Below, piece after piece: positions 1 through 64,000 of a stretch of 64,000 nt of DNA; position 1 is the stretch's first letter, and the number at the start of each line of letters is the position of its first letter. The stretch covers positions 1 to 64,000 of the IMG/VR virus record IMGVR_UViG_3300045600_000078. One strand, 5' to 3'. Origin of the DNA: a virus. Below the pieces are notes generated by a model, which worked only from the letters and a program-made list of their open reading frames with translations, had not been told where the DNA came from and ran no database searches. A program made the translations under genes and the position numbers.

Positions 1-870
1 TTCAATACTTCTAAAGTTACAGATATGAGTGAGATGTTTTCTGGTTGCCATCAGTTAACAAGTCTCGATCTTTCTAATTTCAATACTTCTAATGTTATCA
101 CCATGGAAGGTATGCTTGGCGACTGTTTTACGTTAACAAATCTTGATCTTTCTAAGTTTGATACTTCTAAAGTTACAGATATGAGTGAGATGTTTCAATA
201 TTGCAGGCTGCTAACAAGTCTCGATCTTTCTAATTTCAATACTTCTAATGTTACCAATATGAGTGAGATGTTTCAATATTGCAGGCTGCTAACAAGTCTT
301 AATATTTCTAATTTCAATACTTCTAAAGTTACAGATATGAGTGAGATGTTTTCTGGTTGCAGTCTGTTAACCAATCTTAATCTTTCTAAATTTGATACTT
401 CTAATGTTATCACCATGGAAGGTATGCTTGGCGACTGTTTTACGTTAACAAATCTTGATCTTTCTAAGTTTGATACTTCTAAAGTTACAGATATGAGTGA
501 GATGCTTTCTGGTTGCCATCAGTTAACAAGTCTCGATCTTTCTAATTTCAATACTTCTAATGTTACCACCATGGAAGGTATGTTTGGCGGCTGTTCTACG
601 TTAACAAGTCTCGATCTTTCTAATTTTAATACTTCTAATGTTACCAATATGAGTGAGATGTTTCAATATTGCAGGCTGCTAACAAGTCTTAATATTTCTA
701 AGTTCAATACTTCTAAAGTTACAGATATGAGTGAGATGCTTTCTGGTTGCCATCAGTTAACAAGTCTCGATCTTTCTAATTTCAATACTTCTAATGTTAC
801 CAATATGGAAGGTATGTTTGGCGGCTGTTCTACGTTAACAAGTCTCGATCTTTCTAATTTCAATACTTCA
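1..870 (+). repeat. Tandem 69-bp (23-codon) LRR-coding repeats, several near-identical at DNA level
   Basis: For example, nt 221-300 and 611-690 are identical except about one base. The 69-bp periodicity is visible throughout. Confidence 0.85.
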
Positions 871-1836
871 AAACTCGGAAATAGAAATAGTAGTATTTTT
901 TCATCTTGCGATGCATTACAGACTTTAGTGCTTGGCCCTAAGACAAAATTAACTGCTAGCTGGGATATTATACACGATACACTTACTTTTGTACGAAATT
1001 ATGTATCTTATACTCCTGATCAATTTTATGCTTTATCTACTGCTGGAACTCAGGCCGGAACCTGGTCAGTGAATATCACTCCAACAAAATTAACGTTATC
1101 GGTAAACCGAGAAGCAGAAGATTCTGCCCTGGCTATATATTCTGGTACGTATGATCACCGTAATGGAGATAAAGGTATTAACTTTTATATTTCAGAAAAA
1201 GACTTTTCTAGCGGTGTTCCAACGGGGGCTCCAACTCTTGTTAGCTCAAGCTCACCACAAGTAATTCCTGCATACGGATCAAAAACGTATATTTGTGCTG
1301 TCTTGGATACCGGGATAACTAAAGAATCTATAGTTTATACGCTAAGTGCTTTTAATTATATTATGGACGTTACCCCTGAGGGTAACGGAGTAGGCATAGG
1401 TCAAGTCGCAATAGCTAATAAATTTAGTGTTGGCTGGCCAACAGATGTAAACGGTGGAAATTTATCTGTAACCAACGGAACAGTAAACGTAAGTTCTCCA
1501 GTAACTATCGCCAATGGTGGAACTGGCTGTATGACAGCAGATGATCTTAGGTCGCTCATAATAAATTCTATTTATCCAGTTCGATCTTGTATCTGGATGC
1601 TTGATGGGATCAGCCCATCAAGTTCTGGATATCCTGGAACATGGACCCAAATTAATAACTATTATCTTTATGGCGGGAGCGGTAAAGTACTCGATGTTGT
1701 TGGAGGAAATACTGCTGACGGATCTAATGTTGATATTTATACACCTAACGGATCCAAAGCACAGCAATGGCGTTTAGTTACGGTAAACGGAACAGGTGTA
1801 GGCGGATCAATCGTTCTGTGGCAGCGTATTGCTTAA
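1..1836 (+). CDS. BspA-type leucine-rich-repeat protein with C-terminal ricin-type (QxW) lectin module; candidate receptor-binding/tail-fibre protein (5' end outside window)
   Basis: Frame is open from nt 1. At least 12 tandem ~23-aa repeats (DLSNFNTSNVTNMSEMF..C..LTSL) typical of LRR_5/BspA repeats. C-terminus GKVLDVVGGNTADGSNVDIYTPNGSKAQQWRL looks like a ricin B subdomain. Lies directly upstream of holin/endolysin. Confidence 0.75.
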   Translation, partial: FNTSKVTDMSEMFSGCHQLTSLDLSNFNTSNVITMEGMLGDCFTLTNLDLSKFDTSKVTDMSEMFQYCRLLTSLDLSNFNTSNVTNMSEMFQYCRLLTSLNISNFNTSKVTDMSEMFSGCSLLTNLNLSKFDTSNVITMEGMLGDCFTLTNLDLSKFDTSKVTDMSEMLSGCHQLTSLDLSNFNTSNVTTMEGMFGGCSTLTSLDLSNFNTSNVTNMSEMFQYCRLLTSLNISKFNTSKVTDMSEMLSGCHQLTSLDLSNFNTSNVTNMEGMFGGCSTLTSLDLSNFNTSKLGNRNSSIFSSCDALQTLVLGPKTKLTASWDIIHDTLTFVRNYVSYTPDQFYALSTAGTQAGTWSVNITPTKLTLSVNREAEDSALAIYSGTYDHRNGDKGINFYISEKDFSSGVPTGAPTLVSSSSPQVIPAYGSKTYICAVLDTGITKESIVYTLSAFNYIMDVTPEGNGVGIGQVAIANKFSVGWPTDVNGGNLSVTNGTVNVSSPVTIANGGTGCMTADDLRSLIINSIYPVRSCIWMLDGISPSSSGYPGTWTQINNYYLYGGSGKVLDVVGGNTADGSNVDIYTPNGSKAQQWRLVTVNGTGVGGSIVLWQRIA

Positions 1837-1866
1837 TCATAGTATTATCAAACGAAAGGGATCATC

Positions 1867-2145
1867 ATGGATATTTCATTTCTCACAAGCTATCTCGTTC
1901 CTGTTATCGTTGGTATCTGCCTTTGTGTTGGCTATGTCCTTCACGATGTGGTTACCAGTGACAAGGTTAATAAGTTTATTCCGGCTATTATGGCGGCACT
2001 TGGAATTGTTATTGCTATTTGGGTCAATGGTACTGTGACCCCAGATATTGCTCTTGCTGGTATGTTTAGCGGTCTCGCTTCGACGGGCATGTATGAGCTG
2101 TTTAAGCAGCTTATCTCGAACACTAACGCCGCTAAGACTGAGTAG
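1867..2145 (+). CDS. Holin (Hol44/superfamily-V-like, 2-3 TM)
   Basis: 92 aa with hydrophobic helices (YLVPVIVGICLCVGYVL, IPAIMAALGIVIAIWV, ALAGMFSGLASTGMY) and a polar C-tail. Located upstream of the endolysin. Confidence 0.6.
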   Translation: MDISFLTSYLVPVIVGICLCVGYVLHDVVTSDKVNKFIPAIMAALGIVIAIWVNGTVTPDIALAGMFSGLASTGMYELFKQLISNTNAAKTE

Positions 2146-2262
2146 AATTACCTTTTATATTTAACTACTCTTTTTAAAAAGGAGGTGCATCATGGCTAAG
2201 AAAAAGAAGAAGGGCTGTGGCCGTTAAATAGTACTCCGTAATTTATATTTTTAGGACTTCTC

Positions 2263-2433
2263 ATGACTGAGGAACAAGCTAGTATATGTCCTTTGTGTGG
2301 TAGGCCATCAATCGTTGAAAAAAGAGAGTTTGACAGGAATGCAGGATTAAAGGTGGTTACCTTTTACTGCTTCTTTTGCAAAAAACGTAGAACTGTTTAT
2401 ATTTCAGAAGAGTCAAACGAAAGGCAGGGGTGA
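2263..2433 (+). CDS. Small zinc-ribbon protein (56 aa, below ORF-track cutoff)
   Basis: Own translation: MTEEQASICPLCGRPSIVEKREFDRNAGLKVVTFYCFFCKKRRTVYISEESNERQG, with CxxC...CxxC. Weak RBS. Confidence 0.35.
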   Translation: MTEEQASICPLCGRPSIVEKREFDRNAGLKVVTFYCFFCKKRRTVYISEESNERQG

Positions 2434-2435
2434 CC

Positions 2436-2555
2436 ATGTCTGATCCTAATTTTAGCGAGGCCGATATTCTGAAGTCTGCCTGCGATCAGGGTAATACCGA
2501 TGGCGATGGGCCTTCGGATTCCGAGGTTAAGACCGGTGATACTGATGGCAAGTAG
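2436..2555 (+). CDS. Small acidic leader ORF (39 aa) overlapping the endolysin start; paralog of 41733..41840
   Basis: MSDPNFSEADILKSACDQGNTDGDGPSDSEVKTGDTDGK. The motif DGDGP(S/D)D.EVK is shared with the ORF upstream of the second CHAP lysin. The lysin ATG is embedded in its last codons. Confidence 0.45.
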   Translation: MSDPNFSEADILKSACDQGNTDGDGPSDSEVKTGDTDGK

Positions 2556-4071
2556 AGACGCATTTCTTCAGACCGCGTCAGGAGAAGTTGGATATTCTCG
2601 TTGGAATGATCCTGAGGCAGGCACCAAGTACGGACGATGGTATAGGGATAATGTCGACTCGAATCCATATTACGGAGAGAGTGGGACTCCTTATTGTGCT
2701 ATGTTCGTATCTTGGTGTGCTGCCCAGGTTGGAATGTCTATGCCAGGTCTTCCTGGCGCGTATGTTCCTTGGGTTCTCAATGCTTGCCGAGATGCTGGGT
2801 CGCTCGTCTATAATGAAGACGGGCAGCCTGGAGACCCCATTATGTTTGACTGGAACGGTGACGGTAATCCGGATCACATCGGCATTTGCGAAGTGAACCA
2901 TCCTAGCGAGCACTATATGGAGACTATCGAGGGCAATACCAATAATGGTTGTGTTGCCCGTCGTACTCGGTCATATTCTAATATTATTGGGTGCGCTCGT
3001 CCTTCTTGGGATGGATCTACACCAGCCCCACAGCCTACGCCTGCTCCGGAAGAGCAGCAGGCTATGAACGGGATTGATATTTATTCTGGTGAAGGGGATA
3101 ACGGAATAAATATAAGTCAAGTAAAGGGAGATTTTGTCATTATCAAGGCTACCCAGGGTACGAACTATGTTAATCCATATTTTAGCCGCTGGGTAAACGA
3201 TGTGCCTAATTCTGGAAAGAAGCTTGGTATTTATCACTATGCTTCTGGCGGAAATGCTACGGACGAAGCAAATCATTTTTGTGATGTAATCGGATCCACA
3301 AAGGGACTTCTCGCCCTTGACTGGGAGAGTAATGCTGGCAATGGAGAAAATCCGGTATTTAATTCGGGTAACGATGCCAATTGGATTGCTGAGTTTCGTA
3401 ATCAGGTCCATGCACGTACTGGTGTTTGGGCTCTTGTTTACACTTCTAGAGCATATATTGGCAACACCGGGGTTAGCTCAAATTATCTTTGGGTTGCCCA
3501 GTATGGATATTCTGATCAGGGTCTTACCGACTATCGAGACTCGCCTAAGTTCGAAGGGCAGTTTGATTGCGCTATTCGCCAGTATGCTAGCGATGCTCAT
3601 ATTCCTGGCTATGGCGGAGAACTTGATATTAACAAGGCATATTTTAGCCCAGATCGGTGGGATCAGTATGCCAATGGTGCTGGGATTCAGCCTGATACGC
3701 CATCGGAAAACACCATTTCTGAGGATGGCTACGCTGGAAGTGCGACTATCTACTTAGCCCAGGCAGAGGCTAAGGCTAAAGGGTATAATGCTATGACTGA
3801 TGGCTGCGTATCTGGCCAGGTTGACTGGGTTCTCAATCAGCCTGGTATTCGTAATACTCAGAATGGTGTTTGGCTTCGTGGTAATGACGGGTCGCTTCTT
3901 GTTATGGCTATTCAGCATGTACTCGGAGTCGAAGAAGACGGATTCTTCGGTCCTGACACGTGGCATGCTCTCGAGGCTCGTGAAGGAAGCTGCATCGATA
4001 ATACCATTGAAGCTCCAAGCTGCACAATTCAGAAGTGGCAGCACGAGCTTAATCAAGGAACATTCTTTTAA
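2545..4071 (+). CDS. Endolysin: CHAP peptidase/amidase + GH25 muramidase + PG_binding_1-like C-terminal domain
   Basis: CHAP: GYSRWNDPEAGTKYGRWY, YCAMFVSWC, PDHIGICE. GH25: NGIDIYSGEG..DFVIIKATQGTNYVNPYF..LGIYHYA..LDWE. C-terminus: VEEDGFFGPDTWHALEA. Start moved to ATG 2545, which gives the same 15-aa N-terminus length as paralog 41824. Confidence 0.9.
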   Translation: MASRDAFLQTASGEVGYSRWNDPEAGTKYGRWYRDNVDSNPYYGESGTPYCAMFVSWCAAQVGMSMPGLPGAYVPWVLNACRDAGSLVYNEDGQPGDPIMFDWNGDGNPDHIGICEVNHPSEHYMETIEGNTNNGCVARRTRSYSNIIGCARPSWDGSTPAPQPTPAPEEQQAMNGIDIYSGEGDNGINISQVKGDFVIIKATQGTNYVNPYFSRWVNDVPNSGKKLGIYHYASGGNATDEANHFCDVIGSTKGLLALDWESNAGNGENPVFNSGNDANWIAEFRNQVHARTGVWALVYTSRAYIGNTGVSSNYLWVAQYGYSDQGLTDYRDSPKFEGQFDCAIRQYASDAHIPGYGGELDINKAYFSPDRWDQYANGAGIQPDTPSENTISEDGYAGSATIYLAQAEAKAKGYNAMTDGCVSGQVDWVLNQPGIRNTQNGVWLRGNDGSLLVMAIQHVLGVEEDGFFGPDTWHALEAREGSCIDNTIEAPSCTIQKWQHELNQGTFF

Positions 4072-4085
4072 CTAAGGTCTTTTGA

Positions 4086-4289
4086 ATGAAAACTGCGTGG
4101 AAAAGCATAGACGAACGTGACGAAGTGTCTATTTGCATAAAGAAGCATGACTGCCCCAGCTGCGATCATAATAACCATTGCCCAATCCTTGACAATGCAA
4201 TTATGTATCATCCTGGAGAATGGGTCATCGTGTATAACACAAGAAAACCACTTCGTGGTGTATGCAAAAACAAGCTAATCAGTGCTTGA
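4086..4289 (+). CDS. Hypothetical Cys-rich protein (67 aa)
   Basis: ORF with CPSCDHNNHC motif; weak RBS. Confidence 0.4.
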   Translation: MKTAWKSIDERDEVSICIKKHDCPSCDHNNHCPILDNAIMYHPGEWVIVYNTRKPLRGVCKNKLISA

Positions 4290-4340
4290 TTTAGCAAATC
4301 AAAATGAGAGTATATCTGGGCAAAAAGGAGACCATATCTA

Positions 4341-4727
4341 ATGGATGCAGCCATTGCACAGATAATTCACGATTTTTTCTCTCCAACTATCGAGCATCTT
4401 TTAGAGTATTTCTCAGTTGCAGGAATACTTTGGGTTGTTAAGGAAATGAAAAATCTCATAACATCTGTACAAGCCATGAAAGATGGTCAGGTCTCCTCTT
4501 GGCGTATGCAGATAGTTAGCGCATGCAAAGAAGGAGAGCGGCAAGGCTGGATGGACGACGAAGAGCGTCGAAGCCTTGGCGAGTTGTATGACGCTTATAA
4601 GGCAGCTAATGCCGATGGAATTATTGATGGGTATATGGAGCGTAATAAAGCTCTTCCATGTGTCCCTAGAGAAAACAATATCTCCCTCGATGGGAAAAAG
4701 AACGATGTGGATTATCTTCATGGGTAA
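4341..4727 (+). CDS. Hypothetical protein with one hydrophobic segment (128 aa)
   Basis: RBS AAAGGAG; segment YFSVAGILWVV; no recognisable domain. Confidence 0.5.
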   Translation: MDAAIAQIIHDFFSPTIEHLLEYFSVAGILWVVKEMKNLITSVQAMKDGQVSSWRMQIVSACKEGERQGWMDDEERRSLGELYDAYKAANADGIIDGYMERNKALPCVPRENNISLDGKKNDVDYLHG

Positions 4728-4743
4728 ATAGAAAGGGGCCACT

Positions 4744-5262
4744 ATGGATGACACGACTAAGTCTGCTAAGATTCTTGCAGATACAGTTAAGATCTCTTCT
4801 AATAGCGATTCCGAATGTACTAACGCCGATAAGTCTACGGATTCAGAAGTTTCTGACCCAGCGTCGACTCCGGTTAAGAGTGTTTCTAAGACCAGCAAAC
4901 CATCGGGGCTTACGGTTACCGGTCTGTTTGATAAGCCTACTATTTCGCTCGCTCAGAAGCAAGCAAATGTTCCAGTTACGGGGACGATCGTTGGTCAGCC
5001 CGAAGAGGTTATGGCTCTTCCTGGAATTAAGGCTGTCAAAGATGTTTGGTCTATGGGCACAGACGATGTTTCTAGTGATCCTCTTATCGAGGCAATTCAG
5101 GAAGTTATCGGTGCTTCAAAGACTGGTATATTTGACTACGATACCCTTCATATGTTTGAGATTCGTTACGGAATGATCATTTCAAATGATTTTGCAGCTC
5201 CTTGTGAGTTCATCAAGCGGTGGCAGGATGAACTTAATGCTAAGGAGTTCTTCCGTGGATAA
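4744..5262 (+). CDS. Stand-alone peptidoglycan-binding-like domain protein with low-complexity N-terminus
   Basis: C-terminus IGASKTGIFDYDTLHMFE...APCEFIKRWQDELNAKEFF parallels the endolysin C-terminus GVEEDGFFGPDTWHALE...APSCTIQKWQHELNQGTFF. Confidence 0.5.
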   Translation: MDDTTKSAKILADTVKISSNSDSECTNADKSTDSEVSDPASTPVKSVSKTSKPSGLTVTGLFDKPTISLAQKQANVPVTGTIVGQPEEVMALPGIKAVKDVWSMGTDDVSSDPLIEAIQEVIGASKTGIFDYDTLHMFEIRYGMIISNDFAAPCEFIKRWQDELNAKEFFRG

Positions 5263-5377
5263 ACTGGATATTGTATTTTGTATAGCCACAATAGGATTTA
5301 TTGTAGCATGGATCTATTTATCTTATAGGTTCCCTATAAAAAAGGATCCCCCGCATGATAGGTCCAACCAGTTATGA
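5255..5377 (+). CDS. Small membrane protein (40 aa, GTG start)
   Basis: AAGGAG lies 7 nt upstream of the GTG. Start overlaps the upstream stop (GTGGATAA) and the stop overlaps the next ATG (ATGA). TM segment IVFCIATIGFIVAWIYL. Confidence 0.35.
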   Translation: MDKLDIVFCIATIGFIVAWIYLSYRFPIKKDPPHDRSNQL

Positions 5378-5562
5378 GACCTAAGAAAATTATGTGGACC
5401 GGCTATATCTATATTGGTTCTTGCAAAACAGCAGATCCAGATTATGTCATAACTGCCTCTTCGTATAGAAATTTAAAGAATTGGATTGTGGCACATATCA
5501 ATAGTGCAAAGATGGTGTTTGACGAGCCACACTGCAAGATTGATATTTTGTTGGGTGAGTGA
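5374..5562 (+). CDS. Hypothetical protein (62 aa)
   Basis: ORF translationally coupled by ATGA to the upstream small ORF. Confidence 0.4.
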   Translation: MRPKKIMWTGYIYIGSCKTADPDYVITASSYRNLKNWIVAHINSAKMVFDEPHCKIDILLGE

Positions 5563-5578
5563 GGCTTAGAATTTAAAA

Positions 5579-5614
5579 ATAGGGGGCGTGTTTATACATG
5601 CCCTCTATTTTTTT
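5579..5614 (+). terminator. Intrinsic terminator
   Basis: ATAGGGGGC/GCCCTCTAT stem (one G.U) followed by a T7 run. Confidence 0.6.
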
Positions 5615-5617
5615 CTT

Positions 5618-5646
5618 TTCGCAAAAGTAGCATGTACTCTAATGAG
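5618..5646 (+). promoter_or_regulatory. Tripartite promoter-like motif, copy 1
   Basis: TTCGCA aaagtag CAT gtac TCTAAT GAG. Confidence 0.55.
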
Positions 5647-5651
5647 AAAGG

Positions 5652-5680
5652 GTGGAGTACATCCACTTTATTTTTTTTAT
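5652..5680 (+). terminator. Promoter-proximal hairpin + U-tract (attenuator or 5' stabiliser candidate)
   Basis: GTGGA gtaca TCCAC followed by TTTATTTTTTTT, beginning about 6 nt after the motif. Confidence 0.45.
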
Positions 5681-5710
5681 TAATAGAATTAAATAGAAGG
5701 AGTTGATCTT

Positions 5711-5905
5711 ATGCTAACATGTATTGCTATTCTGATTGCTTGCTGTTTTATAGGACTTTTCTTTTATATTTTTGTGGGGGCATTTCGAGTACTCTTTTGG
5801 GGGGCATTGTCCTTCTGCGGGCTTCTGGTGTTTTTTGTGCCTGCTATATTTTTTGCTTTGCTGCTTATTGGATTAATTTATCTTCTTTATAAGAATAAGG
5901 AGTAA
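5711..5905 (+). CDS. Small polytopic membrane protein (64 aa)
   Basis: RBS AAGGAG; almost entirely hydrophobic sequence. Confidence 0.55.
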   Translation: MLTCIAILIACCFIGLFFYIFVGAFRVLFWGALSFCGLLVFFVPAIFFALLLIGLIYLLYKNKE

Positions 5906-5910
5906 TCTGT

Positions 5911-6219
5911 ATGCAATCAGATAAAAAACAGCCATCATCTATACTGGTACCTATTATAGGGATAATAGCAATACTTATATTTTTAGTTCTCTCTAGATTT
6001 CCTGGGAGGGAGTATGTGTCGATAGACATACTCACTTCAAATGATGCCTCACAATTAGCCGAAACTGATGGTTCAGACTATTACTCTTGGTATGATTGGG
6101 ACCGTTTTAGTGGGAAAGTATATTTGCTTACCAGAAGCCAATCTGGGTCGATATCAGTTGCCGATGCGTATGGTCCATTCGGCGGAGAACTCTTTGTTAA
6201 AGATCTGCCTAAGCAATAG
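5911..6219 (+). CDS. Membrane-anchored hypothetical protein (102 aa)
   Basis: RBS AAGGAG; N-terminal TM ILVPIIGIIAILIFLVL. Confidence 0.55.
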   Translation: MQSDKKQPSSILVPIIGIIAILIFLVLSRFPGREYVSIDILTSNDASQLAETDGSDYYSWYDWDRFSGKVYLLTRSQSGSISVADAYGPFGGELFVKDLPKQ

Positions 6220-6242
6220 GTTAATTAACTAGGAGGAATGCT

Positions 6243-6497
6243 ATGTTTTTTAGAAATTTTAGGCTTTTGCTTATTAAGGAATACAACGTTAAGATCGTTC
6301 CTCGTTCAGATTCAGTCCTTACCCCGGCACTAATTGAAACCGTGCTTAACAATAATGATATTTTCTATCAAATGTATCCTCGAGTTAGTACAAATGACTT
6401 GTACCGATGCACTATTTGGTGCAAGGAAAAGCAGTTTAATTCGTTTAAGCGAGAGCTTAGGGCTATTCATAAGAACATCACAATTAAGACAAATTAG
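6243..6497 (+). CDS. Hypothetical protein (84 aa)
   Basis: RBS AGGAGG 6 nt upstream. Confidence 0.5.
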   Translation: MFFRNFRLLLIKEYNVKIVPRSDSVLTPALIETVLNNNDIFYQMYPRVSTNDLYRCTIWCKEKQFNSFKRELRAIHKNITIKTN

Positions 6498-6573
6498 TCA
6501 TATTTGCTGCTCTGTGAGAGGCGTTTTAAGCCCTTAGAATTTTTTATATGGGTAAATAGACCTAGTATAAATG

Positions 6574-6602
6574 AACGCAATTATGACATGGCCTATAACG
6601 GA
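6574..6602 (+). promoter_or_regulatory. Tripartite promoter-like motif, copy 2
   Basis: AACGCA attatga CAT ggcc TATAAC GGA. Confidence 0.45.
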
Positions 6603-6628
6603 GGTAAAATCCAACGAAAGGAGTATTT

Positions 6629-6910
6629 ATGCTGTTCAGTAACGATAATTCTGAGAAGAATGAGGCACTAGAAAGGCAGTACAAGCTTTTGGCGGATGCT
6701 GAGCCCGGTTCTGAGGAGGCTTTGAGGATTGCCAACACCATTGAAACTTTGGAGAAGTCTGATACATATAGACTTCGACTTAGTCCAGATGCAGTGTTTG
6801 GTGGTCTGATGAGTCTCGGAGGAATCGTTCTCATCGTTCTCGCTGAGGGCAAGGATGTGTTTCTGAGTGGGACTAAAGCTTGGAATAATGTTCCGAGGCC
6901 TAAGATCTAA
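6629..6910 (+). CDS. Small C-terminally anchored membrane protein (93 aa)
   Basis: Motif promoter + RBS AAAGGAG; TM FGGLMSLGGIVLIVLA. Confidence 0.55.
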   Translation: MLFSNDNSEKNEALERQYKLLADAEPGSEEALRIANTIETLEKSDTYRLRLSPDAVFGGLMSLGGIVLIVLAEGKDVFLSGTKAWNNVPRPKI

Positions 6911-6930
6911 TTAGCGGATTTATCTTTAAA

Positions 6931-6967
6931 GTTAAGAGTCTAACACGGACTCTTAACTTTTATATTT
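6931..6967 (+). terminator. Terminator hairpin, conserved-loop class
   Basis: GTTAAGAGTC [TAACACG] GACTCTTAAC followed by TTTTATATTT. Confidence 0.65.
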
Positions 6968-6992
6968 ATTAACGTTAAAAGGAGTTATGCCA

Positions 6993-7331
6993 ATGGACCC
7001 TGTTTATGTTAAATTTAACGGTAGTGACTCTTTTAAAGGCGTTTCTAACAAAGAATTTGAAGCGCGTAGAACTGCAAAGACTATAGTGTATACCACTTTG
7101 GTGTTTCTTAACTCTGATAAGAGTACAAGAACCGTAATACTATTTTCTGACAAAGATATTTTGGATTTTAATGACACGGAGTGTCTCTCACCGATTGATC
7201 AATTGGCGGCTTCTTATTTTTTGTATGTTACGAGCCTTACTGGAGCAGTATATTACAAATTTGGAAGCTATTATTGTGATAGCTATAGTCCAGAGATCTT
7301 GCTATTAGCAGGCCCATTTTCGCATAAATAG
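6993..7331 (+). CDS. Hypothetical protein (112 aa)
   Basis: Second ATG chosen because GGAG lies 8 nt upstream. The 3' end contains promoter-motif copy 3. Confidence 0.5.
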   Translation: MDPVYVKFNGSDSFKGVSNKEFEARRTAKTIVYTTLVFLNSDKSTRTVILFSDKDILDFNDTECLSPIDQLAASYFLYVTSLTGAVYYKFGSYYCDSYSPEILLLAGPFSHK

Positions 7332-7347
7332 CATGGGTTATAATGAA
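7319..7347 (+). promoter_or_regulatory. Tripartite promoter-like motif, copy 3
   Basis: TTCGCA taaatag CAT gggt TATAAT GAA; overlaps the stop codon of the upstream gene. Confidence 0.55.
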
Positions 7348-7373
7348 GGTAAAAACCTATGAAAGGAGTAGAT

Positions 7374-7505
7374 ATGATTATTATCTGTGCATTGGCTCTT
7401 CTCGGGCTTTTGGTAGTAATCGGCGGTGTCCAAATTTTGGCGGTCACTTGGCCGATTCTGCTGATAGCTGTAGGGATCAATGGGCTTATTAAGAAATTTA
7501 ATTGA
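7374..7505 (+). CDS. Small two-TM membrane protein (43 aa, not in ORF track)
   Basis: Own translation MIIICALALLGLLVVIGGVQILAVTWPILLIAVGINGLIKKFN. RBS AAAGGAG. Flanked by a motif promoter and a conserved-loop hairpin. Confidence 0.5.
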   Translation: MIIICALALLGLLVVIGGVQILAVTWPILLIAVGINGLIKKFN

Positions 7506-7528
7506 TATTTCTTATGGGCAAAGCCTTT

Positions 7529-7560
7529 AAAGGAGGGGTCCTAACAAGGATTCTTCCTTT
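7529..7560 (+). terminator. Terminator hairpin, conserved-loop class
   Basis: AAAGGAGGGGTC [CTAACAAG] GATTCTTCCTTT. Three G.U pairs mean it folds only as + strand RNA. Confidence 0.55.
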
Positions 7561-7589
7561 TTCGCAGGTATGGCATTCTCTATAATGAG
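7561..7589 (+). promoter_or_regulatory. Tripartite promoter-like motif, copy 4
   Basis: TTCGCA ggtatgg CAT tctc TATAAT GAG. Confidence 0.6.
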
Positions 7590-7618
7590 ATCTATACCAA
7601 TTTTTGAAAGGAGTTACT

Positions 7619-7807
7619 ATGGATAGATTCGGAGAAAAGGTTATATTTGTCATTGGACATGCTGCTCTGTTCGAGGTTGGGGCTGCTTGCGAAATAGTGT
7701 CTGCTATAGGAGACTATGCCGCACGGACGCTTCCGAAGGTTCAGAAAGCATATCATGACGCATTTGACCCAGATCCAGAGTCAGAAGAGTCTTCTTCAGA
7801 AGAGTAG
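7619..7807 (+). CDS. Small protein with hydrophobic N-half and acidic tail (62 aa)
   Basis: RBS AAAGGAG 5 nt upstream of ATG 7619. Confidence 0.55.
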   Translation: MDRFGEKVIFVIGHAALFEVGAACEIVSAIGDYAARTLPKVQKAYHDAFDPDPESEESSSEE

Positions 7808-7817
7808 ATTCTCAAAG

Positions 7818-7849
7818 GCTATGAATTCTCACAAGGATTCATAGCTTTT
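7818..7849 (+). terminator. Terminator hairpin, conserved-loop class
   Basis: GCTATGAAT [TCTCACAAGG] ATTCATAGC followed by TTTT. Confidence 0.6.
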
Positions 7850-7876
7850 CGCAGGCATAACATCTTCTATAATGAG
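7848..7876 (+). promoter_or_regulatory. Tripartite promoter-like motif, copy 5
   Basis: TTCGCA ggcataa CAT cttc TATAAT GAG. Confidence 0.6.
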
Positions 7877-7905
7877 GGTTAAAACTACGACGAAAGGAAG
7901 ATATT

Positions 7906-8184
7906 ATGTTTGAGTCTGCTAAGAACTGCGGATCCATGTTCGTTGCCGGTCTTAAGAATGACGATGCTGATCTGCATGAGCAGAAGTCAACTCCTCAGAA
8001 CAACGCCGCTTGGATCGTTGGCAAATCCGTTCGTGTGATCGGTATTGGCACGGTCGGGCTGGCTTGTCTGATGGGTTGCGTCTGGGAGCACAGGTGGCTC
8101 AACGGCAAGACTAAGTTTTACGACAGCGATTTGGACAAGTGGTTCGACTACAAGTCTTATGGCGAGTATCTTAGCAAGGAGTAG
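7906..8184 (+). CDS. Small single-pass membrane protein (92 aa)
   Basis: RBS AAAGGAAG; TM VIGIGTVGLACLMGCVW. Confidence 0.55.
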   Translation: MFESAKNCGSMFVAGLKNDDADLHEQKSTPQNNAAWIVGKSVRVIGIGTVGLACLMGCVWEHRWLNGKTKFYDSDLDKWFDYKSYGEYLSKE

Positions 8185-8195
8185 CCCCCTAAAAA

Positions 8196-8233
8196 GGTAA
8201 GAAGTCTAACAAGGCTTCTTGCCTTTTATATTT
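8196..8233 (+). terminator. Terminator hairpin, conserved-loop class
   Basis: GGTAAGAAG [TCTAACAAGG] CTTCTTGCC followed by TTTTATATTT. Confidence 0.65.
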
Positions 8234-8262
8234 ATTACAAAATTAGCACCCCCTATAATGGA
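8234..8262 (+). promoter_or_regulatory. Tripartite promoter-like motif, copy 6 (degenerate upstream half)
   Basis: ATTACA aaattag CAC cccc TATAAT GGA. Confidence 0.35.
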
Positions 8263-8287
8263 AGTAACTATTAAGAAAGGAGTTATT

Positions 8288-8455
8288 GTGAACAAGATCG
8301 AGTATTATACTATCCGTGTTTTGGCCGCTATTTTTGGGGGTAGCATTTACGGATATTTTCGAGGAATCTCAGAAGTTCTGACGATCTATCCACAAAAGAA
8401 CGGTAATGCTCAGATAATTAAAACAGATGATGCGTCAATAGATTCTAATAAATAG
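8288..8455 (+). CDS. Small membrane protein (55 aa, GTG start)
   Basis: AAAGGAG 5 nt upstream of the GTG; TM IRVLAAIFGGSIYGYF. Confidence 0.45.
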   Translation: MNKIEYYTIRVLAAIFGGSIYGYFRGISEVLTIYPQKNGNAQIIKTDDASIDSNK

Positions 8456-8465
8456 TTACTTTAAA

Positions 8466-8497
8466 ACTAAGAAGTTAACATTCCTTCTTAGTTTTTG
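8466..8497 (+). terminator. Terminator hairpin (loop TTAACATTC)
   Basis: ACTAAGAAG [TTAACATTC] CTTCTTAGT followed by TTTT. Confidence 0.6.
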
Positions 8498-8526
8498 CAT
8501 CCTTGCAACAAGTCTATTTATATTTA

Positions 8527-8555
8527 TTCGCGTCGTTTGCATTCCATCATATGAG
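8527..8555 (+). promoter_or_regulatory. Tripartite promoter-like motif, copy 7 (drives the non-coding cassette)
   Basis: TTCGCG tcgtttg CAT tcca TCATAT GAG. Confidence 0.45.
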
Positions 8556-8765
8556 AGGAAGAGGTGGGTGAAAAGGCTGTTTACAGCTGAATGTAACCAA
8601 CATAAACTAGTAATAGTAATCGTCTAATGGTAGGACACCGGGTAACCGGAGACGCAGTAGCTTAGTCTGAAAAACGAAAAGCGCCTAGTTTTGTGTGGAG
8701 ATGACTTCGGTTTGAACTGTGCTTAATTAGGAGAAGTTCGAAGCCTGCATCCTCTCTTATTTTTT
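8556..8765 (+). ncRNA. Candidate ~200-nt structured non-coding RNA containing a tRNA-Glu-derived D-arm block
   Basis: No ORF between the motif promoter and the U-tract. 5' GAGAGGA pairs with 3' TCCTCTC just before TTATTTTTT. Contains a CCGG-GTAA-CCGG (GNRA) hairpin and a C-TTCG-G hairpin. ATCGTCTAATGGTAGGAC nearly matches the D-arm of the tRNA-Glu at 21315. Confidence 0.45.
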
Positions 8766-8792
8766 CGCATGAACAGCATACTCTATAATGAA
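8764..8792 (+). promoter_or_regulatory. Tripartite promoter-like motif, copy 8
   Basis: TTCGCA tgaacag CAT actc TATAAT GAA. Confidence 0.6.
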
Positions 8793-8820
8793 GGGTTAAC
8801 CACTATGGAGGGGGTTTGCT

Positions 8821-9090
8821 ATGAGCAATTCATCTAACTATGGTTCACGTTTTATTGATGGTCTTACTGATAAGGATTCCAGGACTAAGGATTTCCATAT
8901 TGATGAGTCATTCGGAGAAAGCGCAGCATATACTGCTGGTAGCTGTATTGCAGCTACGACGATTGCTGCGGTTTTTATGATTGGACTTGGAATTATGAGA
9001 TCCTATACTAGGAATAAGTCAAAGAAGGACAACAATGAACAAGTAACTGAGAAGAATGATAGTTCTAAAGAATCTAATTCTGAAAACTAA
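8821..9090 (+). CDS. Small single-pass membrane protein (89 aa)
   Basis: RBS GGAGGGGG; TM CIAATTIAAVFMIGLGIM. Confidence 0.55.
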   Translation: MSNSSNYGSRFIDGLTDKDSRTKDFHIDESFGESAAYTAGSCIAATTIAAVFMIGLGIMRSYTRNKSKKDNNEQVTEKNDSSKESNSEN

Positions 9091-9100
9091 TCCTTCAAAG

Positions 9101-9131
9101 TCTAGAGGTCTAACAAGGCTTCTAGATTTTT
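9101..9131 (+). terminator. Terminator hairpin, conserved-loop class
   Basis: TCTAGAGGTC [TAACAA] GGCTTCTAGA followed by TTTTT (two G.U pairs). Confidence 0.65.
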
Positions 9132-9158
9132 CGCATATTTGGCATCCCCTATAACGAA
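9130..9158 (+). promoter_or_regulatory. Tripartite promoter-like motif, copy 9
   Basis: TTCGCA tatttgg CAT cccc TATAAC GAA. Confidence 0.55.
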
Positions 9159-9181
9159 GAGGGGAATGAAAGGAGATTCTC

Positions 9182-9421
9182 ATGTCTGAATCTTTTGATG
9201 AAGCAAAGCAGAAGGTTAAGGACTTTTATCTTAATCATAAGAACGCTGTCAAGTTTGGTCTTATCGGAACTGGTCTGGCTGCATTTGGTTCGGCAATGTT
9301 TGTTGCCGGAAAACATAATCAGACAGATATGTTCGGTGACCTCGATGATGTCGTTGCTTTTGGTGATGGAGAGCCGACCACTATGGGGCATCTGAAGGAG
9401 CTTTATACTAACGAGAAGTAA
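9182..9421 (+). CDS. Small single-pass membrane protein (79 aa)
   Basis: RBS AAAGGAG; TM FGLIGTGLAAFGSAMFVAG. Confidence 0.55.
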   Translation: MSESFDEAKQKVKDFYLNHKNAVKFGLIGTGLAAFGSAMFVAGKHNQTDMFGDLDDVVAFGDGEPTTMGHLKELYTNEK

Positions 9422-9462
9422 CTATTAAACTCCCCCTCTTCTTTTTCAAACCATATTTCTCA

Positions 9463-9491
9463 ATCGCGCACTTTACATGCTCTATAATGAG
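9463..9491 (+). promoter_or_regulatory. Tripartite promoter-like motif, copy 10
   Basis: ATCGCG cacttta CAT gctc TATAAT GAG. Confidence 0.55.
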
Positions 9492-9518
9492 AAGTAAACC
9501 ACGACAAAGGAGAAAATT

Positions 9519-9620
9519 ATGGTTGTTGCACTGTTTGCGTTTATTGTCTCTACTGCTGTTGCACTGTTTGTTTGCTACACCGACGTTCACGTCGAGGGCT
9601 ATAACAGTGTGGAGTATTAA
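9519..9620 (+). CDS. Micro membrane protein (33 aa, not in ORF track)
   Basis: Own translation MVVALFAFIVSTAVALFVCYTDVHVEGYNSVEY. RBS AAAGGAG 7 nt upstream. The antisense ORF 9408..9635 in the track is rejected. Confidence 0.45.
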   Translation: MVVALFAFIVSTAVALFVCYTDVHVEGYNSVEY

Positions 9621-9676
9621 GAGGCGATAACGCAAGAAGTATCCAACTGATATTTTAGATGGCTACTTCTACGAAA

Positions 9677-9715
9677 GAAGTCAGGAGTTCTAACAAGGAC
9701 TCTTGGCTTCTTTTT
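9677..9715 (+). terminator. Terminator hairpin, conserved-loop class
   Basis: GAAGTCAGGAGT [TCTAACAAGG] ACTCTTGGCTTC followed by TTTTT. Confidence 0.65.
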
Positions 9716-9716
9716 A

Positions 9717-9745
9717 TTCGCAGTTTCTACATGTACTATAATGAC
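9717..9745 (+). promoter_or_regulatory. Tripartite promoter-like motif, copy 11
   Basis: TTCGCA gtttcta CAT gtac TATAAT GAC. Confidence 0.6.
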
Positions 9746-9771
9746 AGGGAAACTACGACAAAGGAGTTGCT

Positions 9772-9933
9772 ATGTTTGAGACGTCGATTGAGGATATTGC
9801 CGCAGCTATGAACGAGTCCAATGAGGATGAACTATTTGCCAACGAAAACGTTGACAATTCTGATTCTCCTAGGATTATGTCATTCAGCTTCGGTAATTCT
9901 GATTTCTATTCTCAGAGGTACTACGAGTGCTAG
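9772..9933 (+). CDS. Small acidic protein (53 aa, not in ORF track)
   Basis: Own translation MFETSIEDIAAAMNESNEDELFANENVDNSDSPRIMSFSFGNSDFYSQRYYEC; RBS AAAGGAG. Confidence 0.45.
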   Translation: MFETSIEDIAAAMNESNEDELFANENVDNSDSPRIMSFSFGNSDFYSQRYYEC

Positions 9934-9948
9934 TGACCAAGGTCAAAA

Positions 9949-9985
9949 GGTAAGAAGTCTACAAGGCTTCTCACCTTTTATATTT
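9949..9985 (+). terminator. Terminator hairpin, conserved-loop class
   Basis: GGTAAGAAG [TCTACAAGG] CTTCTCACC followed by TTTTATATTT. Confidence 0.6.
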
Positions 9986-10012
9986 CGCACACATAGCATC
10001 GTCTATAATGAG
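9984..10012 (+). promoter_or_regulatory. Tripartite promoter-like motif, copy 12
   Basis: TTCGCA cacatag CAT cgtc TATAAT GAG. Confidence 0.6.
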
Positions 10013-10040
10013 GGTAAAATGTCGAATAGAAAGGAGTACT

Positions 10041-10235
10041 ATGTCACTTTGGATTACATTTTGTATCACAACGATTGCTTGTCTTTATTTAGCCAATAAG
10101 ATCTTTGCTTCGCCAACACCGAAACAAAAACCAATGGAGAAAGAAGAGGCCAGTTATGAAATTCCGATCACAGTAACTGATCCAATAACAGGCATAGAAA
10201 CAAAAACATTTGGGCATGTTATTCCTCACAAATAA
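10041..10235 (+). CDS. Small N-terminally anchored or secreted protein (64 aa)
   Basis: RBS AAAGGAG 6 nt upstream of the internal ATG; TM LWITFCITTIACLYLA. Confidence 0.5.
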   Translation: MSLWITFCITTIACLYLANKIFASPTPKQKPMEKEEASYEIPITVTDPITGIETKTFGHVIPHK

Positions 10236-10240
10236 AAAGA

Positions 10241-10280
10241 GGTCAGAGATCTAAACAAGGTCTCTGGCCTTTTATATTTT
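10241..10280 (+). terminator. Terminator hairpin, conserved-loop class
   Basis: GGTCAGAGA [TCTAAACAAGG] TCTCTGGCC followed by TTTTATATTTT. Confidence 0.65.
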
Positions 10281-10307
10281 CGCAGAAGCGACATCCTCTC
10301 TATCGAG
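10279..10307 (+). promoter_or_regulatory. Tripartite promoter-like motif, copy 13 (weak -10-like box)
   Basis: TTCGCA gaagcga CAT cctc TCTATC GAG. Confidence 0.4.
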
Positions 10308-10353
10308 AGTATTAAGTTTGGCAGATACAGAACTGTCATATTTAGAGAGTCAC

Positions 10354-10388
10354 TAACAATGATTCTAAGTTTTTTTTATTTCGTATAA
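10354..10388 (+). terminator. Leader hairpin + T8 run between promoter copy 13 and gene 10398
   Basis: AGAGTC [ACTAACAAT] GATTCT followed by AAGTTTTTTTT. Confidence 0.4.
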
Positions 10389-10397
10389 GGAGACGCT

Positions 10398-10637
10398 ATG
10401 AATACCAATGATACTAATATTGAAGAACTTAATATTTCAGAAATAGATCAGTCTGGAAAGAAGGTTATTTCAGAAAGTCTAGATAAGCTTGACGAAGCTT
10501 TTAAGACTCTTCAAATCGACGTCAATGTACTCAAGAATGAGTATCCGGGGAACGAGAAGCTTTCGAATGATCTTGACACTACTAAGATGTGGTATAAGTT
10601 TATAAAATTAGTTATACTTGAAAAAGTGCTCAATTAG
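10398..10637 (+). CDS. Hypothetical protein (79 aa)
   Basis: RBS AAGGAG 6 nt upstream. Confidence 0.5.
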   Translation: MNTNDTNIEELNISEIDQSGKKVISESLDKLDEAFKTLQIDVNVLKNEYPGNEKLSNDLDTTKMWYKFIKLVILEKVLN

Positions 10638-10653
10638 ACTGAAGCGATTAATA

Positions 10654-10857
10654 ATGAAAACATGCAAAACCTGTGATTATTGGTTTAAAGAGCATAAGAA
10701 GAAAGGCGAATGTCATAGAGATTCACCTATGATTTACAATATCTCAGATTCCATATGTACTTTTTGGCCAAAGACAAGGTCATCAAATGGCTGTGGCCAG
10801 TGGACTGAACAAGAGAAAAAAGAGGATAAAAAATCACATCATATAGGATTCAATTAA
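10654..10857 (+). CDS. Cys-rich small protein, paralog of 23177..23452
   Basis: CKTCDYW..GECHRDSP..FWPKTRSSNGCGQW compared with CGFCLFC..GNCHRYPP..RPSVYLTDWCGEF. Confidence 0.45.
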   Translation: MKTCKTCDYWFKEHKKKGECHRDSPMIYNISDSICTFWPKTRSSNGCGQWTEQEKKEDKKSHHIGFN

Positions 10858-10869
10858 ACGGAGCTAACA

Positions 10870-11439
10870 ATGAGCAAGACATTTGGTGAACGAATTCGTG
10901 AAATTACCTCGGAAGAAAAATATCCGAAACAAATTGATATTTCAGACGATTTGCTAAATCTGGATGTTGATGACTTTTCTGATGGGTATCATACATTCAA
11001 TCAATTGTATGATACAAGAGCAAAGCTATTTGCTGTTATCTGTAATACTTATAAGGATCTTGCTTGGAAGTCAAAGAAGCATTATTCCGACAAGGACCCT
11101 ATGTATGATGGTATGTTTATAGTCGGAATTGAAACACCGCTTGGCCCGGCAGCATACCACTTTGATATTGACCCTTATTGGGATATTTTTAGAGTTCAAG
11201 AGCTTGATCGAGGATTATATTATGACGGGCATACTCCTCGCACAGGCATTGACCGTATTCTTTCTATATCTGGAGTATTAGTTCCCCCAATTGAATCTGA
11301 TACTATAGACATTGTTTTTAATAAAAATTCAGCACGTCAGATTCGATATTATGAAACGTTAGATTATATTAAACCTAAAAAGAAGGAAACTGAAAACAAT
11401 GAACACGAAGCCGAGTCTTTGGACGAAGGAACAGAGTGA
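10870..11439 (+). CDS. Hypothetical protein (189 aa)
   Basis: RBS ACGGAG; long ORF with no recognised motif. Confidence 0.6.
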   Translation: MSKTFGERIREITSEEKYPKQIDISDDLLNLDVDDFSDGYHTFNQLYDTRAKLFAVICNTYKDLAWKSKKHYSDKDPMYDGMFIVGIETPLGPAAYHFDIDPYWDIFRVQELDRGLYYDGHTPRTGIDRILSISGVLVPPIESDTIDIVFNKNSARQIRYYETLDYIKPKKKETENNEHEAESLDEGTE

Positions 11440-11650
11440 TAACAATCTGGCCATGCGGTTTACAATAAATCGGTCACTCTCAAAAGCATATCGTTCTACG
11501 TTTGTTACTTTTATCAAGAGTATTCCTGGCTACGTCTATAGTGAACTGGATTTCTATCTTTCTGTGACTGACTGGTTTGAGAATGGCTGGTCATATTTGT
11601 GCACGTATCAACAGTGGCTTGATAGAAATTTCCAGAGTATCGTCGCGTAG
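11399..11650 (+). CDS. Hypothetical protein; start uncertain (alternative ATG 11453)
   Basis: ORF overlaps the upstream gene by 41 nt; no clear RBS. Confidence 0.3.
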   Translation: MNTKPSLWTKEQSDNNLAMRFTINRSLSKAYRSTFVTFIKSIPGYVYSELDFYLSVTDWFENGWSYLCTYQQWLDRNFQSIVA

Positions 11651-11670
11651 TTTACATACCTTATAGTGAG
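11642..11670 (+). promoter_or_regulatory. Tripartite promoter-like motif, copy 14
   Basis: GTCGCG tagttta CAT acct TATAGT GAG. Confidence 0.5.
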
Positions 11671-11698
11671 AGGGAAACCACTATTAAGGAGTATTATC

Positions 11699-11968
11699 AT
11701 GTTTGTTTATTCTATGTTTGGTCATATTTTTGCTTATGGTGTCAAGATTTTCGGGTATAACGGGTATATGACGCTTTATACTCCGCTCATGCTGATTGTT
11801 GTTGCAGTTGCTGGTATCATCTTTGGATTGATGATTGCCTATGCTATCTGTGACATCAAGAAGGGTATTGCGGAAGATGAGGCTCAAGAACTCGAGCACG
11901 AAAAGATGAACAAGCAAATTAAGGATCTTATCACTGAGAACAATAATCTTAAGAATCTTATCAGGTAA
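11699..11968 (+). CDS. Membrane protein with C-terminal coiled coil (89 aa)
   Basis: RBS AAGGAG; TM LMLIVVAVAGIIFGLMIAYAI. Confidence 0.5.
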   Translation: MFVYSMFGHIFAYGVKIFGYNGYMTLYTPLMLIVVAVAGIIFGLMIAYAICDIKKGIAEDEAQELEHEKMNKQIKDLITENNNLKNLIR

Positions 11969-11981
11969 TTTCCCCTCTCAG

Positions 11982-12017
11982 GGCAGGAGTCCACACGGAC
12001 TCTTGCCTTTTATTTTT
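11982..12017 (+). terminator. Terminator hairpin (loop CACACG)
   Basis: GGCAGGAGTC [CACACG] GACTCTTGCC followed by TTTTATTTTT. Confidence 0.65.
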
Positions 12018-12088
12018 ATAGATTATCTGGATGTATTCCCCCGTTGAATAGTTTATATTTTATAAGATTAATCATAAGGAGAAACATA

Positions 12089-12451
12089 ATGGATGATAAG
12101 ATCGAGCAGACTGTTTCGGTCGACTTGAATGGCCTCGAGCTTACCTATACTCTTGCACCGCACGATTGGTTTAATATCCCGGTTTGTCCCGGCGACAAGA
12201 TGATCGATGAGAATGGCAGGGATGTGTTTGTTGTCTCTGCCGTTGGCCGCCTTAGCGCCGATACCTTCTACGATGGTATTTGCTATGACAGCGATGGCAA
12301 CTTCCGGTTTACGGATGAGTGCATGCACTATACCGATCGGCATAAGCTCGCTTCTTGGTGCCTCGCCCATCCTGACGATTGTGGGGGCTTTGATCGTGAC
12401 CGATACCTCAACGATCATCAGGCGTACATCGAGGAGTGGCAGAATTCCTAG
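12089..12451 (+). CDS. Hypothetical protein, C(Y/P)xGD-domain paralog 1
   Basis: RBS AAGGAG; IPVCPGDKMIDENGRDVFVVSAVG. Confidence 0.55.
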   Translation: MDDKIEQTVSVDLNGLELTYTLAPHDWFNIPVCPGDKMIDENGRDVFVVSAVGRLSADTFYDGICYDSDGNFRFTDECMHYTDRHKLASWCLAHPDDCGGFDRDRYLNDHQAYIEEWQNS

Positions 12452-12492
12452 AGTGATATTTATTATTGCTTTTATTCATTTGGAGGTCTGTA

Positions 12493-12804
12493 ATGACAAA
12501 CCTATATGAGGAGACTAATAAGGCTATTTCCGATTTTGGATACTCTTGGGACGACGTTGTTTGGATCGGAAGCGGTACTTCTAAGTATCCTATTGATGAG
12601 TTTATAGCGAAGGCCAAGGAGACGTACTATGATTCTGGCTTTGGATCGGCTGAAATCGATGCCGATCTCATAGTCGTTTTCAAGGATAGCACATGGCTCT
12701 ATCGAGGCGAGTATGATGGCTCGGAGTGGTGGAATCATACCTCGCTCGTTCCGGATGAGCCGAGCTATACGGCGCATAAGTTTACTTTGAGACAGCAGTG
12801 GTAG
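12493..12804 (+). CDS. Hypothetical protein (103 aa)
   Basis: RBS TGGAGG; motif YRGEYDGSEWWNH. Confidence 0.55.
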   Translation: MTNLYEETNKAISDFGYSWDDVVWIGSGTSKYPIDEFIAKAKETYYDSGFGSAEIDADLIVVFKDSTWLYRGEYDGSEWWNHTSLVPDEPSYTAHKFTLRQQW

Positions 12805-12830
12805 TAAGACATTTACTTTGGAGGATAGGA

Positions 12831-13130
12831 ATGCCCACATCGGAAGAATTATATTCTAATCTCAAAGAATTTGTTGATTTACACAGAATAGTTAATATTA
12901 CTGACCTTGTAGAGCACAAGATGGACTATACTTCGAATCAAGTAACCCTTGCTATTGGAAAACTTAAGAACGAAGGGTACAAATTCTTTACTGAAGACCA
13001 AACAAATGAATACTTCGACATCAACGATAAAAAGTATTCTACCACTAAGCGGAAGGTTTGCTATATTTGTATCGGGTCCGTTGCCGTGAACGATTGCCAA
13101 GACTTTTCTAGTATTCCTATATTTGCATAG
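12831..13130 (+). CDS. Hypothetical protein, possible winged-helix (99 aa)
   Basis: RBS TGGAGG 6 nt upstream of the internal ATG. Confidence 0.5.
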   Translation: MPTSEELYSNLKEFVDLHRIVNITDLVEHKMDYTSNQVTLAIGKLKNEGYKFFTEDQTNEYFDINDKKYSTTKRKVCYICIGSVAVNDCQDFSSIPIFA

Positions 13131-13169
13131 TGTTATGAGGTAATACTACATTTTTGAAAGGAGTCTAGA

Positions 13170-13340
13170 ATGGATACGGATACGTCTAGTGTTAAGAATG
13201 TGGCTGAGGGAGTTAAGAAGACGTTCGATGGAATGTTGGATTATGCAAAGAATAATCCTGAGTCCACCGCTGTCATTGCTCTGGCCTCAGTCACGATTCT
13301 GCATGAGATCGGATATTTCATTCGATCCATTAAGATGTAG
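13170..13340 (+). CDS. Small tail-anchored membrane protein (56 aa, not in ORF track)
   Basis: Own translation MDTDTSSVKNVAEGVKKTFDGMLDYAKNNPESTAVIALASVTILHEIGYFIRSIKM; RBS AAAGGAG. Confidence 0.45.
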   Translation: MDTDTSSVKNVAEGVKKTFDGMLDYAKNNPESTAVIALASVTILHEIGYFIRSIKM

Positions 13341-13353
13341 GTAAGCCTAGAAA

Positions 13354-13395
13354 GGGCAGGGATCTAACAAGGTCTCTGCCCTTTTATATTTTTTA
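13354..13395 (+). terminator. Terminator hairpin, conserved-loop class
   Basis: GGGCAGGGA [TCTAACAAGG] TCTCTGCCC followed by TTTTATATTTTTT. Confidence 0.65.
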
Positions 13396-13415
13396 TTTAT
13401 CTGGCTCCATATTTT

Positions 13416-13444
13416 TTCGCAAAAATAGCATACGTTCTAATGAG
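13416..13444 (+). promoter_or_regulatory. Tripartite promoter-like motif, copy 15
   Basis: TTCGCA aaaatag CAT acgt TCTAAT GAG. Confidence 0.55.
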
Positions 13445-13466
13445 ACGGTTAAGAGAGGAGTTAGCT

Positions 13467-13649
13467 ATGCCTAACGAGAAACTGGAATCTATTAAAGATG
13501 GTATTTGCTCAATCGGAAAAGGAATTCACGAGTACTTATTTGAAGACACGGATCTCACTCGCTACGATTTGTTCATCACAGGATTGATCCTGCTGGACAT
13601 CGCTGCGTTTGCTCCGGGATTCAAGTGCTTGCGATCTGGTAAGAATTAG
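13467..13649 (+). CDS. Small C-terminally anchored membrane protein (60 aa)
   Basis: RBS AGAGGAG; TM LFITGLILLDIAAFAPGF. Confidence 0.5.
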   Translation: MPNEKLESIKDGICSIGKGIHEYLFEDTDLTRYDLFITGLILLDIAAFAPGFKCLRSGKN

Positions 13650-13734
13650 TAAAACCATATTCTAGACGGATTGATGTTTTAGTTATCATATAACTATTCA
13701 ACAAACCGTCTCTATTTTTGTGAATGTTCTTAGT

Positions 13735-13807
13735 GGGCTCTTGGCGCAACGGTTAGCGCGGAGGACTCATAATCCTTAGGTTACAGGTTCAAATCCTGTA
13801 GGGCCCA
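13735..13807 (+). tRNA. tRNA with CAU anticodon (elongator Met or Ile2-lysidine type)
   Basis: Manual cloverleaf: GGGCTCT/AGGGCCC acceptor, GCGC D-stem, anticodon loop CTCATAA, T-arm ACAGG-TTCAAAT-CCTGT. No encoded CCA and no initiator features. Confidence 0.9.
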
Positions 13808-13847
13808 CTAAGGGTATTTTTACAAACTTCTATGAAGAGAGGTTTTT

Positions 13848-14141
13848 ATGAAGATTAAATCTATATTTAATAGACTAGTAAATCATCCGGTGAGTAAGTA
13901 TTGTGATACCCCGGCTTTAGAAAAGCTCGACAAAGCATTCTTGTTTAACGATTCTGAAATTGAGGCCATGGAGTCTCTTTATATTTCTTTGGATCGAATT
14001 GATTGGGACTGCGCCAGGGTACTTTCTGAAAGCCAGTCTGAAGAAGCTAAAGATTTAGCTAAGAAAATTCTATATATTCTTAATGGAAAAGAAGAATCAA
14101 TTCTTCATAACGAAAAAGAAGACCTTTCAATAGACGAATAA
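13848..14141 (+). CDS. Hypothetical protein (97 aa)
   Basis: RBS AGAGAGG. Confidence 0.5.
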   Translation: MKIKSIFNRLVNHPVSKYCDTPALEKLDKAFLFNDSEIEAMESLYISLDRIDWDCARVLSESQSEEAKDLAKKILYILNGKEESILHNEKEDLSIDE

Positions 14142-14261
14142 TTTATAGTTGGTGCCACCTTTCAACATGTGTGGTCAAATGTCCAGTAAGGAGCGACGGT
14201 AGGCCGGACACTACTGAAGCATAGAGGAAACAGCCAACGTTATATTTTAAGGAAGGCAATT

Positions 14262-14708
14262 ATGTCTTATGATGTATTCTCAAAAGATGATCTAAGTTCA
14301 ATTAACAACATGTCAAAAGAAGAGCTTTTAGAAGCCCATAAACGTATTGATGGGGTAGAACATTCTGGAAACGATTTGGAAGCCATTGTAGACAGTTACA
14401 TTTGTCTGGTTAAGGATCTTATTTCCGCGAAAAAAGAGGTAATTGATTTAATAAAGACTGAGCATGGGAGTTTCTCGGTCCCTCTTGATGCGGACGGCAT
14501 TCCTTGCTATCCAGGTGAAGAAATGCGTGACGACGCTGGAAACATATTTGTTTGCCTTGGACTAGGCTTTCAGAACGAAAACCAGCCAGAGATAACTGAG
14601 CTATATTGGCGAGAGAACAATGGATTCGGTAAACTAGTTATTAGCACGGCGGCTATTTGTCATCATATTTCAAATGAGCAAGCTTCTAAAACGGAAGAAC
14701 AAAAGTAA
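14262..14708 (+). CDS. Hypothetical protein, CYxGD-domain paralog 2
   Basis: LDADGIPCYPGEEMRDDAGNIFVCLGLG; RBS AAGGAAGG. Confidence 0.55.
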   Translation: MSYDVFSKDDLSSINNMSKEELLEAHKRIDGVEHSGNDLEAIVDSYICLVKDLISAKKEVIDLIKTEHGSFSVPLDADGIPCYPGEEMRDDAGNIFVCLGLGFQNENQPEITELYWRENNGFGKLVISTAAICHHISNEQASKTEEQK

Positions 14709-14734
14709 TAAAAACAGGGCAAGGGGAGCTTTTT

Positions 14735-15241
14735 ATGGATATTCTAGATGCCGATGGTGTATCATGCTATATTGGTGATTCAGTATTTACCGATGACGGC
14801 GAAGAATTTGATATTTCAGAAATATTTATTAGAGATCGTAGACCAACGTCTATTCGATCTAAGAACGGAAAAATTAAAGCAAACGCAGATACCGTGCACC
14901 ACATGTCAAAGGGCATGAGAATTCTATATTTGTCTCCGTTAGACTATCTTTCTCTTAGCGAAGAAGACCAACGTCAATTTACTGATGATGTCCAGGAAGC
15001 TTATGATAAAATCGCAGATCGATATTTCGGGATCGATGATTCGTTACAGGAATCGACTAAACAAATAGCCAAACCTCCTGCGGAAGATAAATCAAATAAA
15101 AGTCGTTCTGATAAACTGAAGGATCGCAATGCTGAGATTGTTAAAGACTATGCTGAAGGATATTCTTACGCGGAGCTCATGAAAAAGTATTCTCTTTCTG
15201 AGCCATCTATTAGCACTATTATTAGAAAGGCACAACAATGA
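14735..15241 (+). CDS. CYxGD-domain paralog 3 with C-terminal HTH
   Basis: LDADGVSCYIGDSVFTDDGEEFDISEIF; C-terminus YSYAELMKKYSLSEPSISTIIRKA resembles sigma-r4/HTH. Confidence 0.55.
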   Translation: MDILDADGVSCYIGDSVFTDDGEEFDISEIFIRDRRPTSIRSKNGKIKANADTVHHMSKGMRILYLSPLDYLSLSEEDQRQFTDDVQEAYDKIADRYFGIDDSLQESTKQIAKPPAEDKSNKSRSDKLKDRNAEIVKDYAEGYSYAELMKKYSLSEPSISTIIRKAQQ

Positions 15242-15426
15242 ACAACATGCTTTCTTGGCTTACTATATTTCTTGATGGCCTCCTTTTCGGTTCATGTGCC
15301 TATTGGCTCGTGGTTCTTTACTCGAACTTTGGGGGGCTTGCCTGGTTCTATCTGATAATAACTTTTGGCTTTTTTATATTTAGTCTTCTGTGCCTTGTGC
15401 GAGACATTCGAGCTCGAAATGTCTAG
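15238..15426 (+). CDS. Small two-TM membrane protein (62 aa)
   Basis: ATGA overlap with the upstream gene; hydrophobic throughout. Confidence 0.45.
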   Translation: MNNMLSWLTIFLDGLLFGSCAYWLVVLYSNFGGLAWFYLIITFGFFIFSLLCLVRDIRARNV

Positions 15427-15643
15427 TCTACTTCCAAAGGGAATAGGCGTCCCTGATTCGAATGGCGTTATGTGCTATATTGGTGATCAGGTTGTTTCGG
15501 ATAGAGGTGATGTATTTGTCGTTGATGAGTTTAGAATAACTGATGTTGATATTTTGTTCATTTCGTACAACCCTAGCTATGTTAAAATTGTGAACTATCT
15601 GAACGTTACCAAAAAAGATGAACCAGATGGGTGGGGAATGTAG
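15419..15643 (+). CDS. CYxGD-domain paralog 4 (start uncertain)
   Basis: PDSNGVMCYIGDQVVSDRGDVFVVDEF; no clear RBS. Confidence 0.4.
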   Translation: MSSLLPKGIGVPDSNGVMCYIGDQVVSDRGDVFVVDEFRITDVDILFISYNPSYVKIVNYLNVTKKDEPDGWGM

Positions 15644-15659
15644 TCTTCGAGGAGAACCC

Positions 15660-16094
15660 ATGGTAGAAAACGAAGTAGATAAGTGTGAAAACGAAACAGT
15701 AAAGTATGATGTTTACAAGCAGGATCTAGCAATAGATATTCAGCATCGCAATGGGCATACTTATAAAGATCTTGCTCAAGAGTATGACTGCTCGACCGCG
15801 AAGATTGCTTCAGTGTGTAAAAAGGTAGCCCGCCATCGAGCACGAGCTGCTAGAAAGAAACGAATTTATAAAATCGCTAAGAGTAAGGCTTTTAGTAAAG
15901 CCCAGATGGCAAAAGATTACTTCATCGACGAGAAACTTCTTGTCGAGATCATTCAAGAGCAGGACGTAGTTGCCAAGTATCTTGATCATGTTCCAGTAAA
16001 CGTTATTTTGCATCACTATCATCTCTCATTAGATGACTTTGAGCGTATCCTGTATCTGAATGTGGTAACTTCATATTTTATCAGCGGATCTTGA
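15660..16094 (+). CDS. Putative HTH DNA-binding protein (144 aa)
   Basis: GAGGAG 5 nt upstream of ATG 15660; HTYKDLAQEYDCSTAKIASVCKKV is HTH-like. Confidence 0.5.
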   Translation: MVENEVDKCENETVKYDVYKQDLAIDIQHRNGHTYKDLAQEYDCSTAKIASVCKKVARHRARAARKKRIYKIAKSKAFSKAQMAKDYFIDEKLLVEIIQEQDVVAKYLDHVPVNVILHHYHLSLDDFERILYLNVVTSYFISGS

Positions 16095-16097
16095 TTA

Positions 16098-16126
16098 TCC
16101 GCACGAATAGCATCCCCCCTAATGGA
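16098..16126 (+). promoter_or_regulatory. Tripartite promoter-like motif, copy 16 (weaker)
   Basis: TCCGCA cgaatag CAT cccc CCTAAT GGA. Confidence 0.4.
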
Positions 16127-16217
16127 AAGGTAAATGTTTAACAACACAATGTTAAGATCGGAAATGATTCCGAGTTTACTTACCATCAAAATTTTTATAT
16201 TTTAGAAAGGAGGAGCC

Positions 16218-16571
16218 ATGGATTCTATACTTTTGTATGTGTGCGGTACTTTTATATTGTTCTTTCTTATTAATCTTTCAATCCGAGAAACCATACGTTT
16301 TTATGTTGAAACAATGACCGACAGGAAATCCGGTGTCCCCGGAAAAGATTATGGCCATTGCTCAGAATGCTATTATCGAAGTGATCCAATTTATCGTCGG
16401 TTTGGTGTTTTGTATCTTTGCCAAAACCGAGATTCATCATATTTCGGAGAGCCTTGCCAGACCCAGGCCGTAGGATGTGAGGGGCATTTTAAGCAAAAGC
16501 CTACGGAGACTCCAGATTTCAATTGGGATTATCTTCCCTTTACAGATGATTCAAAAGAAAAGAACGACTGA
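16218..16571 (+). CDS. Membrane-anchored Cys-rich protein (117 aa)
   Basis: RBS AAGGAGGAG; N-terminal TM; HCSECYY...C..C motifs. Confidence 0.5.
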   Translation: MDSILLYVCGTFILFFLINLSIRETIRFYVETMTDRKSGVPGKDYGHCSECYYRSDPIYRRFGVLYLCQNRDSSYFGEPCQTQAVGCEGHFKQKPTETPDFNWDYLPFTDDSKEKND

Positions 16572-16587
16572 CTTTAGTTATATTTAT

Positions 16588-16671
16588 GGGGGCGTGGCGG
16601 AACGGCAGACGCGGGAGACTTAAAATCTTTTGTCGCAAGACGTGTGGGTTCGAATCCCACCGCCCCTACCA
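16588..16671 (+). tRNA. tRNA-Leu(UAA), type II, CCA encoded
   Basis: GGGGGCG/CGCCCCT acceptor (G1.U72), anticodon loop CTTAAAA, 13-nt variable arm, T-arm GTGGG-TTCGAAT-CCCAC, then ACCA. Confidence 0.9.
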
Positions 16672-16680
16672 ACTATTTTG

Positions 16681-16706
16681 ACTCTGTTAACAGAGTTTAT
16701 ATTTTT
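16681..16706 (+). terminator. Terminator hairpin after tRNA-Leu
   Basis: ACTCTG TTAA CAGAGT followed by TTATATTTTT. Confidence 0.5.
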
Positions 16707-16734
16707 AAACATTAAAGTCTATACTGGAGGAATC

Positions 16735-17085
16735 ATGAACGTTGGGTATACGCCGTTTTCTAATCATGATACGTTTATCGCTCGGGTAGCTCATACCAAG
16801 CCTGGGTATTTTCAATGGTGCACGATTTACCCACAAAACGATGGAACAGCTATATTTGAAACCAGAGAAGATGGGGCCAGAACTCAGATTAGAGTTCCTG
16901 TGAATTCGGTTAAGAATATTTTCTCAATCTCTTCTGAGTTGTTTAAGGCTTCCATTCGGCGTCTGGAACTTGAAGACCTTGACCCTGTAGAGTCATCAGA
17001 TATTTTGACTTGGAAACAGGTAAATAACAAAAAGCATATTTCAGACATGATTCCTTTTGGTCATAGATTCATAACTATGTGGTAA
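16735..17085 (+). CDS. Hypothetical protein (116 aa)
   Basis: TGGAGG 5 nt upstream of ATG 16735. The track start at 16630 lies inside tRNA-Leu. Confidence 0.5.
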   Translation: MNVGYTPFSNHDTFIARVAHTKPGYFQWCTIYPQNDGTAIFETREDGARTQIRVPVNSVKNIFSISSELFKASIRRLELEDLDPVESSDILTWKQVNNKKHISDMIPFGHRFITMW

Positions 17086-17097
17086 TGTGGTTTTACT

Positions 17098-17127
17098 GAG
17101 AAGAGAAACCTCTTCTCTTTTATATTT
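17098..17127 (+). terminator. Intrinsic terminator
   Basis: GAGAAGAG aaac CTCTTCTC followed by TTTTATATTT. Confidence 0.6.
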
Positions 17128-17156
17128 GAAAAGAGAGCGTTGAAAGGAGCACTATT

Positions 17157-17252
17157 ATGAATTGTGGCAAGTATGGTATCTTTACTGCTGGTGTTTGCTT
17201 TATGGTCGGTGCTTATGCTTGGGTGTGCTTTTACGCAGTAGATCATCGATAG
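17157..17252 (+). CDS. Micro membrane protein (31 aa, not in ORF track)
   Basis: Own translation MNCGKYGIFTAGVCFMVGAYAWVCFYAVDHR; RBS AAAGGAG; bracketed by two terminators. Confidence 0.3.
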   Translation: MNCGKYGIFTAGVCFMVGAYAWVCFYAVDHR

Positions 17253-17262
17253 AATAGTAATT

Positions 17263-17297
17263 GGAGGGGTCGAATTATAGGCCCCTCCTTTTATATT
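17263..17297 (+). terminator. Intrinsic terminator
   Basis: GGAGGGG tcgaattatagg CCCCTCC followed by TTTTATATT. Confidence 0.6.
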
Positions 17298-17313
17298 ACA
17301 AAAAGGAGATTTT

Positions 17314-17799
17314 ATGGGCAGCCCTGTTAGCAAGAACATTAACTTTATTAAAAAACCAGCTATGATTATTTCAGGTGTCGTGCTCATTACTATTTATACC
17401 GGAGCTATTTGGTGGGTTTCTCGTAAGCAAGCTATTCAATTCTGTGCATCGATGTTTACTGAGATTATGAACCAGTATTTGCCCACGAAAGATACTGGTT
17501 CCGGAATAGATAACGCTAAGTCAAACGAACTATCTGAAGAGGATAAAGATATTATTAATAGCTTCTCTTTTCCTCTGTTTCGTGAGAAAAAAGATGCCGA
17601 TCGTCTTCTTAAAGCTTGCAAAGATTATATTTCTATTTACGGTGTGGTCACTATTGGCGACATCTATAACATTCTTGGCGACGATGCCCCGTACGAAGCC
17701 TTCTGCTATGGATGGACACAAAACAACTTGTTTATGGTGAGTACCAAGCCAAATGGCTATTACTTTGTTGATGCCGGGGATCCTTCTTACATTGATTAA
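17314..17799 (+). CDS. N-terminally anchored hypothetical protein (161 aa)
   Basis: RBS AAAGGAG; TM MIISGVVLITIYTGAIWWV. Confidence 0.55.
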   Translation: MGSPVSKNINFIKKPAMIISGVVLITIYTGAIWWVSRKQAIQFCASMFTEIMNQYLPTKDTGSGIDNAKSNELSEEDKDIINSFSFPLFREKKDADRLLKACKDYISIYGVVTIGDIYNILGDDAPYEAFCYGWTQNNLFMVSTKPNGYYFVDAGDPSYID

Positions 17800-17810
17800 G
17801 GAGTTTAGGA

Positions 17811-18158
17811 ATGGCATACGTATATTTTGCAAAGACTGAGTGCAACAAAGTCCTTCCAGAACCCTATAATGAAGTAACTCACCATATTGTGATTGATAGT
17901 GACCGCCGCATTAAGATCGAGGCAATCTCATATTCTGATAAAGATCCTTCAAGCATCGACATTCACATCGGGCCAAATGAAGAAGTAGTTGTTGTATACA
18001 GCCTTCTTAATGACGAAGTAATGCGCGCCCATGGAACAGACATACTGTGTTCTGGGTATACTGACATGCTTCATATTTGCAAAGAGTATTCAACAGAGAT
18101 CGATGACGCAGTTAATGCCTGGTATAATCGGTTCTATTACAAAAAAGATGGGCGATAA
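17811..18158 (+). CDS. Hypothetical protein (115 aa); its 3' end is duplicated at 18798-18882
   Basis: RBS AAGGAG. Confidence 0.55.
   Translation: MAYVYFAKTECNKVLPEPYNEVTHHIVIDSDRRIKIEAISYSDKDPSSIDIHIGPNEEVVVVYSLLNDEVMRAHGTDILCSGYTDMLHICKEYSTEIDDAVNAWYNRFYYKKDGR
18066..18152 (+). repeat. Direct repeat, left copy (coding: C-terminus of 17811..18158)
   Basis: About 80% identical to 18798-18882; the 23-nt core cgcagttaatgcctggtataatc is identical. Confidence 0.8.
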
Positions 18159-18159
18159 C

Positions 18160-18780
18160 ATGAAACATAAAAACAATTCTTATTCACGTCCTAGCATTAA
18201 GTTTGGATATACTATGATGAAACCATTCCCGTTCAATTATCTTTACATTATTCCAGGAAGAACTTCCATATTTACGACTGGAAATGGAAAGTTCTACAAT
18301 CTTGGAAAGTTCTTAAGAGTTGACAAAAACATTAATCCTGATTCTGGCTCAGAGTCTGTTCAATCCGGAATTATATTTGAAAAGACGGTGGAGGATACTC
18401 TCTTCGAAGGCTACAGTGCCCAAAACGAGTTGACAGATGCTATCCTCGGTATTGATCAGATAATTGTAAATGGAGACTTTACCAAGGTTATATTTAAGGA
18501 TGGCACCTCGTCATCCGTTCGCCGAAAGCATGCTGATCCAAATAAGCCAGGGGATACAGAGGACAAAGACGATCGTGAAGTCGCAGTGCTGTATTGTCTT
18601 ATGGAGCACGCTATTCCTGGATTCAAGACCTCAATTCGCAAGAAGATTGCTCTTGCTGAGGAAAAGAAATGTATTTCTGACAAAAATAGGCTTGATCGTT
18701 CAGCAAGAAAGGCCGCTAAAAAGGATGTTTCTAAAAAGAGTAAAAAGAACTATACAAAAACTAAGAATGTCCACCGATAA
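18160..18780 (+). CDS. Hypothetical protein with basic C-terminal tail (206 aa); flanked by ~85-bp direct repeats
   Basis: ATG 18160 lies right after the upstream stop. Segment VIFKDGTSSSVRRKHADP..EVAVLYCLMEHAIPGF resembles a common phage domain of unknown function. Confidence 0.55.
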   Translation: MKHKNNSYSRPSIKFGYTMMKPFPFNYLYIIPGRTSIFTTGNGKFYNLGKFLRVDKNINPDSGSESVQSGIIFEKTVEDTLFEGYSAQNELTDAILGIDQIIVNGDFTKVIFKDGTSSSVRRKHADPNKPGDTEDKDDREVAVLYCLMEHAIPGFKTSIRKKIALAEEKKCISDKNRLDRSARKAAKKDVSKKSKKNYTKTKNVHR

Positions 18781-18797
18781 AGATAAACAATACTTCG

Positions 18798-18882
18798 ATG
18801 CTTCATATTCTTAAAAGTATTCGACTAAGATCGATTCCGCAGTTAATGCCTGGTATAATCAGTTTTATCATAAAATAGATGG
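18798..18882 (+). repeat. Direct repeat, right copy (decayed, in-frame stop)
   Basis: Reads DASYS*KYSTKIDSAVNAWYNQFYHKIDGG against MLHICKEYSTEIDDAVNAWYNRFYYKKDGR. Confidence 0.8.
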
Positions 18883-18891
18883 AGGGTACAG

Positions 18892-19317
18892 ATGATTAAG
18901 ATGACGAACAAGCAAGATAATGACAACGAGTCGTATATCAATCAGCTTGAGCACATGGTAAATATACTCAAAGCGCAACTCAATGATGCCCGGATGCCAG
19001 ACTACGCCGACGAGCCGATGCTAACTAAGCACGAGATGTACGACAGGATCCAGGTGCTTCTTGCCGAACGAGACAAGCTTGAGAAAGACCTCGTCTCTCT
19101 TGTCAGTTCATATTCCGACTCATGGGATAAGGTCGATGCGGACTTAGAGAAGGGTGCCTGCGCGTACTTTTCCCACTCCGGAAAAGACTGTCACGGGTGT
19201 CCTGCATATTGCACTGAAAAGTGCTCGTGCGAGGGATACATGGCTCGTGACCTCGTGCGTCGCTGCAAGGAACTCGCTGGGGTTACGGACGATTCCCCAT
19301 GTTCTTCTAAAAACTAA
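18892..19317 (+). CDS. Coiled-coil protein with Cys-rich C-terminus (141 aa)
   Basis: RBS GGAGGG; CHGCPAYCTEKCSCEGY. Confidence 0.55.
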   Translation: MIKMTNKQDNDNESYINQLEHMVNILKAQLNDARMPDYADEPMLTKHEMYDRIQVLLAERDKLEKDLVSLVSSYSDSWDKVDADLEKGACAYFSHSGKDCHGCPAYCTEKCSCEGYMARDLVRRCKELAGVTDDSPCSSKN

Positions 19318-19326
19318 GGATTTTTT

Positions 19327-20010
19327 ATGATACGTATAGACAATACCACCGAGTATGGATTCTGCGAAGCCATCCGAGGTATGCGAAACCCCATGAATAG
19401 TTGGGATAAGAGCGATACAAAAATATCAGAAAAAACATATACGGTTAATAGTGAAACGTATATGCATACACAAATACCAACCTGGCCATCAATAGGACCA
19501 AAAGATATAGATCTCATGCTTCGTCTTCGTAAAGCGGGGGCCGACCATCGAAAGTATCTTCGTATGATCGTTGTGTGGACTGATATTACTGCCCCGCTAT
19601 ATTGGTGGAAAGAGTTCGACACTTATAAGGTCGGAACCGTCGCTGATAGCTGTAGCACAATGCATAAGATCGCGGCCAAAGAGTTTACCATGGATGACTT
19701 TAGTCACGATCATCTTGCCCCATCTACAGTTATTAAATCAGATACCAAGAGTCCGATTGAGGTGCTTTCTGATACTATATCGGTTCTTAATAACTCGAGA
19801 AAAAAGTATCTTGAGACCAAGGACAAGGCCTATTGGTGGGAGATGATTCAGCTTCTTCCTTCAAGCTACAATCAGAATCGAACTGTTGAGCTGAACTACG
19901 AGGTTCTTACAAACATATATTTTGCTCGTAAGAATCATAAGCTTGACGAGTGGCATGTGTTCTGTGATTGGATTGAGAAGCTTCCATATTCTCAGATCAT
20001 TACTCTTTAA
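19327..20010 (+). CDS. ThyX-like (flavin-dependent thymidylate synthase-like) protein with a divergent signature motif
   Basis: GADHRKYLRMIVVWTDITAPLYWWKEFDTYKVGTVADSCSTMH parallels the ThyX core GH.S.LEH..F.F.I.G.SR....E..RHR..S....S.RY, but the RHR motif is replaced. Confidence 0.4.
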   Translation: MIRIDNTTEYGFCEAIRGMRNPMNSWDKSDTKISEKTYTVNSETYMHTQIPTWPSIGPKDIDLMLRLRKAGADHRKYLRMIVVWTDITAPLYWWKEFDTYKVGTVADSCSTMHKIAAKEFTMDDFSHDHLAPSTVIKSDTKSPIEVLSDTISVLNNSRKKYLETKDKAYWWEMIQLLPSSYNQNRTVELNYEVLTNIYFARKNHKLDEWHVFCDWIEKLPYSQIITL

Positions 20011-20048
20011 TAATTTTGGCAGTTCATAGTCAGGAGAAGAGGGTTGCT

Positions 20049-20345
20049 ATGAGCAAAATTAGATCTTCGGTTAAGTCTCGGAGACTTGTGCGTAGGAACC
20101 GAACGTGGTTCCGCGCTCTATATCTTACTGGTATGACCAGTACGGAACTTAAACAGATTGTCGATGGCTACGGCTTATTCGAATCGGCTATTTCTAAAGT
20201 AAAGAAGTCTCTTTTTGATTTCGGTGTTGAGTTAATGGATTACTGCAATCCTATATTTAGCAATCTGGAAGTCACTCTATCCGAGATCTCTGAAGACGAT
20301 ATACGTCAAGCAACCGATTCATTAAACAAGGAAGCGAGGATCTAA
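20049..20345 (+). CDS. Hypothetical basic protein (98 aa)
   Basis: RBS AGAGGG 5 nt upstream of the internal ATG. Confidence 0.45.
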   Translation: MSKIRSSVKSRRLVRRNRTWFRALYLTGMTSTELKQIVDGYGLFESAISKVKKSLFDFGVELMDYCNPIFSNLEVTLSEISEDDIRQATDSLNKEARI

Positions 20346-20683
20346 TGCCCATATTTCCGCCATTTGACACATTCCGCAAGACAATCATCTCTATAAAGCC
20401 ATCCGATGGAGAACGGTACGATAGGCTCATTGATATTCGTAGTAATGACGACCGAATTCTTGTTCGCGGAAGAGCCAGCAGAACTTGTTCCGATTCGGCT
20501 ATCAGTATTTCTGTAGATAAGAATGTTTATATTTACAGGCTCGATACTGGTGCCATCTATGACATGCAGCATCCGAGAGTAAATGCTGAGCTAAAGGGGA
20601 AGCTTGCTGCTCGCGTTAACACCGCTCGTATTGCTTGGTACTGCCGCGACTTCATCACACCTGCTGACGCCTCAGTCAAGTAA
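20345..20683 (+). CDS. Hypothetical protein (112 aa)
   Basis: TAATG overlap with the upstream gene. Confidence 0.5.
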   Translation: MPIFPPFDTFRKTIISIKPSDGERYDRLIDIRSNDDRILVRGRASRTCSDSAISISVDKNVYIYRLDTGAIYDMQHPRVNAELKGKLAARVNTARIAWYCRDFITPADASVK

Positions 20684-20696
20684 TTTTATATTCTAG

Positions 20697-20773
20697 GCCT
20701 CGGTAACTCAATTGGTTAGAGTAGTGGACTTTTAATCCAAAGGTTGTGGGTTCGAATCCCACCCGGAGCACCA
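20697..20773 (+). tRNA. tRNA-Lys(UUU) copy 1, CCA encoded, C3.A70 acceptor mismatch
   Basis: GCCTCGG/CCGGAGC acceptor, anticodon loop CTTTTAA, T-arm GTGGG-TTCGAAT-CCCAC. Confidence 0.85.
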
Positions 20774-20798
20774 TCTTCGTTTCACAAGTTATATTTAG

Positions 20799-20875
20799 GC
20801 CTCGGTAACTCAATTGGTTAGAGTAGTGGACTTTTAATCCAAAGGTTGTGGGTTCGAATCCCACCCGGGGCACCA
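20799..20875 (+). tRNA. tRNA-Lys(UUU) copy 2, CCA encoded
   Basis: Identical to copy 1 except G70 restores the C3-G70 pair (CCGGGGC). Confidence 0.9.
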
Positions 20876-20919
20876 TATAACTCTTTATAGCATCTGTGTA
20901 TCTTCGTGAAAGGATTGGC

Positions 20920-21231
20920 ATGATCATAGAGCAAGAGTACGGTACGTGCCCCGTTTGCGGGCATAAGGATAGCCTTGTAAACGAGGCTGGAGACGGAACT
21001 AAGCTAAGAACCTGTCGCAATGTCGCGTGCCCCATGTTTTATATTCCGGTTGATGCTGATCTAGATGTGGTTAAGAGTCTTGAGGCTGTGGGGTATGAGT
21101 TTCGTTCGGAATGCGGGGATTCATATTTTTTGGTAAAGGATGATCATGGTTTTCTCTTGGCTAAGTCTATAGTTCCAGTCGACGAGACCCCGGATTTTGA
21201 TAACATGCAGATTGAGTTCGATGGCAAGTAG
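20920..21231 (+). CDS. Zinc-ribbon protein (103 aa)
   Basis: RBS GAAAGGA; CPVCGH...CRNVAC. Confidence 0.5.
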   Translation: MIIEQEYGTCPVCGHKDSLVNEAGDGTKLRTCRNVACPMFYIPVDADLDVVKSLEAVGYEFRSECGDSYFLVKDDHGFLLAKSIVPVDETPDFDNMQIEFDGK

Positions 21232-21314
21232 TTATATTCAAGTCACTGAGCCAATTATAAGCAACTATAAGACAGCACTTTCTTTTTAAAAACACTACTA
21301 AACACTTTATATTT

Positions 21315-21389
21315 GGCATCATCGTCTAATGGTTAGGACGAGACCCTTTCAAGGTCTAGATGCGAGTTCAATTCTCACTGATGCTACCA
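21315..21389 (+). tRNA. tRNA-Glu(UUC), CCA encoded
   Basis: GGCATCA/TGATGCT acceptor (G1.U72), D-arm GTCT-AATGGTTA-GGAC, anticodon loop CTTTCAA. The T-arm has one C.A mismatch. Confidence 0.8.
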
Positions 21390-21426
21390 TATTTTTAATC
21401 ATATGGGTATTTAGAAAAGAGGAACC

Positions 21427-21690
21427 ATGGACAAGCAAACTATCGAGGACAACATTGATTCGATGAATCGATCCATGATTTATATTAATAACTATGTATC
21501 TTCAATGTATCAAAAAGTTAATAAGATCTCTACTCTTTGGGACGAGATTGAGTACGAAACAGCTCAGCTTTCGTCATACCTTTCTGAGGAAATTACTTAT
21601 CGAAATCGCATAGCACAGGAATGCAAGCTAGCTTCAGAATACATTGATAATGATACTATTTCTGATTGTGATAATAGTAATTGCAAATAA
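21427..21690 (+). CDS. Hypothetical protein (87 aa)
   Basis: RBS AAGAGGAA. Confidence 0.5.
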   Translation: MDKQTIEDNIDSMNRSMIYINNYVSSMYQKVNKISTLWDEIEYETAQLSSYLSEEITYRNRIAQECKLASEYIDNDTISDCDNSNCK

Positions 21691-21723
21691 CTATATGATT
21701 GAAAACATTTGAAAGAAGAGGCC

Positions 21724-22101
21724 ATGAGTAATTCTATATTTTCTAACGATGATACTCCTTCGAATCGTCTCACCTATAACTATTCACGAGATGGCTGGGA
21801 GTGCGAGCAAAAGACAGAGTACAAGCCTAATCCAAAGAAGGCTGCGTCTGATATTTCAGAGAAGCCTAAGGTGTTTGATGATCCCATTAATCATCCGAAT
21901 CATTACCAGTCTGGAACAGGTCTCGAGGTCATCAATGTTATTGAGTCATTCACGGAGGATCTCAATGGCTTCGAAGGTGCATGCACAGGAAACGTCATCA
22001 AGTATATTTGTCGTTGGAAGCATAAGAATGGTATAGAGGACCTTAAGAAGGCTCGTTGGTATCTTAATACACTCATTGATTATGTTGAAACGGAGGACTA
22101 A
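21724..22101 (+). CDS. DUF3310-family phage protein
   Basis: INHPNHYQSG..EVINVIE....NVIKYICRWKHKNG.EDLKKARWYL matches the HPxHY / KY..R motifs of DUF3310. Confidence 0.6.
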   Translation: MSNSIFSNDDTPSNRLTYNYSRDGWECEQKTEYKPNPKKAASDISEKPKVFDDPINHPNHYQSGTGLEVINVIESFTEDLNGFEGACTGNVIKYICRWKHKNGIEDLKKARWYLNTLIDYVETED

Positions 22102-22328
22102 TGGCTATTATAGCAAAAAAGAAAGAGGATAAAGATATTCAGGCAGTTCTTTTGCTAAGAAATCCCGAAAACGGGCATGTGACTGCTATTGGCGCACAGC
22201 ACGTTGACGCTATTCCAGCGCTTCGAATGAAGCCAAAACAAAAGCATTGGCATAAGATCATTACCCTCACCCTTGAAGACATAGTCCCGATTCCTGTTTC
22301 TCAGCGTAATCGTTGGCTTGGAAAGTAG
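22101..22328 (+). CDS. Hypothetical protein (75 aa)
   Basis: TAATG overlap with the upstream gene. Confidence 0.45.
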   Translation: MAIIAKKKEDKDIQAVLLLRNPENGHVTAIGAQHVDAIPALRMKPKQKHWHKIITLTLEDIVPIPVSQRNRWLGK

Positions 22329-22335
22329 AAACATT

Positions 22336-22728
22336 ATGACAACTAATTCATATTTGAAAGAACGAGAAGAGATCGCCGGGCTTACTAAGAAGACCGTTGC
22401 TATAGATTTCGACGGTGTGGTTCATCGGTATTGTGGCCCCCGGATTAACGATTCCTCAATTACAGATGGGGTATATCCTGGAATTGACCAGGTAATCCGT
22501 CAACTTCGAAACGATGGCTATGCCGTTGTAATCGTGTCCTCTCGTTGTCGTACTATGAAGGGGCTTCATGCAATTGAGGCCTGGCTTAAGAAAAACGATA
22601 TTACTGTTGACGGTGTATTCTCGACTAAGCCTGCCGCTTTTGTTACCATTGATGACAAGGCTATCTGTTTTGACGGAAACGCAGATACTCTTGTCGAAAA
22701 AGTTGAGCACTTCAGGCCTTACATCTAG
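22336..22728 (+). CDS. HAD-superfamily phosphatase (nucleotidase-like)
   Basis: Motif I AIDFDGV, motif II VIVSSR, C-terminal DDK; size and pattern resemble 5'(3')-deoxyribonucleotidase-like HADs. Confidence 0.55.
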   Translation: MTTNSYLKEREEIAGLTKKTVAIDFDGVVHRYCGPRINDSSITDGVYPGIDQVIRQLRNDGYAVVIVSSRCRTMKGLHAIEAWLKKNDITVDGVFSTKPAAFVTIDDKAICFDGNADTLVEKVEHFRPYI

Positions 22729-22739
22729 GAGGCATATTT

Positions 22740-23156
22740 ATGAGCGACGAAATACGAAGCCAGATAACAACGTTGCTTTCAAATGTTAATGGTTGGCCCT
22801 CCAATGATCAGATTCAGTCCTATATTCGGGCTAACGTTCTCTGGGAATTATGCTGGATCGTCTTCTTTGTCCTTGCTATCATCATATCTGTAATTGCTAT
22901 GGTAAAGCTTGTATATAAGCCCTACAAGAAGGTAAAGAATACGGTAATCAATGAAAATCGTTGGAATGAGACAGTGATTGATTCATTTTCAACGTATTGC
23001 CGTGAATCAATGGGTTATCCAGAGATTACGTTTTGGTTTTTGATCATAACCATCATCATTCTTGCTATCTGCCTTTCCGTGAATGTCATTTATTTTATTG
23101 ATTGGCTTAGCAATCCAAATGGAATGGTCATTAATAACTTTATTATGGCCCTCTAA
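22740..23156 (+). CDS. Polytopic membrane protein (138 aa)
   Basis: RBS AGGAGG; three hydrophobic helices. Confidence 0.5.
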   Translation: MSDEIRSQITTLLSNVNGWPSNDQIQSYIRANVLWELCWIVFFVLAIIISVIAMVKLVYKPYKKVKNTVINENRWNETVIDSFSTYCRESMGYPEITFWFLIITIIILAICLSVNVIYFIDWLSNPNGMVINNFIMAL

Positions 23157-23176
23157 TTTAGAGAGGTGTTATATTT

Positions 23177-23452
23177 ATGAAAACTGAGAAGCCGACCGAG
23201 AACAAGATCAACATAAACGAGGCTCTTAGTCATTGCCCAGGAATGTCCTGTGGGTTCTGTCTGTTTTGCGAGGATAAAAAGCAGGACAAGTTTGTAGATC
23301 GTAAGGACGGGGTTCGTTCTTATAAGCCTTGGCGTGGAAATTGCCATAGGTATCCGCCTACAGTCATTACTGACACCAATGGTAATCCATATTTTGTTCG
23401 CCCATCAGTCTATCTGACTGATTGGTGCGGAGAGTTTAAGCAAATTGTATAA
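23177..23452 (+). CDS. Cys-rich small protein, paralog of 10654..10857
   Basis: See 10654; RBS AGAGGTG. Confidence 0.5.
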   Translation: MKTEKPTENKININEALSHCPGMSCGFCLFCEDKKQDKFVDRKDGVRSYKPWRGNCHRYPPTVITDTNGNPYFVRPSVYLTDWCGEFKQIV

Positions 23453-23466
23453 TAGGGGAGAATAAC

Positions 23467-23679
23467 ATGCCTGAAAAGAACGAGTACGATCATACTGGAA
23501 AGACCTATGGATACGATCTTGTCCAGATTCTTCGCAAGAAGTCTTATGGCAAGGGGTTCCGAAAGGGTTATGACAAGGGATATTTGCAAGCCCTCGATGA
23601 CGTAGAGGATGCCGCTAAGCAGATTCATGAAACTGCAAGCAATACTGCTCCTAGTAGTGCCTTCACCCATCGCGCCTAA
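23467..23679 (+). CDS. Hypothetical protein (70 aa)
   Basis: RBS GGGGAG. Confidence 0.45.
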   Translation: MPEKNEYDHTGKTYGYDLVQILRKKSYGKGFRKGYDKGYLQALDDVEDAAKQIHETASNTAPSSAFTHRA

Positions 23680-23735
23680 ATATTAATTCAGAAAATGCTA
23701 CAGTACCTCTTAATATTACTAATTCTGCCCAGTAA

Positions 23736-23764
23736 TTCGCGTAATTTACATACCCTATAATGAG
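23736..23764 (+). promoter_or_regulatory. Tripartite promoter-like motif, copy 17
   Basis: TTCGCG taattta CAT accc TATAAT GAG. Confidence 0.6.
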
Positions 23765-23793
23765 GTAAGTCACTTCAATGAAAGGAGATTGTC

Positions 23794-24048
23794 ATGAAGG
23801 AGAACACCAACGAGGTTCAGGAGACCACGACCAATAAGGTCGACGATCTTGCTGCCAAGGGCGACGAGACTGTCAAGAAGGTCTGGCCGAAGGTGAAGAA
23901 GTTTGCTCTGAAGACTCTCCCTTACGCTATTTGCGTGGGGGTCGGAGTCGTCGGTGGCACGCTCTTCGCTGGAAGGCCGGCCGGAATGACGGACTCGGAA
24001 CTCGAGGACGCAGGCGTTGATCTTAACGGTCAGAAGCCTGAGGCCTAA
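23794..24048 (+). CDS. Small single-pass membrane protein (84 aa)
   Basis: RBS AAAGGAG; TM LPYAICVGVGVVGGTLFAG. Confidence 0.55.
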   Translation: MKENTNEVQETTTNKVDDLAAKGDETVKKVWPKVKKFALKTLPYAICVGVGVVGGTLFAGRPAGMTDSELEDAGVDLNGQKPEA

Positions 24049-24100
24049 TGAGTTCTGGTTCTAACACATTTAACTGTTAGCGAAGAAGCTCACCTCAATT

Positions 24101-24140
24101 GGGGGATGTCTGTAACAAGGCATCTCCCTTTTTCTTTTTT
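24101..24140 (+). terminator. Terminator hairpin, conserved-loop class
   Basis: GGGGGATG [TCTGTAACAAGG] CATCTCCC followed by TTTTTCTTTTTT. Confidence 0.6.
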
Positions 24141-24152
24141 AAAGAAGGTTTA

Positions 24153-24356
24153 ATGAAAACACAAGATCGATATTCTGAATCGGGCGTATCAGAAATTTGT
24201 TGTTGTTCTGACGAATGCCTCAGAAAGATATTCTGGAGCTACTTCTTTAAACTGTTTGTTACCGAGAAAGACTGTACCCGGTATATTCAGCGGTGGAAGA
24301 AGACGAGCTCATCTATCTCTTTTAAACAATTCATGGACATCGAAACAAACATGTAG
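24153..24356 (+). CDS. Hypothetical Cys-rich protein (67 aa)
   Basis: Internal ATG downstream of the terminator; weak RBS. Confidence 0.4.
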   Translation: MKTQDRYSESGVSEICCCSDECLRKIFWSYFFKLFVTEKDCTRYIQRWKKTSSSISFKQFMDIETNM

Positions 24357-24367
24357 TTAGGAGATTC

Positions 24368-24727
24368 ATGGAGTGCTGCGACGTCATATGCATGCTGGTA
24401 TTGCTAGCAATAGTTATATTCTTTGTCTGTAGAAATTGGTTTTTAAAAAACAGTCATGACTATGGGATTGTCGTATTCGTTGCCCGAAACGAAAACTGTG
24501 CTCTTGTAGATGAGGCCGTTAAAGAAAGTCATATTTATGCGAAGAAGTCGTTTGATGAATTCAATCGAGTAAACCGATACGATCTTGATGAGCGTTCTGG
24601 AAGTTTTTCTATATTTATTGCTACTCTTAGAGACCTATTCTCGAAAAAGGGAATAGCTCTTAACTATTATAAAGATGACTCTATGGTTAAAGGAAGGACT
24701 ATATTTGTCATCTATGATGAAGGCTAG
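24368..24727 (+). CDS. N-terminally anchored hypothetical protein (119 aa)
   Basis: RBS AGGAG; TM ICMLVLLAIVIFFV. Confidence 0.5.
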   Translation: MECCDVICMLVLLAIVIFFVCRNWFLKNSHDYGIVVFVARNENCALVDEAVKESHIYAKKSFDEFNRVNRYDLDERSGSFSIFIATLRDLFSKKGIALNYYKDDSMVKGRTIFVIYDEG

Positions 24728-24736
24728 GGTGATCGT

Positions 24737-25144
24737 ATGAGCAATCCTTGTCTCACTAAGATAAATTCTCGAAAGACCCTTTGGCGTAAGCGATTAAATT
24801 GTTATATTAGTAGTCTGGCTCTCGGCTATAACATGAACCCCGACGACATTCGAAAAGTATGGGAAGTGTTTGAAGCCAAGACAAGAACCGCTATTACTCC
24901 GAGGCCAGAAGAGCCCTACGAAGACTTTCTTATTCGATTTGTCGATATTTTCTATGTCATTACCATAAAGGCATTCAACATGTATGTTCTTGACGAAGAA
25001 ACGTATGACATAGAGCCTTGGTTCGCAGATTACATGGATCTATATTTCGAATCAGATCTTAATGAAGGCATCTGGTTTGACATTGAGCATCCACGTCCTA
25101 TGTATACTGAGGAAGACTTTATGTACTGCTCGACTTATATTTAG
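24737..25144 (+). CDS. Hypothetical protein (135 aa)
   Basis: ORF with RBS-like AGGGTGA. Confidence 0.5.
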   Translation: MSNPCLTKINSRKTLWRKRLNCYISSLALGYNMNPDDIRKVWEVFEAKTRTAITPRPEEPYEDFLIRFVDIFYVITIKAFNMYVLDEETYDIEPWFADYMDLYFESDLNEGIWFDIEHPRPMYTEEDFMYCSTYI

Positions 25145-25157
25145 AAAAGAGGAACCT

Positions 25158-25469
25158 ATGGAAACAACAAAGGCTTCTACTACCCATAAGAGTACTATTA
25201 ATGAGCTTATCTATAAAACCCGTACATGGTATTCAGCTAATAAAGACTTTATAAAGAGGCACGCTAAGATCGGTGCACTTGTTGGCTTTGCCGTCTCAGT
25301 TGGATATTCTCTTGGCAAAAAGACGCATACCGGAGCTATTACAAAGGTAGTTGAGTCACCTGTTACCAATGGGGCATACGCTGTGTTCTTTACGAAAGAG
25401 GGCGTGCCGACAGTAGCTGCAGAGCTTAGCTCGGTGCAGTCTGTAGACTCCCCAGATATTTTTATGTAA
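25158..25469 (+). CDS. Hypothetical membrane-associated protein (103 aa)
   Basis: AAGAGGAA upstream of ATG 25158; TM IGALVGFAVSVGYSLG. Confidence 0.5.
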   Translation: METTKASTTHKSTINELIYKTRTWYSANKDFIKRHAKIGALVGFAVSVGYSLGKKTHTGAITKVVESPVTNGAYAVFFTKEGVPTVAAELSSVQSVDSPDIFM

Positions 25470-25496
25470 CGCGAAAAGAACATGCCCCATAACGAG
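25468..25496 (+). promoter_or_regulatory. Tripartite promoter-like motif, copy 18, followed by a 5' hairpin + U-tract
   Basis: AACGCG aaaagaa CAT gccc CATAAC GAG, then GAGAGGCGCA atagg TGCGTTCTCTC TTATATTTTT. Confidence 0.45.
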
Positions 25497-25550
25497 AGGC
25501 GCAATAGGTGCGTTCTCTCTTATATTTTTCTCTCATGAAAGGAGAGAAGT

Positions 25551-26366
25551 ATGGAGAACTTGAAGACTATGTTGCACGAAGTTCCCTTAACGTTAGCGAA
25601 GGTTAGCCAGTCTTGTAAGAAGAGCGCACCAACGATTATGACCGGGGTTGGGGTTGTCGGCTTTGTGGCAACGGTTGTTGTTGCTTGCCAGGAGACTCCA
25701 AAGGCAATGGAGCTTATGGACGAGGAGAGCAAGAAGCAGAAGGTTAATGGCGATCATGGTTTTAATGCCAAGGCTAAGATGGTTGTGACTGTTGCCCCGG
25801 CATATTTGCCCGCAATTGGTCTTGGCATTGCCACTATTGGTTGCTTCGTTGGCGCAAATTACGTTAATCTCAAGCGTAATGCTGCTCTGGCAACGGCTCT
25901 TGGCATCTCGGCACGAGAATTCTCTGAGTATAAGGGTGTAATTGCTGATAAGATTGGCGAGAAGGGCGTTACTGAGGTTACGGATACCCTTGCTAAGAAG
26001 CACATCGATGAGACAGACATTCCCACAGATGATGATATTCTTGATACTGGAGATGGCCACACCAGGTGCTTCGATACCTTTAGTGGGCGATATTTCTGGA
26101 GCGATGCTGAGAAACTGAGGCAGTACGAGAACGATATTAATCACGACATGATTAATAATGGTATGTTCACACTTTGCCTCAATGATGTCTACGAGATTAT
26201 GGGGCTTCCTCCTGTCAAGATCGGTGAAGATCTTGGGTGGAATGCTCAGCGAGACATGGTTCACTTCTCGTATTCTAGTCAGCTTGACAAGAATCGTAAT
26301 CCTGTTCTCGTGGTGGCATTCCAGGAGGATCCTTATCACGATTTTTACTTCTCTTCTATCGGCTAA
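25551..26366 (+). CDS. Two-TM phage protein, paralog of 27729..28682
   Basis: Shared architecture: TM, charged helix, TM, then a C-terminal domain with LNDVYEIMGLPPVKIGEDLGW compared with LNEVYDGLGFPMTPEGQQVGW. Confidence 0.6.
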   Translation: MENLKTMLHEVPLTLAKVSQSCKKSAPTIMTGVGVVGFVATVVVACQETPKAMELMDEESKKQKVNGDHGFNAKAKMVVTVAPAYLPAIGLGIATIGCFVGANYVNLKRNAALATALGISAREFSEYKGVIADKIGEKGVTEVTDTLAKKHIDETDIPTDDDILDTGDGHTRCFDTFSGRYFWSDAEKLRQYENDINHDMINNGMFTLCLNDVYEIMGLPPVKIGEDLGWNAQRDMVHFSYSSQLDKNRNPVLVVAFQEDPYHDFYFSSIG

Positions 26367-26391
26367 TGAACGTCACCGATAGAGTCTATGG

Positions 26392-26420
26392 TTCGCACAA
26401 CGAGCATGCCATTTAATGAG
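26392..26420 (+). promoter_or_regulatory. Tripartite promoter-like motif, copy 19, followed by a 5' hairpin + U-tract
   Basis: TTCGCA caacgag CAT gcca TTTAAT GAG, then GAGAGAT aatagg ATCTCTC TTTT. Confidence 0.55.
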
Positions 26421-26455
26421 AGATAATAGGATCTCTCTTTTGAAAGGAGATATTT

Positions 26456-26662
26456 ATGAGTAATCAGATTAAGGATGCACTGTCTGCGGGGCAGTCTATC
26501 ATCGAGAATAGTTCGCCTAAGTTTCTCCCAGCACTGAATATTGCATCGGTTGTCACTGGTTTGGCAGTCAATGTGATCATGCTTGTGGTGGGGGTTCGTC
26601 AGCTGAACGATACTACGGTTGACAAGACTGATGTGCAAGATAGTACTGAGGTGTCGGATTAA
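26456..26662 (+). CDS. Small single-pass membrane protein (68 aa)
   Basis: RBS AAAGGAG; TM LNIASVVTGLAVNVIMLVVGV. Confidence 0.5.
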   Translation: MSNQIKDALSAGQSIIENSSPKFLPALNIASVVTGLAVNVIMLVVGVRQLNDTTVDKTDVQDSTEVSD

Positions 26663-26707
26663 GTTTTAAACATCTATATTTATACAGAGAAAAACCTATT
26701 ACCTTAC

Positions 26708-26750
26708 GGGGATGGGGCTCAAACATGGGCCCTGTCCCTTTCGCTTTTCT
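26708..26750 (+). terminator. Intrinsic terminator
   Basis: GGGATGGGGC tcaaacatgg GCCCTGTCCC followed by TTTCGCTTTT. Confidence 0.5.
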
Positions 26751-26773
26751 CTATGAGACGAAAGGTTATATTC

Positions 26774-26968
26774 ATGAGTATCCAGGATCCTTCTCGTTCT
26801 ACCAGCATGAACCTTCACACTATTGCTAAGAACCTTTACGATATTTCTCGTCAGCTTCGCCTCATGAATGATAAGCTTACTCGAATCCTTCCGAATGATG
26901 AGAAGGCCTCCGAGGCTAATTCCATGGCAGAGGAGGCTATTGATGGCAACAACACCGATGCCGAGTAA
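26774..26968 (+). CDS. Hypothetical protein (64 aa)
   Basis: GAAAGG upstream of the internal ATG. Confidence 0.4.
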   Translation: MSIQDPSRSTSMNLHTIAKNLYDISRQLRLMNDKLTRILPNDEKASEANSMAEEAIDGNNTDAE

Positions 26969-27602
26969 AGAAGAGCTCCCTGGGAACTCCCATGCTGAGA
27001 GGGATGCTCGTGAGGAAGCAGCGAATGCCCTTGCCGCCAAGCGTCAGCTTCAGGGAACCGTTAATCCTGAGAAGCAATCCCTCGGTAAGAAGATTGTCTC
27101 AACTTTTGTCAAGGATGACATGAACGAGGTCAAGGAATACGTCTGGTACGACGTTGTGCTGCCTAAGGTTAAGGAGATTATATCTGAAACTATCTCCAAT
27201 ACTGTCGACATGGCTCTGTATGGCGAGCGTCGTTCTCGCAGCAACATAAATCGACGTGGCGGTAGCTCGTATGTGTCATATTCTTCTCAGTACCGTTCTA
27301 CGAACGACTCCCGTCCACAGTATGCGAGTGGATCAAGAGACCGTAGAGACGGATACAATCTGAGTAATCTTATATTTGACACACGGGTTGACGCTGAGAG
27401 TGTTCTCGGTGATCTCTGTGATCTTGTTGAGGATTACAAGATGGCTAGTGTTGCTGACTTCTACAAGTTCGCTGGTATGGAGGAGCAGTCTACATTCATG
27501 GATCGTCGTTGGGGTTGGTATGATCTTGGAAACGCTCGAGTCGTTCGTACTCGAGATGGATATTCTATTGATATGCCTAGGCCCCAGCAGCTCGACGTGT
27601 AA
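26943..27602 (+). CDS. Hypothetical protein (219 aa)
   Basis: Start at the internal ATG overlapping the upstream gene. C-terminal domain ...VADFYKFAGMEEQSTFMDRRWGWYDLGNARVVRTRDGYSIDMPRP. Confidence 0.55.
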   Translation: MATTPMPSKEELPGNSHAERDAREEAANALAAKRQLQGTVNPEKQSLGKKIVSTFVKDDMNEVKEYVWYDVVLPKVKEIISETISNTVDMALYGERRSRSNINRRGGSSYVSYSSQYRSTNDSRPQYASGSRDRRDGYNLSNLIFDTRVDAESVLGDLCDLVEDYKMASVADFYKFAGMEEQSTFMDRRWGWYDLGNARVVRTRDGYSIDMPRPQQLDV

Positions 27603-27728
27603 GACGTTATATTCTAATTATAGGTCAACTATACTTATAAAAAGCAAACCCCACCTTAGAACGGCTCTCAGAGCCTCTCAGGGCTATATTTGACGGGGTA
27701 TTATGCTATAGACGAAAGGAATGTTTAG

Positions 27729-28682
27729 ATGGAACTCTCAACTGGTACCTTTTACAATAAGATTTCATCGTTGCCGTTCGGCAATCAGCTTGCTAAGGCA
27801 AGCGTGAAGGTTCAGGCCAAGAGCCCTGAGATTCTTCTGGCTACGGGAATTGTTAGCATCATTGGCGGAACTGTTTTGGCGTGCAAGGCCACAGTTTCTG
27901 CTCAGGAGGTGCTTGCTGAGCATCAGAAGATGCGTAATGATGTCGACGAGGCGGCTCGTCTTGGTGCAAACAACGAGGTTTCATATTCTGAGGAAGATCG
28001 TAAGAAGGATCTCGTAACTGTCTATGCTAAGACTAGTGTGGGTCTGGCTAAGACGTATGCTCCTGCTGCGGCGCTTATTGGCCTCGGTATATTTGCTCTT
28101 CTGGCATCGCATGGGATCATGGCTAAGCGTAATGTGGCTATTGTCGCAGCCTACGATACGGTCAAGACTGGTTTTGATGCTTATCGCAAGCGTGTTGTCG
28201 AGGAATTTGGTGACGAGGTTGACAAGAAGCTCCGCTTTGGTCTTCAGGACCAGAAGGTTACCGAGGTCGTCACGGACGAGGACGGCAAGGAGCATAAGAC
28301 GAAGGTCACGAAGACGGCCTTTGACCCCAACGAGGTCTCAACGTATGCTCGGTGGTTCAGTGCTGAGACGTCTCGTGAGTTCTGGAATCGAAACCCGTCC
28401 ATGAACCTTACGACTCTTAAGGCCAAGGAGTCATATTTCAATAATGTTCTTAGTGCTCGTGGTTTTGTCTTCCTCAATGAGGTGTATGATGGTCTTGGAT
28501 TCCCGATGACCCCTGAGGGACAGCAGGTTGGCTGGATGAAGAACGATGATGGAGACAACTTCATTGACTTCGGAATTCTTGAGAGCCGAAACATGCTTGC
28601 TGTGAACGGTCAGGATCCTGACGGAATCAACGCCTATCTGCTTGACTTCAATGTTGATGGTCCTATCATGTATAAGATTTGA
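27729..28682 (+). CDS. Two-TM phage protein, paralog of 25551..26366
   Basis: See 25551; RBS AAAGGAA. Confidence 0.6.
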   Translation: MELSTGTFYNKISSLPFGNQLAKASVKVQAKSPEILLATGIVSIIGGTVLACKATVSAQEVLAEHQKMRNDVDEAARLGANNEVSYSEEDRKKDLVTVYAKTSVGLAKTYAPAAALIGLGIFALLASHGIMAKRNVAIVAAYDTVKTGFDAYRKRVVEEFGDEVDKKLRFGLQDQKVTEVVTDEDGKEHKTKVTKTAFDPNEVSTYARWFSAETSREFWNRNPSMNLTTLKAKESYFNNVLSARGFVFLNEVYDGLGFPMTPEGQQVGWMKNDDGDNFIDFGILESRNMLAVNGQDPDGINAYLLDFNVDGPIMYKI

Positions 28683-28793
28683 AGATTAGGGTTAAATGCT
28701 CCTGCGAACTTTGGCAACTTCCAGGATGACCTTGACTATGCTAATGCTATGAACAACATTGATATTTAGTAGGACTGATTGGAGTTGAGCTAG

Positions 28794-29756
28794 ATGAACA
28801 AGAAGACCGTTATATGCGGTGTGGTTGCATTCGGGGTCGGTTTTGTAGTTGGCGCGATCGCTGATGCATATTCTGAGCCTATTCAGCAGACAGTTGAAGC
28901 TACTCTTATCAAGCTGCATATTAAGAAGGATACTCCTGATGGGTCGGAGAACTCTGATGAGCACAAAGACGTGCAGGTAGATGGGCAAACGGATCTTGTC
29001 TGGGAGAGCGAAGATGATATTCCTCCCGAGATTAAAGCTCTTGACAATTGTTCCCCAGAAGATGACAAGTATTTCGAGGGAAAGAAGTTTGTCTTAGCTG
29101 ATGACGCTCATAAGCCAGATCCTAGTGATATTGCTGATGAGATTGCTAAGTATAAGCATGCCACCGAGGGATACGCTACGGCTACTCCTGAGAGGCATCC
29201 TGAGACAATTGCTGATGATGACTCCGAGGACATGGATGATTCAGAGGACGACACGCCAATTGAGTACCAGAATGAGCCTGCTGAGGCTCGTGTAGCTCGA
29301 TTCATGAATCGTGTCATGAACGATGACAGTGACGAGGATAATGGCCCCGATATTTCCGAAGACGATGACTCTTCTGAGCTTGAAGAGCACAATGTCTTTG
29401 ACGAAAATGAGGGTAATGCGATTGAGGACCTGGGGGATGCTGCTGAGAAGGCAGCTTCTGAGAGTGATCTTGACGATGACGACATGTTTGAGTTCATCGA
29501 TGATTCTGGATGGAACTCTGACGATGGTTACGATAAGATAACGCTTATGTACTTCCCCGATGATGATATTCTTGTCGCTTCAAAGTATGAGAACCCGATT
29601 AACCCGAACTATATGATCGGTGACGATGCTTACAACGAGCTTCTGAAGGGCGAATCGGATACTATCATGGTGTGTAACAACAATCTGGGTGCAGATATTA
29701 AGATTAATGTTAATTATGACATTAATTATTACGATTGGTCTGCCGATAACGATTAA
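28794..29756 (+). CDS. Membrane-anchored, extremely acidic protein (320 aa)
   Basis: N-terminal TM VICGVVAFGVGFVVGAIA, then about 280 aa very rich in D/E (DDSEDMDDSEDD, DDDSSELEE, SDLDDDDMFEF). Confidence 0.6.
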   Translation: MNKKTVICGVVAFGVGFVVGAIADAYSEPIQQTVEATLIKLHIKKDTPDGSENSDEHKDVQVDGQTDLVWESEDDIPPEIKALDNCSPEDDKYFEGKKFVLADDAHKPDPSDIADEIAKYKHATEGYATATPERHPETIADDDSEDMDDSEDDTPIEYQNEPAEARVARFMNRVMNDDSDEDNGPDISEDDDSSELEEHNVFDENEGNAIEDLGDAAEKAASESDLDDDDMFEFIDDSGWNSDDGYDKITLMYFPDDDILVASKYENPINPNYMIGDDAYNELLKGESDTIMVCNNNLGADIKINVNYDINYYDWSADND

Positions 29757-29793
29757 AAACATATTTGTATGGAGGTGAAGTGCCAAACGACTA

Positions 29794-29824
29794 GAGGGTC
29801 CTAACATGGACCCTCACGTTTTGC
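29794..29824 (+). terminator. Hairpin, conserved-loop class; the loop contains the ATG of ORF 29806
   Basis: GAGGGTC [CTAACATG] GACCCTC followed by ACGTTTT. Confidence 0.45.
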
Positions 29825-30381
29825 ACCAAGCAATGAGTGATACTGCATATTTTCAATGGCTAGGTGAGAAGGTGAATCTTTATCGTCCGGAAAATGAGAT
29901 TTACTCTAGTTTATGCCATCTGTTAATGGATAGGGAGTACTATTGGATCATCAATAATGATGACAACCGTGCTGCAGATGGGCAATACCTTCGAGTATTG
30001 TTCTCTAATGAGATTCATGACAACAATTACTTCGGAAACATCAACACCCCGTGTACAATGTTTGAGATGTTGGTGGCTTTGGCTATGCGTGTAGATGATA
30101 TTCTATACGATAGTGAACGTGGATGCCAGATTGATAGATGGTTTTGGATGCTTATTAGTAACCTAGGTTTAGATAAAGCAACCGATGCCGAAATGGTCTG
30201 GAATGGGGAATACGGGGAGAAATTTGTCAACAAAACGATAGATTTTCTCCTTGAAAGGAAGTATGGAAAAAAGGGTATTGGAAGCCTTTTTCCGCTCCAT
30301 TCTAACCGATATTCGGACCGAAAAGACGTGGAAATCTGGTATCAGATGCATGACTACATTGATGAAAATTTCGGTGATTAA
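29806..30381 (+). CDS. Hypothetical protein (191 aa; start uncertain)
   Basis: Long ORF. The first ATG lies in a hairpin loop with no RBS; alternative ATG at 29833. Confidence 0.45.
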   Translation: MDPHVLHQAMSDTAYFQWLGEKVNLYRPENEIYSSLCHLLMDREYYWIINNDDNRAADGQYLRVLFSNEIHDNNYFGNINTPCTMFEMLVALAMRVDDILYDSERGCQIDRWFWMLISNLGLDKATDAEMVWNGEYGEKFVNKTIDFLLERKYGKKGIGSLFPLHSNRYSDRKDVEIWYQMHDYIDENFGD

Positions 30382-30384
30382 TGG

Positions 30385-30660
30385 TCTGAAAATGCAAAAG
30401 TGTACCCAGGTCGATTTTTTCGAAAAAATCGAAAAAAAGCTGGGTACACTTCGGCTTTTTGTGGGTACACTTTTTTTAAAAAGGGGACTCTTTTTAAAAA
30501 AACAGTACCCAGCATTTTTGAGGGTTTACCTGGGGATTTGCTCTAACTGGGTACTAAAGTACACTTTTTTTTACTATTAATATTAAAGTAAATTAATATA
30601 TATAAAAGGGTTACAGAGACCCCGATTTTTGTACTTTTGTACCCAGGTAAAAAACAGCCA
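30385..30660. repeat. Putative replication origin: iterons + palindrome + AT-rich unwinding stretch
   Basis: Six copies of GTACCCAG/CTGGGTAC at 30402, 30440, 30472(TGGGTAC), 30505, 30547 and 30639, in both orientations (extended CTGGGTACACTTTT). Perfect 22-nt palindrome TCGATTTTTTCGAAAAAATCGA at 30411-30432. AT-rich block at 30565-30610. Lies immediately upstream of the replicase. Confidence 0.55.
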
Positions 30661-30696
30661 TTTTTTACCAAAAATTAGTGCGGAAAGGAGGTATTA

Positions 30697-33600
30697 ATGC
30701 AGGAACTGGATTTTGTTCGGATTCTCACCAAAATTGACAAAACTGGCATTCATATTACTCCAAAATTCGTAGTTAAGAAAAGCAAGGACCTTATGGTCCG
30801 TGGCCGAGCTTTCTATGCGGTTTGGGATGAAGCTAAGCAACTTTGGTCTAGAGATCCTTTTGATGTTATACGAATTGTTGACGAACAACTGAGAGAGAAG
30901 TTGGACACCTTTCCAAAAGAGTCTGAAGTAAAAGTTTCCTATCTGTCGAATCAAGATGTTTGGAACGAATGGGTGAATTATATTAACCGCGTTCCGGATA
31001 ACTATCAACAGCTTGACTCAAAGGTTATATTTGCTGACACAAAGATTAAGCGGGAAGACTTTGCAAGTAAGCGCTTAAGCTATTCTCTGTGTGATCAAGA
31101 TATTCCGTCGTATGAGAATTTGATAGGAACTTTGTATGATCCACTTGAGAAGCAAAAGCTTGAATGGGCTATTGGATCAATTCTCGCTGGGCGGTCAAAA
31201 GATATTCAGAAGTTCATTGTAATCTATGGCGAGCCTGGATCGGGTAAGTCAACAATCATTCATGTCATCCAAGAATTGTTTGATGGCTATTATACCGTGT
31301 TCGATGCTAAAGCTATTGGCAGTTTCAAGAATTCATTTTCTTTGGAGCCCTTTAAGGAAGATCCTCTGGTTGCTTTGCAACATGATGGTGATCTTTCGCA
31401 AATAGAGGACAACACTGTTCTCAATAGTGTTACTTCTCATGAGATGATGCTCATCAACGAGAAGTTTAAGGCTACGTATCGATCTACGATTAACAGCTTC
31501 CTGTTTATGGGAACTAATAAGCCCGTTAAGATTACAGATGCCAAGTCTGGAATCATACGAAGGCTTATAGATGTATATCCTAGTGGAAAGACAGTTAGCC
31601 ACGACGATTACAATAAGTACATGAATCAGATTAAGTTTGAGCTTGGTGGAATAGCGAAGCATTGTCTATCAGTGTTTAACGAGCTTGGAGAAAATTACTA
31701 TGATGAATACCGAGCGATAAACATGATTGGCGATACGAACGATTTCTACAATTTTGTTGTCGATTGCTCAGAAAGTCTTATGTCAAATGAAGGCATAACG
31801 CTTAGGGGTGCGTGGGACCTTTACAAAGATTATTGTGAGGATGCTAAGGTCCCCTATCCATTTTCTAAGAGGCGATTCAAGGTTGAGCTTAAGAACTACT
31901 TCGAATCATTCAGCGAGAAAACTCATATTGATGGAAAACAAGTTAGAAACTATTATAAGGGTTTTCTTGTGAATAAGTTCTATTATGACGGAAAGAATGA
32001 CGAGGAGACTTCCTCCGAAGCGGAAATTATCGGCGAAACTAAAGAGTTAAATAGTACCGACGACGCCAAAGAATCAGAAAAGTTAGATTCTGATTCAAAG
32101 AAGCTTGTTCTTGGTGATCCTGATACTATTGTGGATGCCAATGAGATGCTTGCTGATGACGAGTCTATATTTGATAGGGAGTATTCGGATCAGCCTGCTC
32201 AGTATGCTACTAAAGATGGATATCCTTCACAGAAGTGGGATAATGTTACAACCACACTCAAAGACATTGATACTAAGAGGCTTCACTATGTCAGAGTTCC
32301 CGAGAATCTTATAGTCATAGACTTTGATATTCATGGCGATGACGGCAGTAAGGATCTCGATAAGAACATTGAAGCTTCCCAAGCATGGCCAAAGACATAT
32401 TCTGAGTTGAGTAAGAGTGGCTCTGGGGTGCATCTGCATTATATTTACGATGGCGATCCTACTGAGTTGAGTAGAGTGTATGATGACAACATCGAAATTA
32501 AGGTGTTCACAGGCAACAGTGCTCTTCGCAGAAAGTTAACCGTCTTTAACAACGTTCCGATCGCCCATATTTCTTCTGGGCTGCCAAAGAGAGGAGTTAA
32601 AGTGGTTTCCTCTGGTACTATTTCGAACGAAAAAGCACTTCGTGGGTTGATTCGTCGTAACTTGGCTAAAGAGATCCATCCTGGGACAAAGCCAAGTATT
32701 GATTTCATTAAGCATATTCTTGACGAGGCTTATGCCAACAAGGAACTGCATTATGATGTAACCGATCTGCGGCCTGCTATTCTTGCTTTTGCAAACAACA
32801 GCACTAATCATTCAGATTATTGTGTTAAGCTTGTTACGGAAATGCACTTCCAGTCGGATGATGCTGGATCATATTCTGAGCCAACCGATGATGAACTAGT
32901 CTTCTTTGATGTTGAGGTATTTCCTAATCTGTTTGTCATTGTCTGGAAGGGCGAAGGCAAAGAGTGTGTCAAGATGATTAACCCAACACCAATTGAGGTC
33001 GAGGATCTTGTTAATCATAGGCTTGTCGGCTTCAACAATAGGCGTTACGACAACCATATTCTGTATGCTCGTATCATGGGCTACAATAATGAGCAACTTT
33101 ACAATCTTTCGACTCGGATTATTGGCGGAAGTAAGAACTCGTCCTTTGTCGAGGCATATAATCTTTCGTATGCCGATGTTCTTGATTTCAGTTCAAAGAA
33201 GCAGAGTCTTAAGAAGTTTGAGATCGAGCTTGGATTGCACCACCAAGAGCTTGATCTTCCATGGGATAAGCCTGTTCCAGAAGACATGTGGAAAACTGTC
33301 GCTGATTACTGTGTGAACGATGTGGTCGCTACTGAAGCCACGTTTAAGGCCCGTCACGAAGACTTCGTTGCTCGTCAGCTTCTTGCGGCAATCAGTGGCC
33401 TGTCGGTAAATGACACCAATAGGCAGCATACCGAGAAGATTCTGTTCGGAAACGATCGCCATCCTCAGACGAAGTTTATCTATACAGATCTCAGTACTAT
33501 ATTTCCTGGCTACAAGTATGAGAATGGGAAGAGTTCCTATCGTGGTGAGAATCCTGGCGAAGGTGGCTATGTATATTCTGAGCCTGGAATCTATCACAAT

Positions 33601-34716
33601 GTTGCCTTGTTAGACATTGCCTCTATGCATCCGCATAGCCTCATAGCTTTAAACCTCTTTGGTGATGAGTATACTAAGAACTATGAGGATCTAGTGAACG
33701 CACGTATATTCATTAAGCACGGCGAGTTTGATGCTGCCAGGTCTATGCTGGGCGGAAAGCTTGCGCCATATTTGACTCACGAAGATCAGGCAAAGGCTTT
33801 GTCTAAGGCTCTTAAGATTCCTATCAATAGCGTTTATGGATTAACTTCGGCCAAGTTTGACAACAAGTTTAAGGATCCTCGTAATGTTGACAACATCGTT
33901 GCCAAGCGCGGGGCTCTCTTTATGATCGATCTTAAGCACGCTGTGCAAGAGCGAGGGTTTACAGTTGCCCATATTAAGACCGACTCAATTAAGATCCCGG
34001 ATGCTACCCCTGAGATTATTGAGTTTGTGTGCGAGATGGGTAAGAAGTTTGGCTATACGTTTGAGCATGAGGCTACCTACGAGAAGATGTGCTTAGTCAA
34101 TGATGCAGTTTATATTGCTAAGGAGTCTTTCGGAGACGAAGTTGGAAAGTGGACAGCGACTGGCGCGCAGTTTGCCGAGCCGTATGTGTTTAAGACGTTA
34201 TTTAGCCATGAGCCGATAGTTGATAAGGACTTCTGTGAGACAAAGGCTGTCACTGGTGATTCGTGTCTATATTTGGACATGAATGAAGGTCTCAACGATG
34301 TTTCTACTTACGAAACTGAAATGGCGAAGCGTAAGTATAACGCAAAGACTACTGGAAAGCTTCGTAAGCTTAATGCTGATCTCTCTGGATATTCTGATTC
34401 AGAACTTTCAGAGATGATAGCTAATGGCCACAGCTATTCGTTTGTTGGTAAAGCCGGGTCGTTTGTTCCAATCTCCTCAGGCAAGGGCGGAGGAATTCTA
34501 TATCGTGAGAAGGACGATGATTCTGGAAATCCGAAGTACTATGCCGCGGCTGGAACAAAGGGCTATCGTTGGCTTGAGAGCGAGGTTGTGAGACTGCAAG
34601 ATCGATTCGGAGACGTGGACAAGTCATATTTCACGTCACTGGTCGATGAAGCAGTCGAAGACATAAGTAAGTACGGAGACATTGAAGCGTTTCTGTGCGA
34701 TAGTGAAAAGGAGTAA
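30697..34716 (+). CDS. Replicase fusion: D5/SF3-type helicase + AEP prim-pol + family-B DNA polymerase (3'-5' exo + pol)
   Basis: Walker A: GEPGSGKST. AEP: VIDFDIHGDD, SGSGVHLHY. Exo I: FFDVEVFPN. Exo II: FNNRRYDNHIL. Exo III: YCVNDVVAT. Pol A: LDIASMHPHS. Pol B: KIPINSVYG. Pol C: IKTDSI. Confidence 0.9.
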   Translation: MQELDFVRILTKIDKTGIHITPKFVVKKSKDLMVRGRAFYAVWDEAKQLWSRDPFDVIRIVDEQLREKLDTFPKESEVKVSYLSNQDVWNEWVNYINRVPDNYQQLDSKVIFADTKIKREDFASKRLSYSLCDQDIPSYENLIGTLYDPLEKQKLEWAIGSILAGRSKDIQKFIVIYGEPGSGKSTIIHVIQELFDGYYTVFDAKAIGSFKNSFSLEPFKEDPLVALQHDGDLSQIEDNTVLNSVTSHEMMLINEKFKATYRSTINSFLFMGTNKPVKITDAKSGIIRRLIDVYPSGKTVSHDDYNKYMNQIKFELGGIAKHCLSVFNELGENYYDEYRAINMIGDTNDFYNFVVDCSESLMSNEGITLRGAWDLYKDYCEDAKVPYPFSKRRFKVELKNYFESFSEKTHIDGKQVRNYYKGFLVNKFYYDGKNDEETSSEAEIIGETKELNSTDDAKESEKLDSDSKKLVLGDPDTIVDANEMLADDESIFDREYSDQPAQYATKDGYPSQKWDNVTTTLKDIDTKRLHYVRVPENLIVIDFDIHGDDGSKDLDKNIEASQAWPKTYSELSKSGSGVHLHYIYDGDPTELSRVYDDNIEIKVFTGNSALRRKLTVFNNVPIAHISSGLPKRGVKVVSSGTISNEKALRGLIRRNLAKEIHPGTKPSIDFIKHILDEAYANKELHYDVTDLRPAILAFANNSTNHSDYCVKLVTEMHFQSDDAGSYSEPTDDELVFFDVEVFPNLFVIVWKGEGKECVKMINPTPIEVEDLVNHRLVGFNNRRYDNHILYARIMGYNNEQLYNLSTRIIGGSKNSSFVEAYNLSYADVLDFSSKKQSLKKFEIELGLHHQELDLPWDKPVPEDMWKTVADYCVNDVVATEATFKARHEDFVARQLLAAISGLSVNDTNRQHTEKILFGNDRHPQTKFIYTDLSTIFPGYKYENGKSSYRGENPGEGGYVYSEPGIYHNVALLDIASMHPHSLIALNLFGDEYTKNYEDLVNARIFIKHGEFDAARSMLGGKLAPYLTHEDQAKALSKALKIPINSVYGLTSAKFDNKFKDPRNVDNIVAKRGALFMIDLKHAVQERGFTVAHIKTDSIKIPDATPEIIEFVCEMGKKFGYTFEHEATYEKMCLVNDAVYIAKESFGDEVGKWTATGAQFAEPYVFKTLFSHEPIVDKDFCETKAVTGDSCLYLDMNEGLNDVSTYETEMAKRKYNAKTTGKLRKLNADLSGYSDSELSEMIANGHSYSFVGKAGSFVPISSGKGGGILYREKDDDSGNPKYYAAAGTKGYRWLESEVVRLQDRFGDVDKSYFTSLVDEAVEDISKYGDIEAFLCDSEKE

Positions 34717-34718
34717 TC

Positions 34719-35243
34719 ATGCCTGGAAAGAATTATGGTGTTACTAACAACATCAACATCGAGAATGCTTACATTATGTTCCGTAACTTCTCTGGCAAGG
34801 AGAGCAAGTTTAATCCGGCTGGTCGTAGGAACTTCTGTGTTCGTCTTGATGACCCGAAGCTGGTTAAGCAGCTTGAGGCGGATGGCTGGAACGTTCGATA
34901 TTTGAAGGCTCGCGAAGAGGGCGACGAGGATACTCCATATCTTCAGGTTGCAGTTTCTTATGGCAAGGGTCGTCCTCCTAAAATCACGCTGATCACTTCA
35001 CACGGCCAGACGCTTCTGGATGAGAGCACGGTTGACACCCTCGACTGGGCAGAGATCAAGACCGCTGACCTCATTATTAATCCGTACAATTGGGAAGTGA
35101 ATGGCAAGAAGGGCGTTAAGGCATATTTGAATGCCCTCTATGTGACCATTGTTGAGGATGCTTTTGCCCAGAAGTATGCTGATATGGCTCCCCGCACTGT
35201 GGCTCCGGATGTTTCCGTCTCAGATGAGGATATTCCGTTCTAG
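34719..35243 (+). CDS. Single-stranded DNA-binding protein
   Basis: Sits between the polymerase and the helicase. The acidic C-terminal tip SVSDEDIPF mimics the bacterial SSB tip DDDIPF. The OB-like N-terminal pattern is recognised only loosely. Confidence 0.6.
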   Translation: MPGKNYGVTNNINIENAYIMFRNFSGKESKFNPAGRRNFCVRLDDPKLVKQLEADGWNVRYLKAREEGDEDTPYLQVAVSYGKGRPPKITLITSHGQTLLDESTVDTLDWAEIKTADLIINPYNWEVNGKKGVKAYLNALYVTIVEDAFAQKYADMAPRTVAPDVSVSDEDIPF

Positions 35244-35279
35244 TTTAAATGCCCCTGAGAGGCACGGAGAGCCGTTCTA

Positions 35280-35330
35280 AGACCCTGTTATGGGTATTCG
35301 TGTGTAGATGCCCATAATAGGGTCTTCTTT
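35280..35330 (+). terminator. Terminator with 15-bp stem
   Basis: AGACCCTGTTATGGG ... CCCATAATAGGGTCT followed by TCTTT. Confidence 0.55.
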
Positions 35331-35367
35331 GGGCAGAGATGCCCATATTTTAGAAAGGAGGGGCTCC

Positions 35368-36681
35368 ATGAACTTGTATGATTATCAGATTGATGCTATA
35401 GACAGACTGAGTACTGGGTCAATACTTTACGGCGGGGTTGGTTCAGGAAAGTCCCGAACGTCTTTAGCATATTTTTACACCAAAGTGTGCGGGGGAGAAC
35501 TTTCTTTAAACGGAAAGGGCAAGTCTGTAATTCCATCAAAGCCTAGGCCGCTTTATATTATTACCACAGCAAGAAAAAGAGAAGATTTAAGCTGGGAAAA
35601 AGAATGCTCAGTGTTTGGGCTCTCGTCTGACAAAACAAAAAGTGTTCTTAGCATTGACGTAGTGATTGACAGTTGGAATTGCATTAAAAAGTACAAAGAC
35701 GTCACTGACGCATTCTTCATATTTGACGAGCAACGAGTTGTTGGCAGCGGGGCTTGGGTTAAGGCGTTCTTAAAGATTGCTAAAAGTAATGATTGGATCA
35801 TTCTGAGCGCAACCCCTGGAGATACGTGGACAGATTATATTCCGGTGTTCATAGCGAACGGGTTCTATAAGAACAGAACAGATTTTGTTCGCCAACACGT
35901 CGTGTATAGTCGCTACACTAAGTATCCAAAGGTCGATCGATATTTGAATACGGGCAGACTAATTCGAGAACAACGAGAAGTTCTTGTTCCAATGTATTAC
36001 GAGAAGAAGAATACTCAGCATTCAATAAAAGTTAATGTTCCTTATGACAAACAGCTATATTCTGATACACAAAAGATCAAGTGGAACATCTATGAAGATC
36101 GGCCTTGCCAGAATGCAGCAGAGTTTTGCTTTGTTCTAAGACGAATAGTTAATGAGTCACATTACAGAATCGATGCTATGACGGAGTTGCTGCAATCCAA
36201 CGACCGTTTGGTCATATTTTACAACTTCAATTATGAGCTTGACTTGCTTAAGAAGATTTGTGATAGCCTTGGGGTTGAGTATGGACAATGGAATGGGCAT
36301 CAGCATGATCTGATTCCTAATACTGACCGTTGGGCATATTTGGTTCAATACACTGCTGGGGCGGAAGGATGGAACTGCATAGAGACAAATGCTATGGTGT
36401 TCTATTCTTTGAACTATTCATACAAGGCAACTAAGCAAGCAGCTGGAAGAATAGATCGTCTCAATTCTCCATATTCTGATCTATACTATTACTATTTGGA
36501 AACTAATTCCCCAATAGACAAAGCAATAGGCATGTCGTTGCATAAGAAGAAGAACTTTAATTACGTTAAGTTCACGTCTAAGTTTACTGATCAATTCGAC
36601 AAAAAAGACACAAATAAACAAAACGTCATACAGCAACCTGAAAAGCGAGAAAACGGTGAGAAGAAAGACCAGGTAGAATAG
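35368..36681 (+). CDS. SF2 (DEAD/SNF2-like) helicase
   Basis: YDYQIDAI, motif I GGVGSGKS, motif II IFDEQ, motif III SATPG, motif VI QAAGRIDR. AGGAGG upstream of ATG 35368. Confidence 0.8.
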   Translation: MNLYDYQIDAIDRLSTGSILYGGVGSGKSRTSLAYFYTKVCGGELSLNGKGKSVIPSKPRPLYIITTARKREDLSWEKECSVFGLSSDKTKSVLSIDVVIDSWNCIKKYKDVTDAFFIFDEQRVVGSGAWVKAFLKIAKSNDWIILSATPGDTWTDYIPVFIANGFYKNRTDFVRQHVVYSRYTKYPKVDRYLNTGRLIREQREVLVPMYYEKKNTQHSIKVNVPYDKQLYSDTQKIKWNIYEDRPCQNAAEFCFVLRRIVNESHYRIDAMTELLQSNDRLVIFYNFNYELDLLKKICDSLGVEYGQWNGHQHDLIPNTDRWAYLVQYTAGAEGWNCIETNAMVFYSLNYSYKATKQAAGRIDRLNSPYSDLYYYYLETNSPIDKAIGMSLHKKKNFNYVKFTSKFTDQFDKKDTNKQNVIQQPEKRENGEKKDQVE

Positions 36682-36693
36682 GCCATATTTTGG

Positions 36694-36722
36694 TTCGCGT
36701 AGAATACATGGTGCCTAATGAA
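36694..36722 (+). promoter_or_regulatory. Tripartite promoter-like motif, copy 20 (upstream of the nuclease/RNAP-candidate operon)
   Basis: TTCGCG tagaata CAT ggtg CCTAAT GAA, followed by an imperfect hairpin and TATTTTT. Confidence 0.5.
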
Positions 36723-36771
36723 TAGAAGGGTAGAGTACACTCTTTCTTATTTTTCCAAAGGAGGCAACCCA

Positions 36772-37062
36772 ATGAAAGAAAGTAAGTTCCAGCACGGCCT
36801 CATCCAGAAGTTAAAGACATGTTTTCCCGGATGCATGGTTCTTAAGAACGATGCTGGGTATATTCAAGGGGTTCCCGACTTACTTGTTCTCTATGAAAAC
36901 AAGTGGGCAGCTTTGGAATGTAAGAAAACAGAGAGTGCTGCTCATCAGCCAAACCAAGATTACTATGTTGACACATTAAACAAGATGTCCTTTGCAAGTT
37001 TTGTATGCCCAGAAAACGAGGAGGAGGTTTTGTGTGAACTTCAATCAACATTTAGAGCTTGA
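36772..37062 (+). CDS. VRR-NUC domain nuclease
   Basis: ESKFQ..LI..L....GVPDLLVLYENKWAALECKK (D...ExK). AAGGAGG upstream of ATG 36772. Confidence 0.75.
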   Translation: MKESKFQHGLIQKLKTCFPGCMVLKNDAGYIQGVPDLLVLYENKWAALECKKTESAAHQPNQDYYVDTLNKMSFASFVCPENEEEVLCELQSTFRA

Positions 37063-37600
37063 TGGCAAGCACGCATTTTTAAGCGCTAGCCAGCATTCTT
37101 GGATTAACTATGATGAGGACAAGCTCATCAACACATATTCTAATTATTTGGCAAAGCAGAAGGGTACATTGCTTCATGACTTTGCGAGACGATGCATAAC
37201 ACTAAACCAGAATCTTCCTAAGTCGAATAAGACCTTAAATCTGTATGTCAATGATGCCATTGGCTATAAGATGACCCCCGAGCAAGTTTTGTACTATTCA
37301 CCAAACTGCTTTGGTACGGCTGACGCAATTTCATATTCTGAAAAGAACAAGTTTCTTAGAATCCATGACTTAAAGACTGGAATGACTCCAGCCTCTATGG
37401 ATCAGTTAGAGATATATTCTTCTCTCTTTTGTCTCGAGTATGGAATCAAGCCAGCCTCGATAGGAATCGAACTTAGGATCTACCAGTTTAATGAGGCCCA
37501 TATTTACGAGCCGCCACTTGACAATATTGTCCACATCATGGATAAGATTGTTGCGTTTGATCAGATACTAGAAGAACTAGAGTCAGAATCGGAGGTGTAA
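37034..37600 (+). CDS. PD-(D/E)XK nuclease (RecB/Cas4-like exonuclease fold)
   Basis: FLSASQ..., GTADAI...RIHDLKTG (D...D-x-K), ELRIYQ. GTG start 6 nt after GGAGGAGG. Confidence 0.5.
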   Translation: MNFNQHLELDGKHAFLSASQHSWINYDEDKLINTYSNYLAKQKGTLLHDFARRCITLNQNLPKSNKTLNLYVNDAIGYKMTPEQVLYYSPNCFGTADAISYSEKNKFLRIHDLKTGMTPASMDQLEIYSSLFCLEYGIKPASIGIELRIYQFNEAHIYEPPLDNIVHIMDKIVAFDQILEELESESEV

Positions 37601-37605
37601 TGTTC

Positions 37606-40314
37606 ATGAGCGACGAAGATCAAGAAGAGCGATATTTGATTCACTATGGTACGCCTAGGCACTCCGGGAGGTATCCTTGGGGCTCTGGTGAAAACCCATG
37701 CCAGCGTAATGGCAATTTCTTAAGTCGATATTCAGATCTTCATGAACAGGGCATCGCCGATAAGGACATAGCAAAAGCAATGGGTATGTCCCTTAACGAT
37801 CTTAGATCTCAGCGCCAGCTGGCAAAGGTTGAACAGAAGGCCTCCGATATTTCTACGGCTCGAAGGCTTAAGGATTCGGGAATGAGCATAACGGCTATTA
37901 GCCGTCAGATGGAAAAAAACGAATCGTCTATCAGATCCCTGCTCAATCCATCTAATAAAATGCGTAATGATCGGCTCATTACTACTCGAGACATGCTCAA
38001 AGATCAGATAGAAAAGAAAAAGTATCTTGATGTCGGCAAGGGCGTTGAGTACGATGTCGGAGTCAGCAAGCAAATGCTTGATAACGCTGTCAATACTTTA
38101 ACCCATGAAGGTTATCAGGTAATTAATCTTCAGGTTACCCAGCGAGGAACCGGTCTTAAGACTACCCGAAAGGTTCTTTGCCCTGAAGGAACCACACTTC
38201 AAGATGTTCGTGATCATCAAGCAGACATTGGCCTGATTAATGAACGTTGGAGTGATGATACACAATCATATTCTTCATTGGGTCTTAAGCCAATAAAGAG
38301 TATCTCGTCTAAGCGTGTAGCTATTCGCTATGGCGACGAAGGTGGAACCGATAGAGACGGCGTTATAGAGTTGCGCCGAGGAGTTGCTGGGCTTGACCTT
38401 GGTGATTCGAGGTATGCCCAGGTTCGAATTGGAGTTGATGGCACACATTATCTTAAGGGAATGGCTATCTATAGTGATAACGTTCCTAAGGGATACGATA
38501 TTCTGTTTAACACCAACAAGGCTTCAGGAACTCCTAAAAAAGACGTTCTTAAGTCAATGGAAACTAACAAGGACGGCTCCATAAACAAAGACAATCCATT
38601 CAAGACGTCTCTTAAGCTTGACGAGAGTCTTCATCCTGTGCAAAAGGGATATTTGAACGTTGTTCGCGAAGAGGGAGACTGGGGAAAGTGGAAGAAGACC
38701 CTTGCTTCCCAGATGCTGGCAAAGCAGCCGCAAGAGCTGATTAACAAACAGCTCAATCTTACATATTCTTCGAAACGATCTGAGCTTGATGAGATTAAGG
38801 CACTTACCAATCCCGCAGTTAAGAAGAAGCTTCTTATGAGCTTTGCTGATGGGTGCGATTCAGACGCTGACCATCTCTCTGCAGCAGCTATGCCTAGACA
38901 GGCAACTAAGGTTCTTTTGCCCCTCACGGATATTGCATCAAACAAGATCTATGCTCCGGATTATAGAGATGGCGAGTCGGTGGTTCTCATTCGATATCCT
39001 CACGGAGGAAAGTTTGAGATTCCAGAGTTGACGGTTGACAATCATAGTTCCAAAGAAGCTAAGAGTATATTTAAGGGTGGCGGGCAGCTTAAGGACGCCG
39101 TGGGTATTAATACGGATGTAGCTGCTCGTCTTTCTGGTGCCGACTTTGATGGCGACACGGTTCTTGTTATACCTAACTCGCGTAAAGAGATTAAAAGTTC
39201 TTCTCCGCTAAAGGGGCTTAAGGACTTCAATCCTTCGGAGGCATATCCTGGCTACGAGGGAATGAAGGTTCTTAGTGATAAGCAAAAGGGTAATGAAATG
39301 GGTAAGGTGACCAACCTTATTACAGACATGACCCTTAAGGGGGCTAGTGACGAAGAGCTAACTCGTGCTGTTAAGCATTCAATGGTTGTCATTGATGCCC
39401 ACAAACATAAGCTTAACTACAAGCAGTCCGAAAAAGACAATGGAATTAAAGAGCTTAAGGAAAAGTACCAAGGGCATTACGACGAGGATGGCAAGTTTAA
39501 GACCGGAGCCTCTACGGTTATATCTAGGGCGAAAGCTGAAACGCGTGTTCCCAAGCGTAGGATGAATTACAAGATAAATCCTACTACTGGTGAAAAAGAA
39601 TGGATGTATACCGGGGATAAAAAGGCTATCGTTAAAGTTGACAAGAACACCGGAGAAAAGAAAGTAGTTAAATACGAGCCGGTTCTTATGGTGTCAACTC
39701 AGATGGCTGAAACAAAAGATGCTAATACTCTTTCTTCGGGAACGGATCCAGAAAAGGCATACGCCAAGCACGCTAATAAGCTCAAGGCTTTAGCAAACGA
39801 AGCCCGTCTTACGGCTGTAAACACGAAGCCTATGGCTTGGTCTAGTTCAGCTAAGAAAACATATTCTGCTGAAGTGGAATCGCTTGATGCCAAGCTGGCC
39901 AATGCTAAACGTAAGGCTCCACTTGAACGTAAGGCTCAGAGTATAGCTAACCAACAGGTATCGATTGCCCGACAGGATAATCCAGACATGGAAAAAGAAG
40001 ATCTTAAGAAAGTCGGTACCCAAGCGTTGACTGCAGCACGAGCAAATCTTGGTATGAAAAAAGTTGATGTCGATATTACTCCTAAGGAATGGGAAGCCAT
40101 TCAGGCTGGGGCAATAAGCGATCACAAGCTTAGCGAGATATTAACACGTGCTGATTTGGATGTGGTTAAGGCTTATGCTACACCTCGAAACAAGAAGACT
40201 TTGACTGCGGCAAAGAAGGCTCAGATAAAGGCTGCATATTCTAGAGGCTTTACTCAGAGAGAGATTGCTGACATGTTTGGAATATCTCCTTCGACAGTAA
40301 ATGAAATAGTTTAA
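37606..40314 (+). CDS. Candidate single-polypeptide two-barrel (YonO-like) RNA polymerase with HTH modules
   Basis: VVLIRYPHGG...AVGINTDVAARLSGADFDGDTVLVIP aligns with the beta-prime DPBB ([10 protein letters not shown]...[26 protein letters not shown]). THYLKGMAI resembles the beta RHGxKG motif. C-terminal FTQREIADMFGISPSTVNEIV is HTH-like. Start at ATG 37606, 8 nt after GGAGGTG. Confidence 0.55.
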   Translation: MSDEDQEERYLIHYGTPRHSGRYPWGSGENPCQRNGNFLSRYSDLHEQGIADKDIAKAMGMSLNDLRSQRQLAKVEQKASDISTARRLKDSGMSITAISRQMEKNESSIRSLLNPSNKMRNDRLITTRDMLKDQIEKKKYLDVGKGVEYDVGVSKQMLDNAVNTLTHEGYQVINLQVTQRGTGLKTTRKVLCPEGTTLQDVRDHQADIGLINERWSDDTQSYSSLGLKPIKSISSKRVAIRYGDEGGTDRDGVIELRRGVAGLDLGDSRYAQVRIGVDGTHYLKGMAIYSDNVPKGYDILFNTNKASGTPKKDVLKSMETNKDGSINKDNPFKTSLKLDESLHPVQKGYLNVVREEGDWGKWKKTLASQMLAKQPQELINKQLNLTYSSKRSELDEIKALTNPAVKKKLLMSFADGCDSDADHLSAAAMPRQATKVLLPLTDIASNKIYAPDYRDGESVVLIRYPHGGKFEIPELTVDNHSSKEAKSIFKGGGQLKDAVGINTDVAARLSGADFDGDTVLVIPNSRKEIKSSSPLKGLKDFNPSEAYPGYEGMKVLSDKQKGNEMGKVTNLITDMTLKGASDEELTRAVKHSMVVIDAHKHKLNYKQSEKDNGIKELKEKYQGHYDEDGKFKTGASTVISRAKAETRVPKRRMNYKINPTTGEKEWMYTGDKKAIVKVDKNTGEKKVVKYEPVLMVSTQMAETKDANTLSSGTDPEKAYAKHANKLKALANEARLTAVNTKPMAWSSSAKKTYSAEVESLDAKLANAKRKAPLERKAQSIANQQVSIARQDNPDMEKEDLKKVGTQALTAARANLGMKKVDVDITPKEWEAIQAGAISDHKLSEILTRADLDVVKAYATPRNKKTLTAAKKAQIKAAYSRGFTQREIADMFGISPSTVNEIV

Positions 40315-40319
40315 TTATC

Positions 40320-40367
40320 AGAATAGCCACCTAGCTTCTATAGTGGGTGGCTATTCTATATTTTTTG
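40320..40367 (+). terminator. Strong intrinsic terminator after the RNAP-candidate gene
   Basis: AGAATAGCCACC ... GGTGGCTATTCT (12 bp) followed by ATATTTTTT. Confidence 0.7.
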
Positions 40368-40729
40368 ATTATTAGTTTTTACTTATACTTTGTTTATACT
40401 TTTTATCCCCGTCATAGCTATATTTTTTACTATATTAAAGATGTTATTATGTTTTATATTTAGCATGGGGCGATACCCCCACTGATAAGTATATTCTTAT
40501 AACAGAAAATTAGAAATAGGTTAATAAAAAGACTGCTACTATAATTTCGAAAAAATTTAATCAGTTTTTTACACGAGTTTTTAAATGGAAGTGTCCTAAA
40601 AAGAGTTGTCTTAAAAATTTGATTAAATAGTTTTGAGATTTTAGTTTTATCTACTTTCTAAGTTATACTTTTCTATATTTACTTCTTTTTTAGGTATAAA
40701 AAATGAATTTTATCAGGGGTTATTTGACA

Positions 40730-40777
40730 ATATAATATAAAAACGTGTGAATATAATATAAAATATAATATAAAAAT
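40730..40777. repeat. Three copies of TATAATATAAAA in the AT-rich control region
   Basis: Copies at 40731, 40752 and 40764; preceded by TTGACA at 40724. Confidence 0.6.
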
Positions 40778-40831
40778 GACGTTCTATCGTTCTTTTTGCT
40801 CCATATTAGCCAAAATATAGCCTAAAAGTAG

Positions 40832-41089
40832 GTGATAACGTTGATTACCAAGTATTTAAGCACTATAGATAACCCATTTGACCCAGCTACGGACTTTGAT
40901 AGGTGGTATGCCTATGATGAGCAGAAGGGGTATCACACATGCTCCTATCTAGCTAGGATAGCGCGTACATCCAGCTCTCTTACAGAGGCTGAGAACCAAC
41001 GGGCTATCAATGCCGCAATAGATGACATAGTCCGATTGAACATCAACGGAATGTACATCATGACCAGGGAAGGTACCGAGGATGAGTAG
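40832..41089 (+). CDS. Hypothetical protein (85 aa, GTG/TTG start), isolated inside the non-coding region
   Basis: ORF with IDNPFDPATDFDRWYAYDEQKGYHTCSYLARIA; weak RBS. Confidence 0.4.
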   Translation: MITLITKYLSTIDNPFDPATDFDRWYAYDEQKGYHTCSYLARIARTSSSLTEAENQRAINAAIDDIVRLNINGMYIMTREGTEDE

Positions 41090-41090
41090 G

Positions 41091-41132
41091 GTCCTACCCC
41101 CTACCCCTACCCCTGCCCACCCTACGGCCCTA
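41091..41132 (-). other. G-quadruplex-type tract (C-runs on +, G-runs on -)
   Basis: CCTACCCCCTACCCCTACCCCTGCCCACCCTACGGCCC: at least five runs of 3 or more C in an otherwise AT-rich region. Confidence 0.5.
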
Positions 41133-41324
41133 TGGGTAAGACTAAGAGAAGTAGTCTAACACTTTAGTTGTTAACAAATGTGATTACACAAAAGAGAATT
41201 GTTCTATCCGGCACACCCGACCCTTCCCCCTTGGCCCTCCTCACTAGCGAACTAATAAAAAGTTTCTAAAAACTTTTACAAAAAACTTTTACACAACAAG
41301 GACACATATTTGCCATAATTTTAT

Positions 41325-41390
41325 AAAAAAAATAAAAAAATAAAAAAATAAAAAAAAATAAATTTTTATTTTAAAAAAATATTACTGACA
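41325..41390. repeat. Phased A-tract block
   Basis: ATAAAAAAAATAAAAAAATAAAAAAATAAAAAAAAATAAATTTTTATTTTAAAAAAAT. Confidence 0.7.
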
Positions 41391-41424
41391 TATTAAAAAA
41401 ATAATATAAAATAGATCTAAAAAA

Positions 41425-41475
41425 GGGGGGGGAGGTGCCGGGGTATACCCCCCCTCCCTGCATCGCCGGCCTCCT
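41425..41475. repeat. GC-rich nested imperfect palindrome flanked by A-runs
   Basis: GGGGGGGGAGGTGCCGGGGTATACCCCCCCTCCCTGCATCGCCGGCCTCC. Inner perfect palindrome GGGGTATACCCC; outer GGAGG(T)GCCGG / CCGGCCTCC. Confidence 0.6.
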
Positions 41476-41500
41476 AAAAAAAGCTCCGGGGGTTATATTC

Positions 41501-41626
41501 TTAGAAGGTTTTCTGAGAGATGTGGATAGTTAAACTGACCACACAGTAAAAGTTTCCCACTTTCCTCTCTTTTCATGGGTAAAAACTATATTAAAACTAG
41601 TCCACATCTCTCAGAAAGTCTTCTAA
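41501..41626 (+). repeat. 26-bp inverted repeat enclosing 74 nt (long stem-loop)
   Basis: TTAGAAGGTTTTCTGAGAGATGTGGA (41501-41526) against TCCACATCTCTCAGAAAGTCTTCTAA (41601-41626). The two differences are G.U-compatible only in + strand RNA. Confidence 0.7.
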
Positions 41627-41732
41627 TAGTGTTTCAATCTAATAGCATATTCTTCAAAACTAGGCTAATAGTATTGAAAACAAATGGTGTTCTTTTCAAA
41701 GAGTAATTAATTTGTACAGAAAGGAAACGATT

Positions 41733-41840
41733 ATGGCTGAAACTAATGTTCCCGAGCACATTACAGATCACATTGATGGCCCACAGGATGGCGACGGCCC
41801 GGATGATGTCGAGGTGAAGCAAGATGGGACAAGCAAATGA
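41733..41840 (+). CDS. Small acidic leader ORF (35 aa) overlapping the start of the second CHAP lysin; paralog of 2436..2555
   Basis: MAETNVPEHITDHIDGPQDGDGPDDVEVKQDGTSK; RBS GAAAGGAA. Confidence 0.4.
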   Translation: MAETNVPEHITDHIDGPQDGDGPDDVEVKQDGTSK

Positions 41841-42756
41841 CCTTTTAAATGCCGAACGAGGCGAACTTGGATATTCTCGTTGGAATGATCCCGAGGCTGG
41901 TACTAAGTATGGTCGTTGGTATGCTTCAATGAGTGGCGATTCTTACTATGGCGAAAGCGGAGTTCCTTATTGCGCCATGTTTCAGTCTTGGTGTCTAGCT
42001 CAGTCTGGTGTAACTGCTTCTGGTATGCCTGGCGCATATTGTCCTTCGATTCTTTCGGCGGCTCGATCCGACGGGGCTCTTGTTTACAACGAGGATGCTC
42101 AGCCCGGAGACTTACTTCTGTTTGACTGGAATGGTGATGGCAGCCCAGACCATATAGGTTGCTGCGAAGTTAACCATCCGAGTCAATCATATATGGAAAC
42201 CATTGAAGGCAACACCAACAACGGATGTGTTGCTCGACGTACTCGTTCGTATTCTAACATCATCGGAGTAATCCGTCCGACATATTCAGTTGTTCCTGAT
42301 CATCGCCATTCCGCGGTGCAGCTCTATGATGGAAACTCAACCGATGCCCAGAGGTTCAGTCGTATCAATCATGACGATGGATCACAGTCGTATATTTTCA
42401 TTAGCTGTGGTCTCGCTCTTGATGTGTGCAATGGTCGTGGTGAAGCGGGAACCCCAATTCAGGCCTATGAACAAAACGGAACTGCGGCTCAAGGTTGGAT
42501 CATGGAAGATGTTGAGAACGCATCCATCTACAAGCCTGGAAATGCGGTTCCCGTTGTTCTTCGTTCCGCGCTCGATCGTAATCTTGTTCTTGATTGCATC
42601 AGTGGAGGGAAAGTTGACGGTACTCCTCTTCAGCTTTGGCCGTACAATGGCACCGCTGCTCAGCAGTGGGCAATAGTCGATCATGGCGATGGAAGTATTA
42701 CATTAATCAACGTCGGGTCTAGTAAAGCGCTCGACGTTGTCGGTGGAGGAAATTAG
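41824..42756 (+). CDS. CHAP peptidoglycan hydrolase + ricin-type (QxW)3 lectin domain
   Basis: The CHAP domain is highly similar to 2545..4071 (GYSRWNDPEAGTKYGRWY, YCAMFQSWC, PDHIGCCE). Lectin: DAQRF, AAQGW, AAQQW. Confidence 0.85.
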   Translation: MGQANDLLNAERGELGYSRWNDPEAGTKYGRWYASMSGDSYYGESGVPYCAMFQSWCLAQSGVTASGMPGAYCPSILSAARSDGALVYNEDAQPGDLLLFDWNGDGSPDHIGCCEVNHPSQSYMETIEGNTNNGCVARRTRSYSNIIGVIRPTYSVVPDHRHSAVQLYDGNSTDAQRFSRINHDDGSQSYIFISCGLALDVCNGRGEAGTPIQAYEQNGTAAQGWIMEDVENASIYKPGNAVPVVLRSALDRNLVLDCISGGKVDGTPLQLWPYNGTAAQQWAIVDHGDGSITLINVGSSKALDVVGGGN

Positions 42757-42916
42757 ATAAATTATTTTTTTATGATCTATAAAAAAGCATACATTAGATA
42801 AGCAGATTTCTAATTTCAAGAAAGAAGCCTCAAAGAGTATTGCGGACGTGCAAAGCTTCTTATCTAATTTGTTTAAGTAGTTACTACGAAAAGAGAGTAA
42901 GAAGGTGACCAACCTA

Positions 42917-43258
42917 ATGGCAAGAGTACGAAAGGCATCTTCCACTGACGAGCCAATGTCTTCGGCTCAGACTCCTAAGGACCAAGAAGATGTAATGATC
43001 AACTTGGCGATGAAACAGGCTGAGGAACAACTCCGAGAAGGAAAGGCTCCAGCGCAAGTTGTCGTTCATTTCTTGAAATTAGGTTCTACTCGAGAGCGGC
43101 TTGAGCAAGAAGATCTTGAGCAAAAGGTTAGGCTCGAGCAAGCTAAGACTGAATCTCTTCAGTCTCAGAAGCGTATTGAAGATCTATATTCAAATGCACT
43201 CAAGGCTATGCGCAATTACAGCGGCCAAGATGAAGCGCAAGATGACGAAGATGTATAG
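42917..43258 (+). CDS. Coiled-coil protein at the head of the packaging module (small-terminase candidate by position only)
   Basis: RBS AGAAGGTGA; 113 aa; helical, charged; immediately upstream of HNH. Confidence 0.3.
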   Translation: MARVRKASSTDEPMSSAQTPKDQEDVMINLAMKQAEEQLREGKAPAQVVVHFLKLGSTRERLEQEDLEQKVRLEQAKTESLQSQKRIEDLYSNALKAMRNYSGQDEAQDDEDV

Positions 43259-43661
43259 AACATATTCAGAATTGATGTCATTCAGGACATTTGAGGATCG
43301 ATACAATTACGCAAGATTAGTTGGAGAAGTTGGGGCATTAACTTTTGGATCTTCTCGATATTTGAATCAAGCGTTTTACAGATCGGCTCGATGGAAACAA
43401 CTTAGAAATGAAATTATTATACGCGATGATGGCTGTGATCTTGGAATACCGGATCGAATGATTGGTGGACGAATTCTAGTTCATCATTTGAATCCAGTAA
43501 CTGAAGATGATTTGCTTAATCGAGATTATGATATTTTTAATCCTGAGAATTTAATTTGTGTATCTAATAATACCCATCAAGCCATTCACTATGGCGATGG
43601 GGCAATGCTAATGCATGATCCAATTGAACGTACAAAAAATGATACTATCCCGTGGAAATAG
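43251..43661 (+). CDS. HNH endonuclease (packaging-associated type)
   Basis: RWKQLRNEIIIRDDGCDLG...LVHHLNP...NLICVSNNTHQAIH. Start overlaps the upstream stop. Confidence 0.8.
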   Translation: MYRTYSELMSFRTFEDRYNYARLVGEVGALTFGSSRYLNQAFYRSARWKQLRNEIIIRDDGCDLGIPDRMIGGRILVHHLNPVTEDDLLNRDYDIFNPENLICVSNNTHQAIHYGDGAMLMHDPIERTKNDTIPWK

Positions 43662-43673
43662 GAAGGAGGATCT

Positions 43674-44066
43674 ATGGAAAGCATCCTGACTACTATTAAG
43701 AAAATGCTTGGTATAGAAGAGTCGTTTACCAATTTTGATGATGAGCTTATCGTATACATTAATGGAGTCTTTACTACTTTATCGCAATTGGGAATAGGTG
43801 CTCCTAACTACATTATTACAGGGAAAGCAAATACGTGGACCGAGTTCGTTAAAGACGCTAAGAATCTCGAAGCCGTTAAGACTTATATTTATCTTAAGAC
43901 TCGACTTGTGTTTGATCCTCCGGCGTCATCAACAGTTATCACGGCTATTGAAAAACAGATCTCAGAAATAGAATGGCGACTTTGGCAAAATGCGGAAGAT
44001 CCAAAAGTCAATGCTGAAATAGCTAAGATGGCCGAACTTACTGCCGAAACGAATGATGAATCATGA
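43674..44066 (+). CDS. Hypothetical protein, possibly head-tail connector-like
   Basis: IKKMLGI...FDDELIVYINGVF..LSQLG...VKTYIYLKTRLVFDPP resembles gp6/QLRG-type connector N-termini; from recollection only. Confidence 0.3.
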   Translation: MESILTTIKKMLGIEESFTNFDDELIVYINGVFTTLSQLGIGAPNYIITGKANTWTEFVKDAKNLEAVKTYIYLKTRLVFDPPASSTVITAIEKQISEIEWRLWQNAEDPKVNAEIAKMAELTAETNDES

Positions 44067-44377
44067 AGAAACTATTTATTTCTCAGGCTATGTCTGGGAA
44101 AAGTGATAAAGAACTTATGGTCGAACGTGATTCCGCGTTAGTCTATGTCGAGTACAATCTTGGCGAAGAGTATGAAGAAATCGATTCTTCTTTTCCTGAT
44201 ATTGTTGATGAAGTGTTGACTGGAGATCAGCAGTCAGCTTTTGGTTTAGGAAAAGAAATAGAGTTATTGGCAGCTTCCGACGCTGCTTATTTTTGTACTG
44301 GATGGTATAAGAATCGCGGATGTCAAATAGAGCATCTTGTATGTGAAAAGTATCATATACCTATTGTATATGATTAA
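44063..44377 (+). CDS. DUF4406 / nucleoside 2-deoxyribosyltransferase-like protein
   Basis: MKKLFISQAMSGK...LAASDAAYFCTGWYKNRGCQIEH pattern (P-loop-less Rossmann, GW..S.G...E). Confidence 0.4.
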   Translation: MKKLFISQAMSGKSDKELMVERDSALVYVEYNLGEEYEEIDSSFPDIVDEVLTGDQQSAFGLGKEIELLAASDAAYFCTGWYKNRGCQIEHLVCEKYHIPIVYD

Positions 44378-44391
44378 GGAGGTGATATTAT

Positions 44392-45324
44392 ATGGCCGAA
44401 AACGAAGAGTATCTTGAACATCATGGAATTCTTGGAATGAAGTGGGGGGTTCGTCGATCGGATGCTCAGCTGGGATACAAGAAGTCTGATTCAACGTATG
44501 TTAAAGGCTTAAAGAAGAATATTAAAGCTGAAGGTCTTATCTCCGGGGTTCTTGATACCAAAGTTACAGGAACGAATAAGGGGAAATCAAAGACTAACAT
44601 TAAGTATAAGCAGGCAGTTAATAGGCAAAAGCTTAGTGAAAAGAAAGACGACATAAAGTCTTTGAATGCTGGGGTAGATCCAAAGAAGCGATCTGATAAC
44701 GAGTCAAAGTTATATGATGCTGTTGCTTTACGTATCGGTGGTACCTCTAGTCGTGGACGTGGCCCAGCTTCGACTCTTTCTAATGATGAATTAAAAAGTG
44801 CTGTTGAACGAATGTCTATGGAGAAGCGGTATCGTGAGCTTCAAGCTGATGATGCGCAGGCTCATATGTCTAAGGGTCAGCGTTTCATGAATACCGCCGG
44901 GGAAGTTCTTGGCCAGTCAATCAAGACTGCTTCTCAGCAATATTTGACTAAGCAAATTGGAAACATGCTTAACGGCGGGGCTTCTGATTCGCAATCTAAT
45001 GGTAATTCAAACAACAATGCTCGTACTACTGCACAGTCAATGGCTGATGATTTTGTTAAGGGAAACAAGAGCGACGTTTCCACGGCAAAAGAATTTGGGC
45101 AAATTCTTAAGAAAGCCGACAATAATTATGGTGCGTATCAGTCAAAGATGGGCGAAAAGATAGACGATTATAATAATACTCCGGCAAACAAAACGACGGC
45201 ATATAAGACTGGCCAGATTATAAAGCGGGGGACTGATAAACTGGCGAATTACAAGTCTAATATGAATACGAGCATGAATTCGAATGAGCTCGATGGTTAT
45301 AAGGCTAAGCATCTAAAGAAGTAG
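44392..45324 (+). CDS. HHG-x-GMKWG N-terminal-motif protein, paralog 1 (310 aa)
   Basis: MAENEEYLEHHGILGMKWGVRR...; the rest is low-complexity and basic. RBS AAGGAGGTG. Confidence 0.6.
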   Translation: MAENEEYLEHHGILGMKWGVRRSDAQLGYKKSDSTYVKGLKKNIKAEGLISGVLDTKVTGTNKGKSKTNIKYKQAVNRQKLSEKKDDIKSLNAGVDPKKRSDNESKLYDAVALRIGGTSSRGRGPASTLSNDELKSAVERMSMEKRYRELQADDAQAHMSKGQRFMNTAGEVLGQSIKTASQQYLTKQIGNMLNGGASDSQSNGNSNNNARTTAQSMADDFVKGNKSDVSTAKEFGQILKKADNNYGAYQSKMGEKIDDYNNTPANKTTAYKTGQIIKRGTDKLANYKSNMNTSMNSNELDGYKAKHLKK

Positions 45325-45340
45325 ATATTTGGAGGCGACT

Positions 45341-47089
45341 ATGTCATTATCCAATACGGCAGTTCCTAAGTATTATGGAGAATTTAGGGATTCTGTGCTT
45401 AAAGGGGATATGCCTGTAAATGATGAAGTCGCTATGGAAATGAATCGTATAGATTCATTGATCAATAATCCAGGTATATTTTACGATGATCGAGCTATGG
45501 ACGGTTTTGTTAATTTCTGTGAAAAAGAATTAACACTTACTGATGGCGAAGATCTTCACTTATTAGATTCTTTTAAGCTTTGGGCTGAAGAGATATTTGG
45601 CTGGTATTATTTTGTTGAAAGATCTGTGTATGTTCCGGACGAAGATAATCATGGCGGGCATTACGAGTTAAAGATGATTAAGAAACGGCTTATCAACAAG
45701 CAGTATCTTATTATCTCTCGTGGCGCGGCTAAGTCAATGTATGACTCATGCATACAGAATTATTTTCTCAATGTCGATACCTCAACTACTCATCAGATAA
45801 CAACAGCCCCAACGTTAAAGCAGGCCGATGAAGTTCTATCCCCGATAAGAACAGCAATCACGAGAGCCAGAGGCCCGTTATTCAAGTTCTTAACTGAAGG
45901 ATCGATGCAGAATACCACAGGATCCAGGGCAAACCGGGTTAAGCTGTCATCTACTAAAAAGGGCATTGAAAACTTTTTAACGGGGTCACTTCTAGAAACT
46001 CGGCCAATGTCAATAGACAAGCTTCAGGGGCTTCGATGTAAGATTGCTACTGTAGACGAGTGGCTTTCTGGAGATGTCCGTGAAGATGTTATTGGCGCAA
46101 TCGAGCAAGGCGCGTCTAAGCTTGATGACTATCTTATTGTAGCTACAAGCTCAGAAGGTACTGTTCGTAATGGGTCTGGCGATACCATCAAAATGGAATT
46201 GATGTCAATTCTAAAGGGCGAGTATGTAAACCCCCATGTATCTATTTGGTATTATCGACTTGATGATGCCAAAGAGATTAACGATCCTTCTCTTTGGCTT
46301 AAGGCGAACCCTAATCTTGGAAAGACCGTTACGTATGAAACGTATCAGCTTGACGTTGATCGAGCTGAGAAAGCCCCGGCGGCTAGGAATGATATTTTAG
46401 CAAAGAGGTTTGGTATTCCTATGGAGGGCTATACGTACTTCTTTACGTATGATGAGACTCTGCCGACTCGGCGTAAGCGGGACTATTGGCAGATGCCTTG
46501 TTCTCTTGGGGCGGATCTTTCGCAAGGGGATGACTTCTGTGCATTCACATTCCTATTTCCTCTTGGCGGAGAAGATTTTGGAATAAAGACCAGAAGCTAT
46601 ATAACTTCGTTCACGCTTATGCAATTACCGATGGCTATGCGAAATAAGTATGACGAATTTATTAATGAAGGATCGCTTATAGTTATGGATGGTACAGTTC
46701 TTGATATGACCAACGTGTACAATGATGTTGATCAGCATATTGTTGATAGGCAGTATGATGTACGAAGTTTTGGCTACGATCCATATAATGCCAAAGAGTT
46801 TGTTGAGCGGTGGTCTACTGAGAACAGCCCATATGGTGTTGAAAAAGTTATGCAGGGGTCAAAGACGGAATCCGTCCCTCTCGGAGAATTGAAGAAACTC
46901 GCCGAGCAAGGGAAACTGATATTTGATGAAAATCTTATGTCGTTTACTATGGGAAACTGTATAACTCTTGAAGACAATAACGGAAATCGAAAGCTTCTCA
47001 AGGAACGCCGAGATAAGAAGATAGATAATGTTTCGGCGCTTATGGATGCTTATGTTGCTTATAAGCGGCAGAAGGAAGCTTTTGAATGA
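45341..47089 (+). CDS. terL: Terminase large subunit
   Basis: ATPase: LIISRGAAKSMY (Walker A-like), ATVDEW (Walker B). Nuclease: LGADLSQGDDFCAF, GYDPYNA, KIDNVSALMDAY. Start at ATG 45341 after GGAGG. Confidence 0.9.
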   Translation: MSLSNTAVPKYYGEFRDSVLKGDMPVNDEVAMEMNRIDSLINNPGIFYDDRAMDGFVNFCEKELTLTDGEDLHLLDSFKLWAEEIFGWYYFVERSVYVPDEDNHGGHYELKMIKKRLINKQYLIISRGAAKSMYDSCIQNYFLNVDTSTTHQITTAPTLKQADEVLSPIRTAITRARGPLFKFLTEGSMQNTTGSRANRVKLSSTKKGIENFLTGSLLETRPMSIDKLQGLRCKIATVDEWLSGDVREDVIGAIEQGASKLDDYLIVATSSEGTVRNGSGDTIKMELMSILKGEYVNPHVSIWYYRLDDAKEINDPSLWLKANPNLGKTVTYETYQLDVDRAEKAPAARNDILAKRFGIPMEGYTYFFTYDETLPTRRKRDYWQMPCSLGADLSQGDDFCAFTFLFPLGGEDFGIKTRSYITSFTLMQLPMAMRNKYDEFINEGSLIVMDGTVLDMTNVYNDVDQHIVDRQYDVRSFGYDPYNAKEFVERWSTENSPYGVEKVMQGSKTESVPLGELKKLAEQGKLIFDENLMSFTMGNCITLEDNNGNRKLLKERRDKKIDNVSALMDAYVAYKRQKEAFE

Positions 47090-47114
47090 TATTTATTAAG
47101 AATGGAGGTGCTAT

Positions 47115-47546
47115 ATGACTAACGAAGAGTATCTAATGCACCATGGGATTATTGGAATGAAGTGGGGTGTGCATAAGATAAAGACCTCCACAGATTATGC
47201 TGATCTTTCAAATAAAAAAGATAAGCTTACGTCTCAGAACGAAAAGCTTAATAACAAAATTTATAAAATGACCAACAAATCGAATAAGATGGCTATGAAA
47301 GGCGCTAAGTTTAATTATAAGGCGTCAAAGGATACTTATAAACATGATGGAGAAAACACGGATAAGTATACCTATAAGTCTAATAAATACACGGTGAAGT
47401 CGGCAAAGCTCGATAACAAGGTTTCCAAGGCACGTCGAACTATACAGCAGAATACTGTATTTATTAATGCTATGAATTCACGAATGGGCGAACTTAATTC
47501 GGGTAATGTTTCTGCTGGATCGAATTATATTAATTCTTGTCTGTAG
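47115..47546 (+). CDS. HHG-x-GMKWG N-terminal-motif protein, paralog 2 (143 aa)
   Basis: MTNEEYLMHHGIIGMKWGVHK...; Lys-rich body; RBS TGGAGGTG. Confidence 0.6.
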   Translation: MTNEEYLMHHGIIGMKWGVHKIKTSTDYADLSNKKDKLTSQNEKLNNKIYKMTNKSNKMAMKGAKFNYKASKDTYKHDGENTDKYTYKSNKYTVKSAKLDNKVSKARRTIQQNTVFINAMNSRMGELNSGNVSAGSNYINSCL

Positions 47547-47555
47547 ATGTTTTAA

Positions 47556-47603
47556 ATGAATGACTATTTGATGCACCATGGAATTATAATACTTAGGGGA
47601 TAG
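47556..47603 (+). pseudogene. Truncated remnant of the HHG-motif N-terminus (15 codons)
   Basis: ATG AAT GAC TAT TTG ATG CAC CAT GGA ATT ... = MNDYLMHHGIIILRG*. Confidence 0.45.
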
Positions 47604-47606
47604 CGT

Positions 47607-48023
47607 ATGAACGAAGATTATTTAGCACATCATGGAGTTCTTGGAATGAAGTGGGGAGTTCGAAAAGCAAGCAGGGCATATGCCAATGCCGAAACAGCTT
47701 CTGATAAAGCCAATGCTAAAAAAAAGATGGTTAGCGAATTATCGAAAGATAGTAAAAAGTTAAATAAACTTAATGCCAAAGCTAGTAAAATGATAGGTAA
47801 GACAGTTAACAAGAAGTACGGGGTTTTCGGATCCCAATCAAAATATGAAAAGTATAAGGCCCGGGCAGATAAAAAAGCTTATAAAGCAAAAAAATGGTAC
47901 GATAATATGGAGACCCAATATAAGCAGCAAAATATTGTTGATATTTCTGATAGTGATAAAAAACTTGGAGAAAAGTATATAAATTATTTCAGGCAAGCTT
48001 CTGAAATTTCAAAATCCTTCTAA
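47607..48023 (+). CDS. HHG-x-GMKWG N-terminal-motif protein, paralog 3 (138 aa)
   Basis: MNEDYLAHHGVLGMKWGVRK...; Lys-rich body. Confidence 0.6.
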   Translation: MNEDYLAHHGVLGMKWGVRKASRAYANAETASDKANAKKKMVSELSKDSKKLNKLNAKASKMIGKTVNKKYGVFGSQSKYEKYKARADKKAYKAKKWYDNMETQYKQQNIVDISDSDKKLGEKYINYFRQASEISKSF

Positions 48024-48077
48024 TTAATTAATAGCCAAGTCTTAGACTTATATTTATCATTCGGAAGGGAGGTGCTT

Positions 48078-49397
48078 ATGGGTTTAGTATCAAGAATGAA
48101 AAATGCATGGAATGCTTTTACAGATACGGATAGTTCTAGAACTTTTTCGTATACATTGGGTACCTCTTCTTCTCGTCCTGATTTTAGAAATCGAGGGCAT
48201 ATCGGAAACGAACGTTCTATTGTGAATTCTGTTTACAATAGAATCGCAGTTGATGTCTCTCAGATAAATTTAGAGCATGCACGTGTTGATGGTAATAATC
48301 GATATTTGGAACCGATTGATTCTGGGTTAAACTATGCTTTAACTCAGGAAGCTAACATTGACCAGACAGGAAAGTCTCTTATACAGGACGCTGTTATGTC
48401 GATGTTTGACGAGGGAACGGTTGCCATTGTTCCTGTTGATACTGTTGGGGATCCTCTTATGGGATCATATGATATTAAGACGGTTCGAGTAGGTCGAATA
48501 GTTCAGTGGTATCCTCGTCATGTTCAGATAGAGCTTTATAACGATCGAACAGGAAACAAGGAAACGGTAACACTTCCTAAAGAGATTGTGGCTATAGTTC
48601 AGAATCCATTCTATTCAATCATGAATGAGCCAAACTCAACTTTGCAGCGTCTTATACATAAGCTCAACCTTCTTGACTATATTGATGATCAAAGTGGTTC
48701 TGGAAAGATGAATCTTATCGTCCAGCTTCCATATCAGTTAAAGTCGGAAATGCAAAAGACCCGTGCCGCTACTAGGCAAGCAGAGATTGAGGCTCAGTTA
48801 AAAGATTCGAAGTTTGGAATCGCTTATATTGATGCCACTGAGCATATTACTCAGTTGAATCGTCCCGTTGAGAACAATCTGTTAGATCAGATTAAGAATC
48901 TTACTGACATGCTTTATAGTCAATTGGGGCTCACCACTGATATTATGAATGGTACCGCTAGTGAAGCCGTAATGAAGAATTACTATAAGCGTACAGTCAA
49001 TACAATACTGGATTCGTTTCAAGACGAGATTCAAAGGAAGTTTCTTACTAAGACTGCCCGATCTCAAGGACAGGCGATTGTATATTTCAATGATGTATTT
49101 AGCTTAATTCCTGCAACTGATATTGCTAATATGGCGGATGCTTTTGCGCGAAACGAGATACTCACATCTAATGAACTTAGATCTATTATCGGATTTAAGC
49201 CTAGTTCTGACCCTAAGGCAGATACACTTACCAACTCTAATTTGTATCCTGCTGACGGTTCGGACGGAGGACAGCCTAGTTCTCCTTCAGCAGCAAATTC
49301 GGTATCACAGGAGGATAGCAGCTCCGAGTTAACGGATATTGTGGGCGACAAATCTAAGTTAATTGATACTGCGAACGAAATAACCAATGCTCAGTGA
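48078..49397 (+). CDS. Portal protein
   Basis: Called by position (after TerL, before protease/capsid) and size (439 aa). C-terminal SNELRSIIGFKP-type segment. Start at ATG 48078 after GGGAGGTG. Confidence 0.6.
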   Translation: MGLVSRMKNAWNAFTDTDSSRTFSYTLGTSSSRPDFRNRGHIGNERSIVNSVYNRIAVDVSQINLEHARVDGNNRYLEPIDSGLNYALTQEANIDQTGKSLIQDAVMSMFDEGTVAIVPVDTVGDPLMGSYDIKTVRVGRIVQWYPRHVQIELYNDRTGNKETVTLPKEIVAIVQNPFYSIMNEPNSTLQRLIHKLNLLDYIDDQSGSGKMNLIVQLPYQLKSEMQKTRAATRQAEIEAQLKDSKFGIAYIDATEHITQLNRPVENNLLDQIKNLTDMLYSQLGLTTDIMNGTASEAVMKNYYKRTVNTILDSFQDEIQRKFLTKTARSQGQAIVYFNDVFSLIPATDIANMADAFARNEILTSNELRSIIGFKPSSDPKADTLTNSNLYPADGSDGGQPSSPSAANSVSQEDSSSELTDIVGDKSKLIDTANEITNAQ

Positions 49398-49547
49398 TAT
49401 TTTCTAGTAGTATAGATTTGATTTGACTTTGATGCATATCTTATACAAAAATTCAAAGGTATGCTCTATATGAAAATCTTTCTATTCTATTCTGGATTAT
49501 TATATTTTTTTTTGTAATACAAAAAATAATTGATTGGAGGTTTAAGT

Positions 49548-51674
49548 ATGAAGTATGATTTTGGCGGATATGCTACCAAGAACGATCTTCTTTGCTCTGA
49601 CGGGCGAGTGATTCGTCGTGATGCTTTTAAGGCGTGCGATGGAAAGCGTGTCCCACTCGTGTGGAATCATATGCACGATGCTCCAGAGAATGTTCTTGGC
49701 CACGCAGATCTTCAGAACCGTGCTGATGGTGTATATGCGTATTGTTCTTTTAATGATACGGATAAGGCTGCGGCAGCAAAGGAAGCTGTCCGAAACGGGG
49801 ACATTTGTTCTCTTTCTATTTATGCCAATCACCTTAAGCAAACCGGTCATGACGTAATTCATGGCGCTATTCGTGAAGTTAGCCTTGTTCTTGCCGGGGC
49901 TAACCCTGGAGCTGAAATTGAGCAGGTCGCTATTCAGCATAGTGACGATAGCTACGAGACTCTTTCTGACGAAGCAGTTATAAAGTCTTGGGTGAATCTC
50001 GATAGTGACGAAGTTGAGTTTGCTCATTCCGACGTTCAGGATGATACTAAGAAAGAAGATAATACTACGGATACTTCAAATACTAATGTGGAGGCACAGT
50101 CTAATAAGTCGTCCGATTCGTCGATGTCGATTGAGGACTTTGTCAATTCCCTCACGGATGATCAGAAGAAGCTTCTTGCTCAGCTGATCAAGAAGGATAC
50201 GGCTTCTAAGCCGAATCAAAATGAGACCACATCTAAGGCTGCTGCTCCTAGTGCCGCCAAGTGTGCTCCAGCAAAGCCAGATGCTGAGCTTGCCCAGTCT
50301 GACATTCCGGCGAATTTTAAGAAAGATTCAAACAAGGAGGATCCCAGCATGAACAATGCTACTACCCCGACCACGCCTGCTGCTTCTGCGCAGGACAACA
50401 GTGACAAGACCGTTCAGGACATTTATGATGCCATGACCGACGATCAGAAGACCGTTGTTCAGTATCTCGTTGGTCTTGCTCTTCAGGAAAATGGTGGCGA
50501 CGATTCGAAGGACAAGGGTTCTGACGAGGTCGCCCAGTCTGATATTTATGGGGGAAATGATATGCAGCATAACGTTTTTGATTCCGAGGGCAATGTTCTT
50601 TCGCATTCCGATATTGAGGGCATTAAGGATCAGCTCTTCTCTGATGTTATGAATGATGTTAAGCATGGCGCTTCGTTCAAGGAGTCTGTCCTTGCTCATG
50701 CTGAGGGCGACTATGGCATCCAGAATGTTTCGGTTCTTTTCCCTGATGCTCAGGATGTTGCTGATGGTCCTCAGTTCATGGATCAGCAGGCCGAGTGGGT
50801 CAATGTCATCATGAACGGTACCAAGCATGTTCCGTTCGCCAAGTTCAAGACGATCATCGCGGACATCACCGCTGCCGATGCTCGTGCCAAGGGCTATATC
50901 AAGGGCAAGCAGAAGGTCAACGAGTTCTTCAAGGTGGCTAAGCGTGAGACCACGCCTCAGACCGTGTACAAGAAGCAGAAGATGGATCGTGACGACATCG
51001 TCGACATCACTGACTTCGATGTTGTGAATTGGCTTCGTGGGGAGATGCGCATCAAGCTCAACGAGGAGCTTGGCCGTGCCTTCCTGATTGGTGATGGCCG
51101 CAGCGCCGAGTCCCCTGATAAGATCGATGAGGAGCACATTCGTCCTATCGCTAGCGATGTCGATGTGTTTAACGTGAAGGTTAACCTTTCGCAGAACACT
51201 GATTACGCTAAGATGATCGAAGAGATTGCACTTGCCCACAGCTATTATCGTGGCAACGGTACCCCCATGTTCTTCACTTCGCCTACCACCCATACCAAGA
51301 TGCTTTGGGTGAAGGATACCACCGGCCGTCGTCTGTATGCTTCCGAAGATGAGCTCTGCGCTGCTCTTCGCGTTTCGCAGATTGTCGACGTTCCTGACAT
51401 GGAGTCCGCGACTCATGTCGATGGCACCGATACCTATGACATCCTTGGTATCAAGGTTAACCCCAGCGATTACACGGTTGGCGCTGACAAGGGCGGCGAG
51501 ATCAACAACTTTGATGATTTCGACATTGACTACAACCAGTACAAGTATCTCATGGAGACTCGTTGCTCCGCTGGTCTGACCATTCCTTGGTCTGCTGAGA
51601 CGATTCGCTTTGACACCACCAAGGCCCCTGAGAAGGAGACCATCAGCAACGGCTCGATCACTGACGTTCATTAG
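49548..51674 (+). CDS. Fused prohead protease (HK97/S78-like) + acidic linker + HK97-fold major capsid protein
   Basis: N-terminus: VPLVWNHMHD..VLGHADL...SLSIYAN...IREVSLVLAGANPGAEI. Linker about 200 aa rich in D/K/S/T/A. C-terminus: ADITAADARAKGYIKGKQK..RETTPQTVYKKQKMDRDDIVDITDFDVVNWLRGEMRIKLNEELGRAFLIGDGR. Confidence 0.8.
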   Translation: MKYDFGGYATKNDLLCSDGRVIRRDAFKACDGKRVPLVWNHMHDAPENVLGHADLQNRADGVYAYCSFNDTDKAAAAKEAVRNGDICSLSIYANHLKQTGHDVIHGAIREVSLVLAGANPGAEIEQVAIQHSDDSYETLSDEAVIKSWVNLDSDEVEFAHSDVQDDTKKEDNTTDTSNTNVEAQSNKSSDSSMSIEDFVNSLTDDQKKLLAQLIKKDTASKPNQNETTSKAAAPSAAKCAPAKPDAELAQSDIPANFKKDSNKEDPSMNNATTPTTPAASAQDNSDKTVQDIYDAMTDDQKTVVQYLVGLALQENGGDDSKDKGSDEVAQSDIYGGNDMQHNVFDSEGNVLSHSDIEGIKDQLFSDVMNDVKHGASFKESVLAHAEGDYGIQNVSVLFPDAQDVADGPQFMDQQAEWVNVIMNGTKHVPFAKFKTIIADITAADARAKGYIKGKQKVNEFFKVAKRETTPQTVYKKQKMDRDDIVDITDFDVVNWLRGEMRIKLNEELGRAFLIGDGRSAESPDKIDEEHIRPIASDVDVFNVKVNLSQNTDYAKMIEEIALAHSYYRGNGTPMFFTSPTTHTKMLWVKDTTGRRLYASEDELCAALRVSQIVDVPDMESATHVDGTDTYDILGIKVNPSDYTVGADKGGEINNFDDFDIDYNQYKYLMETRCSAGLTIPWSAETIRFDTTKAPEKETISNGSITDVH

Positions 51675-51715
51675 GCTGTTAGCTGAATCAAAATGAGACT
51701 GGGAGGTTATAGACG

Positions 51716-52045
51716 GTGGCTAGATTTTATGGAGTGATTGGTTTTTCTGTAACCAATTCAACAGTTCCTGGAGTTTGGACGCCGTCTATAACCGAACGTC
51801 CATACAAGGGTGAGGTTATTAGTAATTTTCGAAAGTATGAATCTAATTCCGATTCTACAAATGATGATATTCTTCTAAATAATAAGATTAGTGTTCTTTC
51901 AGATTCGTTTATTGACAAGAATATTGGGAACATGATATTTGTTGTTTGGAATCAGACTGCTTGGAAAATTAGTAATGTAGAAATTACATATCCAAGAATC
52001 ATCATTACTTTGGGGGGTGTATACCATGGGGACCGAGCCTCGTAG
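51716..52045 (+). CDS. Head-tail joining protein candidate (109 aa, GTG start)
   Basis: Called by position between capsid and tail genes; RBS GGGAGG. Confidence 0.4.
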   Translation: MARFYGVIGFSVTNSTVPGVWTPSITERPYKGEVISNFRKYESNSDSTNDDILLNNKISVLSDSFIDKNIGNMIFVVWNQTAWKISNVEITYPRIIITLGGVYHGDRAS

Positions 52046-52343
52046 ATACGAGCTTCAGCGAAAGCTTGAAGAATGTTTGGGTTCTAGTAATGTATACTTT
52101 AATCCCCCCGAGGGGCTAAAGATTTCGTATCCGTGTATTGTCTATACTCGTTCGAGAAAGTCTATCAAACGAGCTGATGATAAAGCGTATACGACCAGAA
52201 CCGGATACGACGTTACGCTTATTCAGCGAGATCCGGATTCGACTTTGGTAGATTCTATATTTGATAACTTCACCTATATTCAGTACAATCGAACCTTTGT
52301 TACTGAAAATCTTTATCACGATGTATATTTGCTATATTTCTAA
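52026..52343 (+). CDS. Head-tail joining / tail completion candidate (105 aa)
   Basis: Called by position. ...VYFNPPEGLKISYPCIVY... resembles tail-completion-type proteins. Confidence 0.4.
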   Translation: MGTEPRRYELQRKLEECLGSSNVYFNPPEGLKISYPCIVYTRSRKSIKRADDKAYTTRTGYDVTLIQRDPDSTLVDSIFDNFTYIQYNRTFVTENLYHDVYLLYF

Positions 52344-52355
52344 TTAGGAGGAATA

Positions 52356-53021
52356 ATGGCTAAGCTTGTTTGGGATGAGACTGGATCTCGTGTTTACGAG
52401 ACTGGTACTAAGAATGGTGTTCTCTATCCGTATGACAGCACTACTGCTAGCTATCCTACCGGAGTTGCTTGGAACGGTCTTACTGCCGTTACTGAGAGTC
52501 CCTCTGGTGCTGACGAGTCGGCTATCTATGCAGACGATATGAAGTATGCTTCGCTTCGTGCCGCCGAGGAGTTTGGCGCTACGATCGAGGCTTACACGTA
52601 TCCTGATCAGTGGGGGGCATGCGATGGCTCCGCTGATCTTGGTAAGGGCGTGAGCATTGGCCAGCAGTCTCGTAAGAAGTTTGGTCTTTCGTACAAGACC
52701 ATTCTTGGCAATGACACTGATCTCGATGCCCATGGTTATAAGATTCACCTTATTTATGGCTGCACGGCTTCTCCTTCGGAGAAGGACTATGCTACCGTTA
52801 ACGACTCGCCTGATGCAATTTCGTTCTCTTGGGATGTTACGGCGGACAAGGTGAATGTTCCTGGCTTTAAGCCGACTGCGTGCATTACGATTGACAGCAC
52901 TAAGATTGACGCGACGAAGCTTTTGGCTCTTGAGACGATTCTTTATGGCGGCGAAGGTGAGACGGCGACTGCTCGTCTTCCGCTTCCGGCCGAGATTATT
53001 ACTCTTATCGGGACCAAGTAA
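52356..53021 (+). CDS. Major tail protein (TP901-1/phi13-like)
   Basis: MAKLVWDETGSRVYETGTKNGVLYPYD...GVAWNGLTAVTESPSGAD...IHLIYGCTASPSEKDY.. is characteristic. RBS AGGAGG. Confidence 0.8.
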   Translation: MAKLVWDETGSRVYETGTKNGVLYPYDSTTASYPTGVAWNGLTAVTESPSGADESAIYADDMKYASLRAAEEFGATIEAYTYPDQWGACDGSADLGKGVSIGQQSRKKFGLSYKTILGNDTDLDAHGYKIHLIYGCTASPSEKDYATVNDSPDAISFSWDVTADKVNVPGFKPTACITIDSTKIDATKLLALETILYGGEGETATARLPLPAEIITLIGTK

Positions 53022-53064
53022 ATTAGGCTGTTTTTAAACAAAGCATCTCTTGAAAGGGGAGAAA

Positions 53065-53502
53065 ATGCTTAAGAAGACTATCGAGTATACCGATTATAAT
53101 GGAAACGAGCGCACCGAGGATTTCTATTTCAATCTTTCTAAGGCCGAGGTTTATGAAATGGAGATGTCGACTGCTGGCGGTCTTGAGACTTATATTAATA
53201 AGATCATCTCGACCAAAGATTCAGCGGCGATTGTCTCTATGTTTAAGGACCTCATCGTGAAGTCTTATGGTGAGAAGTCGGATGACGGACGTCGATTCAT
53301 TAAGTCGGAAGAGCTTTCCAATGACTTCGAACAGACTGAGGCATATGCCAATCTGTTTGTTGAACTGTCTACTGACGCCGACAAGGCCGCAGCATTTGTT
53401 AATGGGATTCTTCCAAAGGATATGTCTCAGGATGCAAAGGATAATAGTAAACTGAGTCCTGACGATCCCAAGAAGGTTCTTGAAATGCATAAGAATTCTT
53501 AA
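53065..53502 (+). CDS. Tail assembly chaperone
   Basis: Called by position. KKTIEYTDYNGNERTEDFYFNLSKAEVYEME is typical of siphovirus chaperones; acidic C-terminus. Confidence 0.6.
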   Translation: MLKKTIEYTDYNGNERTEDFYFNLSKAEVYEMEMSTAGGLETYINKIISTKDSAAIVSMFKDLIVKSYGEKSDDGRRFIKSEELSNDFEQTEAYANLFVELSTDADKAAAFVNGILPKDMSQDAKDNSKLSPDDPKKVLEMHKNS

Positions 53503-53521
53503 GTAGAATGAGGTGAGCGGA

Positions 53522-54064
53522 ATGCTCCGAGTGACGATACCTGAATTTGAAGCGTTTGATGAGGAGGCTAATGAATTTGTCTCCTGCAAACAGCAGGATC
53601 TTTGCTTGGAGCATTCCCTTGTCTCCATTTCAAAATGGGAGTCAAAGTGGAAAAAGCCCTTTATTAGTAAAGAGCAGAAGACCACTGAGCAAACAATTGA
53701 CTATGTTCGGTGTATGACAATAACAAAGAACGTTGATCCGAATTGTTATCTGGGAATTCCGATGAGCGTTCTTAAGGAAATAAATTCTTATATAGACGAT
53801 TCTATGACTGCCACATGGTTTACCGAGCATAAAGGCAGGCCGAGTCGTGAAGTAATCACGTCAGAACTTATATATTATTGGATGGTCGCCTACAACATTC
53901 CATTCGAATGCCAAAAGTGGCATCTCAACAGGTTACTTACTCTGATACGAATCTGTTCCATAAAGAATAATCCTTCCAAGAAGAAAATGAGCAAATCTGA
54001 GATAATGGCTAGGAACAAGCAATTGAATGCAGCTCGAAGGGCTAAATCGCATTCTAGGGGGTGA
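53522..54064 (+). CDS. Phage Gp15-family tail-module protein (second chaperone-like)
   Basis: WESKWKKPF...EVITSELIYYWMVAYNIPFECQKWHLNRLLTLIRI..KNNPSKKKMS. Confidence 0.5.
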   Translation: MLRVTIPEFEAFDEEANEFVSCKQQDLCLEHSLVSISKWESKWKKPFISKEQKTTEQTIDYVRCMTITKNVDPNCYLGIPMSVLKEINSYIDDSMTATWFTEHKGRPSREVITSELIYYWMVAYNIPFECQKWHLNRLLTLIRICSIKNNPSKKKMSKSEIMARNKQLNAARRAKSHSRG

Positions 54065-54069
54065 TTTTA

Positions 54070-54447
54070 ATGATCTCGTTTTCAAGTAAAGGCAATTTTT
54101 CAAATATTGAAAAGTTTTTAGCAGCTATGAAACGAAAGCAGTATCTTGATGTTTTAAATGATTATGGTGCGCAAGGAGTTGCTGCACTTTCAGCGGCTAC
54201 GCCTAAAGATTCTGGAAGAACTTCGGAATCATGGACTTATGAAATCGAGCAGTCATTAGGATCATCGTCTATATATTGGTCTAATACTAACATCAACGAA
54301 GGCGTTAATATTGCCGTGATTATTCAGTATGGGCACGGAACTGGTAGCGGTGGGTATGTTGCGGGAAGGGATTACATAAACCCATCAATTAGGCCCATAT
54401 TTGATTCGATAGCCGAAGCAGCATGGAAGGAGGTGCAGTCATCGTGA
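54070..54447 (+). CDS. HK97 gp10-like tail-component protein
   Basis: ...AATPKDSGRTSESWTYEI......IIQYGHGTG pattern. Confidence 0.4.
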   Translation: MISFSSKGNFSNIEKFLAAMKRKQYLDVLNDYGAQGVAALSAATPKDSGRTSESWTYEIEQSLGSSSIYWSNTNINEGVNIAVIIQYGHGTGSGGYVAGRDYINPSIRPIFDSIAEAAWKEVQSS

Positions 54448-57400
54448 GCTCTGTTGACGAGCGTGTAGTCCAGATGAAGTTCGATAACGCACAGTTTGAA
54501 GCCGGGGTTCAAACTACGCTTGAAAGTCTTAATAAGCTTAAGACATCGCTCGATGATAATACGTCTGCTACTACTTTTGATAGTATTACCAAAGCTGCGA
54601 ATAACGTTTCACTATCTGGCATACAGGATTCGCTTGACTCTTTATCTAATAGGTTTAGCATAGCCGGAATCGCTGGAATGACATTTGTTAGTGAATTAAC
54701 TAAGTCATTTATGGGTCTCGGAACTACAATAAAACAGAATCTAATTGATCCTATAGTTTCTGGAGGATGGAATCGAGCATCCAACATTGAGAAGGCCAAA
54801 TTCCAGATTGAAGGCCTTGGAAAAAGTTGGGATGATCTGTACGGTGATATTGATTATGCTGTTTCGGGGACTGCTTATGGGCTTGACTCCGCGGCAATGG
54901 CTGCGGGCCAGTTAACAGCCTCAGGTGTTTCTGCTGGCGAAAATATGAAGAATTCCTTAAGGGGAATTTCTGGCGTCGCAGCAATGACCGGGTCTAGTTA
55001 TGACGATGTTGCTAGGATATTTACTCAGGTTGCTGGTAATGGCCGTCTTATGGGTGAGCAGCTTCTTGAGATTTCTAGCCGAGGAATAAACGCAGCAAAG
55101 GCCCTTGCTGATTATATTGGTACTGACGAGGCAACTGTTCGTCAGATGGTTTCAAAGGGTCAAATCGATTTCCAGACATTCGCTAATGCTATGGACTCGG
55201 CATTTGGTCAGCACGCTAAGGATGCTAACAAGACGTTCTCAGGAGCTATGGACAACGTCCATGCTGCTATGGCTAAGATAGGTGCAGACTTCGAATCTAC
55301 ACTTATATCGTCAAAAGATTATAACGAATACATGACCAAGGGTTCTACGGATGGCTATGCTAACCTTATATCAATAGCTAATGCGTACCGAGAGGCTTTA
55401 AACGGTCTCAGAACTGCACTTCACCCCGTGGAAAAAGACTTTACAACGGCATTTCATGGAATAGCAGATGCTATAACCAAGGGGTTAAATGGAATAATTG
55501 ATCAGAATGTCTTAGCTCAAAGTTTACAGAATAATGGTTCCGCTGTTTACCAGTTTACTGAGCCTATCCAAGAAGCTTTTACTAATTTATATAATGGATT
55601 TAAGAACATATCCGATTTTATTTTAAGTGTTGGAACTGCTGTCGGTCAGGCTTGGGCTGATATTTTTCCTCCGGTTACAGTTCAGACTATAGATAATATT
55701 ACCGCTAGTTTTGAAAAGCTAACGGAGATGCTCCCAAAGTATGATGACCTTGTTTCCGAAGTAAGTAATACGTTTGGCGTGGATTTAAGTGGCGCTGCCC
55801 AAACGTCTGTTCAAGCAGTTGGCGATGCTACAGATGCTACAGCTGCACTTGGAACCGTATCCGGTGTGGTCGGGAAAACAATTGATAAGGTCTCTGATTC
55901 TATATTCTCTGCTGGAAAATCTGCTTCTAGTGGCCAGATATTTTTTGAGAATCTGAGCGATACTTTCTCTGGAGTGTTCGCTGTTGCCGATGCAGTTGGC
56001 AAAGCCTTTGGCTATATAGCTAAAATTGTTTCAACTTTTGTGCTTCCTGTTATTGGCGGATTAGCTGAAATATTTGTTTCTGTAACAGGTTTGATTGGTT
56101 CTTGGGTCGGGGCAATAGATAAGGGAATTCCAACGGTTGACGACTTTAGTTCGGGCGTAGACGCTCTTGCTAATTTCTTAAAGCCTCTTGGCGATGCTTT
56201 ATGCACGGTTAAGGACTTTATTGTTGGATTCTTTGATGCACTTAAGCCTACCGGGGCTGTTATTACTACATTGGTTACCGTATTCAAGATGCTTGCCGGG
56301 GCTATAGGAGGTTTTGTATCTTCTATTGATCTTCCTGGAATTGGAAATCTTGGAACGTTCTTTGCTACTGTGTTTGGCGGAATCGTAACTGTCCTGCAGG
56401 ATGCTTGGTCAGTAATAACTGGAAAACTTGGGGACGTTGGCAAAGCTATATCTGACTTCTTTTCTCAGATACAGATCAGCAACGATCCGGCAAAGGTTAT
56501 ATCTGATGCGTTTAGTAGCCTACAGAAATCTATATATAATGGGATTAATAGTATAAAACTTCCTAATGGTAATGGCCTGCTTGATTCACTTCAGGCTATG
56601 TTTAAGCCTGTCGTTGATTTCCTTTCTACCATAGGAAAGACTATTGGCGAATACGCTGGAAATGTTATTAAATCTATATCTGATTTTATGAATGGCGCGG
56701 TAGATGCTACTTCTGGAAACCCGCTTCTTATTGTTGCGGGGGCATTTTCAGAGGGCTTCTCCATGCTGACTCAAGCATTTTCTGATTTTAAGCTTCCCGA
56801 TTTGTCAGATATTCTTTCTGCACTAGATGACTTCCTTACCCATTTGCTTAAATCGCTTGGCGATATAGGAAAGGGTATTGGCAATTTCCTGGATGATGTG
56901 TTTAAGCCTAAAATTGCCGAAGCAAAGAGTCTTACCGAAGACACAAAGCCAGATACAAAGACTAATATTCAAACTCCTCTCGAGAAGTTTGTTGATTGGC
57001 TTAAGGGTATCGGCGACGGACTTTCTAGTGGTTTTAAGGTAATCGAGGATGCCATATCCGGATTTGAAGATTTTCTTATTGGCCAAGCTGATAAACTTGC
57101 TGGGGTTCTTGAAAAGTATGTTGCTTTGTTTGTAGGATTTGAATTTGGTGCACTTCTTAAGAATGCTAGTGGCCTTCTTAAGAACTTCTCCGGATTAATC
57201 AAATCCTTCACCAATATTTCAGAGAATCTTTCTAGGTTCAACGTTGCTGATTTCTTGGGCGTTGGAGATGCCGTAAGGGCTTTTCAGAAGAAGCTTAAGT
57301 CTGAGAGTATTAAGAATGTAGCCATAGCTATCGGAATCTTAGCTGCGTCATTAGCTGTTCTAGCATTCATACCAGCTGATCAATTGGTGAAAGCCGCGGG

Positions 57401-60400
57401 GGCATTAGCTGTAGCCGCGGCCACGTTGGTAGTTGCATCGAAGCTTTTAAGTAAGGTCGATGTTGGATCTATGCAGTCTATTGGCATAGGAATGTTTGCT
57501 TTGGCTGCTGGCGTTGGAATATTAGTTATCGCCGTTAAGGCATTAAGTAAGATGGACCCCAATGCCCTTCAGCAAGGTTTATCAGCAGTAGGCACATTGC
57601 TGATTGATCTCGGTGGTATGATGGCTGTCATATCTATAGCTACAACGAACACCGTGAAAGTTGCTGGTTCACTTATAGCTTTGTCTATTGGCGTTCTTAT
57701 ACTTACTAAAGCTATTGGGCAGCTTAGTAAGATGGATCCAGATGCTTTAAAGCAAGGTCTTGACGCTGTTATTATGGTTCTATTGGGTATTGCCGCAGCA
57801 GTTTCGGTTATAAATATTTCGGCCAAGGGGGCTACTAAGAGTGCCGGGACAATTGTTGCTATTGCCATAGCTTTATATTTATTAGCTGGTGCAATAATGC
57901 TATATAATAGCATCGACTGGTCAACAATGGGAACCGGAATCTTAGCAGTATGTGTAGCTTTGGGGGCTCTTACCATTGCTGTGGCAGCTATAAATAAGGC
58001 AGCAAAGGGATCTTCTGGAAGTGCTAAGACAATTTTAGCTGTGGCTGGAGCAGTTCTCATATTGTCTTTAGCGGTTGAGATTTTTGGCCACATGGATAGT
58101 AATACGTTATTAAAGGGCGGCCTAGCAGTTGCGGCATGCTTATTTGCCATATCAATTGCTGTAAAGACAATAAATAACTCATCAAAGGGTGCTAAAGATA
58201 GCTCTAAGCAGATGATTGTGTTATCTATTGCTATTGGCATTTTAGCAATTGCTATTGGTATCCTTGGCACGATGCCGACAGAAAACATTATTAAGGGTAC
58301 TGGAGCCATTTGTGTTGCCATGCTTGCCTTTGGAGCGGCACTTGGCATTATCGAAGCGGCTTCTGAAAATGCTGGAAAGACACTTGGCGGTATCGTAGCT
58401 TTTACAGTCGCTGTTGCTGTTCTTGCCGCTGGAATGTATTTCTTAGCACAATGTGATCCAAATGCTGTTTCTACAGCAGCAAACGCTATTTCTGAGGCAA
58501 TGCTTATATTTGCAGTGTCTATGGGAATTGTTGCACAGGCGGGGTCTATATCGCTTTCAGCAGTTCCGGGTATTCTGGCTATGGCTGCCGCCGTTGGTAT
58601 TATTTCATATTCACTGTATGAATTAGCACAGTGTGACCCGGCTGGATTATCTGCTGCTATGGAAGCTTTGTCGGGGGCTCTTATAGTATTTGCTGGAGCT
58701 ATGGCGATCATAAGCCAGGTCGGAGAAGTTTCTATAGAAGGCTCTGTTGGCATTTTGGCGATGGCGGTAGCTGTTGGTGTTATAGCATTAGCGCTTGACA
58801 CATTGGCGCAACTTGATCCTACTTCTTTGGCCGATGCTACGGTTGCGTTGGCTGGTGCGTTAGTTGTCTTCGCTGCGGCATTAATCTTAGTTGCTCAGGT
58901 TGGTGAGGTTTCTATTGAGGGGGCTATTGGCATTCTAGCCATGGCCGTAGCGGTTGTTGCTATAGCCGTAGCGTTGACTCTTCTTTCAGCCATTGATCCA
59001 AACAGCTTGGCAATAGCTTTACTTGGTCTTGCTGCGGGAATGGTTATTCTTGTTCTTGCAGCTGCTGGTCTTGCTATTGTCGGAACTATAGCGAGTGGAT
59101 GTGCGATTGGCTTACTTGCTCTCGGTATAGCTGCTCTTGGAATTGGCGCAGGTATATATTTGGCAGCTTCTGGAATTGCAGCGCTTTGTTCTGTTGATGC
59201 CGGAACGTTGATGGCTGTTGGCGTTGCAGTTGCTTCCGCCGGTGCGGCCATGCTTGTTGGTGCCCCAGGAATTATATTGTTTGGTATTGGCGCTTTAGCT
59301 GCTGGTGCTGGAATAATGATGATGGCTTCTTGCTCTGGGCAGATGGGAGCTATTGCTTCGGGTCTTAATCAGATGGCTGGAATTGATGCTGGTGGGTTAG
59401 CTATTGTCGGCGCGGCTCTTGTTGTGTTTGGCCTTGGGGCAATCCCAGCTGGAGCAGGATTGTTGATGATGTCCGCCGCTGCTCCGGGGCTTCCCGCTGT
59501 GGCAACAGGCATAGCGGCTCTTAATCAGATTGATGGTGTAGCCTTAGGAATTACCGGAGCAGCCCTTCTTGTCGCTGCCCCAGGATTGCTTGCATTTGGC
59601 GCAGCGTCATTAATAGCTGGTGTTGGTTGCATGCTTCTTGGAGCTAGTGCTCCTATGATGCCGCTTATAGCTACTGGGCTTCAGCAGATTTCTGAAGTTG
59701 ATGGCGGGGCGTTAGCTTCTACTGGCGATGCTCTTAATAATCTTGGAAATGGCGCTCTTGTCGCAGGGGCAGCATTGATTATGCTTTCTGTGGGGTTAAT
59801 AGCTGCTAACACAGCGTCTGTATTTCTTCCGACGTTGGTTACAGATTTGACGAATTTGGCTACTTTAGGTTATAATTCTGGCACCTATGAGAATCTGGGA
59901 ACTAGCTTAACTACTCTTGGCACAGGCATGACTATGCTTGGTATGGGGGCATCTATGGCCGGCCCATCGTTGATGTCATTTAATATGGCGTTATCTATGG
60001 TCGATGGCGAAGTTGCTTCTGCTTCCGGAGCTATGGCATATTTGATGGCGTCTTTGTCTATGCTTAGTGCGATGCTTGCAATGACAACCAGTCAGCTTTA
60101 TATGACTGGTGCTGCTGCCGTTTCTGGCCTTGCTGGAGGCATTTCTAGTGCCGCCCCGGCCGTTGTTGGGTCTATGCTTTCAATAACGGTATCTATAACC
60201 GCTGCCGCAATGACACTTCCTGTGGTGCTTATGGTTGCCGGCGTATCAGCTGCAATGGCTTTGGCAAGTGGAATTAGTAGTGGCGGGGGAGCCGTTGGCG
60301 GAGCAGCTTCTGGGTTAGCTAATACTGCGGCCAATGCTGTTCGTAGTGCTGCCGGAGAATTTAGTAGTGCTGGTGCGTATGCTGCTGAAGGTTTTGCCAA

Positions 60401-61019
60401 TGGTATTCGTAATGGCGAAGGATCCGCTTCAATCGCAGCATACGCTATGGGTCGTGCTGCACTCGATGCTGCTAAGCAAGCCATCGATTCTCACTCTCCT
60501 TCAAAGGAATTCTTTAAGTTAGGTATGTATGCCGACGAGGGAATGGCGATAGGCTTAGAGAAGTATTCATATGTTGCTGAAGATGCCAGTGCCAGCATGG
60601 GCGAGGCTACTCTCTCGGCAATTAGTGGATTAAGTTCTAAGCTTTCCGGGTCGATTGACCCCGGAGAAATTAGCCCAACCATCACTCCTGTATTGGACCT
60701 TTCTCAGGTTCAAAATGAGAGTAGTGCTATCTCTGGAATGTTTGCTAATCAGCAAGTCGCAGCTACGTACTCTGAGGATCAGATCGGGGCCATATCGGCC
60801 ACCGCTGATCAGACTGCGCAAACCCAATTCGAGCTTAATAATAGTATTGGCTCGCTTAGTTCTAGACTTGATGATATTGGTAATAAGATTTCTTCGTTTG
60901 AAGAAAATCTTCCCGGTTATATTTCGGAGAATGCCCCTGGTCTCACTATTGGAGCCGATGACATGCTTCCTATAACTGTAAGTAATATGAACACTTTACG
61001 TATAAACTCGCGGATGTAA
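54444..61019 (+). CDS. Tape measure protein (2191 aa) with a very long hydrophobic repeat array
   Basis: GTGA start/stop overlap. N-terminus VVQMKFDNAQFEAGV is typical of TMPs. Called also by position and size. About 57320-60300 encodes roughly 1000 aa of A/G/I/L/V-rich ~55-60-aa repeats. Confidence 0.9.
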   Translation: MSSVDERVVQMKFDNAQFEAGVQTTLESLNKLKTSLDDNTSATTFDSITKAANNVSLSGIQDSLDSLSNRFSIAGIAGMTFVSELTKSFMGLGTTIKQNLIDPIVSGGWNRASNIEKAKFQIEGLGKSWDDLYGDIDYAVSGTAYGLDSAAMAAGQLTASGVSAGENMKNSLRGISGVAAMTGSSYDDVARIFTQVAGNGRLMGEQLLEISSRGINAAKALADYIGTDEATVRQMVSKGQIDFQTFANAMDSAFGQHAKDANKTFSGAMDNVHAAMAKIGADFESTLISSKDYNEYMTKGSTDGYANLISIANAYREALNGLRTALHPVEKDFTTAFHGIADAITKGLNGIIDQNVLAQSLQNNGSAVYQFTEPIQEAFTNLYNGFKNISDFILSVGTAVGQAWADIFPPVTVQTIDNITASFEKLTEMLPKYDDLVSEVSNTFGVDLSGAAQTSVQAVGDATDATAALGTVSGVVGKTIDKVSDSIFSAGKSASSGQIFFENLSDTFSGVFAVADAVGKAFGYIAKIVSTFVLPVIGGLAEIFVSVTGLIGSWVGAIDKGIPTVDDFSSGVDALANFLKPLGDALCTVKDFIVGFFDALKPTGAVITTLVTVFKMLAGAIGGFVSSIDLPGIGNLGTFFATVFGGIVTVLQDAWSVITGKLGDVGKAISDFFSQIQISNDPAKVISDAFSSLQKSIYNGINSIKLPNGNGLLDSLQAMFKPVVDFLSTIGKTIGEYAGNVIKSISDFMNGAVDATSGNPLLIVAGAFSEGFSMLTQAFSDFKLPDLSDILSALDDFLTHLLKSLGDIGKGIGNFLDDVFKPKIAEAKSLTEDTKPDTKTNIQTPLEKFVDWLKGIGDGLSSGFKVIEDAISGFEDFLIGQADKLAGVLEKYVALFVGFEFGALLKNASGLLKNFSGLIKSFTNISENLSRFNVADFLGVGDAVRAFQKKLKSESIKNVAIAIGILAASLAVLAFIPADQLVKAAGALAVAAATLVVASKLLSKVDVGSMQSIGIGMFALAAGVGILVIAVKALSKMDPNALQQGLSAVGTLLIDLGGMMAVISIATTNTVKVAGSLIALSIGVLILTKAIGQLSKMDPDALKQGLDAVIMVLLGIAAAVSVINISAKGATKSAGTIVAIAIALYLLAGAIMLYNSIDWSTMGTGILAVCVALGALTIAVAAINKAAKGSSGSAKTILAVAGAVLILSLAVEIFGHMDSNTLLKGGLAVAACLFAISIAVKTINNSSKGAKDSSKQMIVLSIAIGILAIAIGILGTMPTENIIKGTGAICVAMLAFGAALGIIEAASENAGKTLGGIVAFTVAVAVLAAGMYFLAQCDPNAVSTAANAISEAMLIFAVSMGIVAQAGSISLSAVPGILAMAAAVGIISYSLYELAQCDPAGLSAAMEALSGALIVFAGAMAIISQVGEVSIEGSVGILAMAVAVGVIALALDTLAQLDPTSLADATVALAGALVVFAAALILVAQVGEVSIEGAIGILAMAVAVVAIAVALTLLSAIDPNSLAIALLGLAAGMVILVLAAAGLAIVGTIASGCAIGLLALGIAALGIGAGIYLAASGIAALCSVDAGTLMAVGVAVASAGAAMLVGAPGIILFGIGALAAGAGIMMMASCSGQMGAIASGLNQMAGIDAGGLAIVGAALVVFGLGAIPAGAGLLMMSAAAPGLPAVATGIAALNQIDGVALGITGAALLVAAPGLLAFGAASLIAGVGCMLLGASAPMMPLIATGLQQISEVDGGALASTGDALNNLGNGALVAGAALIMLSVGLIAANTASVFLPTLVTDLTNLATLGYNSGTYENLGTSLTTLGTGMTMLGMGASMAGPSLMSFNMALSMVDGEVASASGAMAYLMASLSMLSAMLAMTTSQLYMTGAAAVSGLAGGISSAAPAVVGSMLSITVSITAAAMTLPVVLMVAGVSAAMALASGISSGGGAVGGAASGLANTAANAVRSAAGEFSSAGAYAAEGFANGIRNGEGSASIAAYAMGRAALDAAKQAIDSHSPSKEFFKLGMYADEGMAIGLEKYSYVAEDASASMGEATLSAISGLSSKLSGSIDPGEISPTITPVLDLSQVQNESSAISGMFANQQVAATYSEDQIGAISATADQTAQTQFELNNSIGSLSSRLDDIGNKISSFEENLPGYISENAPGLTIGADDMLPITVSNMNTLRINSRM

Positions 61020-61037
61020 AAAGCGGAGGTGACCACC

Positions 61038-63497
61038 GTGTCTACTGTATCTGATGGAAGTTATTATATTTTAAATGTAAAAAACACCAATCTTTGTATA
61101 GACGTTTCAGGGGGTCTGGATGACGAAGGACGTAACGTCCAACTCTATAATTTGAATCGTTCCGAAGCTCAGATGATGCAGATAGTTACTATCGGTGGTC
61201 ACCAACGTCTCCGTTTCCCTCTTACTGGAAAGTATATTGATGTTGCCTGTGGAAAGATAGCAAACGGGTCAAACATTCAGCAGTATACCAGTAATGGTTC
61301 TAGTGCTCAGAATTGGAAAATCGAGTCCACAGAGTCGTCCAAAGTGTATAACGGAAGTACGTATACTACTTATAAGATTCTTCTCGAGTCAAATACAAAC
61401 TATTGTCTTAACCCGGCAAGTACTAGTCCTCAGGCTGGAACAAATCTTAATCTCTGGTCTATTGAACGTGGGGGCGACGATCAGGAATGGATATTTATTG
61501 AAATTCCAACGCTCCAAGAAGGTACGTATTCAATTCGTACGGCTCTTGATACTGGAGTTTGTATAGATAACTCATGCGGATCTTTGGCCAATGGATCGCA
61601 GCTTCAACTGTGGAATTCAAACGATACTAATTCACAGAAATTTATGGTTAAAAACAATAGCGATGGCACGGTAACTATTTATGATGGAAATACTTTGTTG
61701 AATACTTCGATGAAGGCACATTGTATTTCTGGTAATAACCCAAGGAACATAGACGGCATCCGTGCCTATCTCTGGACCGATGCAAAGAACCCGGATCAGG
61801 AATTCTTTATCATTCTCTCCGGGAATACTGTTCGTAACGGAGAACCAGTACCTACGTATATAGCTAAGGTTAAGGTTGGATCAGGGAAGGTGCTCGACGC
61901 TGCTTGCGGATCAACACGTATGGGCACCGCGGTTCAGTTTTATACGAGTAATGGATCTTTAGCACAGACGTGGGAATTTCGAAGGGACGAATTTGTTGAT
62001 TCGTCTCTTCCAACTCCTTCTGACGTTCGTCTATCGTATGTGCCTGATCGTTTAAAGTCACGTAGCAGTCGTTCGGTTTGGGTTAATACTAATTCGGGAA
62101 CACTCGAGAACGATCTTTGGACCACGCTATTCAATGTTAACTTTGTTTGCGCTGGGACAAGCAACGAATTCAAAATGAGATACCGAATTAAGTATCGAAA
62201 CGCAAAAGAAGCTTGGGGGGAATTTGGCCCCTGGAAGTCCATTCAGGATTCTAGTTCTGCCAATGGTGGATGGGGAAATGCCTGGATGGTAAATTGTACT
62301 ACGGATAATACGGGGACAACTCGATGGACTACTCAGTCGATTCCTATTACTTTGGGAATTGGGTCAAACGATAGTGCAAAAGTTGAGATACAAGTTGCCA
62401 GATCTTTACCTCATATGGGCAAGACAGATCCAACCGATCAGTATTATCCATTCTATGCACACAGTATTATCTATGATCAAAGTGATATTACGGTTACTTA
62501 TAAGCCGAATATTACCTTTGGGTCTGCAGTTTATACTCCGGATGGGATTTATATTCCAATTACTTCGGATTTCAAGCATAACGGGAATAAAATAACTATT
62601 TCTGGGTATCTTGAAGACGGCACGTGTGTATTCAGCAATCTTACATATTCTGATCTTACGTATAATGATACTTTAAAGATCAATTATGATCTTGCTGGGC
62701 ATGTTCCTGTCGATGGGGCTAAGCTTACGCTTAAATGGGTCTATACGACTATCGATACCAATACGGGGAACCAAGAGACGATTGTCCCAATAGCCTTTGA
62801 TGCTAATCATGGAATTACTCTTTCCCCTACGTATAAGGAAGTTCCCGAATTAAATGCAGTTGATGCTACGTTTTCTTCGGGAAAGACTACCGAATGCTAT
62901 GTTCTTGTCGTTAAGGGACATAAGTCATATCTTGAGAAAATGCCGCTCCTTTGCACGAATTCCGGGAAGTCTACTTTCAGGTGCTTCCCGCCGATAGGAG
63001 TTAATTGGCGTATATTCTGTCTTTCTAAGAATAGCGATGATAGTTGGGGATCACATGATGATGTGTTTCCTCCAATTGCGCCGTATCCTAAGACCCATAA
63101 TTGGAATAGTCTTACTAAGCTGGCCAATGGATGGCAACTGGCATTCGAGTTTGATAAACCGATAAAGCTTAGCCGATCACTTAAAGCTAACCTTACGAAA
63201 TCGGTTACTACTGGACGTGAGCATGAAGTCGTCACCTTTGGGCGGGATGTCGCGTCAGAATTTAGTGTGTCGGGTGTTGTTCTTGACCCATCGATAGCCA
63301 AACTTTCCAGTGGTAATGATAACGCCACAGAAGCTGCTTTCGATGACCTTGCTTATACTGGTTCCGACGCCGAAGAGATTATATATAGGTCGCCCTGGGG
63401 GGATTGGGCGCACGTTGTTATTGAGTCAGTCTCCATGCCAAAGCAATGGAGCAATAGATCAGAGATTTCAGTCTCTATGCTCGAGGTGACTCCTTAA
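61038..63497 (+). CDS. Distal tail protein (Dit) with N-terminal tandem ricin-type lectin domains
   Basis: Lies immediately after the TMP. Six QxW-like subdomains (AQMMQI, AQNWKI, DQEWIF, SQKFMV, DQEFFI, AQTWEF). C-terminal Dit-like region. Start at the second GTG after GGAGGTGA. Confidence 0.6.
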   Translation: MSTVSDGSYYILNVKNTNLCIDVSGGLDDEGRNVQLYNLNRSEAQMMQIVTIGGHQRLRFPLTGKYIDVACGKIANGSNIQQYTSNGSSAQNWKIESTESSKVYNGSTYTTYKILLESNTNYCLNPASTSPQAGTNLNLWSIERGGDDQEWIFIEIPTLQEGTYSIRTALDTGVCIDNSCGSLANGSQLQLWNSNDTNSQKFMVKNNSDGTVTIYDGNTLLNTSMKAHCISGNNPRNIDGIRAYLWTDAKNPDQEFFIILSGNTVRNGEPVPTYIAKVKVGSGKVLDAACGSTRMGTAVQFYTSNGSLAQTWEFRRDEFVDSSLPTPSDVRLSYVPDRLKSRSSRSVWVNTNSGTLENDLWTTLFNVNFVCAGTSNEFKMRYRIKYRNAKEAWGEFGPWKSIQDSSSANGGWGNAWMVNCTTDNTGTTRWTTQSIPITLGIGSNDSAKVEIQVARSLPHMGKTDPTDQYYPFYAHSIIYDQSDITVTYKPNITFGSAVYTPDGIYIPITSDFKHNGNKITISGYLEDGTCVFSNLTYSDLTYNDTLKINYDLAGHVPVDGAKLTLKWVYTTIDTNTGNQETIVPIAFDANHGITLSPTYKEVPELNAVDATFSSGKTTECYVLVVKGHKSYLEKMPLLCTNSGKSTFRCFPPIGVNWRIFCLSKNSDDSWGSHDDVFPPIAPYPKTHNWNSLTKLANGWQLAFEFDKPIKLSRSLKANLTKSVTTGREHEVVTFGRDVASEFSVSGVVLDPSIAKLSSGNDNATEAAFDDLAYTGSDAEEIIYRSPWGDWAHVVIESVSMPKQWSNRSEISVSMLEVTP

Positions 63498-64000
63498 TGA
63501 CTAGTTTAATAAATGATTACGACTGGAAAAATACTCGTCGTCGAGATACATTTAGATTCTATACTTGTGACCCGCGCACATTGCAAGTTAGAAAAGAATT
63601 AAAAAATGTTATACTTGATGGCTCGTCTATAACTTGGAGTTATACAAGCGATACCCGGGTATCCGGAAAAATAAAAGTATTAGATCCGGACTATGATGGC
63701 TGGAGTTCAATACGCGTAGTTCATGAGATACCGGATTGGAATTATATTAATACCTTGTATACAGGTGTCGTTACAGATGATCCTTTTCAGTATAAAAACG
63801 GAGGGACAGTTACTACATACGAGCTTCACTCGTCTCTTACTATGCTTGCTGATGATCTTCTCCCGTACCATTTTATTATTTCAAAGGGCGCAAAAGCTTC
63901 GTCTACGATTAAAAAAATATTTTCTATTTGCGGGCTAAAGTATTCATTTGCGGGGAATTTTAAAGATTATACGTATCGAGACAATAAAATCTTTGAACTT
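63497..64000 (+). CDS. Tail-associated lysin / Tal-like baseplate protein (3' end outside window; not in ORF track)
   Basis: TAATG overlap with Dit. Open frame to the window end (MTSLINDYDWKNTRRRDTFRFYTCDP...). Position is typical of Tal. Confidence 0.5.
   Translation, partial: MTSLINDYDWKNTRRRDTFRFYTCDPRTLQVRKELKNVILDGSSITWSYTSDTRVSGKIKVLDPDYDGWSSIRVVHEIPDWNYINTLYTGVVTDDPFQYKNGGTVTTYELHSSLTMLADDLLPYHFIISKGAKASSTIKKIFSICGLKYSFAGNFKDYTYRDNKIFEL

Follow-up and report, generated by a model that had tools for sequence, protein, structure and literature searches.

A stretch of viral DNA from IMG/VR record IMGVR_UViG_3300045600_000078 (64,000 nucleotides, here called the window) carries 20 + strand copies of a tripartite motif, tTCGCR-N6-RCAT-N4-TATAAT-G, whose spacing is invariant. 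The copies are candidate promoters of early and replication genes and form a promoter-like family. The favoured reading, to which a probability of about 65% is assigned, is that this family is specific to a two-barrel RNA polymerase encoded by the phage itself, with the hexamer lying at -6 to -1. The spread of the motif beyond the window, over many phages and not as a local oddity, is a new finding.

Composition and placement of the motif

A search for the pattern TTCGCR-N7-CAT-N4-TATAAT with at most two mismatches gave 14 matches in the window, all on the + strand, against a mean of 0.32 and a maximum of 3 in shuffled sequences. A weight matrix built from these 14 matches and run over the window returned exactly 20 + strand sites (Table 1); the next + strand score was 6.4 bits, the top - strand score was 7.9 bits, and no site was found in 1-5.6 kb or 37.8-64 kb. 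The count of 20 copies and their confinement to the non-structural region, both asserted in the sequence-only reading, are thereby reproduced, and the fixed N7 and N4 spacers that it described are invariant in 20/20 copies. The three weakest copies (6574, 8234 and 8527) score 14-18 bits, where top shuffle scores reach up to 14.8, and their support comes mainly from context.

The CGC columns hold C in 19, G in 19 and C in 20 of the 20 copies and are followed by a purine in all of them, while the RCAT columns are R, C and A throughout and T in 19/20. Hexamer columns read T17 A13 T19 A19 A18 T16 (n = 20), and the base directly after the hexamer is G in every copy, followed by A (17 copies) and G (12 copies). 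The motif carries about 30 bits of information over 32 columns; neither spacer varies in length, the sequence of the spacers varies freely, and the blocks are without dyad symmetry. Since TTCGCR is exact in 14/20 copies and TATAAT in only 9/20, the rigidity of the motif resides in its spacing and not in each letter.

The copies are intergenic and all precede early or replication genes; the late module has none. Most copies have 25-38 nt between the hexamer end and the start codon, and in the six copies 1, 13, 16, 18, 19 and 20 this interval measures 52-94 nt. The terminator U-tract of the preceding cassette adjoins the next TTCGCR, and the T-rich stretch seen earlier where a -35 element would be expected is in fact this U-tract. 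Leader hairpins start exactly at the post-hexamer base in copies 18 and 19 and in L005, and an Rfam scan returned tRNAs only. The window cassettes also show conserved leaders and terminator loops besides the promoter blocks.

Table 1. Motif copies and associated features of the window
Feature	Position	Strand	Remarks
Motif copy 1, TTCGCA..GCAT..TCTAAT-GAG	5618..5646	+	First after lysis genes; followed by leader hairpin and T8
Motif copy 2, AACGCA..ACAT..TATAAC-GGA	6574..6602	+	Weak, 14.2 bits
Motif copy 3	7319..7347	+	Pattern and weight matrix
Motif copy 4	7561..7589	+	Pattern and weight matrix
Motif copy 5	7848..7876	+	Pattern and weight matrix
Motif copy 6, ATTACA..GCAC..TATAAT-GGA	8234..8262	+	Without CGC block; weak, 15.1 bits
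Motif copy 7, TTCGCG..GCAT..TCATAT-GAG	8527..8555	+	No ORF within 200 nt downstream
Motif copy 8	8764..8792	+	Pattern and weight matrix
Motif copy 9	9130..9158	+	Pattern and weight matrix
Motif copy 10	9463..9491	+	Pattern and weight matrix
Motif copy 11	9717..9745	+	Pattern and weight matrix
Motif copy 12	9984..10012	+	Pattern and weight matrix
Motif copy 13, hexamer TCTATC	10279..10307	+	93-nt structured leader
Motif copy 14	11642..11670	+	Pattern and weight matrix
Motif copy 15, hexamer TCTAAT	13416..13444	+	Pattern and weight matrix
Motif copy 16, hexamer CCTAAT	16098..16126	+	Leader of 94 nt
Motif copy 17, TTCGCGTAATTTACATACCCTATAATGAG	23736..23764	+	Near-identical to Arthrobacter phage Circum consensus
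Motif copy 18, hexamer CATAAC	25468..25496	+	Before DUF6353 gene; leader hairpin from first post-hexamer base
Motif copy 19, hexamer TTTAAT	26392..26420	+	Leader hairpin from first post-hexamer base
Motif copy 20, hexamer CCTAAT	36694..36722	+	Precedes endonuclease-exonuclease-RNAP operon
Endonuclease gene, first in RNAP operon	36772..37062	+	Start is the ATG after the AAAGGAGG ribosome-binding site
Cas4-like exonuclease gene	36992..37600	+	Second in RNAP operon
Two-barrel single-subunit RNA polymerase candidate, 904 aa	37600..40314	+	Two N-terminal HTH modules and a C-terminal sigma-region-4-like HTH
Hairpin and T-run, terminator-like	40320..40368	+	Directly 3' of RNAP gene; read from sequence
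Joined cos site	41460..41492	.	Marks genome ends

Relatives and the polymerase candidate

A nucleotide search of the window against GenBank phages gave no match, and relatives were reached via the polymerase protein only. Arthrobacter phage Circum (9 copies), Streptomyces phage Rima (6) and Gordonia phage Secretariat (10) share these blocks and their spacing, and the motif occurs in at least 119 IMG/VR stretches with a G+C content of 30-58%; 62 of 80 IMG/VR motif stretches carry supercluster hallmark genes within the short DNA fetched. Among the phages examined, the motif was found in every relative with the polymerase gene, and in nearly all of them a copy lies 870-1000 nt upstream of that gene. 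Two lineages depart from the consensus: Lactococcus phage P162 has a half-motif that lacks the TCGCR block yet retains all three HTH modules of the polymerase, and Faecalibacterium phage FP_oengus keeps CGCG-N6-RCAN-N4 but has cTTTAT-GG in 13/13 copies, the copy at its RNAP operon having the hexamer TTTTAT.

Judged by sequence comparison, the motif family is diagnostic of a very large siphophage supercluster, whose members include the Arthrobacter AM/AU, Gordonia DJ, Streptomyces BI and Lactococcus 1706-like phages, FP_oengus and many uncultured phages. The polymerase family defines a phage supercluster across Actinobacteria and Firmicutes (bioRxiv 10.1101/842583). The source phage belongs to a group of related phages of Gram-positive bacteria, and the top matches of its endolysin are from Actinomyces/Schaalia and Bifidobacterium phages (44-53% identity over part of the protein). 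No description of the motif emerged from a literature search that also used literal sequence strings, although an earlier mention in papers on Rhodococcus phages or Lactococcus phage 1706 is possible.

Common to all compared motif-bearing phages is a protein of about 900 aa with an invariant ADFDGD. The window protein (904 aa) matches phrog_4291 across its full length, and its catalytic DxDGD loop (A514-D-F-D-G-D519) is invariant in 30 homologues. With its AlphaFold model (mean pLDDT 77), Foldseek retrieved QDE-1 (7y7t_B, E 1.5e-8; 5fsw_B, 8.7e-7), RDR2 (1.3e-4) and then beta-prime/Rpb1 chains, at low TM-scores (0.28) that reflect similarity in the core alone. The protein is a candidate QDE-1-like two-barrel (double-psi beta-barrel) RNA polymerase. 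Its C-terminal HTH reaches the Pfam cut-off for Sigma70_r4_2 and the N-terminus contains two further HTH-like stretches that are sub-threshold; a PDB-sequence profile search with the N-terminal domain gave generic HTH matches only. Public data contain at least about 8000 members of the family, which is near-absent from 185,579 bacterial genomes (GTDB), where two metagenome-bin contigs carry it. No co-variation between HTH sequence and motif variants was seen among the compared lineages; co-variation of the HTH2 recognition helix with the TCGCR block was ruled out, as SPNTVK-type helices occur with intact TCGCA.

The joined cos site marks the genome ends; relative to it, the RNAP operon is located at the right end. 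The proposal that copy 20 drives an operon ending in an RNA polymerase candidate gains weight from the predicted two-barrel fold, the ADFDGD loop and the presence of the motif before the RNAP operon in nearly all relatives.

Candidate readers of the motif

In sigma-70 promoters the second position of the hexamer corresponds to A-11, which is indispensable for melting. Among the hexamer columns of the window, A2 and T6, both near-invariant in sigma-70/sigma-A promoters, are the two least conserved and A2 is the lowest. In a pooled set of 445 sites, which is biased because its IMG/VR stretches were chosen by one exact TATAATGAG copy (this inflates the share of perfect hexamers and affects the mismatch spectrum less), 33 of 108 single mismatches fall on position 2, 32 on position 5 and 2 on position 3, and a purine directly follows the hexamer in 97% of sites. 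The positionally conserved RNAP-operon promoters of relatives read CCTAAT, TCTAAT, TTTAAT, TGTAAT and TTTTAT, and in six lineages position 2 is not A. The conservation profile of the hexamer is the inverse of that of a sigma-70 -10 element. Even so, the hexamer consensus of most lineages matches the universal -10 consensus of sigma-70 exactly, a coincidence that looks suspicious if the reader is not sigma.

The sole conserved upstream hexamer stands 14 bp from the -10-like box in all 20 copies and in relatives from other host genera, and not 17 +/- 1 bp; at the 17-bp position the terminator U-tract is found instead of a TTGACA-like hexamer. No TGn extension precedes the hexamer in any of the 20 copies. 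The sequence-only reading was thus right that the geometry is unlike a sigma-70 -35/-10 pair and that an extended -10 is missing. Canonical sigma-70 promoters are not enriched (60 against 52 expected in 1-20 kb; 20 against 24 expected in 36-46 kb). Three tRNA genes in relatives start only 2-5 nt past the hexamer (Rfam tRNA model, 42-48 bits), and because a start about 7 nt downstream would truncate these tRNAs, their position argues against reading the hexamer as a sigma-70 -10 box. In ARAGORN output the same three tRNAs have odd anticodon loops. The leader hairpins that open at the first post-hexamer base likewise speak, indirectly, against a sigma-70-type start 6-8 nt past the hexamer. Taken together, the variability of position 2, the purine that follows the hexamer and the proximity of tRNA genes argue against identity with a sigma-70 -10 box. 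The likeness to a phage-polymerase or fixed-factor promoter proposed earlier fits these tRNA genes as well as FP_oengus, where cTTTAT takes the place of the hexamer and the remaining motif is kept.

In T4 middle promoters, a MotA box at about -30 is combined with a sigma-70 -10 element, and sigma is appropriated by AsiA and MotA. The motif shares with these promoters a -10-like TATAAT and a conserved box that lies 12-14 bp upstream of it and stands in for the -35 element. A comparable arrangement, in which the hexamer serves host sigma-A RNA polymerase as a -10 and a phage factor on TCGCR/RCAT replaces the -35 contact, is unlikely here but deserves weighing; this factor might be a small activator, or its role might fall to the HTH modules of the ~900-aa protein, and the two-barrel enzyme would then serve late genes, as YonO does. 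The TATAAT consensus of most lineages and an upstream block placed about like the MotA box agree with it, the window codes for two weak Mor-like HTH proteins (14735-15241 and 15618-16094), and no late promoter turned up that would call for another account: 40-64 kb holds neither a motif copy nor a half-motif, the interval between cos and the large terminase (TerL) gene has no conserved TATAAT-like element in eight relatives, and the only canonical sigma-70 match near the late module (CTGACA-16-TAAAAT at 41385) lies in an A/T-rich stretch. T4, however, needs sigma-70 together with AsiA and MotA, and a Pfam scan of 29 window ORFs found no homologue of either phage protein; the factor would also be needed before any early gene is expressed. 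The hexamer here tolerates loss of the A-11 equivalent even in the essential RNAP-operon promoters of six lineages and is replaced throughout FP_oengus, and the tRNA genes are as close to it as noted above.

Promoters that rely mainly on a -10 box are common in Actinobacteria, and the copies might be strong host promoters of this kind, whose conserved flanks were inherited when promoter, leader and terminator were copied as one cassette and have no separate reader. This is considered very unlikely. TATAAT is intact in 9/20 copies, and the conserved leaders and terminator loops suggest that whole cassettes could spread by duplication, but the blocks and their spacing are kept in relatives that share only 37-51% identity between their polymerases, have unrelated flanking genes and infect hosts of two phyla, at G+C contents of 30-60%, which indicates that the blocks themselves are under selection. 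The spacer sequences are free to vary, and the hexamer variants are incompatible with sigma-70. Even with sigma-70/sigma-A promoters in general, the likeness ends at the consensus hexamer, given the 14-bp spacing, the missing TG, the inverted profile, the invariant next base and the tRNA genes 2-5 nt downstream. That the elements are not promoters at all, but repressor operators, replication or packaging sites or RNA-level elements, is the most improbable of the readings; leader hairpins and conserved 5' leaders could mean a function at the RNA level, against which stand the strict strand bias, the constant placement directly behind terminators and 25-38 nt ahead of start codons, the copies that precede tRNA genes and the lack of dyad symmetry.

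Recognition by the phage-encoded two-barrel polymerase, the reading preferred here, finds its closest parallels among other phage enzymes. Promoters of T7-type single-subunit polymerases (-17 to +6) are likewise of high information and fixed geometry, confined to the phage and linked to a phage polymerase whose gene lies within the same circuit, and they too have an A/T-rich stretch just upstream of a purine, at which T7 transcription starts and at which the start here probably lies. The T7 enzyme has a right-hand fold, whereas the candidate is two-barrel (beta/beta-prime-like, QDE-1-like) and has HTH modules, and the present motif is tripartite, longer (about -26 to +1) and unrelated in sequence. 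YonO of the Bacillus prophage SPbeta is also a single polypeptide of about 100 kDa with an msRNAP-type catalytic motif from a siphophage of a Gram-positive host, but it has no sequence similarity to the 904-aa protein (hhalign probability 2%). We know of no report of fused HTH modules in YonO, and no similar motif was found upstream of yonK. YonO transcribes late genes (one late operon) and not early ones, and its promoter is undefined (PMC5467207). It is the only enzyme of broadly this type that has been characterised from a phage of a Gram-positive host, and it counts against an early-gene role here. A precedent is phage P23-45, whose two-barrel single-subunit polymerases work from conserved motifs that precede its pre-early and early genes (bioRxiv 10.1101/2022.12.01.518664). 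With its non-virion gp64 and virion gp96 enzymes and their GC-rich and AT-rich promoters, motif presence tracks the polymerase gene among relatives, as it does here; the differences are the Thermus host, other motifs and a bootstrap that relies on fusion of a polymerase to the tape measure protein. The tape measure protein of the window has tape-measure matches only.

Proposed mechanism and significance

The likeliest reader of the motif would be the ~900-aa single-polypeptide two-barrel polymerase, the signature gene of the supercluster. Its fused HTH modules may bind the duplex at TCGCR and RCAT, two blocks separated by about one helical turn, with the A/T-rich hexamer at about -6 to -1 forming the melted region and transcription starting at the invariant purine directly after it. 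Each small early gene is a cassette of promoter, leader of about 30 nt with a ribosome-binding site, ORF and hairpin terminator. As the polymerase gene lies behind a promoter of its own type at the right genome end, the system would be self-reinforcing; for the same reason it would need a bootstrap, the first polymerase coming from elsewhere. This first activity might be virion-carried or stem from weak host initiation at those hexamers that equal TATAAT. More tentatively, and with the balance of judgement somewhat against it, the 904-aa protein may be a self-sufficient 'sigma-fused' two-barrel RNA polymerase in which each of the three HTH modules reads one promoter block, replacing core and sigma, and in which the hexamer of some lineages mimics the host -10 for host priming.

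No description of the activity or the promoters of this polymerase family was found in the searchable literature. A 29-bp candidate cognate promoter that is kept across the supercluster makes the function of the enzyme testable in cultivable SEA-PHAGES phages and their hosts. Should the preferred reading hold, it would reveal the way in which a relative of cellular RNA polymerases that consists of one polypeptide locates its promoters with no separate sigma to help, account for the gene-cassette layout of the supercluster phages and offer a new orthogonal transcription system for synthetic biology in Gram-positive hosts. If the sigma-fused reading is true, it would add a new way in which two-barrel polymerases recognise promoters and provide a new orthogonal polymerase-promoter pair for use in Actinobacteria as well as Firmicutes.

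Motif copies and their genomic setting

The repeated motif (tTCGCR-N6-RCAT-N4-TATAAT-G) consists of three blocks, TCGCR, RCAT and a TATAAT-like hexamer. A pattern scan of the window for TTCGCR-N7-CAT-N4-TATAAT with up to two mismatches returned 14 matches, all on the + strand, where shuffled sequences average 0.32, and a weight matrix trained on those matches recovered 20 sites on the + strand, spanning 5618 to 36722. The runner-up on the + strand scored 6.4 bits and the top site on the - strand 7.9 bits, and no site was found in the lysis genes (1-5.6 kb) or in the late module. The copies at 6574, 8234 and 8527 are weak (14-18 bits, near the top shuffle scores) and are counted as copies on context. 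The C-G-C columns are conserved in 19, 19 and 20 of the 20 copies and the next purine in every one, the R-C-A-T columns in 20, 20, 20 and 19, and a G directly follows the hexamer throughout. The hexamer columns are T17 A13 T19 A19 A18 T16, with exact TATAAT in only nine copies, and both spacers are constant in length. The sequence-only reading, which had described 20 invariantly spaced + strand copies in this same range and none in the late module, is confirmed.

All genes of the window lie on the + strand. Most copies are followed after 25-38 nt by a start codon with a good ribosome-binding site, and six have longer, structured leaders. Within 200 nt downstream of copy 7 (8527) there is no ORF with a ribosome-binding site; copy 7 may instead be the promoter of a non-coding RNA, and the region (8527-8760) has no Rfam match. 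In 1-20 kb, terminator-like hairpins are over-represented (32 observed versus 14 expected), and several end immediately 5′ of a motif copy, so that the T-rich "-35 position" is the U-tract of a terminator. No region scanned is enriched in canonical sigma-70-type promoters. Terminators of the early cassettes combine variable stems with a loop that is conserved (yCTAACAAGg, CACACGg) and has similar counterparts in Gordonia phage Secretariat; it could act as a sequence-specific signal for termination or RNA processing. The early/middle region also holds five dispersed tRNA genes (Met, Leu, two Lys, Glu), between 13735 and 21389.

Coordinates of features in the window and in DNA of related phages (L005, L036, L089, L098, and L164, which is Faecalibacterium phage FP_oengus)
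Feature	DNA	Position	Strand
Tail and lysis genes (DUF285 repeat protein, GH25+CHAP endolysin)	window	25-4071	+
Small early genes, in array	window	5.6-13 kb	+
Replication genes (D5-like primase/helicase, ssDNA-binding protein, helicase)	window	13-37 kb	+
Endonuclease, Cas4-like exonuclease, 904-aa protein	window	36.7-40.3 kb	+
A/T-rich DNA, ~1.4 kb, mostly non-coding, with one small conserved ORF	window	40.3-41.7 kb	
Three ATATAATATAAAA repeats, within A/T-rich stretch	window	~40727-40775	
Small conserved ORF, homologue of Circum's last gene	window	40832-41089	
Long A-runs, within A/T-rich stretch	window	41320-41400	
G8/C7 palindrome, within A/T-rich stretch	window	41425-41459	
Structural module (second lysin, large terminase, portal, fused protease-capsid gene, tape measure protein)	window	41.7-64 kb	+
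Conserved-loop terminators	window	6928-6960, 8192-8227, 9097-9130, 9953-9971, 10237-10273, 11980-12009, 13350-13385	
Conserved-loop terminators	L036	23192, 23928	
Hairpin and U-run after hexamer	window	5649-5669, 25494-25519, 26418-26437, 36732-36750	
Hairpin and U-run after hexamer	L005	437-467	
Hairpin and U-run after hexamer	L164	27715-27750	
tRNA gene adjoining hexamer	L164	2936-3005	
tRNA gene adjoining hexamer	L098	1408-1477	
tRNA gene adjoining hexamer	L089	574-649	-

The hexamer and the start of transcription

Sigma-70-family factors depend on the A at position 2 and the T at position 6 of the -10 hexamer, and these are the two weakest hexamer columns among the window copies. Single mismatches in 445 pooled sites fall most often at position 2 (n=33), then at position 5 (n=32), and least at position 3 (n=2); the pooled sites over-represent perfect hexamers owing to how the loci were found, yet the mismatch spectrum is still informative. 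The promoter of the polymerase operon must function in every phage, and its hexamer reads CCTAAT in the window, TCTAAT in the relatives L016 and L032, TTTAAT in Rima, TGTAAT in the relative L027 and TTTTAT in FP_oengus. All 13 copies in FP_oengus keep CGCG-N6-RCAN-N4 and have cTTTAT-GG where others read TATAAT-GA, so the third block drifts with phage lineage and not with the universal host consensus.

In 97% of the pooled sites a purine stands directly 3′ of the hexamer. Three tRNA genes (in FP_oengus, L098 and L089) start 2-5 nt past a hexamer; they pass the Rfam tRNA threshold at 42-48 bits, and ARAGORN assigns odd anticodon loops to all three (2-nt, 4-nt, or anticodon ATT). A start about 7 nt past the hexamer is disfavoured because the acceptor stems of these tRNAs would be cut. 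At copies 18 and 19 and in L005 the stem of a leader hairpin begins at the first base 3′ of the hexamer. Asked whether the hexamer is a sigma-70 -10 box, the conservation profile, the FP_oengus replacement, the next base and the tRNA rulers say no on comparative grounds and, with the hairpin rulers, make the conserved purine the likely start, which would put the hexamer at about -6 to -1. Such a layout resembles that of T7-type promoters and is unlike that of sigma-70 promoters. A hairpin followed by a U-run lies right after the hexamer at copies 1, 18, 19 and 20 and at the polymerase-operon promoter of most relatives, and could be an attenuator or 5′ stabiliser.

The polymerase candidate and the phages that share it

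The 904-aa protein is matched over its full length by phrog_4291 ("RNA-dependent RNA polymerase", E = 0) and weakly by the Pfam RdRP family, and ADFDGD is invariant among 30 of its homologues. The top PDB matches of its AlphaFold model (mean pLDDT 77) are QDE-1 (E 1.5e-8) and RDR2, followed by large subunits of RNA polymerases from bacteria, archaea, eukaryotes and giant viruses. At the C-terminus, a helix-turn-helix (HTH) reaches the Sigma70_r4_2 cut-off, and two further HTH-like stretches, both sub-threshold, occupy the N-terminal 120 residues. Judged by sequence, the protein does not belong to the YonO family. An N-terminal peptide, LxHYGTPRHSGRYPWGSG (37636-37704, residues 13-35), is invariant across homologues, and disorder is predicted for it (pLDDT < 50). 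It could serve as a signal for docking or packaging, and bears on the route of the first polymerase into the cell.

With E ≤ 1e-10 as the threshold, the family numbers at least 7999 proteins. Among GenBank phages, 250 records hold members, 37-51% identical to the protein of the window, with hosts in Arthrobacter, Gordonia, Streptomyces, Rhodococcus, Microbacterium, Curtobacterium, Bifidobacterium, Lactococcus and Faecalibacterium. Koert et al. proposed that it is an RNA polymerase and treated it as the signature of a supercluster of Actinobacteria/Firmicutes phages, and did not discuss promoters (bioRxiv 10.1101/842583).

Motif variants in phages of the supercluster
Phage	Host	Motif	Copies
Circum (45% G+C)	Arthrobacter	TCGCGTAAATTACAnGGGnTATAAT-GA/AG	9
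Rima (60% G+C)	Streptomyces	CTCGCAAGAATTACAnGnCCTATAAT-GAG	6
Secretariat	Gordonia	TTCGCAnnnATTACAyGCCyTATAAT-GAG	10
P162	Lactococcus	TTTTACATACCCTATAAT-GAA, T-rich in place of TCGCR	12
FP_oengus	Faecalibacterium	CGCG-N6-RCAN-N4-cTTTAT-GG	13 (L164 2286-27710)

Block spacing in Circum, Rima and Secretariat is the same as in the window. An exact-pattern scan of IMG/VR found the motif in at least 119 stretches (30-58% G+C), with up to nine same-strand copies each among those listed; of 80 stretches examined, 62 have supercluster genes in the few kilobases of each that were retrieved. Nearly every relative examined has a copy 870-1000 nt upstream of its polymerase gene, ahead of an endonuclease-exonuclease-polymerase operon. 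Copy 20 is placed identically, which bears out the proposal that it heads the operon with the polymerase candidate. Judged by this distribution, the motif characterises the supercluster as a whole. FP_oengus carries an integrase, so a temperate member exists that must start its polymerase from a prophage.

A joined cos site at 41460-41492 (GCATCGCCGGCCT then CCTAAAAAAAGCTCCGGGGG) matches the right and left physical ends of Circum, so the window spans the genome ends. Two independent metagenome contigs contain this junction as assembled, and the match to Circum suggests that the packaging site is conserved between the window phage and that distant relative. The adjoining stretch (40380-41460) is long, A/T-rich and mostly non-coding. 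The large terminase (45329-47089) shares 72-77% identity with its counterparts in distant relatives, Circum included; the polymerase (~50%) and every other gene compared are far less conserved.

Promoter readings and significance

Most simply, the motif would be the cognate promoter of the two-barrel polymerase, a reading given a probability of about 0.65, since blocks and spacing are conserved across hosts of two phyla, the motif is tied to one conserved DNA-binding polymerase-like protein, and the hexamer ignores sigma-70 rules. The HTH modules may dock on TCGCR and RCAT, and RNA would start at the purine right after the hexamer (about -6 to -1). Because the polymerase operon itself lies behind a motif copy, the first enzyme must come with the virion or by leaky host initiation, which the exact TATAAT of many copies could serve; FP_oengus is without TATAAT. 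Phage P162 lacks the TCGCR block, yet its enzyme retains all three HTH modules, and no co-variation of HTH sequences with motif variants was found. YonO, the best-studied Gram-positive analogue, is a late-gene enzyme (PMC5467207), which counts against this reading. The main rival is that host polymerase acts together with a factor that binds the upstream blocks, in the manner of T4 middle promoters; it is rather unlikely, being weakened by the hexamer variants and the tRNA rulers. These two features, with the rigid spacing, favour the earlier suggestion that the motif misfits sigma-70 and is closer to a phage-polymerase promoter or to one with a fixed factor site.

No late promoter was found. 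Three CTAATAG repeats just 5′ of the first late ORF (41620-41670) resemble the motif 3′ end (CTAAT-AG), are without RCAT and TCGCR, and are a candidate late control element. The proteins of 14735-15241 and 15618-16094 have sub-threshold matches to Mor transcription activators (E 8e-4 and 6e-3) and are possible late-gene activators.

Polymerase-specific phage promoters are already known from T7 and N4. Both P23-45 enzymes also have them (bioRxiv 10.1101/2022.12.01.518664). Literature searches, literal strings included, found no description of the motif, Summer et al. 2011 and the 2008 phage 1706 paper being outside their scope. New here are the promoter itself, its three-part build in which one block mimics the look of the host -10 box, its association with an abundant, uncharacterised family of HTH-fused two-barrel polymerases, and its conservation across phyla. 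An abundant orphan polymerase family thereby becomes a directly testable system.

Follow-up and report, generated by a model that had tools for sequence, protein, structure and literature searches.

The region analysed here belongs to a 64,000-nt stretch of viral DNA (the window) and carries, within 6572-10310, twelve copies of a 34-nt promoter-like motif, TTTTCGCA-N7-RCAT-N3-CTATAATGAG; eight others are found up to 36.7 kb. Every copy in the 64-kb window lies on the + strand, which is the coding strand. A first-pass annotation had described twelve consecutive motif-led units spaced 240-390 bp apart. Our weight matrix (PWM) gives the same twelve copies, and the spacing holds for 10 of the 11 intervals (745, 242, 287, 386, 293, 237, 366, 333, 254, 267 and 295 bp) but not for the first (745 bp), which has two ORFs inside. 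The array reads as follows, promoters and terminators being predictions.

6572-6605, +, promoter copy 1, weak variant AACGCA...TATAAC; PWM 19.9/26.9 bits; conserved in L228
6629-6910, +, 93-aa ORF, one TM helix; phrog_5818; dN/dS 0.13 vs L228
6928-6960, +, terminator hairpin and T-run, apex TCTAACACGGA; -17 kcal/mol
6993-7331, +, 112-aa ORF with SD, without own promoter or TM; absent in L228
7317-7350, +, promoter copy 2, overlaps the 112-aa ORF at its 3' end; PWM 37.7 bits
7374-7505, +, 43-aa ORF, strongly hydrophobic; dN/dS 0.23 vs L228
7532-7557, +, terminator hairpin, apex CCTAACAAGGA; T-run doubles as start of the next promoter
7559-7592, +, promoter copy 3; PWM 38.3 bits
7619-7807, +, 62-aa ORF, borderline hydrophobic segment, acidic tail; dN/dS 0.15 vs L228
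7818-7845, +, terminator hairpin, apex TCTCACAAGGA; -16 kcal/mol; compensatory stem changes vs L228
7846-7879, +, promoter copy 4; PWM 42.9 bits
7906-8184, +, 92-aa ORF, one TM helix; dN/dS 0.28 vs L228
8192-8227, +, terminator hairpin, apex TCTAACAAGGC; -21.5 kcal/mol
8232-8265, +, promoter copy 5, weak variant with TTACA replacing TCGCA; PWM 20.3/27.8 bits
8288-8455, +, 55-aa ORF, GTG start, weakly hydrophobic
8466-8492, +, terminator hairpin (weaker) and T-run
8525-8558, +, promoter copy 6, weak variant with TCATAT hexamer, ORF-less unit; PWM 15.4/26.0 bits
8553-8765, +, predicted non-coding RNA of ~213 nt, 5'-3' pairing, conserved core
8762-8795, +, promoter copy 7; PWM 41.1 bits
8821-9090, +, 89-aa ORF, one TM helix
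9101-9126, +, terminator hairpin, apex TCTAACAAGGC; T-run doubles as start of the next promoter
9128-9161, +, promoter copy 8, TATAAC; PWM 38.6 bits
9182-9421, +, 79-aa ORF, borderline TM segment
9432-9446, +, 3' end CCCCCTCTTC and T-run, complementary to the transcript 5' bases GAAGAGGGG (9156-9164)
9461-9494, +, promoter copy 9; PWM 33.5 bits
9519-9620, +, 33-aa ORF, hydrophobic
9678-9709, +, terminator hairpin, apex TTCTAACAAGGA
9715-9748, +, promoter copy 10; PWM 33.8 bits
9772-9933, +, 53-aa ORF, very acidic (net charge -10), without TM
9947-9977, +, terminator hairpin, apex TCTACAAGGC
9982-10015, +, promoter copy 11; PWM 41.8 bits
10041-10235, +, 64-aa ORF, TM helix at the N-terminus
10237-10273, +, terminator hairpin, apex TCTAAACAAGGT
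10277-10310, +, promoter copy 12, TCTATC hexamer, 93-nt structured leader with T8 at its end; PWM 31.7 bits
10398-10637, +, 79-aa ORF without TM, first gene past the array

Most units share a leader of ~28 nt resembling ...AAC(C/T)ACGA(C)AAAGGAG, followed by a strong SD, and the end of TATAAT lies 26-32 nt from the start codon in 10 of the 12, in agreement with the conserved leader and AAAGGAG site reported at first pass. Hairpins with a T-run, described there as U-tract terminators, are enriched (14 sites versus 3.9 ± 2.1 in shuffles) and conserved in sequence at their apex (YCTAACAAGG). The units look like the self-contained promoter-leader-SD-ORF-terminator modules that had been proposed. 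The same five parts are present in most of them, but the 112-aa ORF has no promoter, the unit at 8525-8765 has no ORF, as already recognized, and a local hairpin is missing from the 9128 unit, where 5' GAAGAGGGG instead pairs with CCCCTCTTC directly before the T-run and forms a 5'-3' closing stem. The copies at 6572, 8232 and 8525 are weak promoter variants.

The PWM was built from nine hand-read copies and used to scan the 64-kb window at a threshold of 12 bits. It gave 19 matches above 12 bits (5616-26390), all on the + strand, against 0-2 in shuffles; a refined PWM gave 20, with 0 on the - strand. Each of the 20 copies lies upstream of an SD-led gene or an RNA gene. The isolated units previously placed at 5.6, 11.6, 13.4, 23.7, 25.5 and 26.4 kb were all recovered; the copies at 16096 and 36692 had been overlooked.

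5616-5649, +, isolated promoter copy, PWM 35 bits; 5' hairpin (5649-5669) and T-run, then operon 5711-6497
11640-11673, +, isolated promoter copy, then 89-aa TM protein (11699-11968) and terminator at 11980
13414-13447, +, isolated promoter copy, then 60-aa ORF; tRNA-Met downstream at 13735
16096-16129, +, isolated promoter copy, then 117-aa TM protein; tRNA-Leu downstream at 16588
23734-23767, +, isolated promoter copy, then 84-aa TM protein and terminator at 24101
25466-25499, +, isolated promoter copy; 5' hairpin GAGAGGCGCA...TGCGTTCTCTC and T-run, then DUF6353 gene 25551-26366
26390-26423, +, isolated promoter copy, then 5' hairpin and 68-aa TM protein
36692-36725, +, weaker promoter copy, PWM 22.1 bits; then 5' hairpin and T-run

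No promoters of this class were found ahead of the structural genes, so at least one further promoter class must exist.

Comparison with the relative L228 gave dN/dS values of 0.13, 0.23, 0.15 and 0.28 for four array ORFs (pooled 0.21), a range that speaks for the proposed translation; by this measure the small ORFs encode genuine proteins, translated and kept by purifying selection. The 92-aa ORF is also present in 100% identical copies on 11 contigs from several samples. A hydrophobic 19-mer is clear in 6 of the 12 ORFs, borderline in 3 and lacking in 3, so that the hydrophobic helix ascribed to most of them is clear in half. Promoter core and terminator apex are kept between the window and L228 at 69-81% DNA identity, and terminator stems show compensatory substitutions. 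Homology with L228 stops at the stop codon at 6911 and restarts exactly at the promoter at 7317, the 112-aa ORF being missing, which points to an indel in the terminator-promoter interval. Comparative genomics, suggested at first pass to detect cassette gain and loss, thus places both at unit boundaries.

The same annotation had explained the array by tandem duplication of one promoter-peptide-terminator cassette, yielding a dosage-controlled set of related peptides with putative host-takeover, exclusion or toxin-like roles. The regulatory parts are indeed alike between units, and in roughly half of the products the crude plan is the same, a single hydrophobic helix. However, the 21 small proteins show no significant paralogy to one another (best E 0.017, over 19 residues), gave no tblastn match when five relatives were searched, and belong to almost no PHROG or Pfam family; the only array protein with a family is the 93-aa product (phrog_5818, of unknown function). 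Soluble products number three, including a strongly acidic one, and the sole difference observed from a relative consists of unrelated ORFs inserted, deleted or replaced at unit boundaries. Only the regulatory parts recur among units, and they are conserved even between phages of different phyla, so their likeness within the genome would reflect function rather than recent copying. We therefore disfavour duplication, which appears highly improbable.

Where transcription may begin is suggested by the RNAs themselves. In the ORF-less RNA (8553-8765), which has no match in Rfam, 5' GAGAGG pairs with 3' CCTCTC (8751-8756) ahead of the T-run, and its core (8609-8656) is common to the ORF-less promoter-driven RNAs of L137, L207 and L195. 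The closing stem of such an RNA or of a 5' hairpin begins at the first base after the hexamer in 32 promoters, against about 3 promoters per offset with a control anchor, although this test is blind to stems whose first base lies deeper than 1 nt within the AT-only hexamer and would also fit a start set by an upstream TAnCAT element. The first base of a tRNA-like gene in L198, L125 and L142 is also the first base after the hexamer. For a sigma-70 -10 box, the start is expected ~7 nt further downstream. Transcription thus probably starts at the G right after TATAAT.

These observations also bear on whether the element acts at the RNA level, the hairpin-motif-leader blocks serving as processing, stability or translation-enhancer punctuation of one or a few long RNAs. 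Read-through is possible because all genes lie on one strand, the leader is conserved up to the SD between genera, and sequence conservation of the hairpin apex goes beyond the requirements of plain intrinsic terminators. Moreover, several promoters stand directly before a hairpin and T-run that would end their own transcripts if fully efficient. Yet pairing of the ORF-less RNA from the exact base after the hexamer indicates a defined 5' end (a processing cut could also create it), tRNA and small-RNA genes lie directly behind the motif, and nearly all hairpins are followed by a T-run. Although outside any transcript-level pairing, the motif's upstream half is no less conserved than the remainder. 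We consider an RNA-level role rather improbable, and infer from the sequence that the motif is a promoter; termination efficiency and expression timing of the units are likewise predictions.

Which enzyme would read it? TATAAT is a perfect sigma-A -10 hexamer, recognized by sigma-A in all hosts concerned, and conservation of this block alone is therefore no evidence for a phage enzyme. The geometry of the motif is not sigma-70-like: only 14 nt separate TTCGCA from TATAAT, and canonical -35/-10 sites, searched in the array, are not enriched (20 versus 19.1 ± 4.6 expected). The window also encodes an RNA polymerase.

37600-40314, +, single-chain two-barrel RNA polymerase of 904 aa; HTH domains at both termini (N and C)

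Its gene, the only DxDGD ORF of the window, is the last of the operon preceded by the 36692 copy, at the far end of the one-strand genome and behind a promoter of the motif class. The GADFDGD motif occupies residues 513-519, and DFDGD is invariant in 27 homologues, of which there are at least 7,999 in total. The protein matches phrog_4291 (1158 bits), and residues 867-903 match sigma-70 region 4 and HTH_23; Pfam RdRP gave no match at E < 0.001. Foldseek retrieved QDE-1 (E 1.3e-7), RDR2 and P74-26 gp62, followed by beta' subunits, with low TM-scores (0.2-0.3). The protein resembles QDE-1 and YonO, of the single-chain two-barrel type. To our knowledge, YonO of SPbeta is its only characterised bacterial-virus homologue. 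The first-pass annotation had missed both the probable non-host type of the promoter and the phage-encoded RNA polymerase.

The motif could instead be a host sigma-A promoter: TATAAT would be its -10, and TCGCA and TTACAY the site of a phage activator replacing -35 recognition, much as MotA/AsiA do in T4 middle transcription, with the 904-aa HTH protein as a candidate activator. In T4 middle promoters a -10 hexamer is accompanied by a box around -30, a geometry near that of our motif, and in the information profile the perfect -10 consensus is the best-conserved block. The motif of the DJ cluster has also been published as a sigma-70 -10 element. The annotation of Lactococcus phage 1706 does not place the polymerase among the virion proteins, which implies initial transcription by the host enzyme; with the polymerase gene itself behind a promoter of the motif class, the first polymerase molecules would need another source, a point against the phage-polymerase reading. 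On the other hand, closing stems and the tRNA-like gene start at the first base after TATAAT rather than ~7 nt downstream, no -35 was found at workable spacing, and the conserved stretch continues downstream of the hexamer through GAGA(CC) to the leader, a pattern seen in contiguous promoters of phage polymerases. Early promoters of Lactococcus phage sk1 are annotated as canonical -35/-10 pairs, from which the 1706 motif differs, and the invariant DFDGD and two-barrel fold argue for an active polymerase, not a mere factor. We regard host recognition as possible but unlikely.

We favour, with a probability of about 0.65, a mid-genome array of short transcription units, typical of the supercluster described below, whose promoters are read by the phage's 904-aa polymerase and not by the host sigma-A holoenzyme; the motif copies would most likely be its cognate promoters. 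Each unit would open at its 5' side with a ~34-nt lineage-specific promoter (TTTTCGCA-N7-RCAT-N3-CTATAAT), read by the QDE-1/YonO-like two-barrel polymerase, an enzyme with HTH domains of which one resembles sigma region 4. Transcription would begin at the G immediately 3' of TATAAT, and a ~28-nt leader, GAG(G/A)G...AAC(C/T)ACGA(C)AAAGGAG, would bring the SD to one small ORF, encoding a single-pass membrane protein in about half of the units. The unit would close with a hairpin (apex YCTAACAAGG) whose T-run merges into the following promoter. Such punctuation may free each gene from its neighbours and provide homologous sites for swapping unrelated small genes, tRNAs and small RNAs, like the PeSLs of T4-type phages; swapping at repeated punctuation would explain why the array sets unrelated ORFs in one uniform frame. 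The absence of the motif from the YonO-bearing SPbeta, where it was searched, counts against polymerase reading.

Eight genomes that encode the polymerase, their hosts spanning eight genera and two phyla, carry the motif in register. Iterative refinement seeded from the window recovered it in Gordonia phage Secretariat, Lactococcus 1706, Arthrobacter Circum, Streptomyces Rima and Bifidobacterium BitterVaud1, with all strong matches on the coding strand and mid-genome. A fixed family matrix gave 8 matches in Curtobacterium Eevee and 7 in Microbacterium Damascus, and 0 in four control phages (Mycobacterium L5, Lactococcus sk1, Streptomyces phiC31 and SPbeta). The exact pattern occurs on at least 118 IMG/VR contigs, 83 of which carry three or more copies on the same strand, and none copies on mixed strands; lineage hallmark genes are present on 59 of the 118, against 4 of 95 control loci.

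The first-pass annotation had called the array unusual, but its layout is already known from the supercluster of Lactococcus 1706 and actinophage clusters AM-AU-AW-BI-CC-DJ-EL, in which arrays of small membrane-protein genes behind the tail genes are a hallmark (PMC5513430; PMC5679793; PMC13313380) and the polymerase is a signature gene (bioRxiv 10.1101/842583). A repeated TATAAT-bearing intergenic motif with terminators has been reported in Gordonia phages Vardy and Conley and read as a sigma-70 -10 element. New here are the in-register motif across phyla, its non-sigma-70 geometry, the putative start at the G and the two-barrel polymerase encoded alongside. In T4-type phages, PeSLs are terminator/promoter cassettes analogous to the punctuation of this array. 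In P23-45, each two-barrel polymerase works from a promoter motif of its own, and a conserved motif is found in one terminator class (PMC10770324), a precedent for the pairing of a two-barrel polymerase with a cognate promoter motif that we propose.

All genes of the window lie on the + strand, and its G+C content is 41.9%. Its main features are listed here by position.

Features of the window
25-1836, +: DUF285/LRR protein gene
2500-4071, +: holin, then CHAP + GH25 endolysin
after the endolysin and before the tRNAs, +: small-gene array
13.7-21.4 kb, +: five tRNAs (Met, Leu, Lys x2, Glu)
20697-20773 and 20799-20875: two tandem tRNA-Lys(UUU), with 25 nt between them
25551-26366 and 27729-28682, +: two DUF6353 / phrog_2152 paralogues, the first one behind a promoter copy
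30697-34716, +: primase-DNA polymerase, with the helicase next
37600-40314, +: gene of the 904-aa protein
40315-41730: AT-rich non-coding stretch of 1.4 kb, 3' of the 904-aa gene
beyond this stretch, +: terminase, portal, protease-capsid fusion and tape measure

The DUF285/LRR gene contains near-identical DNA repeats, with copies at 63, 219, 531, 609 and 765, and a ricin-type lectin domain at its end; its product may be a repeat-variable receptor-binding protein. The stretch at 40315-41730 is almost gene-free and carries ATATAATATAAAA repeats, a long (A7-9T)n run and a G8/C7 palindrome (41425-41462). The best sigma-A-like sites of the window fall within the AT-rich 40.3-41.7 kb, which is probably a genome end, an origin or an early control region.

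The order LRR protein, holin, endolysin, array, tRNAs, primase-polymerase and RNA polymerase fits the layout of the supercluster of Lactococcus 1706-like and actinophage AM-AU-AW-BI-CC-DJ-EL phages, described in bioRxiv 10.1101/842583. The three signature proteins of this supercluster are all encoded by the window phage: the HTH/RdRP-like 904-aa protein matches phrog_4291 with 1158 bits, the primase-polymerase of about 1300 aa matches phrog_4210 with 1858 bits, and the protease-capsid fusion joins Peptidase_S78 and Phage_capsid within one 714-aa ORF. Full-length homologues of the first two, at 46-52% identity, occur in 250 deposited phages, whose hosts are Arthrobacter, Gordonia, Streptomyces, Curtobacterium, Rhodococcus, Microbacterium, Bifidobacterium, Lactococcus and Faecalibacterium. 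At the DNA level the window has no match among deposited phages, and its most conserved proteins are only about 50% identical to those of any such phage. The same small-gene layout is found in the compared genomes L001 (Gordonia phage Secretariat) to L005, L232 and L233.

About 20 small TM proteins have been reported in each AU genome (PMC5679793), and the literature, including that paper, treats the array as an unusual feature of supercluster phages without describing a function for the peptides. The promoter-led small-gene array reported in the first-pass annotation is present, while the layout that seemed unusual there is an already described architecture, of which the window offers a further example. 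In addition, the announcements of the Gordonia phages Vardy and Conley report a MEME motif in five copies of 43-50 bp, intergenic and accompanied by terminators and TM genes. A repeated TATAAT-containing intergenic motif of this type, with terminators between the genes, is present in the window. The literature on the Vardy/Conley motif does not draw a link between this lineage-wide motif and the polymerase-like gene. Our literature search, which did not cover the papers on Rhodococcus Pepy6/Poco6 and Lactococcus 1706, found neither the motif sequence nor a promoter of this polymerase clade.

In the window, the motif typically reads TTTTCGCA-N7-RCAT-N3-CTATAAT; copies are named here by their start positions. 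A weight matrix started from nine copies read by hand gave 19 matches above 12 bits, all on the + strand and all within 5616-26390, against 0-2 in shuffles. One round of refinement added a 20th copy at 36692 and still none on the - strand. Twelve of the 20 copies fall in 6572-10310. A regular expression assuming a gap of 16-21 nt between the blocks returned only noise in the window. Sites of the sigma-70 consensus type were not enriched in the array (20 versus 19.1 +/- 4.6 in shuffles); hairpins followed by a T-run were (14 versus 3.9 +/- 2.1).

The earlier description of uniform five-part units, made of motif, leader, SD, ORF and terminator, was accurate, with some exceptions. The leader is 26-32 nt long with (G/C)AAAGGAG at its 3' end, the ORF has 33-93 codons and the hairpin 11-16 bp. 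The T-run that closes a typical unit doubles as the TTTT that opens the next promoter: it merges into TTTTCGCA at 5616, 7559, 7846, 8762 and 9128, and lies 10 nt away or less at most other promoters. The exceptions are the ORF at 6993-7331, which lacks a promoter of its own, the unit at 8525-8765, the 9128 unit, where a 5'-3' closing stem stands in place of the local hairpin, and three promoter copies of the array that are weak variants.

Five promoters (5616, 10277, 25466, 26390 and 36692) are followed immediately, before the SD, by a hairpin and T-run, at 5644-5676, 10305-10380, 25494-25520, 26418-26440 and 36720-36755, respectively. The genes behind them are larger than the array ORFs or are the first of an operon. 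These promoter-proximal hairpins may be attenuators or 5' stabilising stem-loops. Complementary mRNA ends were seen at 9156-9164 (GAAGAGGGG) and 9432-9441 (CCCCTCTTC), and at 13442-13448 (GAGACGG) and about 13706-13712 (CCGTCTC). As predicted from the sequence, the start of each of these two mRNAs would join the bases before its terminal T-run in one stem.

A single hydrophobic helix had been attributed to most array ORFs. It is clear in 6 of the 12 products, borderline in three and absent from the other three. Eight further contigs encoding the 92-aa protein, from several samples, are nearly identical to the window phage (one mismatch in one contig). They are therefore uninformative on selection, and we used instead L228, a 4.3-kb contig. 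It encodes P0242, a homologue 81% identical to the 93-aa product (6629-6910), and keeps the orthologous series of 93, 43, 62 and 92 aa at a DNA identity of 69-81%. For the four pairs dN/dS was 0.13, 0.23, 0.15 and 0.28, or 0.21 when pooled; synonymous sites were close to saturation. Values of 0.13-0.28 argue that the small ORFs encode translated peptides under constraint.

The same comparison locates where the two phages differ. The promoter core and the leader are kept and the N positions vary. The 112-aa ORF is missing in L228: homology is lost where the 93-aa gene ends, at its stop codon (6911), and comes back exactly at promoter 7317. The genes 5' of the 93-aa gene also differ. Among the 21 small proteins of the window we found no significant similarity (best E 0.017 over 19 residues), and tblastn of these proteins against five related genomes gave 0 matches. 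Only one small protein has a PHROG match and none has a Pfam match. The proposed growth by cassette duplication does not agree with 21 small proteins without detectable paralogy. This lack of paralogy, together with the gene change at unit joints, indicates that the array is a uniform regulatory frame with unrelated genes swapped at the joints, and not a family of duplicated cassettes. Several features (expression from separate units, strong SDs, purifying selection inside lineages with complete turnover from one lineage to another, and the frequent TM helix) suggest that the peptides may be fast-evolving accessory factors acting at the host envelope. Since a canonical holin is encoded elsewhere in the window, they are not the main lysis system.

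The apex of the terminator hairpins has the sequence CTAACAAGG. Our in-house terminator finder was not selective enough, with 77 + strand sites, and we retained only the long-stem sites and the scan of a separate tool. Terminators sharing the apex are listed by position.

Terminators with the conserved apex YCTAACA(A/C)GG
window: 6928, 7532, 8192, 9101, 9678, 10237, 13352
window, near-variants: 9947, 11980
compared genome L003: 25713, 26374, 28511
L001 (Secretariat): 32285, 33374
compared genome L004: 26286

The apex is common to the window phage, Circum, Secretariat and Rima, phages of four host genera. Terminator stems of the window and of L228 differ in a compensatory way, CTATGAATTC/GGATTCATAG versus CTAAGAGTTC/GGACTCTTAG, and the apex TTCTNACAAGGA is unchanged. 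The occurrence of the apex in phages of four host genera, and its retention in L228 despite the altered stems, hint at a sequence-specific role in termination or processing.

The motif extends well beyond the window. By eye, intergenic regions of Secretariat and 1706 carry the same motif and leader (TTCGCA..ATTACAYGCCYTATAATGAGACCCCTACGAAAGGA and TTTCGCATGTTTTACATAYACTATAGTAGAAAGAAGG). Refinement seeded with the window matrix gave 7-12 copies each in Secretariat, 1706, Arthrobacter Circum, Streptomyces Rima and Bifidobacterium BitterVaud1, against 0-2 in shuffles; all strong matches in these five genomes are on the coding strand and in the small-gene region. With a fixed family matrix, applied without refinement on the genomes tested, Curtobacterium Eevee had 8 copies, Microbacterium Damascus had 7, and Mycobacterium L5, Lactococcus sk1, Streptomyces phiC31 and 50 kb of SPbeta had 0. 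The family consensus (n=66) is tnTTCGCAnnnaTTACAtgccCTATAATGAgA. The motif-bearing genomes range from 33% to 60% G+C and their hosts belong to two phyla.

The exact window-type pattern was found on at least 118 IMG/VR contigs. Among the 118 listed, 83 have three or more same-strand copies and 0 have two or more copies on both strands; hallmark genes lie within the short stretch analysed in 59 of them, compared with 4 of 95 control loci. At loci anchored on the endolysin or on the 189-aa PF25311 protein, both common to unrelated phages, the motif was found in none. The 502 units among the contigs listed have a median spacing of 437 bp and a leader of about 28 nt. An SD-led ORF follows the motif directly in 86% of them (median first ORF 71.5 aa), and about half of the first ORFs contain a strongly hydrophobic 19-mer. 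About 14% of the lineage units lack an ORF, and some of these are tRNAs. The hallmark seen most often beside the arrays is DUF6353 / phrog_2152 (39 of the 118 contigs listed). The contigs L151, L176, L128 and L167 have arrays much denser than that of the window, with promoter counts of 19 over 14 kb, 17 over 7.8 kb, 14 over 6.1 kb and 10 over 3.0 kb.

A promoter of the sigma-70/sigma-A type has a -35 (TTGACA-like) and a -10 (TATAAT-like) element 16-18 bp apart, or a TGn extended -10, and transcription starts about 6-8 nt 3' of the -10 hexamer. In our motif, two conserved blocks precede TATAAT, TTCGCA at a distance of 14 nt and (T)TACAY or RCAT at 4 nt; neither is usable as a -35. No TG was found at -15/-14, and a C stands directly 5' of the hexamer. 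As read from the sequence, this geometry is not that of a sigma-70/sigma-A promoter.

The start site was approached through RNA folding. In ORF-less units the first bases after the hexamer, GAGAG, are complementary to CTCTC before the terminal T-run. Of 559 promoters, 32 have such a closing stem with a 5' arm that begins exactly at the first base after the hexamer, and in 52 others the arm begins at +1 to +4; the GC criterion used leaves out stems that begin within the AT-only hexamer by 2 nt or more. The control anchor gave about 3 per offset; only the +50 anchor served as control, since one placed 60 nt upstream is unclean and catches preceding terminators. In three contigs, a tRNA-like gene has its first base directly after TATAAT (L198 11113-11185, with TATAAT at 11107-11112; L125 13312-13384; L142 6639-6711). 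This gene is identical in the three, has an abnormal anticodon loop (ARAGORN 'tRNA-???') and carries a T-run at its end. With a sigma-70 start about 7 nt further 3', neither the closing stems nor the tRNA-like acceptor arm could form. This in silico proxy argues against a sigma-70-type start, and we infer that transcription starts at the G after TATAAT.

The main rival reading is that host sigma-A takes TATAAT as a -10 with the help of an upstream-bound activator from the phage, an arrangement like that of T4 middle promoters. It agrees with the Vardy and Conley announcements, which read their motif as containing 'a -10 sigma70 promoter sequence'. However, the TTCGCA spacing of 14 nt, the lack of TGn, the lack of enrichment of consensus sites, and the stems and tRNA-like gene that begin right after the hexamer and not about 7 nt 3' of it argue against this reading, which is the less likely one.

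The candidate reader of the motif is the 904-aa protein. A protein of this type is among the few genes common to the whole supercluster, and a polymerase role has already been proposed for it (bioRxiv 10.1101/842583). It contains GADFDGD at residues 513-519, of which D515, F516, D517, G518 and D519 are invariant in 27 sequences. Its clade has N- and C-terminal HTH domains, and the C-terminal HTH matches sigma-70 region 4 models. No sequence match to solved structures was detectable. Foldseek searches with an AlphaFold model (mean pLDDT 75) returned QDE-1 (E 1.3e-7), RDR2 (7.4e-6), P74-26 gp62 (1.9e-4) and then beta' (largest) subunits of multisubunit polymerases, with TM-scores of only 0.2-0.3 and a match confined to the core. 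The protein is thus predicted to be a two-barrel (double-psi beta-barrel) single-chain RNA polymerase. In the protein database, its homologues below 1e-10 number at least 7,999. We found no second polymerase of the virion type, fused to the tape measure as in P23-45; DxDGD occurs in one window ORF only.

Taken together, the geometry, the conservation across phyla, the metagenomes, the start proxy and the polymerase features make it most economical to suppose that the phage polymerase uses the motif as its cognate promoter and begins transcription at the G after TATAAT; we give this a probability of about 0.65. Slightly less assured, though still probable, is the wider statement that the motif, and possibly the apex-conserved terminator too, serve the HTH-fused two-barrel polymerase clade as its cognate promoter and terminator, with initiation at the G after TATAAT. 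This clade, whose homologues number at least 7,999 and come from phages of both Actinobacteria and Firmicutes, would then use this motif and start, and one polymerase/promoter/terminator set would let the lineage express an exchangeable collection of small membrane proteins, tRNAs and small RNAs.

The polymerase gene is itself the last of the rightward genome and lies behind a promoter of the same class (36692). The first polymerase molecules may come from a low-copy injected protein or from a host promoter that escaped recognition; the 1706 homologue carries no virion-protein annotation. No copy of the motif lies 5' of the structural genes, so another promoter class must exist.

The unit at 8525-8765, noted earlier as having no ORF, indeed has none. 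Promoter 8525 is followed by an RNA of about 213 nt (8553-8765) that ends in a GAGAGG / CCTCTC pair before the T-run. Its core, 8609-8656 (AATCGTCTAATGGTAGGACACCGGGTAACCGGAGACG), is found again on three IMG/VR contigs, in promoter-driven RNAs without an ORF, and these RNAs show compensatory changes among themselves. The unit has no Rfam match at the gathering threshold or at E <= 5, ARAGORN finds no tRNA in it, and the folding energy of the RNA is overall ordinary (z = -1.0). By its sequence features the 8525 unit is a small-RNA gene, not a decayed cassette. We also observed a second, distinct family of promoter-driven ORF-less RNAs of the form GAGAGGAAAGGCGAGACA...CCTCTC followed by a T-run, without a meaningful match in Rfam. 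In Lactococcus 1706 a tRNA-like sequence lies behind one promoter.

Copies of the two ORF-less RNA families in compared contigs and genomes
core of the 8525 RNA: L137 7241-7288(-); L207 3027-3074(-); L195 189-232(-)
second family: L001 (Secretariat) 31537-31646; L104 2178-2287; L210 898-1007; L152 3849-3952

Such arrays are already recognised as a hallmark, if an unexplained one, of phages in a widespread lineage, and one more alters little. The main value of the analysis is that it connects, in a way open to test, a lineage-wide promoter with single-chain RNA polymerases of an uncharacterised clade, with a candidate promoter, start site and terminator that can be read from the sequence and are conserved from Lactococcus to Streptomyces phages. 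If true, it would be the first promoter definition for this clade and would answer, for this clade, how YonO-like polymerases locate their promoters, the promoter of YonO, a distant homologue, having been explicitly left undetermined in 2017 (PMC5467207). It would also provide a compact host-independent polymerase/promoter/terminator set, kept across two phyla and orthogonal for Gram-positive hosts, and a rationale for a rack of independently expressed, fast-evolving small membrane proteins, with exclusion, envelope remodelling and anti-defence as candidate roles.

Several known systems resemble parts of this arrangement. The host-takeover module of Bacillus phage SPO1 has many short small-gene operons with strong early promoters and terminators, and shares with the window its dense, short, singly promoted and terminated units of small proteins. 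The SPO1 promoters are canonical host sigma-A promoters located in the terminal redundancy, whereas the window has a non-canonical promoter geometry and a mid-genome array. In T4-type phages, early promoters are read by host sigma-70. Their PeSL (promoter-early stem-loop) cassettes are terminator/promoter composites (PMC4122927, PMC2839356) and, as in the window, they border variable small genes, most of them orphans, within plastic regions. In both, the elements are sites of indels and replacements; for the window, a single comparison, that with L228, shows a break from the stop codon (6911) to the promoter start (7317). The window motif, in contrast, is non-sigma-70 in geometry and tracks a phage-encoded polymerase, in an unrelated siphovirus lineage of Gram-positive hosts. 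PeSL cassettes are best regarded as an analogue and not as the same class, which is one of T4-type myoviruses with sigma-70 early promoters.

T7-type promoters are contiguous, about 23 bp long, with the start right after ...TATA. The window motif has a comparable format, with a contiguous conserved block from about -28 to +6 and a proposed start at the G that follows TATA(A/G)T. The two are alike in format only. No T7-like polymerase was found among about 30 window proteins scanned, and the 904-aa protein belongs to the unrelated two-barrel superfamily. Within that superfamily, SPbeta YonO, crAss-like phi14:2 gp66 and P23-45 gp64 and gp96 share the DFDGD loop with the 904-aa protein, and its predicted fold is related to QDE-1 and P74-26 gp62. 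P23-45 has two such enzymes, each with its own promoter motif, and one terminator class with a conserved 26-nt motif (PMC10770324). The 904-aa clade differs from these single-chain polymerases by its extra HTH domains and by its motif, which is absent from SPbeta; no family motif was found in the YonO promoter region, where the yonN-yonK gap scores 2.3 bits at best.

The closest likeness is with the supercluster arrays. They differ from the window in their small proteins, those of the window having no tblastn match in five relatives. They accompany the same hallmarks (HTH/RdRP-like 900-aa protein, primase-polymerase and protease-capsid fusion) and occupy the same site, 3' of the tail and lysis genes and 5' of the replication genes. 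In both, many small single-TM ORFs with gaps between them share the same motif register and the same terminator apex.
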